Below are positions 1 through 64,000 of a stretch of DNA of 64,000 bases, one piece after another. Source of the stretch: Auanema rhodensis (Eukaryota; Animalia; Nematoda); the NCBI GenBank assembly GCA_964057225.1, contig OZ059897.1:15438001-15502000 (forward strand), read 5' to 3'. A program made the position numbers and the translations under genes. Below the pieces are notes generated by a model, which did no database searches, had not been told where the DNA came from, and was given only the letters and a program-made list of their open reading frames with translations. How positions within the stretch are numbered: the stretch's first letter is position 1; each line of letters begins with the position of its first letter.

Positions 1-1668
1 GTCTAGAATATTTGTAGTTATATGTTCAACAAATAATCGTAGCCATATTTAGTAAATAAAATTGAGTGCTCCCGGTGGATGTGCGCGAGAAGTGTGGTAG
101 ATCCAGTTGGTTAGTGTGAAACAAGGCAGACAGGCATGGTTTGTCTTCCAGCTGTCAACATGTCTATTTATGCAAATGATGTGTGTGAAAGAAGATAAAT
201 ATCTGGACTAATCAACACGTAATAGAGTTGCATGATGCAATTTGACAGATTCAAATTATATAATCATGAGTCTTGATTATATTGACAACATTTTAGATAA
301 GAAAGGTATTTTAATACGAAACAAATAAATAAAGTTGTTACCGTGATTGAGTGAACTGGTGGATAAGAAAAACTTCTCTAAATGAAGAATCGTATGCCCT
401 TTTTTGAATTCAATTTTGATAAAGATGTTTATGCAAAAGTTAATATTCATAATAATTTGCTACATGTTGCTGTTGTTGCGGTCATTATTTCATTAGCATA
501 CAAAGAACAGGGTTACGGTAACTTTTCATTTGACTGAACATGATCTTCTGTTCATTTTATTCAATTTTTCATTGAAAATCGGTTGCATTTGTTTTCTGAT
601 TGCTTTTTCACAACATGGAGAATGTCATTATTTCCATCCTAATATGTCTGTGTCTGTTAGTTTAAATTAGATGCGATGATGAGAACTGTCTGTTTGGGTA
701 AGCTGTGTTGGCAATGACAGACGTCCACATTCAGATCAGTCGTCTATCCCGTTGTTAGGGCATTTTTTTGTCAATTAGCCTGGAAATTAGTGAATTCATG
801 GATTCTATTTCGTCTGTCGTTTTCCGCCAATTTATAATAGATATGGCTCATTTAAATAATTTCTCATTAAGCTGCGCATCTTCATCCAAAGAAGGGATGC
901 CATTACATATCCGGAACCATCGTTAAAGACGATCGACAACGTATTAACTAAAATTTGCTCTTGCTTATTGTGAAGAGAATATAACAAAAAAAAGCATAAT
1001 AATAACTAAAATAACAGTTTTTCAATTTTTAAAATTATTCACATGAAAAATTATAATTATTAATATATTACTGTATGAATAATCTTTTATAATTATATAT
1101 TACCGTATGAATAATCTTTATGAATTTTATCCTCGTCATTCACATGTAGCATAATCATTCGCAGTTTCATCTCACTTCATATGAGTATACTGTAGATATT
1201 TAATATTTCAAAGCTTAAGAGTAATTAGTTTTCTTAGAAAGATATGAAAACTTCTGTATATACTAATAAAGAAGTAACATTTCACATATCTCTTGTATAC
1301 GATGTTGCGATTTTGAGGGAAATTGCTGTGAGAACGAGAAATTCTTCAGAATTGCTGTCAGTTTTTCTTTGCCTCTATTGTCCATGTTACATTTCTAACA
1401 TATTACAATGAATCAGCTGTGGTAATGAGCCCGTTGGGGTTCTGGGTATAAGATGTGAATGAGAGAGAATCGTCTTCTATTTTACATTTAGAGTGACTTA
1501 AACAAGTCTGTACGCCCCCTTGATCTGCTCAGCTCCTCCCACTCTCGTCAGCTATTGGCTGGCAGCAAAAATTGGCAAATATAAGCTAGAAAGGCAATTC
1601 GATTAAGCTTCTTCTTTAAGTCATATCTTCCTGACGACTACGATCCGTGCTTGCTCAGAGTGGTAAGA

Positions 1669-4529
1669 ATGGATATGTTTGCCAATCTTCAAATGCAACA
1701 AGTCTGGAAAGAATATCTGAAGCAACAACAACAGCTTCTTTTTCCAGGTAATACTAGGTGTAATTCTCAATATATTAATGACTACTGTAGTGCTCATTAT
1801 GAATGTATCTCAGCTCGTTTTCATTATGTTAATATTAAATTTGTATCAAAGCTAATTCATTTTATTATTATTATTTAATATATTTTTTCAAAATTATTTA
1901 AATTTTATATAAATGCTCAATACTGATAAGAAATTTTAACATATATATGTATATTTAGAAGATTCATCAAACGATGTAAATGACACAGCAAGTATTTCAA
2001 GCAGAGCTTCTTCTCGAACACCGGAACCCCTCCTTTCTCATGGCGGTAACGGTGATTTTGATGGTATGTCAACATGCTACAACACCATACTTACAACTGA
2101 AACTCAGAGCTTTCAGCTGATATGGGTGGTGATAATTCATCGACGTCATCTGCGAATGTTGCTGGATCCGGATCATCATCAGCCAAACGACGACGAACAA
2201 GAACTAATTTTTCTGGATGGCAGTTAGAGGAATTAGAAAATGCCTTCGAAGCTAGCCACTATCCAGATGTATTCATGAGAGAAGCATTAGCTATGAGATT
2301 AGATCTGTTGGAGAGTAGAGTTCAGGTAAATTCTTTTTCTTTGAATTACAAATCCGATTAACTTTGAACGAACAGTGTTCATGAATAATGATATCATAGT
2401 ATGTGCTTGCTGTTTTGAATTGAACTCGTGTTGAAGCTTAAATCTTTTAAAGTTTTTTTGCAAAAGAGAAAATCAAATAATCATTTTAATAATCAAACTA
2501 TTGTATATGAATTATTCAACACGTATTACATATACTTTTTGGCTCATCTGAGCAAAATATAATAGACTAAGGCCAAGTTGTTACTCTCTTGGGACCATTT
2601 ATCTACGATTATGGAAAGAAATCTCTCCGGGACTGCAAATTAGTAAGGCCTAAGCAATCCAAAAGATGTCAAAATTGGTGAGAATATGATGAATTCTCAA
2701 CGGAGACCTTTTGACTTAATGCATCAAATTTTAAGAAAACCTTTAAAGATGTTTTTAAAACAATAAGAAGCTGTCGAACAAAAGAGAGAATTATTGTTGT
2801 CCAATATCCTATATTAGCTCAAATTCCAGGATATTATAATGCAATTTCCTAGATGTTTGAGCTGCTCTCTTCTCTCATGAGCAATTTAGAAAAATCAAAA
2901 ATGATCAAATTATTCTCGTTTTGAGAATCAAGAACAGTATAATACTAAGAACATTAATTTTCTATTTTTCAAAAACAAATCGTTAAAAAAATGTTGTTTC
3001 TTTTTGAAAAACAAAACAACATTCATAAGTAAAGCTGAATTTTTTTTTAGCCATTTTATGTAACAATTACCGTATTTTGTAACAGAAAAGAAGAAGGAAT
3101 AGTTTATTAACTACGATAAACAACTTGGTAACAAATCATAGAGACTGCCAATGGATTTGTTTTTTTGACGTGCCGATTAAATTCCCTAAGGATTAGGCAT
3201 ATCCACTGATTCTTTCCAATTTGTATGCAAAAATTAAATTTTTTTGCTGTTTTTTTACGAATTTAGAATTCAAAATTAAAGGTTAAACCGTCAAGACAAT
3301 GCTGCCAAGTTGAATCAAATATAGAAAAATTTAACGTATTTCATCGAGATCTCATATACCTTCGCGCTTTTGTCACTTTTTTTATTAAAACTATGTATGA
3401 ATATATCATGACAAGACTCATGCTAATAACAGGGGTCATGTCGATAAAGAAAAGGTTGAAGGAATTCAAATGGGACAAGATAAAAGTTCTTTGTAGATGC
3501 CTTGAGTTATGGAAAGAGAGAGAGATCCCATTTGAATTGACAACTGATAGATAGGCTAAAACGATAAGAGCATGAAGGAAGAAGAATTCATTGGCCAAAT
3601 CTAACTGATTCCAAGTAGATAATGAGACAAGTAGGGTCCCGAAAAACACATCTCAATCCCCTTAGGCAACTTTTGTCTCTTCATTTCTTCTACTTTCTCC
3701 GAATATTGTGAAAAAAAGAGAATAGATAAAGAGTTACTTTAAGAACAATAAATAAATTTAGTTGACAAGTTTAGAATGTTGCAACATAGTTATCTCAATT
3801 CGCAATTTCGCTTACGTTTTCAAACAAAATCCTTTTATATAAATGGATAAGAAAATCCTTTTTTTTTCTTTAGATAGTTAAAGTTTAAATTTCAGGTTTG
3901 GTTTCAAAACCGCAGAGCCAAATGGAGAAAGAAGGAGCATCTGAAGACTCCCTCCTTATCAGATTCTTCAAATAAAGGTGAAGAATCTAAACCGGTAAGC
4001 TTTAATCCCTCATTTTCTTCATTTAATAGAATTAATTAATTTAAAAAATATATATCCTTATAGTCAAAAGATCTCAGTCCATTTTCTATTGAAAGTTTAT
4101 TAGCTGCTAGTAGAGTTCCCAGAGGACGCCGTCCCAATGCTAAATATCCTCGTGTACAGGTATAGGATTTATATATGAAACTACAATATAATATTATTTT
4201 AGGCTTGTAAGAATATGTCACCTTTCATGCTTCCGTTGTTTCCTATAACACAACCTTCTGGTTGTACTCTTCGTCTACCTTCACCCCCAGCTCAAGTTCC
4301 TTCTTCATCATCTGCCTCCATTGATTATTCGTCAACGAACGCTGTATTAAACAGTACAACATTAGTTTTATCTCCGGAACCCAATCTCACATCCTCACCT
4401 ATACCTGACGATATAACTCAAAATATTGTTGGTGCAACAGCAACTGTTGAAGTGTCAAGTCAAGATATTTTAGATATGCCTTGTCTGAATGTCCTGGGTA
4501 ATGTATTCGATCTCAAATCTACAATCTAG
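1669..4529 (+). CDS. unc-4: UNC-4/Uncx paired-like homeodomain transcription factor (6 exons: 1669-1747, 1959-2063, 2117-2325, 3896-3994, 4064-4159, 4203-4529)
   Basis: Homeodomain [47 protein letters not shown]|[12 protein letters not shown], eh1 Groucho-binding motif FSIESLL and UNC-4-like tail [34 protein letters not shown]; all junctions GT-AG and in phase. Confidence 0.95.
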
Positions 4530-4659
4530 TCATCCATTTGTTTTTCATAACTATATATATATATATTTATCATATAATTATATGTAAATAAATAAAAAAT
4601 ATATAAGAAAACGTTTATTAAAATAGTATTAAACTTTAAAATGTTACTGAAAAAAAAAT

Positions 4660-7109
4660 TTACAAGTGGCAACGTGCTTTCTTCTCGGCTTGGTACTTCT
4701 CAATACCCTTGCGAACCTTACTACCGAAATCTGGGTGAACCTGAAAAAAATTAAAAATAAACTTTAGGCTTTTATATAATTTAGGTTGTGCATGAAGATT
4801 TATACTTACTTGAGTGAAGTGGGCAATAACCTTATCTTGAATAAATGGCTTGATGTCTTTCATAGCATCAATGAAATTGGCGCAAAGACGTTCACGATGA
4901 GGCTCATCAAGAACCTTAAAAATCATAAATAGAAGCAAAAAAAACTAAATTCACATACTTTAAGCCAGAACTCTCTTGGTTGGTCATAGTTGTTGTCTTG
5001 ACCGGAGTCATAACGGTCAACGTCGCCAGCAGAATGCCACACAGTTTCACGAGCATTCTTATTCTCTTGGAGACCATTGAAGCTGTTTGGATAGTAGTTT
5101 GGTGCATTTCCTATAAAAGAAAAAGTAAATGTTATATGATACTGTATTATCTCACCTTGGCTCTCGAAAGAACCTGCTCCTGCTCTTTGAGTGTTATGTG
5201 CTCTAGAACGGAATGGACAGTTAATTGGCAGATGAATATAGTTAGTTCCAAGACGATGGAAATGAGTATCAGTATAAGAGAAAATACGCCCTTGAAGCAT
5301 CTTATCAGGAGAGAATTCAATTCCTGGAACAACATGTGCTGGACAGAAAGCTGACTGCTCAACCTAGAAGAAGAACATATCAGAAGAATGAATTTTTTCT
5401 TTAACAAACCTCAGCAAAGTAGTTTTGAGGATTACGGTTTAAGACAACACGTCCAACTGGAATGAGTGGGAATTCAGAATGAGACCAGACCTTGGTGACA
5501 TCGAATGGATTGAAACGTAACTTTTCAGCTTCTTCGAAAGTCATAACCTAAAGAAAAGAAATGATTAGAAATTAAAAAAGTATGTTCCACCTGGATACAG
5601 AAATTCCAGGATGGATATTCTCCATTCTCAATAGAATTGAAAAGATCTCTTGTAGAATAATCTGGATCACTGCCAGTCAAACGAGCAGCTTCATCAGCTG
5701 GCAGGTTCTTAATTCCTTGAGCAGTCTGAAAATATAAAAGATGAATATTGAACGATTGGAAATGTAAACCTTAAGATGGAATTTGACATAGACGGCCTTT
5801 CCTTCAGCATTGACCATTTTGAAAGTGTGAGATCCATATCCATTCATATGACGGTAACCGTCTGGAGTACCACGATCCGAAAAGAGGAACATAATCTAAA
5901 TCAAAAATGATAAAATAAAAATTATGTTTAAGAACAACCTGGTGCATGGCTTCAGGACGGTGAGCCCAGAAATCAAAAATAGCATCATGATCTTTCAAGT
6001 TTGTTTGAGGGTTACGCTTTTGGGTGTGAATGAAGTTAGGGAAAAGGATGGGATCACGGATGAAGAAAATTGGAGTATTGTTTCCAACCTTAATTTAATA
6101 ATTTGAAATTTATTATAGTTTAAACTAACCAAATCCCAGTTTCCTTCTTCAGTATAGAACTTGATAGCAAAACCACGTGGATCACGAGCAGTATCTGCAG
6201 ATCCAGCTTCTCCACCTAAAATTTATTGACTTTGAATACTTCTAACATGAAATGAAAAACACTTTCTCTATTTACTTGAGCAGTTTTCAGGATAAAATAA
6301 GAAAAACAATATAAATTTATAAATTTTTATCAATGTTCCAAGGTAAACTCAAACATTTTCCTATCTATTCTTAGAAACAATATACTTCTGTTACTCTTAG
6401 CTATACTATAGTCTTATCAAAATAATATTTATCTTTTTTTTCTCTTTGTTCTCTATAAGCTTAAATTCTAATTTTAACATTTTTTTGATATCACAGATCA
6501 GAGATGATTTACTATATTGACGTATTTTCTATCAAATCTGACCTCTTTTTCTTTATCTAATTTATGATAAAAATATAATTAGAATTTAAAACTTCTCTAA
6601 CATCAAGAATAAATAAAATTTTGTATATAATAATATAAATAATAAAATGATTAATTACTTACCAACAGTTGAGAAACGAATGAAAAGTGGAGTTTGTTTT
6701 CCAACTTTGCTGAAGATATCAGCTTTGCAATACTTTGTGATATCATGAGTAACCTCAAAATATCCATGAGCACCTATAAAAATAATTATATTATTTATAC
6801 AAAAACATATATTTGATGTGAAAGTATTACCGGCTCCCTTAGCATGAACAACACGCTCTGGAATACGCTCGCGATCAAAATGAGCCATCTCATCCATATA
6901 AACGACATCTTGCATGAGCATGGGGCCACGAGGTCCAGCGGTTAAGACAGCATTTTTCTGTGCAATTGGAGCTCCATTAGATGTAGTAATTACATGACGT
7001 CTCTGAAACAATAAATTCAAAAATTATGGCTAGATCAGCTTAATAATCTTACGGATTGAGCATTCTTGTAGTTTTGCAACTGATCTTGAGCAGGGTTTCC
7101 TTTCGTCAT
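4660..7109 (-). CDS. Monofunctional heme catalase, probably peroxisomal (CTL-2-like), multi-exon
   Basis: [15 protein letters not shown] active-site motif, RIFSYTDTH heme-ligand motif, [19 protein letters not shown]; ATG at 7109 just downstream of a TTTACAG acceptor; C-terminus KKARCHL* fits PTS1. Confidence 0.95.
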
Positions 7110-8916
7110 TTTGGATAAGTCTGTAAACTTAGGGTGATCATCGTTAACAAAAACGAATGTGCGATACATATATCGAACAATTTGCGAAATATTTCATAAA
7201 ATTGGCTGTTAAAGTATGAAAAGAGGACACAGTTCCAATAAGATTGCGGAGTAACACGCTACAACTTTTAGGTGGGACACAAAACACGAAATCTAACAAT
7301 AACAACTTGTTTTTTTTTTCAAAGAAATCTAGTCTGATGCACAAAAGATATATGTTGAAATTCATTCTTATTGGCAAAAAATATTGTTTCCAGAACTAAA
7401 AACATTGAATAAGGGTTGAATTCATGAAAAGAATTTCTTATTTTTGCTTAATCTATGGAAATGAAGTACAGCTTTTGAAATATATATCGATAACAAGCTT
7501 AAATTTGATTGATAACTATCAGCAGGATAGATACATGATCGTATTCATAAATCTTACAAATGAGTAAAGAGTTATCTTCTAAACGGTTGTAAATGAATAG
7601 ATAGGTTTAATTGAAAAATAAGAAAGTATGATAGGATGAGGTCATCGACCGAAAATGTGATCTTCTTTCTATTAAAAAACTAAGAGAATTGGTAATGAAA
7701 ATGGTTGATGTATTATCGAACTGTTAGAACTATTTGCTACACTATAGCCAAGAAATAGAGAAATAACAACAGATAGATGGAAAAAACATCAAACAATGTA
7801 TTTAAAGCTTTTTAAACTTTATATTCATTAAGCTATATGTGTGGGAAAATAGCTTAAAAACATTCCTGTACACATAATAGTTACCAAGGTAAATATAAGA
7901 GTAAAAGACTTTAACAGGCGGGAAAAAAGATGTTTGTATTCGAAGCCAATCCAACCCATGGATGACAAAATGATTGACCAAATGCTGTTGATAAGACTAG
8001 AGAAACAGATTATAAGAGAAAGAGAAAGAGAGAGAGAAATAATAAAAGGTTAAAAGGAAAACTGCATAGACAAGAGAAAAGAACGTTATCACAGTACAAA
8101 ATACATGATAAATAGATTTAGAGAAGAAAATAAGATAGGAAACACGAAAAGTCCGGTTACTTTTCCATTTATATACATATTTTAGATGACAATAATTTTT
8201 GCTCAAACTCATTTGAAGTATATAATGAACCATAAATCAAATTTTAAATAATAATGAAAATTATAAAGTTAATGTGAAGGATTTTAGGGAAGAATATAAG
8301 ATAATAAGAGAAGTAAATGAGAAAGAAAAGAATGTATTGACAAAAAAAAAATTAATTATAATATACTTTATTAAATATTTAATAATAATATAAACAATAT
8401 ATTTATAATATATGATTAGTTAGATTATAAATTTGAGTTTGTTTTGAAAGTTATTCGATTAAATTATATGAAAACATTTATAAAATTTATATAAAATATC
8501 TAAATAATAGATGATAAAAATTTAAAAAAAAACCAGAATTATACAAAATGATTTATTATTTAAAATATTAATTATATAATAATTAATAAGAAAAATAAAC
8601 AAATATTATAAAACAAAGCTCAAAGAGAATGCATGTGATACCGGTCAGGTAATGCGAATGAGAAAGCCAAAATATATCAAATTTGGATATAAGTTTTGAA
8701 ATCATCAGTTTGTTTTTATCAGAAAATAAGATTATTTTCTTTATACATAACTATAAATCTAAGAAAATAATATTTTAAATGTCAAATATGACACAAACAT
8801 ATGTATTAAGGAGATATTTCAAAAAAATCTCAATTATTAATTATGAATATATAAAATTTTTCATAATAATAATAATAATATATTTAAATCCTAATTCAAA
8901 AATATATAATTTTAAT

Positions 8917-11021
8917 TTATCGGTTATATTTCCTCCCATATTGATACTGGCTAACTGTATCAGATTTTTGTTCCGCTAAACGCGAAATTGATGTTGATTC
9001 AGAATATACGGAACTGAAAAAAAATGTAGTATGGAAAATGAAAATTCATAAAATCAAACATACTTTTCATTATATGAATTTTTTCTTTCTCTTAATCTTG
9101 ATCTTTCATACGATTTTGGATGTCGAGGACCCTCAATGTATCTATTGGGTGGTGGAATACTAGGAACTGGCGGCGTTGACGGCTCCAAGAATAGATCTCG
9201 AAGTTCTACATATCTGAAAAGAAAAAAAATTAAAAATATTATATTAAATATATATATTATACCTGCTAGCATTACCAACATGGGAATAATTAGCTGTATG
9301 AATAGCTAAGAACATACAAAGACCAAGGAGCACTATGCAACTTCCTACCCATCCAACCACATACCTAGAAATTAGAAAATAATATTTTTCAACTTTGAAA
9401 CAACATAGAAAACTTGTTTAGTGTTTTGGATATTTGTAATTGTAATAATGTTAAGTAGCATTAGAAATTTGAAAAAAAACTTGAAAATAGAATTATATTT
9501 AGAATATAAATAATAATTTTTATATTATATAAATAATTACCATGAACGAGCAGTTGAAGATAAAGCACAAAACTGTTGAGCGTCTCCTCCGCATAATTTT
9601 AATTCCTAAAACAAATATAAAATAAATTAAAAAAATTTGTTTATAAGTTGATTGTTAATATTAAAATTATTATAACATACCGATTTTGAGAAATTATCTA
9701 TAATGGGCCGGAAAATAGATAAATCTAAGCATTGTGTTTCACTAAAATCCGTCATATCATCACATATGTCATCAAATACAAAATATGATGCACATATAAT
9801 AGATATAAATGTTATTATAAATAACCAACAAATTATCTATAATAATATATAAATTAATAATTTAAATTTAAATTTCAAGATTACCAATGCTACCGTTAAG
9901 CTCATAGCGCATCCCAAAACACAACGTCCTCCACATTTCGCTTGTTTTTCTTAAAATATTAATATTAATAATTCTTTTAAATTAAAATATAAAAATATTT
10001 TAACAACTCAATGTTTATTTTCAGTTATATTTGTATACATACATATGTATATTGGTTGTAACAGTGTTTTTTCGTTAAATTATTTTAAAAATAATTATAA
10101 TTTTTCTTTAAAAAATTTAAAATTATTAATTGAATATTTACCTCGATACATTTGCTCTCTTGTTGATCCAGTAGCTGTAAATCCTACGACTAAAAAGAAA
10201 AAAGCAAAAATGCACATGAGTATCGTTACTACTACAAAGAATATTTGAACCTGAAATTGATAAAATTTAATTTTTTCTAAAATTAAATTAAAATTTTTAT
10301 AATTACTCTATCAAGCCATGGCCAATCTTCAATTTTTAAAAGTCGTCTACATTGTTCTGCTGTAGCATTAAAGCCCCATGTCATCATAATAGAAAATAGA
10401 ATAACTCCAATAAAACACATAGCAGTTGCCATAAGTGAAGCATACGGTATTCTAAAATAAAGAAAGAAATATTATTTCTTTTGCATAAATTATCTAATTT
10501 TTAAAATTAAAAATTGGAAAATAATATAAATAAAAACAAAATATTGAAAAAAAAAGAAAATTGAATGTACTAGATGGATATAATTTACAATTTAACTTAA
10601 TTAACACAAAGGAAACGCCATATTATGTGCATATTCAATTGATTATATAATTAATATTTTATAAAAATTAGCATAGTTTTCATTAAAATATTTACAAAAT
10701 ATATATAAAAACATTTTTTTTAGATTCAAATACATACCTTTCGAGGCAGCCATCATGACTGTGACCTTTAACAGCTATAGGTTCTTGCTGAGTACTTGGT
10801 GGAATCTTCCGTTCGGTAGACACCGTCGTATGACTGTCGCCATACCTTTGTGGAGAATACGGTGGATACTGATTTCCTCGAATTTTGAAGCTGTTTCACG
10901 ATACGAAATCGGAAAAAAAACTGAAAATAAAGGAAATTAAAGAAAAAAATTAAAAATATATAAATATATGTAATAATCAGATTAAACTGAGGTGAAAAAA
11001 GAGATTATCGATGAATGGCAT
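8917..11021 (-). CDS. nmgp-1: Neuronal membrane glycoprotein, M6/PLP/DM20 tetraspan family; 5' end has a frame problem (see findings)
   Basis: Spliced protein DGCLERIPYASLMATAMCFIGVILF...VGFTATGSTREQMY...CGGRCVLG...LCGGDAQQFCALSSTARSWYVVGWVG...NYSHVGNASRYVEL; four hydrophobic segments; first exon MPFIDNLFFHL resembles the recalled C. elegans N-terminus. Confidence 0.85.
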
Positions 11022-13347
11022 GGATATACGTATATGTATGGATGTTGCTATTGATCAAGATATCGAAGATATGTCAAACGATTTTCATAAAGGTCAGTTG
11101 ATTTTCCATTATAAGGAAATATACGATAAGAATAGAAATCTTAGATAAGAATTATTTCGAATATATAAAATTAAAATTATTTTTAAGTTTATGCTATTCA
11201 TCATGCTGGTGTATCTGATACATCGTGGTCCAACCAATGACTCAAATAAGAAAGAAAGGACCCGTACGATTATTGATTTCTAGTTTCCAACATACATATA
11301 CATATACACAGGAAGAAATAGAAGAAGCAGAGAGATGTATGAACATAGAGATGTATAGAGGTAAGGAGGTAAGGAGAGAGAGAGAGAGAAAGATAGGTAG
11401 AGAGAGAGAGAGAGAGAATGATGTATGCTTGGGTGTTCTGTTTGCTTTTATCTCATATATGAGACTAGAAGGTCTGTTTGAAGGTAAAGTCCACTAGCCT
11501 CCTCTTTGGCCACAATACCACCATCATCATCACCTACCTTCTCCATCTTCTTATATCGGTGTCCTTCTTTTTAACTCATCGTTATCTTCACAAGGAGTTA
11601 CCGGAACGTTTTTTATTTAATATTTTTAGCCAATTGTTTACATAAATGGTAAAAGAACAGAAGTAAATATTAGAAATATGTAAATATTTCTATATTTAAA
11701 CTTAATAAACTTCAAAAGATATTGACCTATCTACTAATTACTTATTTATTTTTTCATTTTCAAAATAAAAATTTAAAAAAAAAGAATTTGAAATATATAA
11801 TTTATACTCACAAATCGATAACTAATTTAAAAAAAAAAGATGGTTAATGATTAATATGAGAATATGTAGAATAATAGAAGATTGTTATATGCTGACTCAG
11901 CATACTATTAGATTGTACCCTCTGATTCATACATTTAAAAGAAAAAACAAGCTTAATGTTTTTAGAAATAGAAATAGAAATTTAGAATTAAATAAACATT
12001 ATAAGCTTGTTGAGAATTCTAAAACTATGAATAGGAAAATTCGGAAATGAATAATAGAAATAACATCATGAAGATTGGTATAACTAACATATAGTGAAAA
12101 AGCCTGATGAGAGAGAGTATCAGGAGAAGAAATGTGTAGTAGTTGTTGGAGGGGCATAGATTGAATAAACGTATCTCTGGACAACACCTGGACAATCACC
12201 TACTTATATGCATATAACTATATAAATAGTATAGGATTAACAGAGAGTACTAAAGATATCATAGAAAAGGGTCGAGTTCAGATATATAAGAGAAGGAGAG
12301 AGAGAGAGACAGAAAGAGAGAGAAGGAAATAGAGACTGGTTAGCTGATGCCAGGATAATCATTAGAAGATTAAGCATGTCGATATAAGGTAAGAGCATAC
12401 AGAAAGCCATATATGTTTTTCAATCAATAGTGGAAAACATATAATGAATAAACTTTATTTCTTGTAGAACTTGAAAAAGAGTTTGAATTCGTTGAAATAT
12501 TTGATAAGAAAGATAACGATGTGTTATACCCATCAAGCTTGTAAACGATCTTTATAGACTTATAGCTGTGTACTATGCTTTCCCCATTTCTTACAATGAT
12601 TTTCAATACAGACTTCATTTGAAAAATTATTTCCCCTAAGCAAATAAAGGTTTATTAGAACAGTAACGTATTATGAAACAGATAAAAAGTATTTTTTTCT
12701 AATATAATGATAATTTGATTTAACTATTATCTTATCAACAAACCATTTAACCATGTGACTTCTTAATTATTTGTGTACTAACTATATCATAACACAAAAT
12801 AGAATAAAATAAATAAAAGTACATACAAACTATTGAAGAAATTTAAATATTTTAATCTCAAAAATCTTTATTTCTTTATTTTATTTACTTAATTTACTTG
12901 ATTTAATAATACAAAAAATGCAGAAGAGCCATATCCGCTATATCTAATTAAGGTTGTTGACCTATTAAATATCAAAATAGTTTAAAGAGGAAATGTTCAA
13001 TGACAATAGATCAAACGATATTATCAGGCTGTTATCATAATCATGATTTTACATAATAGTTTATGAACTTGTGCAATTTGAATAAAGCTTATATACAGAC
13101 TATGAATGATAAATAGCTGCTGTACTTACATATATACAAACACTATTTTAGAAGTCAGAGGAGCCTGCTGATTCTTATCAATTTCTTTTTTTTTTCTCTC
13201 TTTACATCTTCATCTCTCTCTCTTTCTCTCTATCTTTTCTCTCTCTTTTTCTTTTTTTTCCTATATCACTTACCTTTCTTACATACATATATGCATGTAG
13301 GTTTGATTTTCAGTTGACAGTTTTCGTTTTTTCTATATGATTGCATA

Positions 13348-15487
13348 ATGATAACTACAACAAAATATTTTATTTTATTCACTCTCTGTAAGTTTTTATT
13401 TCTAAATTTTTATATTTTTGTTACAAAAACTATTTGATTTCTTTTTTCAGTTTTTAATTCTGTTTTTGCAATATTTTCATATAATCCCAATGAAACTCTT
13501 GTTCAAATAGAGCCAATTCTTGATAATTATCAAAAATGGAAAACTGAACGGAATGAATTTATCCGTTATTCTACAGGTTTTAAACAAACTTAATAAAAAA
13601 CTTAGTAATTTCTATTAGATTATCCATTTGGTTGGAACGATTTTCAATGCACTGTACCAACAATAGTTGATGAGCCATCTGATGTCCATCATGTAGCTCC
13701 ATGGCATATCTCTGTGATAGCTGCTATGGGAGATTCATTAACAGTAATATTTTATATTTTATAATTTATTTAATTTAAATTATTTATTGGCTGGAAGAGC
13801 TGCAGCTGCTAGTTCTCTTTCTCAAATATCCGATGATTTTCGAGGCTTATCCTTTGCAATTGGAGAAGATTTCAAAATTGAAGAATATGCTACATTACCT
13901 AGTTCGTAAAAGAATTTTAAAAAAGTCATAACCCAACTTTCTTCTCAGGCATCTTTCGACGTTTCTCTAAATCTTTGTTTGGGTCCAGTCATGGTATATC
14001 TGATGAAACAAGGTACTCGTTATCGCAATTCAATGTTGCCAAATCAGGAGCTAAAGCTCATGATTTACCTCGTCAGGTTAACAATATAAAATTAAAATTC
14101 TAATTTTCTTTAACATATTTTAGGCTAGAGAATTAGTGAAAAGAATGAAATTAGAATTGAATTTTCGTTATTTCACTGAATGGAAATTTATAAATATCTT
14201 CATCGGATCCAATGATTTATGTGATTTTAGTTTGAATGAGGTAAAATTATTAAAACATATTTAATTTAATATACTATTATAGACTTTATATGGTCCTGAA
14301 ACATATATACAAAGTTTTCATGAAGCTTTAACTTATTTAAAAGAAAATATGCCTAGAGCATATATTCATATTATGCCAGCTTTTAATGTTTCTGTTCTTG
14401 CAACAACTCATTCGAATAATCCATTTTGCATTGATTTTCATAAGTAAGTTATTTGTTTCAGAAATAATTTTATTTTAAAATTTTAGAATTACTTGTCCTA
14501 GCTTATTTGAAAAATCTCCTGAAGAACTACAAGGTGTAAAAGCAAAAATGGATAAATATCTTGAAACGTTCATGACTGATAGTTATCAAGCTGATGATTT
14601 TTCAATTATCATAGCTCCAGTTATTAGCAGTATTTCTAATCTTCCAATAATTGGAGTATGTTTTATACTTTGTAATAAAAAACAAATAATTAATAAAATA
14701 TATTTTAGAGTTCAGTAAATATTGCATTCACAGCATTAGATTGTTTTCATTTCTCAGTTATAGCACATGATATGGTAGCTAAAATTGTTTGGAATAGGCT
14801 TTTTCAAAATGTATTTCATCGCGAAAAATTAAGCAATTTTGAAGAATTTGATCCAAGAGTATGGAAGTGTCCTCCAGAAGTAAAAATTCTGAATATTCTT
14901 TGACTTACTATATCATTATTTTCAGTCATGTCCCTATCTACGAACTAAAAAGAATTCAATTGAATGTACAGAAAATGCTCATAATAGTTTAAAACTTCGA
15001 ATTGAGCCAGTTAGTTTATTTTTTTAAATAATAAATAAATACATATATGTATAAATATATTTTATAAAATGCAACCAAAGGTTAATAAAATAGAAAACAA
15101 AAATAACGTGATGAGACTTTTCACGTGACTATTAACACGTGATTTCACGTTATCTCTTGAAAACCGGAAAAACCATTCGTGTTGAAAAACAGGGAAAACG
15201 TTTAATCAAAAAGAATTTCAGGTTGTTTTACCCTCTCAAGATGAATTAGAAAACCGGCTAAGCGAAGATGGCAACGTAATTATCACTATTTCACTATATT
15301 TCATTGGTAAGTAGTGTTCTTTAATCAAAAAAAAATTAATTTCAATGTAGGTTTAATGCTAATGGTAACATTCATGATTCTTATAATAACAACAATACAG
15401 AAGAAATTAAATAAAAAAAATAAGAAGAAAGCTTATGAAGGAACTCCATTACTCTTAACAGCTAATTTATATGATGATCTGTTTTAA
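13348..15487 (+). CDS. GDSL/SGNH phospholipase B1-like type I membrane protein
   Basis: Signal peptide MITTTKYFILFTLFFNSVFA; VIAAMGDSLT (catalytic Ser), FNVAKSGA, IFIGSNDLC, LDCFHFS (Asp/His); C-terminal TM helix and basic tail ending EGTPLL...DLF*; one intron has a non-AG acceptor. Confidence 0.88.
15103..15153. promoter_or_regulatory. Intronic cluster of four E-box/CLEAR-like elements
   Basis: ATAACGTGA (15103), TCACGTGA (15121), CACGTG (15136), TCACGTTAT (15145) within 51 bp of an otherwise very AT-rich intron. Confidence 0.4.
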
Positions 15488-18400
15488 ATAAAAAACAGAA
15501 GCTTAAATGGTTAAGCTTAACATATTTTTGTTATTATTCATATAATTAAGAACATTCCATCAAATATTTAGGCGTTATTTTGATCTCTTTATGTGTGCTT
15601 CGAGTTTTATTCATTTATATATATTTATACATAGAATATAGGAATTTATTTTGTCATTAGAATAACATTGATTAATAAATTAGTTTGATATTTATACTAT
15701 TTACTTTATTATAAATTAGTATTATATGTGGCTATTTGATTGTATTTGATTGATTTATTAAAAAAAAGAGAAAATATATGTATTCAAACATCGTCATAGC
15801 CCTGAAGTTGATTCTCTTCGTTCATTTAGCTAGCGCAATCTATTCATTTTGAAGCATTTCAAATACGTGTTCTCTTCAAATCATACTTGACCAAGTATCG
15901 TTCTTCACTTCTCGAACTGTGATGATGACGCAGGGGCGATGAAGGTGATGATCTAACACATATGTATTATATATAAATATGATGACGACTGAAAAGAGGT
16001 TAGCAATAACGACCACGTAACAGAAGATGAAGCATACGAGGACACAAATTGAAGATGTCATAGAATCGCTTGTTCTGTTGGCAGCTACATATCATGAGAG
16101 GCTGTAGTAAAACCAGTTATTTTTGCAGCTACCACAGTTCTATTCGAGCCTCCTGTCACATCTCTGCATCTTTTTTTATTGCCAAAAAAAGGTGAAATCG
16201 ACATTGCCGCTATTTATTTGAACCACAAGATTTTGATTTCCGATGCATTCTTCGTATTTCTGTAGTTCAACAGTTTCAAACAAAAACTTCATGTAAATAA
16301 ACGGGTAACATCTTCATGTAAAACATAGATTTTGCTAATTATGAACTTTGAAATATGATGTGAGTATGCAATATAGAATACACTTTGAAGGATGAAGATA
16401 TCGAGGTCAAGCTTCAATGATCGTATTGGCTTGTTTTTTCACGACAAGTTCTTGAAGAGATACTCAAATCAAAGAAAATAGTCTGATTTCATTTGAATTT
16501 GTCTTTTCATACCTATTAGACCTTCATGTATCTAAGAATATCTTCTTATTCGTTACACTAAAAAGGCAAATAATTCTTGAAGATTACCGTATACATAGTT
16601 CATTAAGTGAATGTAATGTTTGAATCTGAACTACTATACTGTATCTTTAATGCTTATCATCATCTTAGCTTCACCGGATATATGGATATACACATTCAGA
16701 TCCGTTCACGATTTCAGTGTTCGTCCAACTTTGGAATCGCCTCTGAATCAATTCAAAAGGGAGTTTTCTATGATTAGAACTTGCTATGATGTCATCACTT
16801 CTATTGTTTCCATTCAAATGTAAAAACGTCAGTTCATACATGTTCAGAAATGAAACCACTGTTTTTAGAGTTTTTCATTCACCTCAAATCTGTACCAGTC
16901 TTTCCTGTCGTCGTCGCTTCAAAGTATATTCTCTTTCAGCTCTTATGTGTATTTTAATCTTTTTTTTCTATCTTTTCCATCTAACAACCTGGAATGAGAG
17001 CTGATATATTTGAAGACAACAACTACAGTCATTGTATCTAGCATATGTTTCAATTGTTCCAATCAAATATAAACGGGTTCTTCATCCGCCACCTACACAT
17101 CGTCTCTCTTCATCCCACGACATCCAGCACCATCACATAGCGATATAGACCACAACTTCTCCACTCACATCTTCACAATGTCGTTAACGTTGTTGTAGTT
17201 GTCGGCGTATAGCTGATGCCTACATTATCGCCGGTTTTATTCTCAAAGCTCCAATGTTGGTATGGTCACTGATTTTTCCAAAGACATTTTTCTCTACGCC
17301 ACTGCTACCATGCTTCCCATTTGTTTCGGTTTCAAGGAAACGTCCATTCATCCAAATTTGGATATCACTATCACGATGTATACAACAGCATCTTACATAA
17401 CAAACATTGAAGCTAGTTAATAATACGAGTGATTACAATAAGTTGTTTGATGAGTGAACTACAACTACAATCAACTAATGTTCACTGGATATGATTATAG
17501 GTATAAGCATGGTTCATTGATGATCTTCTTCGTCTAAAGGCACGAATTGCTCCATTAATAATACATGTATATTTAGTTTTTACTAAAATCATCTGATATG
17601 TTGTCAGAAACTTGAATATAATTGAAACTACTGAAAAAACATATAAAGAAAAATATAAACGAAATGAGATTTAATTAAATCTTTTTTTTATTTAAATTAT
17701 ATAAAATGTAGTTATGATTATCCTTTTCTCTATAAATTATATAATTAATAAAGATATATTAATATTTAAATATTTGTAAATTTAGAAATAAAGAAAGAAA
17801 TATGTAATTCGACCAATGTAAATATCTTTCTAAATTAAATTTTAGTAACTAAACCATATAGTTATAAGACAGTAATATCAATTTATGGTGATTATTAGTT
17901 CTGAATTATAACTTTTATATGAATTTGGATAAGATATGACACTATCCAAAAAAATCAAGAATATCATGAACATCATAAAAGACAAAAGACAATAGGTGAT
18001 TTCCGAGTTTCTTTTCATTTTTTTTAAAGAATTCTCGTCCTTCATATCCGATATTTGGCAGCTTCTTCTGATATCATGAAAAACTGTTCCGACTAAGGTG
18101 ACAAAACTGAATAGTATGATACGCGATTGAAAGATAACAACAGAATGAGAGGGGGGAGAGAAAGAGAAAGATAGAGAGAGAAAGGTAAAGATGAGGAGAT
18201 ATAATAGGAGTGAAAGAGAGGAAAGCTATTGGGACGGAATCATGGAACAGAAATCAACCGTATCTGTGACAGGAGTTCAGTCGGTTCTACTATTTAATTA
18301 TAAGCACAAGAATAAACTGTTTACATCTTCTAATTCAATACTATGTGTCCCTCTTGATTTGCCGAAAATCGTCTTCTTCATAGGGCAAATTAGTCAGTTC

Positions 18401-18890
18401 CCGTGAATCTGCTTGAGAAACAACACATAACTCTTCATTTCGTTCCAAGTGATATTCTTTCAAGAATACGAGAACTAATCCCATTTTTTGTTCTTTTACT
18501 ATGAAAAACATCTAGATTGGCTAAACATAGTAGGTGAAAAGCAGAATAAGAAAGCATAAAACAATGTCCTTTCTTAATTGATGCTGATGTGACTTCTGTA
18601 AAACAAGCACTTGAGACTTCTTCTTTTTTATGTGGCAATGTAGCCTTACAGTCTATGATGATGTGAGGGGTGGATACATGGTAGTAGGGGGGTGGGAATT
18701 CAGAAGCTTTTCTCTCCCTCTCTCCTTCTATGCAGTTGTTTCCCACACTATTTTCTTCTCTCTTTCTTCCTCACTCTTCTATTTTCTATATTTCTTCTTC
18801 CTTTTCTAGCTTCTTCCTACTGCTTGAGGGCGGATCCGTCCACTAGCCGCTAGCCCTGCTTCTGCTGAGCGCACTTAGCGGCCGCAGACC

Positions 18891-21800
18891 ATGTGGCTTG
18901 CGTTGATCTCGTTTCTACTCCCAGGTGCGTAAATCTTTAACCGTTACTATGCTTAAATGACATCTACATCCAAATATTCTGAGAAATATACAGATAATTT
19001 AATGTTCTAGAACGTTTTTTTTCAATCTATGTTATTCATATTTCCGATAATGGACTGATAACATTTTGTCCTTCTATGCTGACACGATTCTTTGGCAATT
19101 TTTTGAAGATTTACCAAATATTAATTTCAAATGCCATTGATTGTGTACTTCGTTGTGTTTCACTTCTTAAGGATAAACTAGTCGAGCTATACTTTTGTTA
19201 ATTCTGTATGACAGATGTATCAAAGCAACAAGAAACTAGTCAGCATCAAAACATTTTCAAAGCAGTTTTAGTATGCCAATTATTTTATTATCATCTATAA
19301 ACTAATATGTATTTATATGTCAATATAATATATAATATTAAAGATTAAAAGATTATAATTAAAAACAAGAAAATCAAAATAAATATCTTTTTTTTTTGTT
19401 GGAAATCTCGTCTTTATACTTAGAAGATTGTACCCGGAAAGCCACTTTTTCATTTGAAAAATCCGATATTTCTTGAATGAAAAAGTCTATACCACGAAAT
19501 GATTATTTTAGAGGTTTGATACTTGAATTTGTCTTGTTTCACGCAATTCTCTATAAAAAATTGAAGAGCTATGTTTCACACATTTAGCTAATCCTGTGTC
19601 CATTTCAAATTTCATCTTTTTGCAGCAGGAACTTGTTTTGCTTATTCGGTTCCGAATAGTTCTACCTATCCATCTCATTTAGCCCACTCAATTCAAGGTT
19701 AAAGAAATTCTTCCAATCCAAACGCAGATTTCGATTATCTCCAGTTTGCATAAATTCTGAAATAGTTTCCCTATACGAAAATGCATCAAAGTTCTCACAA
19801 TTCTAAAAACAAGAAATAATGCCTAATGATGAGGAGTATCAACTATTCCCATTCAAAAATTAAAATTTTAGTCTTCTGAGAATTATTTTATTTTAAGCTA
19901 TAGCGATATTTTCAGTAGTTCACTACAGTACAGCACAATATGTCAATATAGCACAATTTGGACAGCAACAAGCTGTTGGAGCTCCAGCCTATGCTCGTAC
20001 ACAGTACCAGTTCTGGCGACCACAATTCGATCATACAGCACAATATCAACAAGGACCTCAACCACAATATCAAGCTTCTCAGCCTGCGTACCAAAACCAA
20101 GGATCAGGTAATAATTAGTATATCTTATAACTTAACTTACCCCAAAATATAGCCGGATATACTGAAACTGCACCTGCTCAATATCAACAACAGCAACAAC
20201 CTCAGCAATACCAGCCACAACAAGCACCTCCTCAATATCAGCAGCAAGCTCCACAGTACCAACAAGTAGCTCAACCACAAACTTACCAGCAACCTGCTCA
20301 ACCACAGCCTCAACAATATCAACAACCATCTCAGCCCCAAGCCCCTTATCAGCAACCTGCTGAACCCCAAATCTATCAGCCTCAGCAGCCGCAACCACAA
20401 CAACAACAAGGTTACCAACAACGTCCACAACAGTATCAACAACCACAGCAACAGGTCTATCGTGAACAACCACAAATGTATCAACAGCAAGTCAAGGTAT
20501 TCATCTTAAACATTTTATTCGCTAACTCCACTTAAACAATGATTTTCCTGCATGAGAAACCAGATATATCTCTTATAACAGCTCTTAAGTATCTAAAAAA
20601 TGGAATTAACTTCAAACGAGTTGAAAGTCGTCATTGTGAGAGATCATATAAACTGATATGTAGATACGATAACGTGAACTTTCGTCCTTTTTTTCACTTT
20701 TTGATAATAAACAAAAAATATTGGATATTTCTTAAGTTTTGGTTTGAAGAATAATAAAATTCCTTTCAGCAAGTCTATCAGCCTCAGATTCAACAACAAC
20801 AATTCTATCCACAACAACAAGTAAACGCAGCACCTAACCCACCTCCAGTTCCACAAGTTCAACCAAACTTTGCAGCTCAGGTTATTAAAAGTTCTTGTAA
20901 ATATGATATCTATTAGAGAAATAGCAAGTATAATATCTATTTTTTCCAAATCAAAATCAGTTTATATTTTAAAAAATTATTCTTTGGAACCTGACTACCT
21001 CAGGCTCCTCCACCACCGGACCGTTTTGTTCCATATGTCTCGGACGTCTACCATCCTGAGAAGAATATATCTCCTGCGCGTTATTCTAGACCCCAAGTGA
21101 TTACAATTTTAACTCAAAATGAGGTTCGGATGAACAGCTTCCGTAGATTTAGAATACGAAACCATAGATTGATAGAATAGAAACTAAAATAGATATTAGT
21201 ATAAACATCATTGATACTCACATGGATAGAATATCTCTTTATTAAAAAGATAAATTGCTTAAATACAAATTTAGAATATTCCTGAAGGAACTTACGTAGC
21301 CGAAGAAATTATTGTTGATGGAAATCACCCAAGTTACGTTGAAAATGTGGAACGCCATTCATCTCCTCTTAGAGTATAGTTCTTCCCATGTCGTATCAAA
21401 TCTTGCCTATCTCTTATAATATTATAGAGTTTATATTTCTTTTAAGAAATATGATGAAAACAACTGAATTCAATGATTACAGACTCATTACAAGCATTAT
21501 TCCAGATCAGCAAAAAGTTCATTAACTCACCACAACAACAACAACAGCGTGTTATCCCACAGCCAGACGCTAGGTTAAAGGTAATCAACTGTTTTATTGT
21601 ACTCAATTTCTCTAGTTGATCTTGTAATTCGAATTTTTTATTGTCTGCTTCTAATTATCAAGAAAAGCTGACTGTTCAATAGATCTATCTCTAGTTAAAT
21701 CCGGTTTTCCGGTCCCAAACTTTTGATCTGACTTATTACGTCATAGACTCATGTATCTATCCCGTGAAAAACTGACCACAGACAACATTTAACGTAGATG

Positions 21801-22778
21801 AAGACCTAGTCGACGAAATATATACCCGTTTTGCTATTTCTTCACCATTTTCTGTTATTTGTTCGCATTCGACATCAATAACCGCCTTTGTAAAGCCAAG
21901 CCTATAGTAAGATTGCTGGTTCCAAGGCAATCATGTTGCCGATAGGTCAGCTTTTGCCAAATCTATCAAAACAAACAGATAGACCAGATAATAAACTATA
22001 GAACTAAACAGAAAATGAACCAGATAAGATCAAAAATCAAATCATAATGAAAATTATTTAGGCTCCAGTCATTAACAACGCCGTGAATGTACCATCAGTC
22101 AGTACCACAGGGCAAAGACAACCTCCACCACCTCCACAACCTCAACCACAACAACCACAACAACCACGAATCCAACCACATCAATCATCCGTACACCAAT
22201 CTAGACCTCAATCCAGTAGCTCTATTTCCCAAAATCAAGTCCGTCGTCCAAATGTTGAATCACCTCATGCCACCGTATCCACTGGGGCAGGTTCATCTAT
22301 GAGCGCCAACGCTAGGTCTAGCGCAGTTTTCCTAACATGCTGTAAGGCGAGAAAGGTTGCCAAATCTTGCGAACGCATTTGTGATTTTGATGTCCTCAGC
22401 AAAAAGACGGTAATAATATGAATTCAAAAATGCAGATATTTTTATATTTATAAATCTTTCAGCTTACTGGAATGTTCCTTGGAACTGATCCATGCCCACA
22501 ATCATATGGCCTTGATCTTCTTCAATGTGCTGCTCAGAACGAAGACCATACCGACTGCTGCCGTTCCAAAGATGTGCACAGAACTTCAGCTGGAGAAAAA
22601 TGTCTAGGATTCTGCAACATGAGGCCAGGAATCACCTTCCAGGTAATAGAAAAAATTGATAATTTAGTATTGATTTGAATTGTAGGCTGACGTTTCCATG
22701 CTTCCATGTTGGGCCGTTTTGAACGATATCAAGAGCTGTTTCAAAGAACACATTGAGGAAGGAATTCAGCAAGGATAA
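18891..22778 (+). CDS. Secreted Gln/Pro/Tyr-rich protein with C-terminal Cys-rich DB module
   Basis: Signal peptide MWLALISFLLP..., long QPY low-complexity exons, then FLTCCKARKVAKSCERICDFD...CPQSYGLDLLQCAAQNEDHTDCCR...CLGFCN...LPCWAVLNDIKSCF typical of the nematode DB domain; in-phase GT-AG junctions to TAA at 22776-22778. Confidence 0.85.
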
Positions 22779-23056
22779 ACATTGAATTACGATACCTCAC
22801 ACGATCTAGTCACTATTTTGGAACCTATTGCATTTTAGAAATATTTTGCGGCGCATATAATACATGTCTGTAAATAATATGTTGATTTATAAAAGGTTTA
22901 TGTCAAAAAAAATAAGAATGTTAAAAGTAACAGATCATTCATCAATATCTAAACACTCTAAAAAAAACAAAAAAAACAAATCAACTAAACAATCTATACT
23001 ATTACAGTTCATGAATATAACAACGCTCACGAATAGAGCAGTACTTAATTCTTACT

Positions 23057-24386
23057 TTAGCGTCTCTTGGTCTTATCAAATACTTCAAGATAGTCTTGAT
23101 CAGCAATATTCAACATCAATCCATCAGATGGAAGATAGACCTAAAACATTAAACGTAAGAACAATAATTTACAGCTATATTTCACCTTGTTGTTAGGATT
23201 CTTTGAGAGTTCCCTAGCAATATTTTGAGCAGCTCTAATTTTTCTGAGTTTCAAGAATCCAGGGTCACTTCGCATAGCTTCTCCCATCTAAAAATGTACA
23301 GGTTCAAATACATGAAAGAAAAAAAACACTCGTAATCAGTCAACATAGAAATCAACCTGAGATTATATATGTCGCCCTTTACAATCAAATTGTTATCTAT
23401 TACCAACTCAATCAAGATTTACGACAAAAATGATATTTTAGAAAAATTTACCATTTTGGCAGATGCAGCTTCTCCTTCAGCTTGAACGATTTTTTCTTGT
23501 CTAGACTGCTTTGCCTTCTCAACTAAGAAATGAGCACGTTGGGCTTCTTGGGCAGCAACCTATTATTTAGTGATTATGAATACAATTACAAAATGATAAC
23601 AAACCTGCTTAGCTTCAACTGCAGCAGAATATTGAGGGGAGAAAGCTAATTCAGTAATAGAAACATCATCAAGGATGATGTTGAAGTCAAGTGCTCTATC
23701 AATAAGAGCTTTTCTGACTAAGATAGAGACCTAAACAAGTTTTACATTGATAGAAAGTGAATGAACAATAGAATACCTGCTGACGTTGAGTAATCAATTG
23801 AGATGCATTAAATTTGGCAACAACGCCTTTAAGAACCTAAAACATGATGCATAACAATTAAATAATTTAGATCGAAACCTCGTTACAGATGGAAGGCAAC
23901 AAACGCTCTTCCCAGTTTTGTCCGAGGGTGCGGTAAATTTTGACAAGGCTGTTTGGATCTGGTCTGCAGAGAACACGGAGTCCGATGTTCACCATCTGCA
24001 AATCTTTGGATCCAGTTGGAGATCTAATCTGTAAATGTTAATTTCCTAATTATTACTTTTTGTTATATTTTTACTTGATTGGGTCTGGCACGGATATCAT
24101 AAACAATAGGGTATTGGAACCATGGAACTCTGAAGTGAAGTCCTTCCTTGTATACGTCACTGGAAAGTCCACCAATTCTGTTGAACATAATAGCTCTATG
24201 ACCAGCTTCGACTAAAAACCGAACTCATTATAATTATAAAAAAAAACAATAAATACCTGTGAACATAGATTGGGCAACTCCATAAGCAGCAGCTCCAGCA
24301 GCAGCAAGAAGACTCAGACCCAATCCGGCTCCTTTAGCGTTCTGGAGAGCTTTTTTCATAGCCTCTTGCCCCTTATTTGCAGCCAT
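23057..24386 (-). CDS. phb-2: Mitochondrial prohibitin 2
   Basis: [87 protein letters not shown]; ATG immediately after a TTTAG acceptor. Confidence 0.95.
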
Positions 24387-24663
24387 TCTAAATTAAATGA
24401 ATATTACTCAATATTTAATCAAATGTATTCAAAAAGTTAGCATAAAATAACTGAAGAAAACAGCGCAAATAAATACAAGATATTTCATCAGCCGCAGTTT
24501 GCCGTGATGCCTTATAATCATCGCGCGCGCTATCGCAAGCGAATATATTTCTGTGTAGGACCAATAAAACAAATTTATATTTCTGTCGTTGATTTAAAAA
24601 ATTATAGCTGTTTTTTTTTTAATATATTAATTATGCTATCTTTATTCCAGCCAATGAAGTAAG
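24387..24663. promoter_or_regulatory. Compact bidirectional promoter between phb-2 and the PUS10-TOP3B unit
   Basis: 277 bp between divergent ATGs, each preceded by an acceptor-like site; central CpG-rich TCGCGCGCGC core at 24521-24530 in AT-rich DNA. Confidence 0.65.
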
Positions 24664-26432
24664 ATGTCCGAGATTAAAGAATTCATCAATATATCGTTAT
24701 GTCAGAAATGCTTTCGTCAAATTGCTGGAGAAAACAGCGATAATATAACCAAATGTGAAGAAAGTTACAAATGCTTTCTTTGTTTTGGTATGCTGGATGA
24801 TGAGTTCATTAAAGAAGTTGGTTTAAAGACTGAATAAGTGTATAGTAAAGCTCTTAGGTAGCTGCTGAAGTTGAGCGTCAACTTTCCAATCTACCGTATG
24901 ACGCAGGATCTTTCGTTCTTGCCTTAAATCTTCCATTTTCTCAAACTCTTAGAGAAGCACTCCTGAAAAAATTACGTCCAGATTTTAATGGAATTTTAGT
25001 AGATGTACCTTACAAGATTAGAAATATCGATGCTTATCTATCTAAACTTTCAGAGGTATTATTCCCCTGCTGCTTTCCCTACAATTTTGAAAACAGACTT
25101 CAGGATTACGCCCAACTTTGTCATCTGATCTTAGACTGACTATATCATTTGAAAATGATGAATTTCACGAGACTGATCACGCATATCTATGCAAAAACTT
25201 TCCAGCTCAGTTCGGTCAAACAAAGAAGAGAAATCACAACGGAGCTGATGCTGGAGTGGGTTGTTCAAAAATTCAATTGCAACAAGTTTTAGGTAAAATC
25301 AATAAGGAAAATTCAAGGTTTATTCATCTATTCTTAATATTTAGTTAATAGTACGTATTCAGCACGTACAACATCGTTTCACCCTCTAAAAAATGTACTT
25401 TTGCTCTGGAATTTGAAAGAGATCCGTTATACATAGCGGGAAGATATTGTAAGTATTCCCGAGCGCTACCACAATCTCCTTGGTCCGCAGAAGAAAAAGG
25501 AGGTTACAAAATACCTGGAAATTCGGTAAATTTTGATAACAAGTAGACTGCTTTTATCTGTAGATGTTAGGTATCTGAGAAGATTTGTGATATATTGATG
25601 AAAGAATTTGGTGCCGCAGATAGCACATTCATGGCCTCTGGCAGAGAAGATATAGATGTTAGAATGTTGGGTGAAGGAAGACCTTTCGCTGTTGAACTAA
25701 AAAATTGTAGACACTTGAAAAAGCTTCATGGGTTAGTGTTCTGCCATTTTATAGCATTTTTGTTCGTACTTTAGAACGAAGTATGTTGAAGCCTTGAAGG
25801 AAATTGAAAACATTATAAACAGCACTCACGACGTTGTAAAAGTAAAATATTTGACGAGAGTTACTAAAGAACAAGTTGATTTATTAACTATAGGTCAAGA
25901 AGGTACAAAACATTAATCAAGAATATCATTTTTACAAAATATATTTCTAGATAAAAAGAAATTGTATACGGCTTATTGTTATAGTACAATGAAACTGTCT
26001 CCAGAATCTTTTACTAATGCTGTTAAAAAGATTCCTGTTGAAATTATTCAAAAGACACCTGTTCGAGTCCTTAAAAGAAGAGCATTGCTAGACAGACCAC
26101 GGTCCATTTATACTCTGGAATTATTACGTTTAGATGATCATCATTTCTTAGCAAGGTAATCATTTCTGAGATTTGTTGGTTTTCTTAACTATTCTATTAT
26201 AGGTTAGAAACACAAGCAGGAACATATATAAAGGAATTTGTTCACGGAGATTTCGGAAGAACGCAACCTTCCCTTGCTGATTTGTTAATGGTGGAGAACG
26301 GTGAAGTTGATATCTTAGAACTTGATGTTGAGAACGTCGAAATGGTGTGGCCACCTGAGGTGTGATTTTTAATCAGTTCATACTTTCATTTTTTCTTTTC
26401 AGACTTCAGAAAAACATTATTTCCGTAGTTAA
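24664..26432 (+). CDS. PUS10: tRNA pseudouridine synthase Pus10 (stop at 26363-26365 or, via a last small exon, 26430-26432)
   Basis: N-terminal CxxC...CxxC Zn site, AGRYCKYSRALPQSPW, SGREDIDVRMLGEGRPF (catalytic Asp), QKTPVRVLKRR, TQAGTYIKEFVHGDFGRT. Confidence 0.93.
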
Positions 26433-26581
26433 AACTATGTTGTTGAATTTTATTGTTGAATTGTTGTTATATGATAAAGTTTCGATATTTTACTTTAGTG
26501 TTGTTAGAGATAATTGATGTTCATTTCATTCATTACTTTTATTCAGAAAATAAAATTTTTTTATTTACATTGATCTCAGTT

Positions 26582-29500
26582 ATGACGATTACTGTACTGA
26601 TGGTGGCTGAAAAGCCAATGTTGGCTGAATCTATTGCAAAGCTTCTTTCTGATAATAAATGCGAAAAAAGAAGAGGTTGTTGTGAAAGAATTTCCTAGTT
26701 CAGCTTATTTTTAAGGCTTTAATGGAGCATGTGCCGTTAGTGAGTACTTTGGTACCTTCATGGGAAAATCTGTGAAATTTAAAGTTTTTTTTACTGTCTC
26801 AAAGTTATATCTTTTATGTGTTTTAGGTTACGAGCACATGCGGACACGTCATGACTTTAGACTTTCCAACTAAGTTTAATAATTGGGATAAAACTGATCC
26901 TGTAGATTTATATTCTGCTCCAACATTGAAACTTGAAGCTAATCCTAAATTAAGGATGAATGATGTACTATCAGTGGATTTACACTCTTTAAATGATTTT
27001 GACACTTTTAGTACCTGGCTTCAGAGGCAAAAGGGGCTGAGTATTTAGTGTTATGGTTAGATTGTGATAAAGAAGGAGAAAATATTTGTTTTGAAGTGAG
27101 TTTCGAAAAAGATTGTTTTCCTTGAGTTTTGATGATTTCAGGTGGTCGATGCAGTTCAAAACTCCATGAAAAAACCTCCCAGTGGCAATTTCATGGATAA
27201 CGTGTACAGGTTCTTATGCATCACCTGATACGAGAACAAAAAGAATTTTTTTAGAGCTCATTTTTCTGCTATTACAGAAAAAGATATTAAAGCTGCGATG
27301 CGAAATCTAGGACGTCCTAATAAAAATGAAGCTTTATCTGTTGATGCTAGACAAGAACTAGATTTGCGTGTTGGATGTTCTTTTACGCGTTTCCAAACTA
27401 AATACTTTCAAGTTCGTTCAGATATTTCGATATAATTTTGAACTAAATAGTATAGGGTAAATATGGAGATCTTGATAGTACTGTTATTTCTTATGGACCT
27501 TGTCAAACTCCTACTCTTGGATTCTGCGTGACCCGGCACGATCACATAACCCAATTTAAGGTGAACTGTAAAAATATTAATGTAACAACGTTTTTGTCTT
27601 TAAGCCTGAGCCTTATTGGATTCTTCAAACGTCTTTCCTTACATCAACACAACAAACTATTAAACCCGAATGGCTTAGAGGCCGAATATTTGACAGAGAA
27701 GTAGCTCAGATGTTTGTTGACCGAATAAAGGTAAAGTATGATATATTGATTAGTTTATTTTTGTAATATTCAGAAGGCCGGACAAGCTGATGTGAAAGAT
27801 ATAGTAAAAAAAGAATCTAAACGTGATAAGCCTGCAGCCTTGAATACTGTCGAATTAATGCGTGTAGCTAGTAGTTCATTAGGTATAATATTTCTCTTTA
27901 TTGGAACATTTATTTTTATTTTTATTTAGGTCTCTCTCCTGCTACAACGATGTCGGTGGCGGAACATTTATACACTCAGGGTTATATATCATATCCTCGT
28001 ACTGAAACCACAGCATATTCTAAGAATTTTGATCTTAATGGAACACTTGAACAACAGACTGGGGATAGAATATGGGGAGATATAGCTCAGAAGGTTGGAC
28101 TCATTTGAAAAAGTTTATTATAATAAGTTTAGGTTTTATCTGATGGTATAAAAAGACCAAAAGGTGGGGATGATAAAGGTGATCACCCTCCTATTACTCC
28201 TATGAAAAGAAGTAATGGACAATTAAGTGGAGGTATGCAAATTTTTGAAAAAAAATTAGAATTTACATTGGTTTAAGATATGGCAAGAATTTATGAATAT
28301 GTTGTTCGTCATTTTATTGCTACTTTAATGGGACCTTGTGTATCTGAAGTTACGACTATTCAGTAGGCATTTATATAGAAATTAGTCAAATTAATTATGT
28401 TATTTTACAGCATTACTTGTAATGAAGAACAATTTAGTTTGAAAGGTATTCGTGTAATTGATCCTGGCTTTATGGAAGTTTTGAAGTCGGTGGAAGCGAG
28501 TGATGAAAGCAGTGTCCCTACGTTGAAAAAGGGAGAAACTTTAACGCTATCGTGAGAACTAGTGTTTCTTTAATTTCTATTGTTGAAAATTGTTTAACAG
28601 AGATGCTGCACTTATTGCTAAGGAAACTTCACCCCCGGGATACTTGACTGAATCTGAACTGATCTCTTTAATGGAAAAACATGGAATTGGAACTGATGCA
28701 TCAATTCCTGTTCACATCAACACAATTTGTCAGAGAAACTACGTTACAGTAAGAAATTAGTTCTGAAGATGCATGCAATTTTTCTGTAAGGTTGAATCCG
28801 GACGAAGATTGATTCCAACCAAGTTAGGAATTTCATTAGTTCATGGTTATTGGAGAGTAGATCGGGAGTTAGTGTTGCCGACCATGAGATCAGAAGTTGA
28901 AACTCAGTTGAATCTTATTGCAAAAGGTGAAGCTGATTATTTTGCGGTAGAGTTTTATTCATAGGCAAGTTTTCAAATTGATTGTTTAGGTTAAAAATCA
29001 TGCTTTGGAAATGTTCCGAACGAAGTTCATATATTATGTCAAGAGTATTACTCTTGTTGATTCCTTGTTTGAAGCTTCATTTACTAGTTTGCCTGATGCT
29101 GGAAAGCCATTCAGTAAATGTGGTAAATGTCGTAGATTTATGAAATTAGTTGAAACCAAACCCCAACGACTATATTGTGGCACCTGTCAGGTACTTCAAT
29201 TGTGGTGTATTTTGCTTTCTAAGTATTTTTAATAGGAAACATACTCAGTACCTAATATCAGGGATGGCATTTTACGTGCATTTGGTGACAAGAAATGTCC
29301 TATAGATGATTTCGAACTTATTTATTGGCAGGTAGTAAGAATTACTCATTTCTCTATAAAAAATTATAGGGACCCGGAGGAAAGATTTCGCGAAGCTTTG
29401 TTTTCTGTCCTTATTGCTACAATAATACTCCATTCGAAGAAATGAAGGAAGGAAGTGGATGTGATCTCTGTCCTCACCCTTCATGCCCTCAATCATATAT

Positions 29501-30056
29501 GTAAGCTTTAAAACACTTCTTTACATTTTTATAAATTTTTAAATTTAGTTTATCAGGACTGTGTGGATGTTTACGTGATTGCGGAGGTTTTATTATTACT
29601 ATAACCATTGAATGAATGTTTGTTTTAGGTGTTATGGTTTTGGATCCCAATTCAAGACCAAAATGGAGGTTCTGTTGTAATAAATGTCCATCAGTTGTAG
29701 CTTTATTTGATGGAGCAGGCAAGATCAGAGTTCTTGATCAAGCATGTGAAGAATGTAGTACTCAATATCTGAGTGTAGAATATAAGGTATGCATCACAGG
29801 CAATAAAGGCAATTTATGTATTTCAAATTTTTAGGAAGCTGCTAAATCACCTTTCTCAGATCAAAAGCTTACATGGAAAGGTTGCATTTTCTGCGAAGAA
29901 GATCTTAAAGAACATATTAATCTTCATCATGCTTATAATTCTGATGCTGATCGTGCGAGACAGATTACCACACGTGGTCGCGGTGGAAGAGGTGGACGTG
30001 GAGGTAGAGGTAGAGGACGTGGAGGTAAACGTGGAGCACCTAGAGGCAAACGATGA
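26582..30056 (+). CDS. TOP3B: DNA/RNA topoisomerase III beta (type IA)
   Basis: [14 protein letters not shown] and [11 protein letters not shown], catalytic [29 protein letters not shown]-terminal Cys zinc-ribbon clusters and RGG box ([20 protein letters not shown]) typical of TOP3B. Confidence 0.95.
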
Positions 30057-30439
30057 TTTTCTTAAACTAAAGATTAAATAATAATCTTTTTTTTTTTTTG
30101 AAAAATTGAGCCATATTTTACATAATTATTCCAAACTTCTCAAAAAAGTATTTAATAAGGTGAATATTCAATCTACCTTACGTGTTACCACGTTAAATGA
30201 AACAAGCATATTTCATTTTTCATTTATTTGAGTACTGATACGGTTGTATTACCATACTCTACAACTTTTTCTATAAAGAGTTGGTGTACGCGTATTATGA
30301 TTTAATCCTAACGATACATTTTTGAATATAGAATATATATCTAGATCGGGCTTTATTTATACTTCTTTTTTTCTGGATTTAAATTAATTGTTATATTATG
30401 TACAATGTAAAGCTTCTGTTGGATTGTAAACGGGATTTA

Positions 30440-31767
30440 AGTACATTTATTTTAATTCTTAATAAGAATGCATTTTTTCATTTTGTAGACTTTTGAAATT
30501 TGCGATGTACATAATAATACATAATAAATTGAAATAAAACAATTTATTCCAAATATCTTTAAAATAAAACCTATTATTCACATACAAGTAGTCATCAATA
30601 ACACTGATTTTTTGTATGAAAGACCAACGTGGCCAATGTGAGATGAGTAGAATCTTAAAGGTGAACAAGAAAGAAAAGATAAAACATTAAGAGAATAATA
30701 TATATGTATATATATGTATATATACTTATTTATATGTGATTATAATTAATTAAAAAAAGCTTTATATTGATAGATATGGAAATATATGAACTATCAACGG
30801 ATTGCACATTCAACGGATCCTTTCCTTACTAATCACCCGCTTCTCAGTCGCATATATTTGATGATATAACATCGTAATATATACTATATAGTTATATACG
30901 TATACATATATGCATATATATATGAATTTTGATAATATGTATAGTTAAAGCTTAGGTTGGAATTTGCTGACGTGAGAAGCAAGCACGTTCGGTTCGGGAT
31001 ACGGGTTCCGACGGACTCGGGCGTGAAAGACTCTCTCGGGTGAGACAACGGGAATGAAAAACATCACAATAGTAGGTAGTGTGCGTACTCTCTGCAAAAG
31101 AATCAAGTAATAGGAGGAAAAATAGAAAGAGGTGGTAGTGAGGATAATTTGTTTAAGTTTTCTATAATAGGGTGGTTATGAGTATTGAGGTTCCAATTGA
31201 GAAGAGGATTGGGATAAGAACAAATGACGGAAAGTTGGTCTGGGTAGTTAGAGAAAACACACAGATTAATACGCAATGAAGGGTGGGGTGGGGGCATAAA
31301 AATAGAAGTTAAGTTAAGAAAACTAGGGAAGGAAACTCTTGGCCTGGGGGATACAAGATGCAAGCATTTACGATAGCTTGAAGAGCTTGTCAGAGCCAGA
31401 GGAAGGTCAGAAAGAACGTCGGGTAGATGCACGAGCCTGAGAATAGGCGGCTTCCGTGCCGAGACTCAAGAATTGCAAAGTAACCTAAGAAAAACAAAAT
31501 TAAAAATAAACAAATGAGAAACAGAATAGATTATAAAAGAAGAGATGATGAGGGAGAGTAAGAGATGTCAGTACGTGAGAATCAGATTTAGAAGTTGATA
31601 TATCGGCATCTGATGTACACAAGCAGTGACATGTTGTGGCAGTGAGCTGTACCCAGAAATTATATTAAGAAGATATTATAATCCGAATATGAAGTTTAGA
31701 GAAGAACAGCATATTTAGTGAATGAAGACCTAAGAGCTTTTGTGACACAAATGATAGCTGAGCGAGA
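30440..31767 (-). other. Probable long lin-42 3' UTR, converging on the TOP3B 3' end
   Basis: No convincing ORF between the lin-42 stop and TOP3B; minus-strand AATAAA candidates at 30446-30451 and 30543-30548; true 3' end unknown. Confidence 0.55.
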
Positions 31768-34700
31768 TCAGGCGCTTTCATGAAGCATCATCAGGGAGTC
31801 AGGAACCATGCTAGCTGCTTGGCTAGATGGAGTTGGTGGAGCGACAACCTTTTGAAGCTTGGAACTTGATGCAGTTGTTGATGTTCCATTTGTACTGCTG
31901 CTGGCAACAGTAGCTGTAGTAGCAGATGCTGCACCGCCGGCCGATGAATGACGACAAGCGTACAGAAGGCGTCCGGCTGGTGGTAATGCGATCATCAATG
32001 GTTCAGTGTTTGTTTGTATTACTGATGGTTGATCTTGAATGGTCAAAGCAATTGGCTGAGGAAGATCGCGGAGTGGGACTGCTTTTGGCATTACAGCGGT
32101 GAAAGCCGACGTTGTGGTTGGAACTGCAGACATGGAATATGAGTCTGACTGGCCGAGAGGCACAGAAGTGATCTGCAAAAACAAGTATATTAGTAATGTT
32201 CTCTTAAAAAGTGTATACCTCATAGTTTTTTCCTGGAGGTGGAGGTGGATTAGGGGCCAAACTGCGGTAGTATTCTTCACGTTGAGCAACAGTCCAGTGG
32301 GTTGGAGGAGTGGATGATGTACTAGGACGCGCATGCTTTGTCAACGGACTTCCAGGTAGAAGTTCGTTGGACATTCGTTTCAGGCGTCGATTCCAGGTGT
32401 CACGGTATTCTTCTTCCCACCTCTTGTTGTGCTGCATTAATGCTTCTCTAGTCAATGGGATAGAGGAAGAACTCGATCTGAAACAAGTAAAGTTAATACA
32501 AGAATTTTTTGTTTCATGCCCAAATTTTCTAGTTTCCCATAAAGAGCTTAAGAAATATTTTGGTGTCCTGAAGGTCCATGGTTGACCTTAAGTCCCCCCA
32601 GCACCTATCTGACATGATTGACCCTAGGCGGCTACCTTCTTCTCTAGGGTGGCAGGATTGTCCCACGTTGCAGAAAAAGAGAGGCGAAGAGAAAAGGAAA
32701 TAAAAGAGAGAGAGAGATGAAAAGGCCAGGCGAGAATGAGAGGTTATAAGAGAGAAAACGAGTAGCTGGTCAGACTGTTTACGGGTTCTTTCCCTCTTAC
32801 CTCGGCTATTCTGTTTCTATCTCTCGTTCGTTATTCTCTCATTCTCTTCTTTCCACGCGTGTACTGCTTGTTGTTGTTGTGCAAAGACCCTATATGGCCT
32901 TCAAAACGGGACTGGGGGTCCGTGCGACAAACAACCACCTGGTACCAATAGGTCAGCTGGTCAGACAGTACTCATCATTCAGAGATATCAGACGCTCAGA
33001 AGAACTCAATGAATACAAATAGATACATTTGACGATGACTTGCACTTTGACATTGATGAAAGAGAAGAGAAGAGAAGAAGAGATACGAGAAGAAAATGGA
33101 GTATAGAATGCGAATAACACCGTTAACAAGAGAGAGAGTAAAGTGAAAGGTAAGAGTATTCTTATCAGTAAGTTAGAAAGGAGATCATTAGCATAAACAA
33201 CAACCTTATTGTAATCTATCTATCTAGAAACACAGAAGAAATATTTTATGATCATGTCGAAAACTAAAACCATTGCTAGCCGAAAGATTGTTCAAATAGC
33301 ATGTGATGATATTCATAGAAAACTTAATCATATTCAAGCAAAATTCATAAGAGTATATGAGTATATGAATGATATTACATAGTACTAACTCACTGACTAT
33401 ATGTATACCAAAGATAGTTTGATAGAAAGCAAAAAGTAAAGACTGTAGTAGATGGAAACAGCAATATGAATGCTATATGATGCAGAGAACAACAATAATT
33501 CACAATCGTTTGCTGAAGTTGCTGTTTCCCTCGTTCTCTTTATTCTCTTTTTTAGTCACTCTCTGTAAAACAGAAAACAAACGATAGTCATCATCGAGAT
33601 TCCACCTAGTTCTCTTTGTTGTCTGTTTTCAAACCATCTTATGGCGGCAGTAGCTTGCTGTTTACTGGATACAGTTTTTTTTATGAAAGAACACAGCAAT
33701 GGAAAATCTTCTATGGTAGACAACGTGCTTTTCCTATGATTGCCCTCTTTACGGTTCTCTCATTCTCATCTTATTCTCTCTATACACAATCACTCTCGTA
33801 ATATCGATGTTATGCCAAGAACGACAACCATTGTTCCACTCTATTATAGCATGTGGTTGTAGTTCATAAGCCTGACAAAAAGCTAGTTATTGGTCAAAAT
33901 TGTGAAGCATTCTGTCTACTTAGCATCAGTTTGTATGTAAGTCAGTGTGACCCTGGACGTAATTATTCTTTTTTCTTTTGCAACAAGCCAGACATATTTT
34001 TCTTTTTGTTTTCTGTAGAAAACTGTCTGTGGAACATGGTTACAAAGATATGTGATGAATGTTTGGGTTCACTTGTACCCGGTCGTACTTCATCTAATTT
34101 TCTTCATTAAACCAGTTCTTTTCCAACTGGGAAGTACGAGATCAGTAACACTATTTATGTTGACATACAGGCTGATAGAAAGAAGTGAAAACAGAAAAAA
34201 AGGCGAAATAGTAGTTAAAACAGTTTGAAAAAATTCTCGTTTCCCATTTTAATCTGCAAAAGAAGAGTGCAGCTGTTGGAGGTCAAAATTGCTTGGCTAA
34301 AGCGATTGCAGCAGCGGTTTCGGTTTCTTGCCCGAGGCGCCTAAACCACAGCTAGGACGTACCAGGCACCCATCAGACGAGCCAGTGAGGCAGGATGAGT
34401 GAGAAGCTCCCCCAAGCTTACGCAGCTCATCTTTTAATCAATTTTCAGCCAAATAACTAACACAAGAAGCAATGGGAAGTATCAGGACTTTTAAGTAAAC
34501 TTTGAAACAAACCTTTGACTATCTTCTTTAGAGAGACTGGATGAGGAATCATTTCGGATGGGTGATTCTGGTCTTGATTGGGATTTAAGCAATCTATGAA
34601 CATTCTCCAAACAATTAATTTGTGTATAGGATAATGGAAGATCACAAGCTCCCATCAGAGTGGTTTCTTCTTTAACAGTTCCTGAGATAAGCTAAAATGA

Positions 34701-37700
34701 AATTTATTACTCTGTTTTCTTAAATAAAGTATATACCTTAGACAGTTGTTGTCTGTCAGTACCCGTAGATGTATGAATTGGTGGCTGATTTTGAACCACC
34801 GGAGGTTGTTGTTGTCCGTTGACTACGAGAGTTTCAACGATCCGGTCTATGTAGGCTCCGAGATCAACAGGCCTGGACGTCTGATGAAAGATCGTGGACA
34901 GACGTCCTGCTGCTGCGGCAGCCACGATGGCACCGTGTGGAGCTTGCGTGGCGCCTACGACTGAAGACGGGTTAACAGCAGTTACGGCAGCCGTGTTGGC
35001 GTTCAGAACTCGATGTGACGTTACTGAATCAGTTGCTTGGAGCTCGTAAGGAATTTCGGTGTTCGGGTTTTTCTGATGACCGACACTTGCGGCAGCCACG
35101 GCGGACGACGATTGATGATGGTGATGGTGATGATAGTGATGATGGTTTCTGTTGTTAGCAACAGCTCCAGATGATGGGCCAGTTGATCCGAGAACAACAC
35201 CACTGCTTCGGGAAGATGACGGCACTGGCTAAAAAGATATTACAGTCAGAATCGGCGAAAACTTCATATTGTTGAAAGCTATGTCTATTCTAGTTATTGC
35301 TTTTCCGAAAACGGAAATCAGGGTAGAGAATGTAAGAGTTCAGCTGGTGTGCCAGCGAGGAGATAGTTAAAGCATTTGATCAGGATAAGTAGCAATTATG
35401 CAAAAAAATGAGAAAGGAGAGAAGAGTCAAATGAACTTATGAAGGACAAAGCACAAAGGAGTTTAAAGCAAATGCGTTGAAGCTATAAAGCATCACTGGA
35501 GAGAAGTTCACAAAGTGCGAGTGCTTTTTTGATTCACGCATGATTTCTTGGTTAGTAAGCATATAAGCTTGGCATATTAGCATTTTTTCGTGAAAGCTAC
35601 TCTAACTCTAGCAGAAGCAAAACTAAAACATAGAAAGCATATATAATTCTAAATAATCAATGAATAATTGAAGACATTTAGAATTTATATAAATGACTGG
35701 TCAATGAAGGACAGTAGTGGGAAGCTTTCATAGTACTAATATGCAGCTATATTAGATGACCAAACCAGACAGTCTCTTTCAATTCTTTCACTAGCTTAGC
35801 TATCTTCTACAATACTCTTCTATTCTCTTCACTTCTCTCACAGCTTGTGTGTGTAGAGAAAGGTTGTAATCGAGGATGGCTAACGACGCAATGGCGGAAG
35901 TTGCTCGACACGCCTCGAACGGAGAAAAGGAGAATGCTTTATTCATTCTTAGCCTTTTCTCTTCATACAATACGTTATATAGGCCATTCTCTAATATTTC
36001 TATCTCTACGTTCTATGCTTGCTCTTCATTGCTGTCTGTGTATAATATTGAGCATATATATGTATATCTCTTTCTCTCTCCCTCTCTCTCTCTTTCACTC
36101 TCAGTATGTCTATCTATCTCTCATCTCCCTCCCGCAAGGTGTGTGTCTAGATGTGTGTATGCTTCGCAACGTAAACATAGTACACGGAAGGAACTGTGCA
36201 ACCGGCTGGCTCATTTGCTGTAGCCTACTATGGCCGGCTATCATGTCCTGCTGAACACCAAGTAGTAATCGAGGGAAGTTCAAGGAATAGTAAATGACGA
36301 AACATAAGCAAATAATCGATTTTAATAGTGATAGTTAGTATATATAGTAGATGTATATAGGAGAGAAAAGTTGATAGAAGGTACTTAGTAAGTAGGCAAC
36401 ATTCGAACATAACACAGTGCGTAAAACTACATATATGTATATGTATGTCTTACTCATATATAAAGATATTGAATGTATATTATATACTATAACGTTATAT
36501 ATATATATATATATATATAAATATTAGTAATTTGTTTAGATGTAGAAATAATAGGATTATAGTAAGGGAACACGAGTATGAAATAGAAATAACTCAAAAT
36601 AGGAAAGAAAACTAGCAAAATTAATGTGAAAAAAAAACCAAAAAGATTAGGAAATATGAATCAAGTCATTTTGCTTGTACATAAAACATAGCGAAAAGTG
36701 TGTCTGGTTCTGTTTCTGTATATACGGACTGTGCCATGTCAAGATTCCAGATTTATCAGACTACGAGACCGACGACAATATGAACTGTGAACGTCAACAG
36801 ACACACGTCGTACTCTCTACCAAACCGTTCATAACAACACTCAACACAGGGCCATTCAGGTACCCTCGGGGGCGGAGTTGAATACTTGCGCACTACGGGC
36901 CATATTAGGCAGAAAGGGCGGGACAATAACATAGGACAGTGTTGTGGTGGGAGGCTGGTGGTTGAGAAGGCAAAGAGAATAAGGGAAGAGAAACAGATAG
37001 AGAAAGAAAGAGTAAAAGAGTAGAAGATGAGAACCAAGTAGTGAAAACGTGATTAGGTTGGTCTGAAACAGTTCCATTTTCTCTCTCTTTCTATTTCATA
37101 TAAACAGGGAGAGAGGAAAAAAGCATTTATGTATATATCCAAAGAGAAAGAGAGAGAGAAATGTTTTTCCTAATTGTTTTGAACATATAAGTATAAATAT
37201 GCAAGTTTCGAATAAATAAAAATTATCTAATTCAATAGTCTGAACTTTTATTTCATAATCTCTGATATTCTTTCTCAAATCAATGTTTTATATGAACTGT
37301 ATAGACTAGTACGAACTATGTGCTAAACAGACACATTATCCATATAAAATGAGAAGCTTGATGGTAAGAGCACTGTTTGTAACTTGATATAGAGATAAGG
37401 GGGTAGCACTGCTTGGCCCACGCATCCGGCAAAGATGAGGCGTCAGTCATCACAATCGTTAAAGAACCATATGTTTCAAAAAAAATCAGAGAATAATAAA
37501 AGAAAAAAAGATATTCTCAAAGAATAAAATAAGAATAGATTGAGCTGTAGGGCAGCATTTTTTGAACAAAAAAAAAGAAATTTAAATCAAAACTATAGAA
37601 TGTGTTTTCAATTTCAGAATAGACAATAAACATTTATAAGAAAGGTAAATTAGTTGATTGGAACATGAATGATACTAGTTAGCATTAACACTTAAAACCA

Positions 37701-40700
37701 AAAGTAAGAAACGTTGCACACATTTTTTAGATTAGAATTTAGTGGTGAGAATGACATTTACTTTTCTATCAAACTATATATAAAGAAAAAAAAGAAATAG
37801 ACGATTTGTGATTGAATTAATATGTTAAAGTTGAAACTTATCGTGAATATTGTCGTGATTATGTAATCATTTTCACATCAAGTTATCATCCTGATCAATA
37901 AGATTAATGATGTCGTATAGCTGATAGATTGGAATACATGGCTTAGATCATAATGCGAATATGCATGTCTCAACTCTCCGGACTGTTAAGTCCCGCAGGG
38001 CAGCAGGACAGCAGCCGGAGAGTGAGTAGCACAGTAGCGAATACGGAAGTAGTGAAACGGTTAAGCTTTAAAGTTTGTAGTACGGACGACGGAGAAGCTT
38101 TTCCTCTTAAAACGTTTTCGTATCTCGCGGGTTTCGATGTCGAGTAGAGGGAACCCTGAGGGAAGGCGTGACAAGAGCCCAGATAAAGAGATGGAAAACC
38201 TATAGAGAGAAAGAGAGGCTATTAAGAGAGTGGGAAGATAACACCGAGTCGAAGAGAGAGCTTGTTCGAGCTCGACTCCTCTCTCTTGTTCTCTTACTCT
38301 TTGTCCATGTCTCTTCTCGCTCTGGTTTAGTTCGCGTAGTGGCGCTGACGGCTGATAGTGGTATGCTGTGCCCGCAGGGGGGTAGTGACCAGCACACCCC
38401 AGCGCCCTCCGTGCCAGTTGAATCGGTCGGCTTGGCCGGCCAGCAGCCCAAAGTGCATGCCTGCGCACTCTCTCATCAGAGGGAACTATCTCTGGCCAGC
38501 ACAGAGCGGCGCCGACGTCCTCCCCCATGCCCGAAAGCCGTTGACTGGTCTCCGCCTCCTGTCCGGTCTCGCTTCCCTCTGCTAATATCCATAGTGTTTC
38601 CTCAATGTTTTAATTCTTTTCTCTACTTCCTCTATTTCATAACGAATATCTAATCGAATATATTCGAATATGACGACGACAATAGGGTCTCGACTCATTG
38701 GGATCGTCGGTCACTACAAGTGGTTTTCAGAGTGCATGTACTATGATGTTGCCGGTTGATTCAGAAACTCATTGATTTAGAAGTGCATATGAATATGATA
38801 AACCTTTAGAGAGCACCCATCCAAATGATATATCAGAGATAAACAGTCAGTCTGGTAACACATCAATTGTGAATCAGTTTTTCATTTCCACTCTTTCTAG
38901 AGCAGCAAGCTACTTGTTTTACTACTAATAGCGTGGCACACGTTCACACATTAGCTAGCAAATATGTGTTAGTGACGTAAGCATATGCCACGCATGATGA
39001 TAAAACTAAGGGGTAGCTCTTATAACAGCGTTGTCATATCTAAGCAGGCTGTTATAATATTTTCAAAACTCGTTGATCAGCTTACAACAGAAGAACATGA
39101 TGTTGAGATTAGACGTGCCAGGCATTTCCAGCAACTGATCTTTGAGCGAATGCCCTTAAAGGACAGATGGCCGAGTACATGTGCCAGCCAGTGATAGGAA
39201 AGGGAAAGCATAAGCTGGACAACTGAACTTTATTATGAACTTGTTGGTCATTCAAATTGGTTTTACGAGCTAATAGAAGGATAGAATGAATTAAACTAAG
39301 AAATTGCAATCCAGATGGACAAAGAGAGATGAATAAAGAAGTAAAAGTGTTGAATATGACATTCAAATTATCTATAAATAGAATAATATTGCGGAAACTA
39401 TAAAAGTATAGTGCATAATTATAATTTATGCGGTTGGATAACTTATAGGAAGTTATATTTTACAATTAATGTATTTTCTGAGCGCATTTGAAAAACCTGC
39501 TGCCTTGCGTTCAAGCAATGTAACTCGGTAAGATGTGCCTAAGACATTAACAAGCGTGATTTATTATTCAAGTTTTAACAATGTTTTCCTTAGGTCCCTC
39601 CTTTTGCGTTGTTTAATTGTTTAAAAGGAAATGGGTATTCCCTATCTCTCACCTCTCTTGTCCTTTGCCCTTGTCACAATTGCAGAAGCTAGCGTAGCGA
39701 CGATGTCGTGTTCGCGTACGCGGCAGTATGTGGGTCGTGGGGCCTGGTCGTGGCAGGCCGTTCCTCGCCGTGGCGACACCGCCATGGACTCTTCACAAAT
39801 GCTCTTTCTCTCGCATTCTTCTTAGTCTCTCACCATCTAAACATGTTCAAGCTATGGTTTAACGCCAGTCTTTCTTTTGCATCAGACATGTTTGATGATC
39901 TGAGCCTCCGTTTACGTTACGCTGCTTTATGGAAAGTAGTTGAGTGTGAACAGACTCAATGAGAGAAACATAAATACCGATAGACAGAGTGATAGAGAGA
40001 GTGAGAGAGGGAGAAAGAGAGAGAGATATATATAAGAGATTTTGATTGCATTCGCAATCTTCGTGCAAGATATGTTAGATCGCTTGCTCTTATTCTTTTT
40101 GCTCTCTCAAATTATTCAAGTTTGAATAAGTTGCACGTAAGGGTGTAAGAGAGATAGACATTTCGTGTACCCGGCACGCACTTTCACGCATAATTCCACA
40201 TGCAGTTACGTGAAATTGAAGACAATTCATGATGGAATTTCTTTCGTTTGTCATCAAACATTACAAAATTTAAATGTTTCAATCCAAGAACAGTTGAAAT
40301 TGCGAAATTCTTAAATGATCGAAATGTTTCGAACTGTATGGAACTAAAGCAAACGTATGGAACTAGTATGAGATATTCAGAATGTTGTAAGGGGTGCAAT
40401 AGCAATAACATAGATAAGCAGCAATCAAACTAATTTTAAAGACATTAAAAACTTGCCGTGCTCATCAAGCTTCTGAGCTCATCTTCAAATCCTTTAGCCA
40501 TTTGTGGTGGTAAAGTATTAGATGGTTGATTTGGTAGTGGATCAGCTAATACATTAGCATCTGAATAGCAGAGATTAAAATCTATTTCTATACTTTTTTG
40601 AGCAAAGGGCTAATTAAGATGGACTTACCTCCAACTGGAGCATCAACTATCCTATGAAGAGCGACAATCATCTCCATACGTTTTGTCCATGGATTGATAT

Positions 40701-41945
40701 AAGCCGACCATTGGGTTTCAGAAGTTAAAAGGGCACCATTGTGCGCCACAAGACGCAGAGATGACATACTCCGAACAACTTTTCCACGAGAATTGAAGAC
40801 TGAAAAACAAAAATATACGAATTGCTTGTGAACCAAAACAGTTATCAGATGCTATTATAAAGTTTTAAAATAATATATATGAATAAAACATACGATCAAA
40901 GTGAGCTTGTCTAACGATATGTACGTCTGGAGCGTAAATGAAGCTAAGAAAAGATCGTCCCAAAATGTCTGAAGGCAAATGCCCCAAATATGGTATAGAT
41001 CTGAAATATATGATTTAATATTAGTGCATAAATACAGTATAAAATAGAAAAATATAAGAAAAGAGGATCTAAGATCGTGATGAATCGGACAAAGCCGACA
41101 CATTTTGATCAAATTTGCATAATCGGCTGAAAGGATAACTAAAGGAATCAATGCGAAAATAGCCTGAGTGATGGAACATATCAATGTAACATCTTATTCT
41201 TTAATGCAATTGATTCCATAAGCTTATATGATACATAAAGAATCAAAAAGAGAAATTAAATTAATAAACTTACGAATTGTCAATATGTGTTACAGTACAA
41301 GCAGCTGAATGCCTTGTCATAAAACTGATAGGCAAAAATGGAGCTGAAGGCGTACAAGCTGGCCGTATGGCCAAAGCTGTGATACTGACGCTATGACGAC
41401 CTTCGAATTGACAGAGAAGCTCACAGGCAGCTGCTACTGGTCCACTGAAAAACAGTAACTTGTAGAATAACAAATGAATTGCATGAAAATTGTGGATACA
41501 GCCTTATTGCGTAAAAGTTAAAGTGAAAATGAATTTTTGACGTGACTACGTAACTATTGCGCCGTCACGAATACACGCTTATTTGTAGATTTTTTTAAAC
41601 TTCCTCATAAATTTAGTTGTTTTGTATCTTAGATAATTCACAAAAACTATGATAAAACAAGGAAATAAATGGGGAAATATTGATTAATTATAAAATATTT
41701 TAAATTATAAAACTTTGTATGTATGTAAGACATTGCAATGGCTATAACGATGTAATAGATGAAACTGAATCTGTATCGATATTATGCATATGCGTAGGCG
41801 TTGTAAACGCTTCGTCAGGACTTTCCCTAAGCATTTGCTCAATTCTAATGAGCATTACGGCTTTGACTGTGGTCCCTCGAGGGATACAATCCAGGGTGGT
41901 CAGTTAAGCCACTCTGGTTGTCCTCATCTATCTCTAGAATCATCC

Positions 41946-42007
<62 letters not shown>

Positions 42008-42444
42008 ATACAATTAGTATTTTCGTTATTCTATATCCCTCTTTGCTTGTCTTCATCATCATCGTCTTCATCTCTTCCCGACCCCCACCCCTGAGGCATT
42101 GCTTGCTTGTCCGAGCTATACTGGCCTCCTTTTATGTGTTGTTCCTCTCTGCGTCTCCGCCAAATTGCACTTGCAAGTCACCGACTGGCACTGACCAGCC
42201 TCTCTTCTCTATACTCTAACGCATATCGTGCATTATGCTGTCTGCGCTCTAAGTTGTTACAACATTCTCTCAATTCGTCAGCGCCTCTGTTGTGTCTCCT
42301 TTTAGCATATTGTATCATATTTCCCACGTAGTTGAATACTCAAGTGTGAATGACCAGCTAGGGTGCAAAAGAAGACAATGCTGTAGAACAGAGAGATGCA
42401 ACTGAGAGATATAGAGAAGAGAAATTGAATAGAACGAGAAATAA

Positions 42445-42477
<33 letters not shown>

Positions 42478-45033
42478 TATGGTATGAGCATGAGTGTAAG
42501 TAGGAAATGAAACCAAATGAGTTTAATCTTATAAGGTTTCATGAATTCGCTAATCTAAATACTCAATATGAAACCAAAAGCCAATTAATTTATGTTATTT
42601 AATAAAACTGAAAAGAAAAATATTAATTGAAAAAGGCCAAAGCACCGAAGACTTCCAAGCTTTTTGTGATATGTAAGAATAATATTGAACTAATTATCAT
42701 TTGAGTGTAAAAATAGTTAATGTTGCAGAAATTTACACAATAATATATTATATCTCTTGCATATAGTTTATCCAATATAATAGATTATTGATTATACTAT
42801 TGACAGATGTTGGAAAAGCTTTTATTTCCTCTTTAGCTCATTCTTCCTCACATCCAATCTCTCATTCAAGCAGACAAAAGAGGAATTGTGCCGCATCAAA
42901 TGAACTTTGATGAAGATGAGAGACAGATAGATAAGAATAAAATATAAATTTCAAAAAACTTAAGAAAACTTACCATTTAAGGCGTGAAAAGATGCGTTGT
43001 TTATGTGTAAATTGAGCTACCGTCAGTAGATGAGATGGAGCAATGCCGTCAAGCAAAGGAAATAGACTCATACCCGTGTGTAAATGCTGAAATAAGAACA
43101 TATTTTTACATATTATCTAATAAAATCTATTAAAAAATATATTATTTTTTTAACCTTTCAAGCTTAATAGTGTTGTTATGATCTTTATGTCCCTGAGTTT
43201 TCTTCAAAAAAAAAAGGTTTTAAAGCGATTTTTAGGTTCTTTTTGTTTGTTTTTTCGTATACTAACGATGGAAGTCATTTTTTATTCTCGCTTTTTCATG
43301 TACACGTTTCTTTTTCCAAGTTTGAGCACCGAAAATCACTTTGCTCAAATGTGCGACGTGCGAAATCGAGAAGCCGATTTCTCCTTCTCAACTGTGTCGT
43401 TCTACTTCTCGCTCTTTACCTCAATCTATACGTATCCATCTACGTTTGCTTCATCGTTTTTCTTTGTTCTTAGTTTGATCTATTTACGGCCAAGATATAT
43501 GTACGTTAAAATGGAAAACGATTTCAAACTGAGCAGAAAGAGAGAGAATTCAACGTCTTAAACCTTTAGGTTTCGTTCATTCTTACCAGCCACGACTCGT
43601 CAACAATTTGAAGCGTTGCGAAGCACGACGATATTAAAGCCTCTCAACCATTTAAGGAGAATAATTGAACACGAAGTTTCAAAGTGTTAAGTCACGGTAA
43701 AGCCATTCAAATGCGATCGCTCTTTTCTTTCACTGTCTATGTGTCTTCGCTATCGGCGAAGTTGTCTTCTTATTCATTTAATCCTCATGAAAAGTTCAAA
43801 TGAATTTCTCTGATTGATTTCGATTACTCAATCAACACAGGCTTCATTACAGCTTCAATCCCCTTTACTCACCAGCTCTGGTCTGAGATAAGATTAAGAA
43901 CATTTTTCTCAACTTTATCTCGACGAATGATGAAGCCTGACAAGCAGTGCCAGTGTTCGCTTGGCTATTCTGACTGCTTTGCAATATACGAAAACATCAG
44001 CCTCGTAATTCGTCTAAAATCATGCTTTTCAAAGGCCGTATCGTCGTTTACCAGGATTCAGATAACCAAATGACTGGCAGGGGGACAACAGTTGTCTTTT
44101 TCTGGAGTCATCATGCTGGGTGGACATCAAAACGGAGTTGTTTATGAAAAAATAAATTGCACGATCAGAAGAACAAGTATTCTGATATATTTCTACGCCC
44201 CTAGTTTTCCTCTTTCTCGTTACTTAAGTTACTCGTTATTTAGGCCTTCTGAATAGCTTGCAATAACAATAATCAGGAGTCCCTTGTAAATGTGAATTGG
44301 CCTTCTGTCTCTCCTTTTCTCTCATGTTCTGTATGCTTTGTTAATAAGAGTAAATGCAGTTTGAGAAAAGCTAGGTCGGAGCTCCCTTAGGCGGTCAAGA
44401 ATCCCCGCCTAAGAGATGAAGACATTGAGAGAAGAGCTTAGTCTCACAAATAAAAGAGAGAAATTGAGTGAGAAAGATGCAGGGTAGTGACCATTATTGG
44501 TCATTCTCATTCATTCGAGCCCACAATCTGCTTCTACTCTCATCATAGCCTGCGGCTGTCTAAAGAGTTCTTTGAGCTCTCCTGTTACACTCCCGATGGA
44601 AAAGGAAATGCAAAGGAATAATTTAACGAATGAGAACTGATACCTTACAAAGGTTAAGCTTGATTTGTAAAAGCCTCTAATGTTTTATTTTACTTGGATA
44701 ATTACTTAAGTAAATGGAAATTCGTATTGTTCATGGTTGGACAACCATTAGATGCGAATGTGTGGTCATTTGCTTGCTCTCTACACTCAAAAAGCAAATT
44801 TTTACCTCCGGCCCAATTTGCTCCGACGTGATGCGTGCTTCCTGAATAATTCCATCTGGCATATCTATTCGAACCGTAAACAGATGTCGACTATCTTTAT
44901 CTTCATTCTGTTGTTCGGAACGATCTTCAGCTTCTGACCACGTATGAGGAGGTGAGAGCTCTATACCAGCAGTACCGCTGGTTACGGCTCCATCCTTCTT
45001 AGGGCAGTCATCTGCTGTTGATGAGTCGTCACT
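31768..45033 (-). CDS. lin-42: LIN-42 Period homolog. Exons 45033-44806, 43086-42974, 41444-41274, 41000-40894, 40799-40629, 40560-40457, 35228-34737, 34691-34513, 32477-32219, 32172-31768; initiating exon upstream of 45033 not resolved
   Basis: PAS region (LSPPHTWS, ACELLCQFE, SIPYLGHLPSDILGRSFLSFIYAPDVHIVRQAH, WSAYINPWTKRMEMIVALHRI), SYQ motif LSYTQINCLENVHRLLKSQSRPESP, LT motif PLTREALMQHNKRWEEEYRDTW; all junctions in phase. Confidence 0.93.
41951..42004 (+). repeat. (TC)n microsatellite in lin-42 intron
   Basis: Uninterrupted TC dinucleotide run of about 27 units. Confidence 0.95.
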
Positions 45034-47592
45034 CTGAAAATAAGCCAAATTATCTACGTAATGAGGAATTCTGAATTATAGCTGCTGATATAACAGCCTA
45101 ATCTAGTGGATTAGTCAATTGATTTCTATCATCGGATGTTTTGGTTAAGTTTAGAGATTCAAAGCATTCGTCTGTGGATGTTTTTACGATGACCAGACAA
45201 AGCTGTTTGCAAGATTGAACATACGACTTGAAAGGATGAGGAAGGATGACCAGTAGAAAGAAAGATTAAAGGAAACAGAGAGACACAAATTCTGTAAGCG
45301 AGAGGTAACAAGAGAAAAACAGACATCAGGTTACCATTTTTGAAATAAAAACAAACAAAAAGGATAGGAAAACGTTGTCACTATGGGAAAAATATTTTAT
45401 TTATAGAAAAATGGATTATTTTTGGATTTACTCTATGAAGAGAATACAAACTTCGGTAAAGCAATATAAATACAATATAGATTGATATATGAAGAATAAA
45501 TTAGATATATCGTCCATTTAATATATAATTATATGAAAAATAAATGGTTAAATCTTACTATTGACGGCTCGAGACGGGAGGTAGCATCATGTGATGTGGA
45601 TTGAGAGCTGACCAGCTCCTTCATTAGCCTCCAAGACGTCTAAAATACATTAAAAATGAAAAATTGAAACTGTATTGAAAACGAGAGAAAGAACAATTAT
45701 AAATTGTAAAGACAAAAGAGAAAAAAATGCCGATAAATCATGATAAATTGAAAATAATAGAATAGTTGTAGAAAGAAGAAGGTCGAAGTAATAGTGAGGA
45801 GAATATATAAATTTGTATAAAATTCCGTTTGAATGAAAAGGAAGAAGCTTATTATGAAGACGATGGCTTGCGGTCAGCACTACCATTATGCCTGTTGTGA
45901 CTCATAAATCTGGTCATTATCATCATGCAGAGCAATAGAACGTATAGATAAAGACAACGATAGAGAACCCAAAGAGCTTGGAAGAACGCATAGTGGACAA
46001 AGAGCCAGATGGTTATGCGGTTTTGGAGCAAACTGAGAGATATGTACGAGAAGGCATGGAGAAATTACAGAGAAACTGAGAAAGAGAGAGGGAGAGAAGA
46101 GGAAATAGATAGAGAGAGAAAAGAAGGGATGTAGAAACAATATTCAAAACTAAATTAGTTAGGCAGCTAAAGAGAAGAGAAAACGACAAAAGGACAAGAG
46201 GAACAGAACGTTAAAGAGAATATTGCGTATGAAACGGACCAGCCGGTCGACATCAGAAGATATACAAGCTTGTCTGGTATTTAGATGAGTAAGTAAGCTC
46301 CAGATATACAGAAGAGTTGGAATATATGTGAAGAAATAATCATTAACATAATTGATTAATATTAAAAACAATAACAATAAATTATTATTTAATAATATAA
46401 TAATTATATTAAATAAATAAATATAAATTATACGTATAATATAAGAAAATAAAGAAATACAAATGAAAAACATTTGAAATGACTATTATTAAAATATGTG
46501 TATAGTACAAACACAATAAGAAACAAACTGTAAGTGAAACATGGAAAGAAGGTTTGAAAAAGGCTGAAGACGACGATTCGACGTTTATTGAGGTCTCATC
46601 ACACATCAATGCCGTAATAGGACAACGTACCAGGTGCAGACTGCGCTAATCTATTTCGGTCAGTCGCCGACGGACACGGCAACAACGTTAAAGATGCAAC
46701 AACGCTGTCGACGATGGCGACGGTGACGATGAGCCGTGAATCCTGATCGGCCTTCGTTTTACGGATTTCTGATGCACTATTTGATAAATTCAAATTTTAA
46801 TATGCATGGTGGTACTGAACGGATGCAATATGATTAGAATGACTGAGGTATTCGTAGACAATACGTTAGAATGCGTGTGTAGTTCACGTATAATGCTCAC
46901 GTACTTTTCATTTTTGAATGGAAATGGTTGAATCTGGCTGTGTTAAAATGAAAAGAGAGAGAGAGTTAAGGGATTGAAACTTTTTTTGTTTGAAAATTAT
47001 CTATTTTTTTGTAATAGCGAATATAATATGTATAGGACGATCAATGAAGATTTATATATAATAAACAAGAATATTGAGAAAACTTGAACGAAATAGAAGT
47101 AACCGGAGTTGAATATCGTACCAGTTTCGTTAAACGATAAATCTAACTTAAGCTGATGAACCTTGCTTTGAAAATGTCGAGTGAATAGTTTATGTTTGAA
47201 ATGGACAGAAACAAATTCACGTTTTGTGAGAATTAAAAAATGAAAAAAGGAGATGAGCTATGATGATGGATGAATGAATGTACCGGAGGTTAGTTTAGTG
47301 GCTAAGAAGGGATGAACGATGGATGAGATACATCTACATAGACTGAGCACCAAGACAGTGCGTGGATTGCATTGATGATGAGGATTCGAGATCTTCATCT
47401 TCGTTAACGGAAGGCAGTGTCATGTATGTATGTCTCTGTGTGGATCGGTGCTAATGATGGTGGTTCGTAGTGTTGGTAGTAGAGTAGTGTTTAGAAGAGG
47501 ATACAAAATAGATAAAGAGAGTGTTAAGACGAAAGAAAAGACTAAAGAGCGTCGATGAATGAGAGAGAGGCAGAGAGTTAGAGAAAGAACGG

Positions 47593-47632
47593 GGACGGAC
47601 GGATGGATGGACGGACGGACGACGGACGGACG
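47593..47632 (+). repeat. (GGAC/GGAT)n tetranucleotide tract
   Basis: ggacggacggatggatggacggacggacgacggacggacg followed by a G run. Confidence 0.85.
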
Positions 47633-47812
47633 GGGGGGAGTCCCCCTTCGTCGACCGACTGGTAGAGGGTTGTACGACGCCGCCAGCAAATGCAATAAGG
47701 TCAGACAGCCGCGAACAGCCCGGTACGGACAGATCAGACAGAGAATGAGAGAAAAGTAGAAACCTACAACGACGACGATGAAGAAGGTGAAGAAGGTAGT
47801 GAAGAAGTTGGT

Positions 47813-47842
47813 GAAGAAGAAGAAGAAGAAGAAGAAGAAGAA
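47813..47842 (+). repeat. (GAA)n trinucleotide microsatellite
   Basis: About ten tandem GAA units. Confidence 0.9.
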
Positions 47843-49701
47843 CGACGACGGCTACGTTAACGACAACGTCGTAACTGATCAAGAGAATAGAATTAAACGT
47901 GGAAAATACAAGAAGAAATATGAATATGATAGTTAAAGGTTGTTATAAATCAGAAAGAATTGGCAACGTTTTTAAAAGTTTTTAGGCAAAGACGCAAAAA
48001 AGTGTAAAATCTATTGAGCTACAGGTTTAATTTGAAAGGTGTGAGGGCACATGGAGGGAATTTGAATGATGTATTCAAACGAAAAAAAAAGATTTAAACA
48101 TTATTTCTAAAGCAAAAACTTGTTAAATACGTTGAAAAAAAAGAATTGCAGGTGTTAGTTAACCAAGAGCACAGTACTAAATAGTGGATACAGTGCAAAA
48201 AAAAATTAAAAGTGAGAGATACACTGGAGAGAAAAGATCAAAAAAAAAAGTTTTTGAAAATGAAAAGGTCATTTGAAATTTGAAAATAAAAATAAAATAA
48301 CTGAATTCTAATGAATTTGAAAACTTTTTTTTTGCTTTTCTTCATCGAAATTTTTTTTTTCAGAATAAAAGTGTGTGGTGAAGAAAAAAATCAGAAACAA
48401 ACAATTCTTCGCGATTGCAATGGGATAGAATGGAGAACGAAGAGTATATGTGTGAAAAGGGACAACGCAAAAAAGCGAGAAAAAACGCTTGTTTGTTTGT
48501 TTATTTTAAAATTTCTATTTCTGAAAAAAGTAGGATTACTTAATCCAGATATAAATTACTCTGGAGTGGGTTGAAGAAATATAGAAGATTAAACATATCA
48601 TGATTTAGAAATGAATGAACTGAAGTTTATTGACGTGACAATAACTTTGGAAGCCCTAAGGGTTAAATAACCGGCCACCATGTTGAGGAGAATAGACTAG
48701 ATCGGGCTAGAGACTGATATGGGGAAGGGCCGATTGACCGAGCCTTCACCCACATCTTCAGTCGTCATCGTCGTTAGTCGTACCAGCCAGGCTGACCCGT
48801 AGACAAGATAATCGACGATGAGAAGACCTAAGGCTTTCGTGCCCTGATCAGAGATGGAAGAAAATGCTTTACATGGTTACAAGTCAGTTGCAAAGGGAAA
48901 TACGATTGATATACGCTGATACGGAAAATCGTGAAGGAGATCTCGCAGATACAGAATCTTTTGGATATTCGATATCAAATTCTGAGCTGTCAGTTTGCGC
49001 TTGATGATCAGTGCTGGTCAGATACCACAAAACTTGAAACATGTAAATCATTAAAGAGAAACTCGAAAATACGAGCAGAATTGGTTATATCAACCTAGGT
49101 GCTCTCTCTCATGTATTTTCATTACAATGATATTGAACAGGAACGTCCTCAATCTCTCGTCATCAGCATCATCTGCGGGCTACCTTTCTAGCACCTCTGA
49201 ATAGTTGCCTTTGAATTTCAACCATCTGAACCTCACTCGTCCGTGCCTGACACCATCAGAGAAAAATGACCACAGATGATTGGAGAGACAGGACGGACGA
49301 TGGACTGGACAATCAAACGACCGTCCATCCATCCGCCAATACACAGCTAACCGCGATGGCCTGCTGGTGTGTATACTGCTGCTGCTCCTGGTACAGCAAC
49401 TTGACTAGTATGACTACTGCTGTGTCTTGGGACGACAACATGCCCTATACCACAAACAGACACGCACAACAGATTCTTTACTCCATAACAAAAAGGTTTG
49501 CGGTTGCTGGTTAGCATTGATGTGCCCATTGAAGGACAAAGCAAAGCCTTCGTTATCGAATTGGCATTTCCCAAATTTGAAAGAAAAATGAATGAGATTG
49601 ATAGAGTTAGAAATGAGAAATAAAAGAAGAGAATATTGAGAGAACGAATGGGATAGATTTCGAACTTGCATTCACCTTTCATAGAAGATTGGTCGAAAAG
49701 G

Positions 49702-49736
<35 letters not shown>

Positions 49737-52700
49737 AGAGATTGAAAAGCAATTTCTTTATCATGTTTCAGACAGTTCATGATGTTGAAAACCTAAAATC
49801 TGCACTTTATGAACAATCAGAAAAAAATACTTTAAACATATTGATGAAATGGTCAGGTAAATATAAGATCGGCATCATGGTCATCAACATTGGGGGGAAA
49901 AAAACTTTAAAAACTGGTATAAAGGAGAAACCGGAAAGGAAGTACAGCCTTTGATTTTTTTTCAATTGTTATACAGCCACATTAATACTATATTAGAATA
50001 TACCCTCAAAAATCAAATATAATATTGTTACTAAGTCAAATGAATAATTTCTTGAAATATGAAGTAACCAGAGATCTACATGTGTCAAATTATGCTTATT
50101 ATGCTTATTATTATAAAATGAATAACCAGAAAACAACTTGAATTATAGAAAAGATAAACATTTCAAAGAGTATTGACGCTAGCTTAGAAACAAAGCCGGG
50201 CTAAGATCCAGGAGCAATATGAAGCTAAAGTTGATGCTGATGAACAGAAAATGATTGGTTAAAGAAGGATTGGATGACAAATTGCTGTCTAAGATGGTTA
50301 AAGACAATGAACAAAAAACAATGAAGATAAAGTCCACAAAGAACAAGCAACAGTGGAGCAAAATCGTTTCGGGAGAGCGTAAGAGAGTTTGTGATGGAAC
50401 TAGTGTAAGTCAGCGGCGAGCACGCGAAAAGCAATGATTTCGACTATAAGATGATCGGAAAGAAGGAGAATAAGAAGAAGAAATACTACAGAACAGTGTG
50501 TGATTCGTGAGCAAACAGATACCGAGTAGCCATCAAGCGAAACCCAGCGGTCTAGTCGATGACCACGATCATCTCTTATTCGCTTGTGTGCTGCTCGTTG
50601 ACGGTGTCGTTCGCTCATGTCTCTGTTGGACGCATGTCATCGTTGCGTTGTTGGAGACATCGTTTCAGCCGTTACGGAATTTATGTTGGCGCTTATGAGC
50701 AAGAGCTTGTTAATCATGACGGACAACAAGTTAGTGATTGGAGATTGACTAGAATTAGTATTCCACATGAAAAAGCTTATAATGAATCATAAAATGTATA
50801 AAGCAACATTCTTTCAAATGATTTTTTTCAAAAATTTGAAACAAAAAAATAATTTTTTACACCCATAAACAAGCAGACATCAACAACAGACATTTATCAA
50901 AAAAAAAAGGAGACAGAAGTGACTGAAAACCGTCTGAGTGGACGAATTTCGAGCTTGAGAACTTAAGGATGAAAATTATAAGAGGATCCGTTTAGTGAAC
51001 CATAAAAGAACTGAATGCTACAATAGTGAGATGCTGCTACGACAATCGTGAAACCGACTTGAAACAGTGAATTTGACGATTGGAATCGAATATGCATCAC
51101 AAGATCGTCAATTGCGACGTGCGAGATTAAGAACAATGAGAAGACGATGACTAAAGCTAGAAACACGAAGGTTGCATCCCAACCACAAAGGTAGCATATC
51201 GTCCACAAAATACAGGAAAAGGATGAGAAACAGAGCAATTATTAAAGAAAAAAAGAATTCTGTTCTTCTGGCTAATCTAAAGTATTTAATGGACAAAACT
51301 GTATCTATAGTATTGATGGCGATAAAGAGAGAGAGAGAGAGGGAAAGAAGGAGAGTGTGACAAAGAGAAAGGGGGGTATGTCTGGAATATAGGACGGATA
51401 TAGCTGCAGGCTTCAACACAACAAATAGAGATAGAAGGAAAATGTTATGAAGAACAAGGAATATGAGATAGAATGTTGAAAACGACAACTTCTGTATGAT
51501 TACGAATTGAAGACAACAAATACAATGAGAATGAAGTAAAGATTGTGTCATCATATCAATCGAATTATTGTTTAGAATTACAATATGATATTAGGTTGAT
51601 AAAGATCTAATGTGATATGAAAAAATTTAAAAAATAATTTTAAGATAATTCATTCTATTTCATAATTTTTCAAAAAAAAAAAATCAAATTCATATAAAAC
51701 CAATTGATGATTGTTAAAATTTCTGATGAAAAATGAAAGAAAACGGGAAAATCGAGAAGAAAAGCTTCGAAGTTAAATGAAAGTTGGGATAGAAATAGGA
51801 ATGAATTCTAGATCAAGAATAGACTATTGCTGAGGGAAAGCTGGAAGACACAGAGGGTGCAAAGAAGAAAAAGCGAAACAGGCAATGAGAGAGAGAGAGC
51901 GTATAAGCTGAAGCGAGGGAGAACTGTTCAAGTATCTCATATACGATCTCTATCTTTAGATCTTATTCTCGACATCATTATATGAAGCTAGAACTCTCGT
52001 AGACGAACTGGGTGATGGGCTACGAATAAAAGCACCGGAGGGCTAGACGGATAGAACAAGAGAGTGGAGGAGAGGGAAAGAGAAGCGTCGCCTGTCGTTC
52101 CAGGGCTGGAAAATGAACAGCAATGAACGGGAAAAGCAAAGAAGATGAGAAGAATGTGGTTGATAGACTATACGAGAATAGGAGATGTATCAACTATTCA
52201 TTACTATAAATTGGATTAAAGTTATAAATCAATAAATAGCCTGAGGGCAATAGGAACAAATAGATAACCGACGGTAAAATCAGATGATCTCTTAGGTTAT
52301 GTTCAGCTGTTAAATAATGTTGAAGATGCTTATCCTGTTCTTTCAATCCGTATCGTCTGAATATCAGTTCTGGATTGTTGAATACATGAATACACTAAAG
52401 CAAGATGGGCCAATACTACGATATAATGATCAAATGGCTGGTATTCTTTCGTGCTTACTTAGATAAATACATTCACATATACACGGATTCAGATTTAACG
52501 GAACTTGAAAGAAAGTGAAATCGTGTAAGAATTGTAGCTTCAGCAGCAGAATTGGACATCAGTGTCCTCAGTGAATAGTACGAGTAGTCAAGATACGACG
52601 GAAAGCCTGGTGGCCGAAACGGAAGAAGCTGGACCGCCAGAGCTTTTTTGTGCCCGATGAGTGACACGAACGCCCTGAGGCTATAGAAGAGGAGGAAAGA

Positions 52701-55561
52701 GAGAGAAAGAGCGAAAGAGGCAAAATGTGCGTGTGTTTGTATGTTCGTTCTCTCGTTCTCTCTCTACATTTCTGTGCTTGGAGTTATATCTATCACTGCT
52801 TTCGACCGCTGTATTGGTCATAGGGTCTGCTTGTGGGGCAGGCTGCTAGTTGGTACTGAAAGGGAGAAGGAGACTAGTGTTAGTGAAGGGAGTCGACACG
52901 CTTGCAGACTGACCAGTTAGAGAGGTACAAGATTCGTGATGTTTTGGTGAATATCAGACAGACAGATGAAATTCAGGCCGAGAAAGAGAGACGAACGCTT
53001 GAGGGGGCACGGAGAGCCAGAACGAACTGAGAGTTGGACACAGGCTTACATCTCTCTCCTTCTTTCTCTCCCTCTCGTTTTTCCCATGTCTTCTATCTTG
53101 TTTTGGACTCTGAGAGTAAGCGTAATCAAGAGAGAGACTCCAGAATTGCTGGTCCTAACCCCATTCGCTCACTATTCTCTGACAATTTTTTCCTTCGCTC
53201 TCTTGCTTTTCTAGCTTTTTCTCGTGCTCTCTCACAACTACTAGCCCGCCAGACTACAACCCAATAACGGATGGTCGGACAGCACACCCAGCCACGACTG
53301 GCTAATGAGAGAGCTTGGGACACGAAGAGGGTTGGAACGGCAATCGCGATAACACACTCGGACATGAGGCAGCAGACATTTAGACGATCAGACAGCATCC
53401 GATATGAGAGTGTGTTAGACAGCTTGGCCGTACCTAGCACGGTCGTTTCTCTTTCCTCGTTCTAGCCTGCTAAACCAAGTCCGTCTCCTGCCTTCTATCA
53501 TTATTCCTCTCCATCTCACCCTCTGCTTTTCTCTCCCCCTCATCTCTCTATATCATTCATCTGATGAAATTGGTAAGCTAATGTTCCATGATACTCGAAC
53601 CATCATATGAAAAATACGAAAAATCGTTCAAATCATCAAAATCTTAAAGAAACATTTCATTCGGATATGTTTCATTCGAAACTCGGACAAAGCGTTCCCG
53701 ATTAGAAATGTTCTATAGAAATTGTGAAGTTTCAGATTCTCAGAAAGTTTCTTTGAATCTGATATACACAATCATTTGTTTTGAAAATACGTCATTCTGC
53801 CTCACTAAATCATACCATCGTTGATTATAGATCGATAATCTGAAAATCTAAAGAACTTGTGTTAAGTTTTTATTTAAAATTTGTAGTCATGGAAGCCGAA
53901 TGAACGGAACAGCAGAAGTAGATTAACTAGACGATGAGATGATTTCCAGCATATACTTAGTAGTTTTAAACTACATTTCAATATATTTTCTAAAATATAT
54001 TAATATTTATTATTAAATAATTAAGAAACATACATATTTAAAAGAAATAATAATATTATTTAACAATTATTTGATTAGTTTAAGGATTTTGGATGAAACC
54101 TTACCTGATTTTTGATTTGATCATAAAACTTCAAATCCAACATTTGTTTTCAAAAGAATTATTAATATTCAATTTTAAAATAATATTATAAGTAAGATCA
54201 ACAAATAGAAAAGAATGAGATATATAATAATAGTGAAAGACATTTATAGTTAAAACATATGAATAATTATAAACAAAAATTGACATTTATGTATATGTAT
54301 ATATCTCAATTTAGTCATCAATACATCTCTTTCTATTTCAACCTGTAAAACCTTTTCAACTTCTTAACCGACACCAAACTACTTTACCAGGTTTCTCTCT
54401 ATTTCTCTCTTACTTTCTTTCTTTCTCCCTCTATCCTCTTCTCTCTCTCTCTCTCTCTCTTTACCAATCTCTCACTCTTTTATATATCTCTTCGATCCAC
54501 TAGCGTGAAAGAACTACGACGACGTGCAAATGCTGGAATAGCTAAAACAACGAGAAAAACGACGACGTGACCCAGATGGTAGCCAGCACGATCCTTACAT
54601 CGAGCCAGGCGGTCCCACGTCGTGCCTCGTTCGAAACAAAAAGGTCAGGACGTTTCAATATAGCATGATATTTAACTCGAAAAAAAAAAAGATAAAACTG
54701 CTGCATATATTTATATGAAGAAGGGAAACTTTTTCAAATTAAATCTATATGTTAATGATAATTATGCGAATATATCAAGAAAAACTTTAGTTATGAAGTG
54801 AACTTTATAGAAGAAAGTTGGCAAAAAAACTGTCGAGTAATCAAAGAATAAGCAGTTTCAGTATTAACAGAAATAATTATAAATTTCAACAATAAATTGT
54901 TTATGTTTTAAAAAATGCTGATATCATCATAAAACTTATCGAAACAAAATAAAAACATAACGTAAGAAATGTGTAAAATTATAATTAAATTTTATATAAT
55001 TTATTATAATTACATACATATTTCTTTATTTTAAGTAAACTATTCAAATTATTTAATTGAAGATAATGTAGTAGACATTCAACATTTTGAAAAATTCATA
55101 TTGAAAAATCTGTTGTTTTGCCAAATGTGTCTTATCAGTTAATTCTTAACAAAATTTGAACGAACGCTCTAAGACAAAATGGCCGAATAAGCGATATAGA
55201 GAGAAAGAGGGAGGAAGAGATAGAGAGAAAAGTGGAGATAGAGATAGAATGAAAGTAGGAGGTAGATAGATAGTAGGATAGTTAAGAAGACAATGCTTTT
55301 GGTACTTTGTCTTGATATCAAAGAAAGAAATTACTTTTATATTTCTTTAAACGACAATGATATATGTATATATGAATATATGTAACTTGATGATAAACCT
55401 CAATGAATTTCGTATGAAACATTTTGAAACAAAGAAGAAAACAAAATATGTTAATATATAAGAAAATAAAAGTTCATAAAAGGTATAACATGATGTTAAA
55501 ACTGTCTTGTTCCTCCCCTTAAACCCTCAAACTATCTTCTTGCTATCTTCTTATTCTCTTA

Positions 55562-55637
<76 letters not shown>
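55562..55637 (+). repeat. (CT)n microsatellite
   Basis: Long CT run with two interruptions. Confidence 0.95.
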
Positions 55638-58472
55638 ATCAATCATAATCATATTATTGACTCTTTTTCATTTCACGTCTAACTATCAATATTTCCTATT
55701 TTCTCTCAATCTCTTTGTCATAGTAATATTCTCACTTTATATCTTTCTCATTGTATGCCTTAGGCTATCCGTTAAGGAAGTGTCTTTCCGTTTGCCACAC
55801 ATAGACCTCCCAAACAGCTAGGCGTACCAGTTGGAACGGAATGGCTCCATATCTTTACACCGTTTTTCTAAACTTTAAAGAGCACTATATATTTTATTAT
55901 TATATATATAATAATAATTGATTACTTTTTTTTAAAAAAAATGAATGATTCAAATGTAAAAAAAAAATTAATAAGTGATTAATATTCTAATAAAAAATCA
56001 ATAATTTCATTCAAAATTAATTCATTTTTAATATTAAAATAAATAATATATTATGTTAGTGATAATATTATTATATACAAATAATACTATTCTTTTTGTA
56101 TATTTTTTTAGAATTTAGATAGTTGATAGACAGGATTATAGTTATATTCATTTATCAAGTTGAGAATATCAGAGAGAAAAATTTGCTTTTATATTCTAAA
56201 AAGATAAATTTTTTGTTCGTTTTTCATGTTCTTTTGAAATAATTTTAAAATAATATCTCGATGAACAAGACAGTTTGTGCTGGCCAACACTGTTGCCATC
56301 ATTCGTTTTTGGCTCCGCCTGCCTACAAAGTCTTAAGAAGTGGATTTTATAATTTCTGATGGTAATACATCTATTAATAAAATAAATTTCCAAATTTTTT
56401 TTTTGTTTTTGGTGAAATGAAATTTATCCATAAATCTCTATGTAGTATGCATGGACAATCTGATATATAATAATGAGAATAAAAGAATAATTATAATAGA
56501 AAGTACGGTAAAATAGAAAACGTTACTACTTGAGGGCAAATGTGATATACTAACGAAGTTGACATCTTCTTTCAGGATTCTCTACAACTAAAGACCATGT
56601 TCTTGGTTTTTGTGAAATACTCATTCGTATCTTCCTCTTTCCCTTTCTCTCTCTTTTTCTCTCTATCGCTGTATCCCTCTCTCTCTCTCTATCTTTCTCG
56701 CTTTCTATCAATCTAATTCTCTTTCACTTTATATCTTATTTAACCTTCTTTATCTCACTCTTATGTTTAAGTTCTCTACTTATTCTCATTTGATCGCCAA
56801 GCGCAAAGTGCAAATGTCCTCGGCAGGGCGGTACCAGGAGGAGGAGGAGTTCGGATTGGATAGAAATGGGGCAAGGCTCTGAGCTGCCTGGTGCTGGCTG
56901 GCGGATGCCAAATTAGTGCCTAATTCGAACAAGGAGAAGAGAAAGATATAAATGAGGTTCATGAGAGAAGACGAAGCAAGAGAAAGAGATGAAATAGAGA
57001 GGGAGAATAGACTTTAAAATATTTTAAAATGGAAAAGATGCTGAACATGAAAAGTTAAAGACAATTGGGTATTAAGTGAATCCCGAATGGATAAAATGAT
57101 ATAATTAGACTTACACACAGGTATGAACGGATACAAGAATGTATTTGAAGCTCTAAATTTCAAAAAGAGCTTTATTGAAGATTTCCTTCAATAGATTTAA
57201 GTGATGATTTGTTTCTGAAAACTTCCATCTTATAGCTGGATTAAAAGTATATATAACAATTTATTTGATTCAAAAAATGAAAAATATATTATATTATAGT
57301 ATAGTATATAATAACTACATTTAATAAAATAATAGATAACAAGTAGTTTTTCTTTTAATACTTTTCATAATGACAATTTGAACAAAAAATAAGATTTGAA
57401 GCTGTAACAAAAGGGAGAAAACGAAATATTTTATTTAATCTAACAATTTAAAATTTTTTTTTGCATTTCAAAAATAAAAAAAAGGAAAATACAAGTTCAA
57501 ATTTTATTAGATTAAAATTTAAAAAATCTATCTTGTGTCTAATAATAAAAAGTATTTGAAGATGAAGAAGAATTTTTTGAATCTTTTTTTTTCTCTTAAA
57601 ACTGATCAATGTAATCGTAGATTCAACAGAGAAAAAAAGAAAAATTCAAATTCTAAGCCAGAGTGGATTGGTCGGCAGATTGAAAAAAACCTGAAGAATC
57701 TCCGCGCCGAGAGACATTTTTTTCAATGTTTGATTAAATTCTCATAAATCTTAAAATAATGATATAAATCAGTTAAAATCTATGTTTAATGTTGAACATA
57801 TTTATAAAAAAAATTTAAAATATTCAAAAAAAATATAAATATATTATTAAAATAATTAATTCATATAATTAGGAACTAAATACTATTAGTGGAATGAGTC
57901 ACTGAATAAAGTTTTTCTTATTCATTACTCTTTTAAACCTTTTACTCACTTTCTCATCTCTTTCTCAGGTAAGGATATTAATTATTTAAAAAATTCACAC
58001 AATTTCTTCATTAGATTCATTCATTAAATATTAAAATATCATGTCAAAATCATAACTTTGAAGAACATTTTTCTTTTTCTGCTGATAGATTATTGAAAAA
58101 AAAATTTTTTGAGAAAAAGAAATATTTTTATAATTTAAAATCTAAAATTTAATATTTTTTTCCTCAAAAAACGTTATTTAAAAATAAGCAAATTCGAAAT
58201 TGTTATGAGGAACAAACTAATTTATATTTTTCAAATATAACTAATTATTTTATAATTTACTTTTCAAATCTGTGTGTCTGTATCTGTGATGTGTATTACG
58301 GATGATTTTTAATGGATTTTTCTGAGACTTACTTGAATGATTAATCTTTTTTAATTTCGAGTTGTTTACTATTGAAAATAATTAACAATGAGATGCAAAT
58401 AATAATTTTATTAATAATAATATTTAATGTTTTTTACATTTTTGAGGACAAGTCCTAGAAAACAGTCTTTCC

Positions 58473-59502
58473 TTATTTATTAGGATAAGCAGCAATGATA
58501 CTCCTGAAAACATTCAAGATAATGAGAGCTATATTAACGAAAATAAAAGTTATCGATATGAAAATACTCACTTATTAATCTTGAAACCACCACAATCACG
58601 AATTTGGGAAGCGAATTGTTTTCTATCGGGCTTCTTCCATCCTCCGAATGGCTTGAAATCATTGAAGTCAGCAGGAGATGCTCCATTCACTCCATCTCCA
58701 TTGTTACTTATATACCTTCAGAGAAAAATATTGTTTAAAGATATATGGATATTATGCTAACCACAGCTTGTCACCTTGAGTTGAATAAGAGGTTGTTCCT
58801 CCAGTGATCGTATTGAAATCTTTAGCACTTGTATAGAATCCAACTTTAACACCTTTGATCTTGAATATGAAAATGAGCTAGAAGACTGAAAACATTAGTA
58901 ATACCATAGCAGCAGATCTAATATCATTAATCAAATTATTATTCACGGTAACATTTGTATTCCATTGAGAAGGTTCAGCAATCTAAATATAATTACATTT
59001 ATGGAAATTAAAATGAATATTATAACAATACCTTGAACCAAATAAATCTCAATCGGATTCCCAATGAACTCATATAGTTATAGAAAGTATCAAATTGAGT
59101 TATACCGCCAAAGAAATCACTGAGAACAGGAGAATAGTAAAATTCAACTTGAAGATTAGCTGTAAAACAAAATTATAAAGAAAAAATAGCACATAGTTAA
59201 TTTTACCCATAGCAGCAGCTTTGGTATTGAAGTATAGCTGATAATCAGTTGAGCCAGTCATATTAGTTATTGGTTCATTTGCCCTAGAAAATCAAAAAGA
59301 TTGAAACGAATATCTTCTTACAATCAAACCTGAACACGGCAGTTGCAAATGAATTGTCTTCAACTCCAAAGCATTGAAGTTGAGTAATATCAATATGTAT
59401 TGTTTCAAAGTCCAAAGCATAAAGATATCCACGAGGGGCAAGGCTGTACACATTAGCTAATGTTACAGTAACAGTACAGAAGAGAATAGCCAAGCGAAAC
59501 AT
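58473..59502 (-). CDS. Nematode protist-type (GH25-like) lysozyme, copy A, 7 exons
   Basis: Signal peptide MFRLAILFCTVTVTLA, YALDF, FIWFKI, VGFYTSAKDF, LWYISNNG, DFNDFKPFGGWKKPDRKQF...CGG.KIN; intact spliced ORF. Confidence 0.88.
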
Positions 59503-59874
59503 TTCTGAAAATAAAAAATTAGTTTTGAAGGGAAAAGTCAATTGGGATAACCCTCACTTGTACTGAGAGTTTATAAAGCTTTTCCTTATCATTTGATAAG
59601 TATTTCGATAATATTGATAAAAATTTTAATCTTTTTACATTTTATCTTCACGAATGACGATATATTCGAACTTTGATTTATTTCTCGTCTAGAAAACAGG
59701 GTGTGGTCCATGTTTCCAAGAAGCTCGTATTACCGTATACAAGAAGAAGAAATTGTGAAAATTGGTAAGCTCCGCCCCTTTTTTCAAATTCAAATAATTC
59801 AAATTTGAAATATATGAACAACCGTTAATACATCTAAAAAATTTAAAAATAAACATTTGAATGAACATGATAAT
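59470..59874 (-). repeat. Left arm of 405-bp inverted repeat
   Basis: Reverse complement of 60220-60624 with no indels; only 2 mismatches seen (codon 2 TTT vs TAC). Confidence 0.95.
59565..59620 (-). promoter_or_regulatory. TATA-like box plus paired GATA (ELT-2-type TGATAA) sites, present upstream of all three lysozymes
   Basis: CTTATCA-TT-TGATAAG inverted GATA pair at 59585-59600, TGATAA at 59615, TATAAA near 59570; copies at about 60474-60529 and 63862-63915. Confidence 0.65.
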
Positions 59875-60041
59875 GAAAAATAAGGAATAGTCTTGTTCCT
59901 TACATGTTCAAAGACTTGATAGAATAAATAAAATAATTTTTTTCTGTTTCTTCTTTTCAATTTGTAATTTTACAAAAAAAACAAAACAAATAAAATATTT
60001 GAAATAGTATTAAAAACATATATACTATACATATATAATAT

Positions 60042-60118
60042 ATAAATAGTATATATATATATATATATATATAAATAGTATATATATATATATATATAAA
60101 TAGTATATATATATATAT
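60042..60118 (+). repeat. (TA)n-rich minisatellite, three AAATAG(TA)n units, in the spacer of the inverted repeat
   Basis: aaatagtatatata... repeated three times with variable TA count. Confidence 0.85.
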
Positions 60119-60219
60119 TATAATATCTTATTAATAAATTTATAATTAATATTTATATTTTATGAATAATAATTCAAACAAAATCTCTGTGACTTCACAT
60201 TTTTTAAAAATAAAATTTT

Positions 60220-60624
60220 ATTATCATGTTCATTCAAATGTTTATTTTTAAATTTTTTAGATGTATTAACGGTTGTTCATATATTTCAAATTTGAATTAT
60301 TTGAATTTGAAAAAAGGGGCGGAGCTTACCAATTTTCACAATTTCTTCTTCTTGTATACGGTAATACGAGCTTCTTGGAAACATGGACCACACCCTGTTT
60401 TCTAGACGAGAAATAAATCAAAGTTCGAATATATCGTCATTCGTGAAGATAAAATGTAAAAAGATTAAAATTTTTATCAATATTATCGAAATACTTATCA
60501 AATGATAAGGAAAAGCTTTATAAACTCTCAGTACAAGTGAGGGTTATCCCAATTGACTTTTCCCTTCAAAACTAATTTTTTATTTTCAGAAATGTACCGC
60601 TTGGCTATTCTCTTCTGTACTGTT
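60220..60624 (+). repeat. Right arm of 405-bp inverted repeat
   Basis: Mirror of 59470-59874 (paired coordinates sum to 120094 at both ends and at the two ATGs). Confidence 0.95.
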
Positions 60625-61639
60625 TATACTGTTTTAGCCAACCCCATTGTGGTTAAAGAGCAAGATGCTTCAGCTGTTTGTTTCTGAAAAAAATATTTAA
60701 AACTAATTTTTAATTTTTATTAGAATTACCAATATGGTTTTGCTACTCGATTTCCTTTAAATGTATCTTCTATGTCTTGTCTAGCTGAAAGTGGATTCGA
60801 TGTTGTATTCGCAAGGTTAGACATCTCTTATAAATATTCTCGTATATGTTCTTAACATCAGAGTTAATATTCCTAGTCAAGGAGTATTCGATGCTAATGC
60901 GATCACAACTATCCGATCGGCTTATTCAGGTATTACCTCGTCTTAAACTTTGTTTTCAAAATGTTTTATAATTATAGCTGGAATTCCAACTGAAGCCTAT
61001 GTTGAACCATTAATATTCATTAATCATACTAATATACTTCCAAATATTTTCAAAGGATTGAAGAACAATGGTGTTAAACTCAGATCTATTTGGATAAGGG
61101 TTTGTCTAGAATAAGAAAACATATTTCAATAATATGCCACATTAAGGTTACTATTGATATAGCATGGTCTGGTATGATTGATAGAAATGTGAAGCTTTTG
61201 TCTGATATGAAAAACTATGCTAAAGTTTGGAAAAGATCTTGCGGGCTTTATGAAATATTGTTTAATTTAGGCTCAAGGTGTTCAAGTTGGATTCATTACT
61301 AACAAATTTATTTGGGAGCATGTTACTGATAATACTCAAGTATTTGCTAGTGATCGTCTTTGGTATACAAACACAATCGCCACTGGATCAATTGGTGAAA
61401 CTTCTACTAATTTCGATGATTTTGAAAGTTTCGGTGGATGGGTATCTCCAGTTATTAAGGAGTTTGCGGTTGCCGAGAAAATTTGTGGACACAACCTCAA
61501 CAGGTTTAAAATAACAAAAATGCATATATAGTTAAATATAATTATAATAATATTTAGAATTGTCTATAAAGGAGATTCTGCAACTCTTAATATTGCAAAG
61601 ACCAATGAAGAACTGACTATTGGTGGAAACTTTCATTAA
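60592..61639 (+). CDS. Nematode protist-type (GH25-like) lysozyme, copy B, 7 exons
   Basis: MYRLAILFCTVYTVLANP, MSCLAESGFDVVFAR, GIPTEAYVEP, SIWIRVT, LWYTN...GETSTNFDDFESFGGWVSPVIKEF...CGHNLN, tail LTIGGNFH*. Confidence 0.88.
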
Positions 61640-61909
61640 ACTATTATGAGTCAAATTTTTTTAATAATTTGTATAAAAAATAAATTATATTTAAAAGTAA
61701 AAATATAATATTATAAATATATTAACTATATAAATGAAAAAAAAACTTGTGGGTTTGTGTGGAGTATTACTGTATAGATATTTGATTTTAAATTTCATTT
61801 TTGTTTGAAAATTCTAGATTATAACATTTTATTTATATTATATGTGTACAGGTAAAACTTGTTTTTTTTTTTAAATTGAATATAAAAAAAGGTTTTTTAT
61901 TGAAAATAT

Positions 61910-62430
61910 TTTAATTCAAGAGATTTTGCAATAAATTTTCTATTTCTTGCTTACTCTCAAACTCTTTATTCTTCAAAGAGTGTTCCAAAGGCCTGAATAC
62001 ATGGTATTCAGTTGAAGATAGGTCTGGAGAATATAGTCAATGCTCCAAAACATCACAACCAAATTTATCCAGCTTCTCTCTGATGGTACGGCTTACATGA
62101 GCACTTATCGCAACTCTCTTGAAACAGTTGAACTATGAACACTCAACTTTTCAGCTAGAAATTGCTGAGGAACCCCACAATCCTCTCTCAATTTCTCTCT
62201 AAATTACCTGCTCCCAGTTCTCTTTCTCTTTTTCTCATTTCGTCTTCTAAACTTCTTTCTCCTGTTCGAAATTTCTTAAACCATCTTGTGACTCTTGCAT
62301 ATCCTACAATGAAATTATTCTCTTCATTCATTTTCTTATGCGTTTCGTAAGCTGTAAATTCTTTTTCGTAAAAAATAGCAAAACATGCCTAACGTGGAAA
62401 CGCTTGTTAGATATTCTTTTTTGAAATTAA
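61910..62430 (-). mobile_element. Decayed, internally deleted mariner (Tc1/mariner) transposase remnant
   Basis: Minus-strand fragments HVRHVLLFF/YEKEFTAYETHKKM, RWFKKFRTGERSLED, LAEKLSVHSSTVSREL (HTH) and EH*LYSPDLSSTEYHVFRPLEHSL (YSPDL motif); stops, frameshifts, most of the catalytic core missing; no TIRs recognised. Confidence 0.85.
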
Positions 62431-62792
62431 TTTTAAATTATAAAAACACGCTACTTTATGCTAATTTTTTGTAATTTACGTGTAAACTATTTAAACTTTA
62501 TACTTTTTTTCAATTTAAGCTAAAATTTTTTGTTTAGATGATATTAAAATATTAATTAATTTTGCCTACATACACCTAATATTAATAATTTAAAATTATA
62601 AATGTAACAAAGACAAATATTTCATGTATATTATATTTGAATAATACTTTACTCAAATTTAAAAATAAAAAAAAAGAATTATATTTGATAAAACTGTTTA
62701 TAAATTATGATATGTTTCAAAATGTATTTACATCTGAACATGTTATAATTATATAGTAAATTATACTATTTCATTATATTAGTGTCACCTCA

Positions 62793-63770
62793 TTATGGTG
62801 TGGCCTCATAGATACTTCTGAAATAGAATATGAAATTTCAATATATTCTAATATTTCTTACTTGTTTATATATATATCGCATTCCAGCATGTTGGAAGCG
62901 AATTGTTTTCTATTGGGCTTCTTCCATCCTCCGAATGGCTTGAAATCTTTGAAGTCAGCAGGAGATGCCAAATCAGCTCCATCTCCATTGTTACTTATAT
63001 ACCTTCAGAGAAAAATATTGTTTAAAGATATATGGATATTATGCTAACCAAAGATTGTCTGAAGCAAAACCAGCATAATTTCCGGTGATTTTTGTCCAAT
63101 AATTAGCACTAGTATAGAATCCAACTCTTACATTCTTGGCCTGTAAAAATACTTTGAAGTTTCGGAATCAAAAAGCATACTATACCATGGCAGCATCTCT
63201 AACATCCTTGAGAAGGTTAACATTACGCTGATAATCAGGGTACCAGTTAACCATAGGATCTACCTGTAATAATATCTTATTTAACTACATAAAAAGTAAT
63301 GTAAACCTTGATCCAGATGAATGTCAATTTGATTCCATTGGCCTTTAAGTTATTAAAGATACGATTGAACTGGGTAGTACCACTTAAACCAGTAGATATA
63401 AGAGGATACAGGTAAAACTCAGTTTCAAGTTCAGCTTAATAGTATGAATGATTGAATGAAAATGATTTTGATTATACCTTCACGGGCAGCGTGAACATTG
63501 AAAAACAACTTGACATCTATACTCTCTGTTCCATTCATGCCATTTATATCATTGACTCTAAAATGGATTTCATAAATAAAATTTAGTTTAAGATTCATAC
63601 AATGAAACAGAAGTTGAATAACTGTTATCTTGGTATCCCATACAAGAAAATACACTCCAGTTACCCCAAGGAATGAAGTCTACAGCATAAAGATATCCAG
63701 GAGGGGCAAGGCTGTACACATTAGCTAATGTTACAGTAACAGTACAGAAGAGAATAGCCAAGCGAAACAT
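62793..63770 (-). CDS. Nematode protist-type (GH25-like) lysozyme, copy C, 7 exons
   Basis: MFRLAILFCTVTVTLANVYSLAP, YAVDF, FIWIKVD, VGFYTSANYW, LWYISNNG, DFKDFKPFGGWKKPNRKQF; same intron positions as copy A; intact ORF. Confidence 0.88.
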
Positions 63771-64000
63771 TTCTGAAAATAAAAAATTAGTTTTGAAGGG
63801 AAAAGCTAAACGTGAAAGATGATTGCAAAATCTGAATGGAATAGCCTTCACTTGTACTGAGAGTTTATAAAGCTTTTCCTTATCATTTGATAAGTGTTTC
63901 GATAATATTGATAAAAATCATTTTTAATCATTTTCTAATAATAGTGACGACATGGTCTTATTCGAAGACTTGATAGAATAAATAAAATAATTTTTTTCTG

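What the first reader, a model, noticed from the sequence alone, without database searches (positions are those of the whole stretch)
32939..56837. Homotypic array of 14 MYRF-type CTGGYAC sites across the lin-42 locus
Seen: exact CTGGYAC/GTRCCAG at 32939, 34359, 35349, 38411, 39115, 39181, 42185, 43947, 46627, 47118, 48780, 49388, 55824 and 56831, all non-coding, while I noticed only about four copies in the rest of the window, three of them in exons. A rough composition estimate predicts only 2-3 in this interval. Most lie in short GC-richer islands near (GA/TC)n tracts. Established: CTGGYAC is the reported consensus of mammalian MYRF, which binds as a trimer; nematode MYRF-1 is needed for larval progression and lin-4 activation. 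Inference: the locus is a distributed multi-enhancer array that reads MYRF pulses to drive once-per-stage lin-42 transcription, and this AT-rich genome exposes a motif grammar (GA tract + CTGG-core sites) that is harder to see elsewhere.
Basis: partly seen in the sequence, partly recalled or inferred. Interest (0 to 1): 0.82.

Follow-up and report, generated by a model that had tools for sequence, protein, structure and literature searches.

The report
Conserved MYRF-type site array at lin-42
The nematode clock-like gene lin-42 carries 14 exact copies of the 7-base motif that vertebrate MYRF binds. The excess recurs at lin-42 in most other nematodes examined, which gives a sequence-level explanation for the recently published finding that MYRF-1 binds and drives lin-42 in C. 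elegans.

Summary
All 14 CTGGYAC sites lie at the stated coordinates, against 1.8-2.9 expected under Markov or local-GC models. Single-base variants sit at background, apart from the C/T choice at position 5 and CTGGCTC (6 against 2.5).

The gene is a true lin-42/period orthologue on the minus strand. Every site lies in an intron or upstream of the gene.

The excess recurs at lin-42 in other nematodes:
- C. brenneri 14 observed/2.4 expected, C. remanei 7/2.5.
- Two Pristionchus species 17/2.8 and 16/2.5, Mesorhabditis 5/0.7.
- Two strongylids are weak.
- The pooled total over eight clade-V loci is 84 against 19.7 (P about 5e-27), while flanking DNA shows 15 against 10.5.

In an unbiased scan of 28,672 patterns, CTGGYAC was the top non-repetitive one.

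The MYRF reading is plausible but indirect. Papers from 2026 show that C. elegans MYRF-1 occupies lin-42 more strongly than any other locus and is required for its expression. The regulatory link is therefore already known. Those papers report a GA-repeat motif for MYRF-1, and I found no paper that applies CTGGYAC to nematodes.

The "GA tract next to each site" grammar is not supported at site level. GA repeats are enriched across the whole locus.

The same scan also noted a second motif, TGACCAG, on this stretch.

The parts
32939..32945 (+). CTGGTAC site, in the intron between the SYQ exon and the LT exon of lin-42
34359..34365 (-). CTGGTAC site, in an intron about 190 bp downstream of the SYQ exon
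35349..35355 (-). CTGGCAC site, at the 3' end of the large intron between the PAS half and the SYQ/LT half
38411..38417 (-). CTGGCAC site inside a 63% GC island in the large central intron
39115..39121 (-). CTGGCAC site, large central intron
39181..39187 (-). CTGGCAC site, large central intron, 66 bp from the previous site
42185..42191 (+). CTGGCAC site directly abutting a TGACCAG copy, in the intron between PAS exons
43947..43953 (-). CTGGCAC site, in the intron between PAS exons
46627..46633 (-). CTGGTAC site about 1.0 kb upstream of the 5' end of the mRNA (trans-splice acceptor)
47118..47124 (-). CTGGTAC site about 1.5 kb upstream
48780..48786 (-). CTGGTAC site about 3.1 kb upstream
49388..49394 (+). 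CTGGTAC site about 3.7 kb upstream
55824..55830 (-). CTGGTAC site about 10 kb upstream, 188 bp from a 75-nt (CT)n tract
56831..56837 (-). CTGGTAC site about 11 kb upstream, at the distal edge of the GA-rich domain
45559..45639 (-). lin-42 first coding exon: ATG at 45624, preceded by a TTTTAG acceptor ending at 45640, probably an SL1 trans-splice site (inferred)
   Evidence: RNA-like contigs join 45559-45645 to 44806-45033 across a GT..AG intron; translation
44806..45033 (-). lin-42 exon 2 (start of PAS-A)
40451..41470 (-). Block of four PAS-domain exons (about 41470-41279, 41011-40895, 40851-40606, 40576-40451)
   Evidence: tblastn with LIN-42/Period proteins of eight genera; phmmer hits
34548..34898 (-). 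lin-42 exon carrying the SYQ motif; the open frame extends up to 35228
31771..32542 (-). lin-42 LT-motif exon (32542-32207) and C-terminal exon (32184-31771)
31000..57000 (.). Domain in which GA/TC dinucleotide repeats are concentrated; it coincides with lin-42 and its upstream region

Best explanation
The 14 CTGGYAC heptamers are functional transcription-factor binding sites. They are spread over the upstream region and introns of a lin-42 (period) orthologue, and the excess recurs at lin-42 in several other nematode genera. The most likely binder is the nuclear N-terminal trimer of the membrane-tethered factor MYRF-1, using the same core that mammalian MYRF recognises. MYRF-1 enters the nucleus once per larval stage, so many dispersed sites would load the locus heavily. 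That would account for lin-42 being the top MYRF-1 ChIP target in C. elegans and would drive one pulse of lin-42 transcription per stage. LIN-42 protein then binds MYRF-1 and shuts the pulse off. Shown here: the motif excess, its sharpness, its non-coding location and its recurrence across genera. Shown in papers, for C. elegans only: MYRF-1 occupancy of lin-42, dependence of lin-42 on MYRF-1, and the feedback loop. Inferred: that MYRF-1 contacts these heptamers.
For: The window holds 14 sites against about 2.3 expected. CTGGYAC is the best non-repetitive pattern in the interval. The variant matrix is largely flat apart from Y at position 5. The gene is lin-42. The excess in upstream 10 kb plus gene is 14/2.4 in C. 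brenneri, 7/2.5 in C. remanei, 17/2.8 in P. entomophagus, 16/2.5 in P. fissidentatus and 5/0.7 in M. belari. The pooled count over eight clade-V loci is 84/19.7, P = 5e-27, while flanks show 15/10.5. In an unbiased scan of 28,672 patterns over six loci, CTGGYAC ranks first among non-low-complexity words. CTGGRAC and CTGGYAD are flat. Four C. brenneri/C. remanei site pairs share their immediate flanks in introns that otherwise mostly do not align; one pair swaps C for T at the Y position. A copy in a neighbouring coding exon is not conserved. The mammalian consensus is [G/C]CTGGYAC and most bound sites there are single copies (PMC3742440); here the -1 base is G/C in 9 of 14 sites. In C. elegans, lin-42 is the strongest MYRF-1 ChIP target and needs MYRF for expression (10.64898/2026.01.27.701908; PMC13167726).
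Against: There are no binding data for this motif in any nematode. The C. elegans ChIP study derived a GA-repeat motif with a trimeric layout, and recombinant MYRF-1 bound a 44-bp GA-type element. CTGGYAC is not mentioned there, and the sequence of its 'secondary motif' is not given in the text held. No trimeric or fixed-spacing arrangement of units surrounds the sites. The excess is weak in the strongylids Dictyocaulus (5/2.0) and Ancylostoma (6/4.5). Strand bias runs in opposite directions in the window and in Caenorhabditis. I could not test other MYRF-1 targets such as lin-4, let-7 and nhr-23.
Confidence: 0.68

Rival explanations
1. The sites are a real, conserved cis-regulatory array, but they are read by a different sequence-specific factor of the moulting or heterochronic network, such as a zinc-finger or other protein of unknown specificity. 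MYRF-1 would reach lin-42 through the GA-repeat elements instead.
For: The published C. elegans MYRF-1 motif is GA-rich and was bound in vitro. GA repeats are strongly enriched over the same locus in the window and in Pristionchus. No trimeric layout surrounds the heptamers.
Against: The motif matches the mammalian MYRF core at every position, including the Y degeneracy and the requirement for the last C (PMC3742440). When it was described, that core matched no other known factor motif (PMC3742440). ROR, FTZ-F1 and Grainyhead-type words are not comparably enriched. NFI-type half sites would not require the final C or accept T at position 5.
Confidence: 0.22
2. The excess is a statistical or compositional artefact, arising from GC islands, neighbouring-word effects or a motif chosen after the fact.
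For: High-order Markov models raise the expectation to 5.3 at order 4 and 8.4 at order 5. These models are over-fitted on 24 kb and include the sites themselves.
Against: Local-GC expectation is 2.4-2.6 and block shuffles reach at most 9. The result survives correction over all 28,672 comparable patterns. It is replicated independently in four other genera, with flat flank controls and flat near-miss controls.
Confidence: 0.02
3. The copies come from a dispersed repeat or transposon family, or they act at the RNA level as an intronic splicing or stability signal.
For: Eleven of the 14 window sites are on the transcribed strand. Two sites (34359 and 55824) share about 17 nt of downstream sequence.
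Against: The flanks are otherwise unrelated. Six sites lie upstream of the mapped 5' end of the mRNA, although some outron transcription upstream of the inferred trans-splice site cannot be excluded. In Caenorhabditis 18 of 21 sites are on the opposite strand.
Confidence: 0.03

Closest known systems
Mammalian MYRF binding sites ([G/C]CTGGYAC) in oligodendrocyte enhancers (Bujalka et al. 2013, PMC3742440; Kim et al. 2017, PMC5436001)
   Same: The 7-bp core is identical, including the C/T choice at position 5. Sites are mostly single copies. They lie in introns and distal elements of target genes.
   Different: The host is a nematode and the target is lin-42. The three-unit inverted-repeat 'Myrf motif' of Kim et al. 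is not visible around the sites. Binding was not tested.
C. elegans MYRF-1 to lin-42 activation with LIN-42 feedback (PMC13167726; bioRxiv 10.64898/2026.01.27.701908)
   Same: The gene is the same and the regulatory logic is presumably the same. In C. elegans, lin-42 is the strongest MYRF-1 ChIP target. GA repeats, which form the reported motif, are also enriched across the locus here.
   Different: Those studies report a GA-repeat consensus and do not mention CTGGYAC. The present evidence is purely sequence-based, comes from another species, and shows the heptamer array recurring across genera.
Homotypic clusters of transcription-factor binding sites in developmental enhancers
   Same: Many copies of one motif lie within one locus, well above background, and the count is maintained while individual positions turn over.
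   Different: In the window the sites are spread over 24 kb, spaced from 66 bp to 6.4 kb, rather than packed into a few hundred bp. Pristionchus does show tight sub-clusters, such as 5 sites in 200 bp.

Membership tests
lin-42 / period orthologue | PAS domains of the PERIOD type plus the SYQ and LT (CK1-binding) motifs, in that order | tested here: met
   A PAS exon hits CBN-LIN-42 and proteins annotated 'Period'. tblastn maps all parts colinearly on the minus strand. The SYQ and LT motifs were read.
MYRF response element | Sequence matches the core CTGGYAC, with G/C preferred at -1 | tested here: met
   There are 14 exact matches. The -1 base is C or G in 9 of 14 sites and is never T.
MYRF response element | Motif is over-represented in regulatory DNA of a known MYRF target relative to background | tested here: met
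   The window shows 14 against about 2.3 expected. Eight clade-V lin-42 loci show 84 against 19.7, and flanks show 15 against 10.5. lin-42 is a MYRF-1 target in C. elegans (papers).
MYRF response element | Three degenerate units in inverted arrangement, matching trimer binding (Kim et al. 2017) | tested here: not met
   Partner units with at most one mismatch show no preferred offset or orientation within +-40 bp: 18 found against about 16 expected. There is almost no information beyond +2.
MYRF response element | Occupied by MYRF in vivo, bound in vitro, and mutation abolishes the response | not testable with these tools
   No ChIP, EMSA or reporter data exist for this species or for this heptamer in nematodes.
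C. elegans-type MYRF-1 GA-repeat element (PMC13167726) | GA-rich repeat with three elements in regulatory DNA of the target | tested here: inconclusive
   GA/TC repeats are strongly enriched over 31-57 kb. The published matrix is not available in the text held, and GA tracts are not closer to the heptamers than chance allows.

The most novel reading that the evidence does not exclude
CTGGYAC, rather than the GA repeat, is the sequence-specific determinant of nematode MYRF-1 binding. MYRF specificity would then have been conserved from nematodes to mammals. The rank of lin-42 as the top MYRF-1 target would be encoded by a homotypic array that selection maintains by count while individual sites turn over. 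The GA repeats would be an accessory, locus-wide chromatin feature.
Probability: 0.4. Interest if true: 0.65.

Novelty: new member of a known kind. Interest (0 to 1): 0.55.

Why it matters
The MYRF-1/LIN-42 loop was proposed in 2026 as the core timer of nematode larval development, but its cis-regulatory code was described only as a GA-rich motif of modest predictive power (AUC 0.78). A sharp heptamer identical to the vertebrate MYRF core is the strongest non-repetitive sequence signature of lin-42 loci in several genera. It offers precise bases to mutate and a simple genome-wide predictor of MYRF targets in non-model and parasitic nematodes. It is also evidence that MYRF DNA specificity is ancient.

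Tried and rejected
- **GA-tract coupling.** Distances from the sites to (GA)n tracts equal those of random positions in the interval, so I rejected the site-level grammar.
- **Paired or trimeric sites.** No preferred spacing or orientation appeared.
- **Co-motif search.** AGCTG occurs downstream in 7 of 62 sites against 1 expected, which is only marginal after correction.
- **Other oscillator motifs.** ROR, FTZ-F1 and GRH words are not comparably enriched.
- **TACRGTA.** It looked enriched but is equally enriched in control flanks, so it is a genome-wide feature.
- **Rfam scan of the window.** No hits.
- **Failed look-ups.** Necator (P0138), Steinernema (P0014) and Nippostrongylus (P0143) returned nothing.
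- **Supplements.** The supplementary files of the two motif-reporting papers are not held, so I could not compare the published MYRF-1 matrices or EMSA probe sequences.
- **Species identity.** Organism names are coded in the run search. The organism is a clade-V nematode whose LIN-42 is nearest to those of strongylids and Heterorhabditis.
Full report
**1. Observation**

A both-strand search finds 18 CTGGYAC matches in the 64-kb window. The window-wide expectation from dinucleotide shuffles is 4.3.

For the 23.9-kb interval, Markov models of order 0-3 predict 1.8-2.9 copies. Expectations from local 100-1000 bp base composition are 2.4-2.6, and shuffling within 100- or 200-bp blocks never gave more than 9. 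The GC-richer surroundings therefore do not explain the excess.

I tested the look-elsewhere problem directly. Among the roughly 28,700 possible 7-mers with one Y/R position, only simple repeats score better: (GA)n, (AT)n, trinucleotide repeats and poly-A. CTGGYAC has P = 2.8e-8, or about 8e-4 after Bonferroni correction.

The motif is sharp. Most single-base substitutions sit at background; the exceptions are C/T at position 5 and CTGGCTC, at 6 against 2.5. G follows the motif in 7 of 14 sites, and the preceding base is G/C in 9 of 14. The flanks are otherwise unrelated, so this is not a dispersed repeat.

**2. What the locus is**

A PAS-domain exon (40851-40591, minus strand) finds LIN-42/Period proteins of Caenorhabditis, Mesorhabditis, Pristionchus and strongylids. 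tblastn with these proteins maps a colinear set of exons on the minus strand:
- 45033-44806
- 41470-41279
- 41011-40895
- 40851-40606
- 40576-40451
- 34898-34548, carrying the SYQ motif
- 32542-32207, carrying the LT motif
- 32184-31771

Contigs from four runs that look like RNA join 45559-45645 to 44806-45033 across a GT..AG intron. The upstream exon has an ATG at 45624 and is preceded by a TTTTAG acceptor ending at 45640. This is probably an SL1 trans-splice site, but that is an inference.

Every one of the 14 sites is therefore non-coding:
- Two lie in the SYQ-LT intron.
- Four lie in the 5-kb central intron. In C. elegans that intron holds the internal lin-42a promoter (my own knowledge, not tested here).
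- Two lie between PAS exons.
- Four lie 1-3.7 kb upstream of the 5' end of the mRNA.
- Two lie 10-11 kb upstream.

It is a clade-V nematode whose LIN-42 is about 45-80% identical per exon to those of strongylids and Heterorhabditis.

**3. Recurrence in other species**

I fetched lin-42 loci with 10-kb flanks from other nematodes and counted CTGGYAC in the upstream 10 kb plus gene. Expectations use an order-2 model built on the same DNA.

| Species | Observed | Expected |
|---|---|---|
| C. brenneri | 14 | 2.4 |
| C. remanei | 7 | 2.5 |
| P. entomophagus | 17 | 2.8 |
| P. fissidentatus | 16 | 2.5 |
| M. belari | 5 | 0.7 |
| D. viviparus | 5 | 2.0 |
| A. duodenale | 6 | 4.5 |

- With the window included, the eight clade-V loci hold 84 sites against 19.7 expected (P = 5e-27). 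Their flanking control DNA holds 15 against 10.5, which is not significant.
- An unbiased scan of all 28,672 one-degenerate 7-mers over six loci puts CTGGYAC first among non-low-complexity patterns. The next patterns are its one-base neighbours.
- The near-miss controls CTGGRAC and CTGGYAD are flat. DTGGYAC is mildly enriched.
- C. brenneri and C. remanei non-coding DNA barely aligns: 18% of the upstream-plus-gene stretch lies in HSPs, apparently mostly exons. Even so, four site pairs share their immediate flanks at matching intron positions, and one pair swaps C for T at the Y position. A copy inside the neighbouring Rap-GAP coding exon is not conserved.
- In Pristionchus the sites form tight intronic sub-clusters at matching positions in both species.
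- Outside clade V the signal is suggestive but inconclusive. A. viteae shows 3/0.8. G. pallida shows 4/0.8, with an unexplained 6/0.8 in the neighbouring genes.

**4. Who binds it**

The heptamer is the mammalian MYRF consensus [G/C]CTGGYAC. There it was validated by mutation and pull-down, and most bound sites carry a single copy (PMC3742440).

In C. elegans, two independent 2026 studies performed MYRF-1 ChIP-seq.
- One reports that lin-42 shows the strongest occupancy of all targets, that lin-42 transcripts collapse without MYRF, and that LIN-42 feeds back on myrf (10.64898/2026.01.27.701908).
- The other shows MYRF-1 peaks at lin-42 and the heterochronic miRNAs, reporter dependence on myrf-1, and physical binding of LIN-42 to MYRF-1 (PMC13167726).

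The second study derived a GA-repeat consensus described as "dimeric or trimeric" (AUC 0.78), plus an unspecified "less repetitive secondary motif". It showed recombinant MYRF-1 binding to a 44-bp GA-type element. Neither paper mentions CTGG, and only four papers in the library contain CTGGYAC, none on nematodes.

The present data fit a model in which MYRF-1 uses the vertebrate-type core. This remains an inference. The trimeric inverted-unit architecture of Kim et al. (PMC5436001) is not visible around the sites.

**5. The GA-tract grammar**

GA/TC repeats are strikingly concentrated in kb 31-57 of the window and are also enriched at lin-42 in Pristionchus. This matches the published GA motif at locus level. 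Within the locus, however, the heptamers are no closer to GA tracts than random positions. They do lie in GC-richer islands: 0.449 against 0.365, P = 0.0002. The "GA tract + CTGG core" composite element is therefore not supported. Co-enrichment over the same regulatory domain is.

**6. Verdict**

- The array is almost certainly functional cis-regulatory DNA (confidence above 0.9).
- MYRF-1 is the most likely reader (about 0.68).
- An unknown factor is the main rival (about 0.22).

The regulatory relation is already known. Two things appear new: the vertebrate MYRF core is the dominant sequence signature of nematode lin-42 loci, and it is maintained as a homotypic array. I file this as a new member of a known kind, of moderate interest, with clear experiments to settle it.

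The same scan also recorded a second recurrent word, TGACCAG, on this stretch (note s1-422611). I confirm 12 copies against 1.7 expected in the window, and 6 against 1.2 in P. entomophagus, but no excess in the other species.

Noticed in passing
window 32766-52910: A second recurrent word, TGACCAG/CTGGTCA, has 12 copies in the lin-42 region against 1.7 expected. The extended form GCTGGTCAG occurs 5 times against 0.1 expected. One copy abuts the CTGGCAC at 42185 and one lies in coding exon 1 (45609). It is also enriched in P. entomophagus (6/1.2) but not in Caenorhabditis, Mesorhabditis or Dictyocaulus.
   Followed up: partly
window 26400-30000 with 31771-45640; L004 1-19493; L006 2104-18898: lin-42 lies next to the TOP3B topoisomerase gene in the window (tail to tail), in Acanthocheilonema viteae (tail to tail) and in Mesorhabditis belari (TOP3B upstream, same strand). 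This is an old microsynteny with one inversion.
   Followed up: no
window 45559-45645: The RNA-like contigs end at a TTTTAG acceptor with one mismatch and 4 unaligned letters. That is what the 3' end of an SL1 leader would give, so the true promoter lies further upstream in the outron that carries four of the sites.
   Followed up: partly
window 38000-38650: A sharp GC island (63% GC around the site at 38411) lies in the middle of the 5-kb central intron. It is a candidate internal promoter for a short, PAS-less isoform like lin-42a.
   Followed up: no
window sites; L001 and L002 sites: Strand bias has opposite sign in different lineages. In the window, 11 of 14 sites read CTGGYAC on the transcribed strand. 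In C. brenneri and C. remanei, 18 of 21 read it on the other strand.
   Followed up: no
window 34359 and 55824: Two sites 21 kb apart share an extended sequence of about 17 nt downstream of the heptamer, ending in TAGCTGT. Pooled over species, AGCTG occurs within 25 nt downstream in 7 of 62 sites against 1 expected, which is marginal after correction.
   Followed up: partly
L001-L004 and window flanks: TACRGTA is 3- to 8-fold over-represented both in lin-42 loci and in control flanks of Caenorhabditis, Pristionchus, Mesorhabditis and the window. It is a genome-wide word bias, not a lin-42 feature.
   Followed up: partly
L007 1-8179: In Globodera pallida the two genes upstream of lin-42 carry 6 CTGGYAC copies against 0.8 expected. 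Either regulatory DNA extends into them or this genome has a general excess.
   Followed up: no
L003 13816-17273; L009 13746-16646: In both Pristionchus species the sites form three tight intronic sub-clusters at matching positions, for example 5 sites in about 200 bp. These would be convenient compact enhancers for reporter tests.
   Followed up: partly

Follow-up and report, generated by a model that had tools for sequence, protein, structure and literature searches.

Mirrored promoters of two diverged lysozyme-like genes in a nematode gene cluster: probable recent gene conversion between inverted 5' regions

Results

Gene content of the locus

The window, a stretch of 64,000 nucleotides of Auanema rhodensis DNA, was analysed together with the 20 kb that follow it, and positions above 64000 continue the window numbering. 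Six genes of the protist-type lysozyme family are clustered there in the order A, B, C, D, C', and E, on the minus, plus, minus, minus, plus, and minus strands, respectively (Table 1). The divergently transcribed genes D and C' form a second head-to-head pair, and their intergenic region is homologous to that between A and B. The models of A and B were built from open segments and splice signals; in both genes the exons are in phase, the frame is open, and AG/GT signals are present at all junctions. For C, D, and E, the models are based on homologous segments with open frames. The remaining lysozyme-like genes of the genome are far more distant than the members of the cluster.

Exon-by-exon comparison of the mature proteins of A and B revealed 54 identical residues among 192 aligned ones (28%), in agreement with the preliminary description, in which the two products were said to be very different. 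The same description had assigned different intron positions to the two genes. This holds for the private introns, one in A and two in B, and does not hold for the four others, as introns 1-4 of A coincide with introns 2-5 of B in aligned position and in phase (2, 1, 0, and 0, respectively). Given these four common positions, A and B are old paralogs whose structure is largely shared.

Table 1. Positions of genes, repeat arms, and regulatory elements in the lysozyme-like gene cluster.
Feature	Position	Strand	Remarks
Gene A	58568-59502	-	A-type lysozyme-like; 6 exons: 59502-59330, 59283-59207, 59159-59032, 58982-58905, 58859-58762, 58715-58568
Left arm	59470-59874	-	promoter, 5' leader, and codons 1-11 of gene A; 403/405 vs reverse complement of right arm
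Spacer	59875-60219	.	left 42 bp (59875-59916) A-side-specific, with short hairpin
TA-rich tandem array	60018-60126	.	unit about 29 bp; self-folding
Right arm	60220-60624	+	promoter, 5' leader, and codons 1-11 of gene B
Distal block, B arm	60220-60410	+	GGGGCGG at -276, CCACACCC at -204; A-arm mirror 59684-59874
GATA-site cluster, four sites	60447-60508	+	AGATAA, TTATCA, TTATCA, TGATAA; B arm; A-arm mirror 59586-59647
TATAAA	60519-60524	+	at -73 of B; A mirror 59570-59575
TTTTCAG	60583-60589	+	splice-acceptor consensus, 2 bases before ATG of B; A mirror 59505-59511
Gene B	60592-61639	+	B-type lysozyme-like; 7 exons: 60592-60675, 60724-60815, 60862-60929, 60978-61099, 61147-61224, 61271-61503, 61558-61639
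2,986-bp repeat, left arm	61505-64000	.	cut at window end; continues to 64490
Gene C	62861-63770	-	A-type; proximal promoter 83%-similar to that of A, first 11 codons as in A
Gene D	64593-65623	-	B-type
Gene C'	66732-67641	+	copy of C
Gene E	about 69134-70245	-	signal peptide and promoter of its own

Assignment to the lysozyme family

A profile of the exon-6 region of five cluster genes retrieved 361 proteins at E <= 0.001; the top matches were nematode proteins, some of them named Lysozyme or GH25. Two nematode lysozymes, P0001 and P0010, span most of their length on B, D, and E (E from 1e-14 to 1e-35), and in tblastn against B they aligned over exons 3-6 with E about 1e-14. The exons of A match the cluster paralogs, and its exons 5-6 match nematode lysozymes. 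For A and C alike, direct lysozyme matches are confined to the last exons, and the remainder is linked to the family via E. The nearest protein relatives found are approximately 35-55% identical.

The Pfam GH25 model produced no match in a six-frame search of the whole genome, nor did Pfam searches of single exons. Given such short exons and so diverged a family, these models are of little use, and family membership was taken from the profile search and the named relatives. Full-length relatives score between 20 and 27 bits with Glyco_hydro_25 (PF01183), whose cut-off is 27, the cluster genes having been searched with it as single exons only. By homology to named nematode lysozymes, the cluster genes are predicted to encode protist-type (GH25-like) lysozymes of the nematode LYS family. 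In one alignment column near the N-terminus, B has Ala, A, C, D, and E as well as four of the five aligned relatives have Asp, and the fifth relative has Glu.

Mirrored arms and promoter elements

The 5' regions of A and B are embedded in two inverted arms of 405 bp, which in direct comparison match at 403 positions and contain no indels. The repeat search reported somewhat wider arms (59470-59878 and 60216-60624, 409 bp), the excess consisting of one mismatch and three chance matches. The only two differences between the arms are neighbouring (60596-60597) and reside in codon 2, where the left gene has TTT and the right gene has TAC. Upstream of the two start codons, A and B are identical at 372 of 372 positions. 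No other inverted repeat of at least 150 bp was observed in the 64-kb window. The arms are separated by a unique spacer of 345 bp with a G+C content of 12%, which as a whole folds with a z-score of -4.5, the longest predicted hairpin being the TA-rich array.

Each arm contains four WGATAR sites at -145 to -89, compared with 0.34 expected from the window frequency, followed by TATAAA at -73, TTTTCAG at -9, and the first 11 codons of the gene. The TTTTCAG site is presumably used for trans-splicing, as general nematode biology would suggest. Each arm thus appears to hold a complete promoter, made up of a GATA cluster, a TATA box, a short leader, an acceptor, the ATG, and a hydrophobic signal-peptide start. 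The preliminary description was accurate for this part of the locus: its arm coordinates, with no indels and two mismatches, are exact; the 345-bp spacer with (TA)n was found where it had been placed; and the GATA sites, the TATA box, the TTTTCAG acceptor, and the 11 codons that it listed for each arm were all located.

The promoter-distal part of each arm is a conserved block of about 190 bp. The Rfam search over 59300-60800 yielded no match, and hence no known RNA gene accounts for this block. It contains an exon-like open frame of 43 codons, for which no relative was found elsewhere in the genome.

In C. elegans, similar clusters of GATA sites direct expression to the gut via ELT-2, and the lys genes are gut-expressed and pathogen-responsive. 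By analogy, A and B, which would now have identical cis-regulatory input, are expected to be co-regulated, with GATA-driven expression in the gut.

Conflicting groupings of promoters and coding sequences

For A, B, C, D, and C', the first exon and the region upstream of it were aligned in gene orientation, and the sites supporting each grouping were counted. Within the proximal promoter (166 bp), A and B are 100% identical, and either of them is 95.8% identical to D and 83.3% identical to C; the identity between C and D is 88.3%. All informative sites of this segment, six substitutions and a 26-bp indel, support the grouping AB|CD, and none supports an alternative. From codon 2 onward, the grouping AC|BD is supported by 31 sites, again with none for the alternatives, and codon 2 itself follows the gene type, being TTT in A and C and TAC in B and D. 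Around the start codon, a block of 71 bp (-38 to +33) does not differ among these four genes apart from codon 2.

With AB|CD supported proximally and AC|BD from codon 2, the promoters and the coding sequences have had opposite histories, the switch being situated between -38 and codon 2. We read this conflict as the signature of interlocus gene conversion between the mirrored 5' regions. The A-B arms are more alike than either of them is to the paralogous D-C' pair. The probability of a chance run of 372 identical bases is about 8e-21 at the 88.3% identity of the sister-pair arms and about 1e-7 at the 95.8% identity of B and D. Purifying selection on the promoter alone was also considered and rejected, as it can produce neither identity at 372 of 372 positions nor promoter relationships at odds with those of the coding sequence.

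The earlier observation that non-coding DNA is far more similar here than coding DNA is fully upheld (372/372 upstream positions vs. 28% protein identity). The view that the copied tract ends within the signal peptide has to be abandoned: the segment from -38 to +33 is common to A-D, and the end of the tract lies upstream of codon 2. The final 33 bases of the arm, in which A-D agree except at codon 2, hence reflect family-wide conservation and lie outside the recent event. The copied tract would accordingly measure approximately 334-375 bp.

Genomic distribution of the arm

The shape of the locus, with long terminal inverted repeats around an AT-rich center, is similar to that of a foldback or MITE-like transposable element whose termini abut two genes by chance, and a degraded mariner-like relic is situated 1.3 kb away. 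A high-copy MITE present throughout the genome had been named in the preliminary description as a finding that would refute its reading. In the 181-Mb genome, the arm has seven matches, all within 7 kb on one contig, and the copies other than the arms themselves are partial; the distal block has four copies, all in the cluster, whether searched at the DNA or at the protein level. The ATG and the signal-peptide codons within each arm belong to the gene itself and are in frame. There is no target-site duplication; beyond the outer ends of the arms, the homologous signal peptides of the two genes simply continue, and the related promoters of C and D have diverged in the ordinary way. We thus assign a foldback origin almost no probability; with the arm and the distal block confined to the lysozyme cluster, a mobile element is ruled out for the present assembly.

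Direction and mechanism of copying

The distal block adjoins both B-type genes, B and D, and is absent beside C and C'. At D, an insertion of 144 bp separates it from the proximal promoter. At C and C', the proximal promoter is directly joined to a homologue of the A-side half of the spacer. At A, the distal block is followed by the 42-bp A-specific filler with its short hairpin, and only then does homology to the region upstream of C' resume. The two ends of the tract differ: the proximal one falls within the 71-bp block of the four genes, and the distal one has just three matching bases after one mismatch and then the filler.

Taken together, these data indicate that the identity of the A-B arms probably arose by recent non-reciprocal copying, i.e., interlocus gene conversion, between the mirrored 5' regions. 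The preliminary description had proposed recent arm-to-arm conversion or promoter capture, and this proposal gains support from the grouping conflict, from the lack of dispersal of the arm, and from the identity at 372/372 positions against 28% in the proteins. Parsimony over the only two paralogous pairs suggests that copying probably proceeded from B to A. Alternatively, the distal block may have been lost beside C', which would reverse the direction.

The exchange probably started in the approximately 70 bp around the ATG that are common to the four related genes. Most likely, A originally had an older promoter similar to that of C, which was overwritten by B-side sequence together with the distal block of about 190 bp; the mirrored region, initially of about 190 bp, would thereby have reached 405 bp. 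With 28% protein identity and unalignable introns, the coding bodies would have been too diverged to join the copying, and for this reason stayed different. As the distal end lacks long homology, simple two-ended conversion would be an incomplete explanation, and closure at that end was probably achieved by a one-ended homologous copy with microhomology joining, or by a template switch.

The TA-rich array is not located at the ends of the copied tract; being hairpin-capable, it might have served as a starter of breaks. With 345 bp between them, the long arms are unlikely to be extruded as a cruciform except in single-stranded replication intermediates. In the assembly, the spacer is present in one orientation, which matches that in the sister pair D-C'. 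Since the central 490 bp have been recently exchanged between the pairs, this agreement is no independent evidence against inversion.

The 405-bp mirror might instead descend from the original inverted duplication and have been maintained over a long time by continual conversion, perhaps under selection, the D-C' pair having lost the block on the C' side while its arms drifted. Such maintenance would agree with the existence of the second head-to-head pair, which has the same layout and mirrored proximal promoters that are 88-95% identical, with the segment from -38 to +33 common to all four genes, and with the argument of Zhao et al. (2007; PMC1803023) that structures of this type are actively maintained for a long time. 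It is at odds with the divergence of the D-C' arms, with the presence of the distal block beside both B-type genes and at neither C nor C', and with the A-specific 42-bp filler at the junction. A derived A-side copy fits these three observations better, and we consider long-term maintenance unlikely.

Sequence exchange across the cluster

The A-B arms are not the only segments of high identity in the cluster. At least five near-identical tracts with 0-1 substitutions were found in 10 kb, in direct as well as inverted orientation, with abrupt ends in diverged sequence; they include the 5' and 3' ends of B and D and the ends of A and C. Over the first 100 coding bases, the identity is 98-100% both between A and C and between B and D, and it is again nearly complete at the 3' ends. 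The next stretch of A and C is 86-100% identical, and in the middle parts both A/C and B/D fall to 40-60%, the level of noise in the AT-rich DNA of this locus. The segment 59917-60406 differs from the D-C' intergenic region by no substitution and only by length changes of the TA array.

A further tract is an inverted repeat of 2,986 bp (61505-64490 and 66015-68997), 99.87% identical with one substitution and two indels. Its left end coincides with the second base of the last intron of B; at its right end, an orphan copy of the last intron and exon of B lies beside E, which has a last exon of its own. Seen in this context, the 405-bp repeat is one of several products of sequence exchange, which occurs at this locus wherever homology has been retained and which the diverged cores escape.

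All identical tracts could have been made together in one complex replication-based rearrangement, with serial template switching among the neighbouring paralogs. The number of tracts with at most one substitution in 10 kb (at least five), their mixture of direct and inverted orientations, and their abrupt ends are consistent with such an event, and so are the tract end exactly at the second base of an intron, the orphan copy of the last intron and exon of B, and the microhomology and filler at the distal junction of the A arm. On the other hand, the tracts end mostly where homology decays, as predicted for homology-dependent exchange, and their identities differ (100%, 99.9%, 95.8%, and 88%), suggesting events of different ages. 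A single rearrangement seems to us quite improbable. Both it and long-term maintenance are variants of non-allelic copying.

An explanation of a different kind is an artifact of assembly or polishing, in which the arms were collapsed, or equalized by consensus polishing with multi-mapped reads. Over-polished paralogs can indeed give several perfectly identical tracts in one small region, and consensus polishing that blurs similar paralogs could partly account for so many zero-substitution tracts in 10 kb. However, the locus lies inside a 23-Mb contig that contains no N, both arms are anchored by unique flanks and by the unique spacer, and the type-specific codon 2 stays distinct amid otherwise identical sequence. 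Moreover, polishing cannot create the differences from the sister pair, i.e., the 26-bp indel, the 144-bp insertion, and the presence or absence of the 190-bp block. An artifact of this kind is therefore highly improbable.

Discussion

Comparison with known systems

The closest parallels to the A-B locus come from Caenorhabditis, where divergent pairs of paralogs with near-perfect arms, a unique spacer, and duplication of pairs as units have been described and gene conversion has been proposed (Zhao, Chang, Varley, and Stormo, 2007; PMC1803023). Examples include the hsp-70 pair F44E5.4/F44E5.5 and the C. briggsae pair CBG13231/CBG13232, in the latter of which identity is limited to the 5' part and the rest is diverged (PMC1803023). 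The A-B locus has the same features: its genes are head-to-head homologues (A on the minus and B on the plus strand), the near-perfect arms extend over intergenic DNA and into the first codons, the spacer is unique, and the pair has been duplicated as a unit. It differs in that A and B belong to different old subtypes (28% identity), that the arms are nearly all non-coding (372 of 405 bp), and that the A-B arm seems to have been enlarged by an additional block of 190 bp. Unlike the heat-shock pair, A and B belong to a family of immune or digestive lysozymes.

The classic case of a perfect inverted duplication of a two-gene module is hsp-16 of C. elegans (PMC1803023, PMC3966223, both citing the original work of 1985). 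The hsp-16 locus resembles the A-B locus in having identical inverted modules around a spacer (about 415 bp in hsp-16), explained by conversion rather than by recent duplication. The two differ in extent: whole genes are identical in hsp-16, whereas the identity of A and B is confined to the regulatory region and 11 codons.

A second group of parallels lies outside nematodes. In the palindromes of the human Y chromosome, non-reciprocal exchange between the arms keeps identity above 99.9%, and the inverted orientation avoids deletions. There too the exchange takes place between inverted arms on one chromosome; unlike the A-B arms of 0.4 kb, however, these palindromes extend over kilobases to megabases, contain whole genes, and reside on a non-recombining chromosome. 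In the human fetal globin genes and in Attacin A/B of Drosophila, conversion tracts cover the 5' flank and the first exons and have abrupt ends; a simple-sequence repeat has been proposed as a hot spot in the former, and Attacin is an immune effector. Those cases involve direct repeats and closely similar genes, whereas A and B are inverted and much more divergence separates their coding bodies. The TA array of the A-B locus lies away from the tract boundary.

For the lysozyme family itself, a survey of three Caenorhabditis species reported that lys-1 is always oriented opposite to lys-2 and lys-3, and found concerted evolution nowhere in the lys clusters (Schulenburg and Boehnisch, 2008; PMC2383907). 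Those clusters and the one described here consist of genes of the same protist-type (Entamoeba-type, GH25-like) family. In contrast to them, the A-E cluster displays strong concerted evolution, restricted to regulatory and terminal segments. Overall, the A-B locus adds a clean case to a process that is known from other nematodes, and it stands out by the depth of coding divergence and by arms that are almost purely regulatory.

Implications for lysozyme gene clusters

The locus is a very clean natural case of separate histories of the regulatory and the coding DNA of neighbouring paralogs. Promoter similarity is accordingly not usable for dating or pairing such genes, and the cluster is a warning for the assembly and annotation of immune-gene clusters. 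It also lends itself directly to an experiment in which the expression of two very different effectors under identical promoters is compared. Moreover, the cluster shows that nematode lysozyme clusters can evolve concertedly in parts, a behaviour unseen in the Caenorhabditis survey.

A further-reaching, and in our opinion doubtful, reading is that the cluster works as a cassette system, in which a common 5' module (the promoter and the signal-peptide start) and 3' modules are kept identical by frequent short conversions, and selection maintains the high divergence of the enzyme cores. If this were true, the inverted geometry would make the conversions safe, promoter sharing would be selected and not a by-product of proximity, and one regulatory design would serve a co-regulated repertoire of differing lysozyme-like effectors.

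Paralog similarity and the large inverted repeat

When the A-type lysozyme-like genes A and C and the B-type genes B and D were compared pairwise over the spans in the table, both gene ends proved near-identical, introns included, but the middle exons were no more alike than noise. Both types show this arrangement of similar ends and a diverged middle.

Gene D lies between the arms of a 2,986-bp inverted repeat, one carrying gene C and the other its mirror copy C'. The arms are 99.87% identical, differing by one substitution and two indels, and on its left the repeat begins at base 2 of the last intron of B. The 3' end of B, from its last intron through the last exon into the 3' flank, recurs as an orphan copy adjoining gene E, which has a different last exon of its own; the orphan matches the corresponding part of D at 99.5% identity. 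Inside a repeat arm there is also a degraded mariner-like transposase relic, which matches Pfam HTH_48 weakly (E=0.01, below the cut-off) and has a C-terminal LYSPDL...EYHVF motif that we take to be mariner-like.

Coordinates of compared spans and features (L009, the 20 kb adjoining the window's end; add 64000 for window numbering)
Feature	Window	L009	Strand
A vs C	58568-59502 vs 62861-63770
B vs D	60592-61639	593-1623
2,986-bp repeat, left arm	61505-64000, on to 64490
2,986-bp repeat, partner		2015-4997
Orphan 3' end		4814-4997
E last exon		~5134-5232
Transposase relic	61914-62388		minus
D insertion		1831-1974
43-codon frame	59677-59805		plus
43-codon frame, mirror	60289-60417
B exon 2	60724-60813

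Upstream regions

Between its distal block and proximal promoter, gene D contains a 144-bp insertion, absent from A and B, with several further GATA cores. The distal block, the ~190 bp of each 405-bp repeat arm farthest from the gene, holds a 43-codon open frame directed away from the adjacent gene, within which an exon-like stretch lies between a splice-acceptor-like site and a GTAAGC donor-like site. No relatives of this frame were found elsewhere in the genome.

Possible active-site change in gene B

In exon 2 of B, alanine occupies the Asp position of the N-terminal A-x-D motif. Genes A, C, D and E all have Asp in this column, as do four of five aligned nematode relatives, the fifth having Glu. 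By analogy with GH25 enzymes this position may be an active-site residue, so that B, with its alanine, may be non-catalytic.
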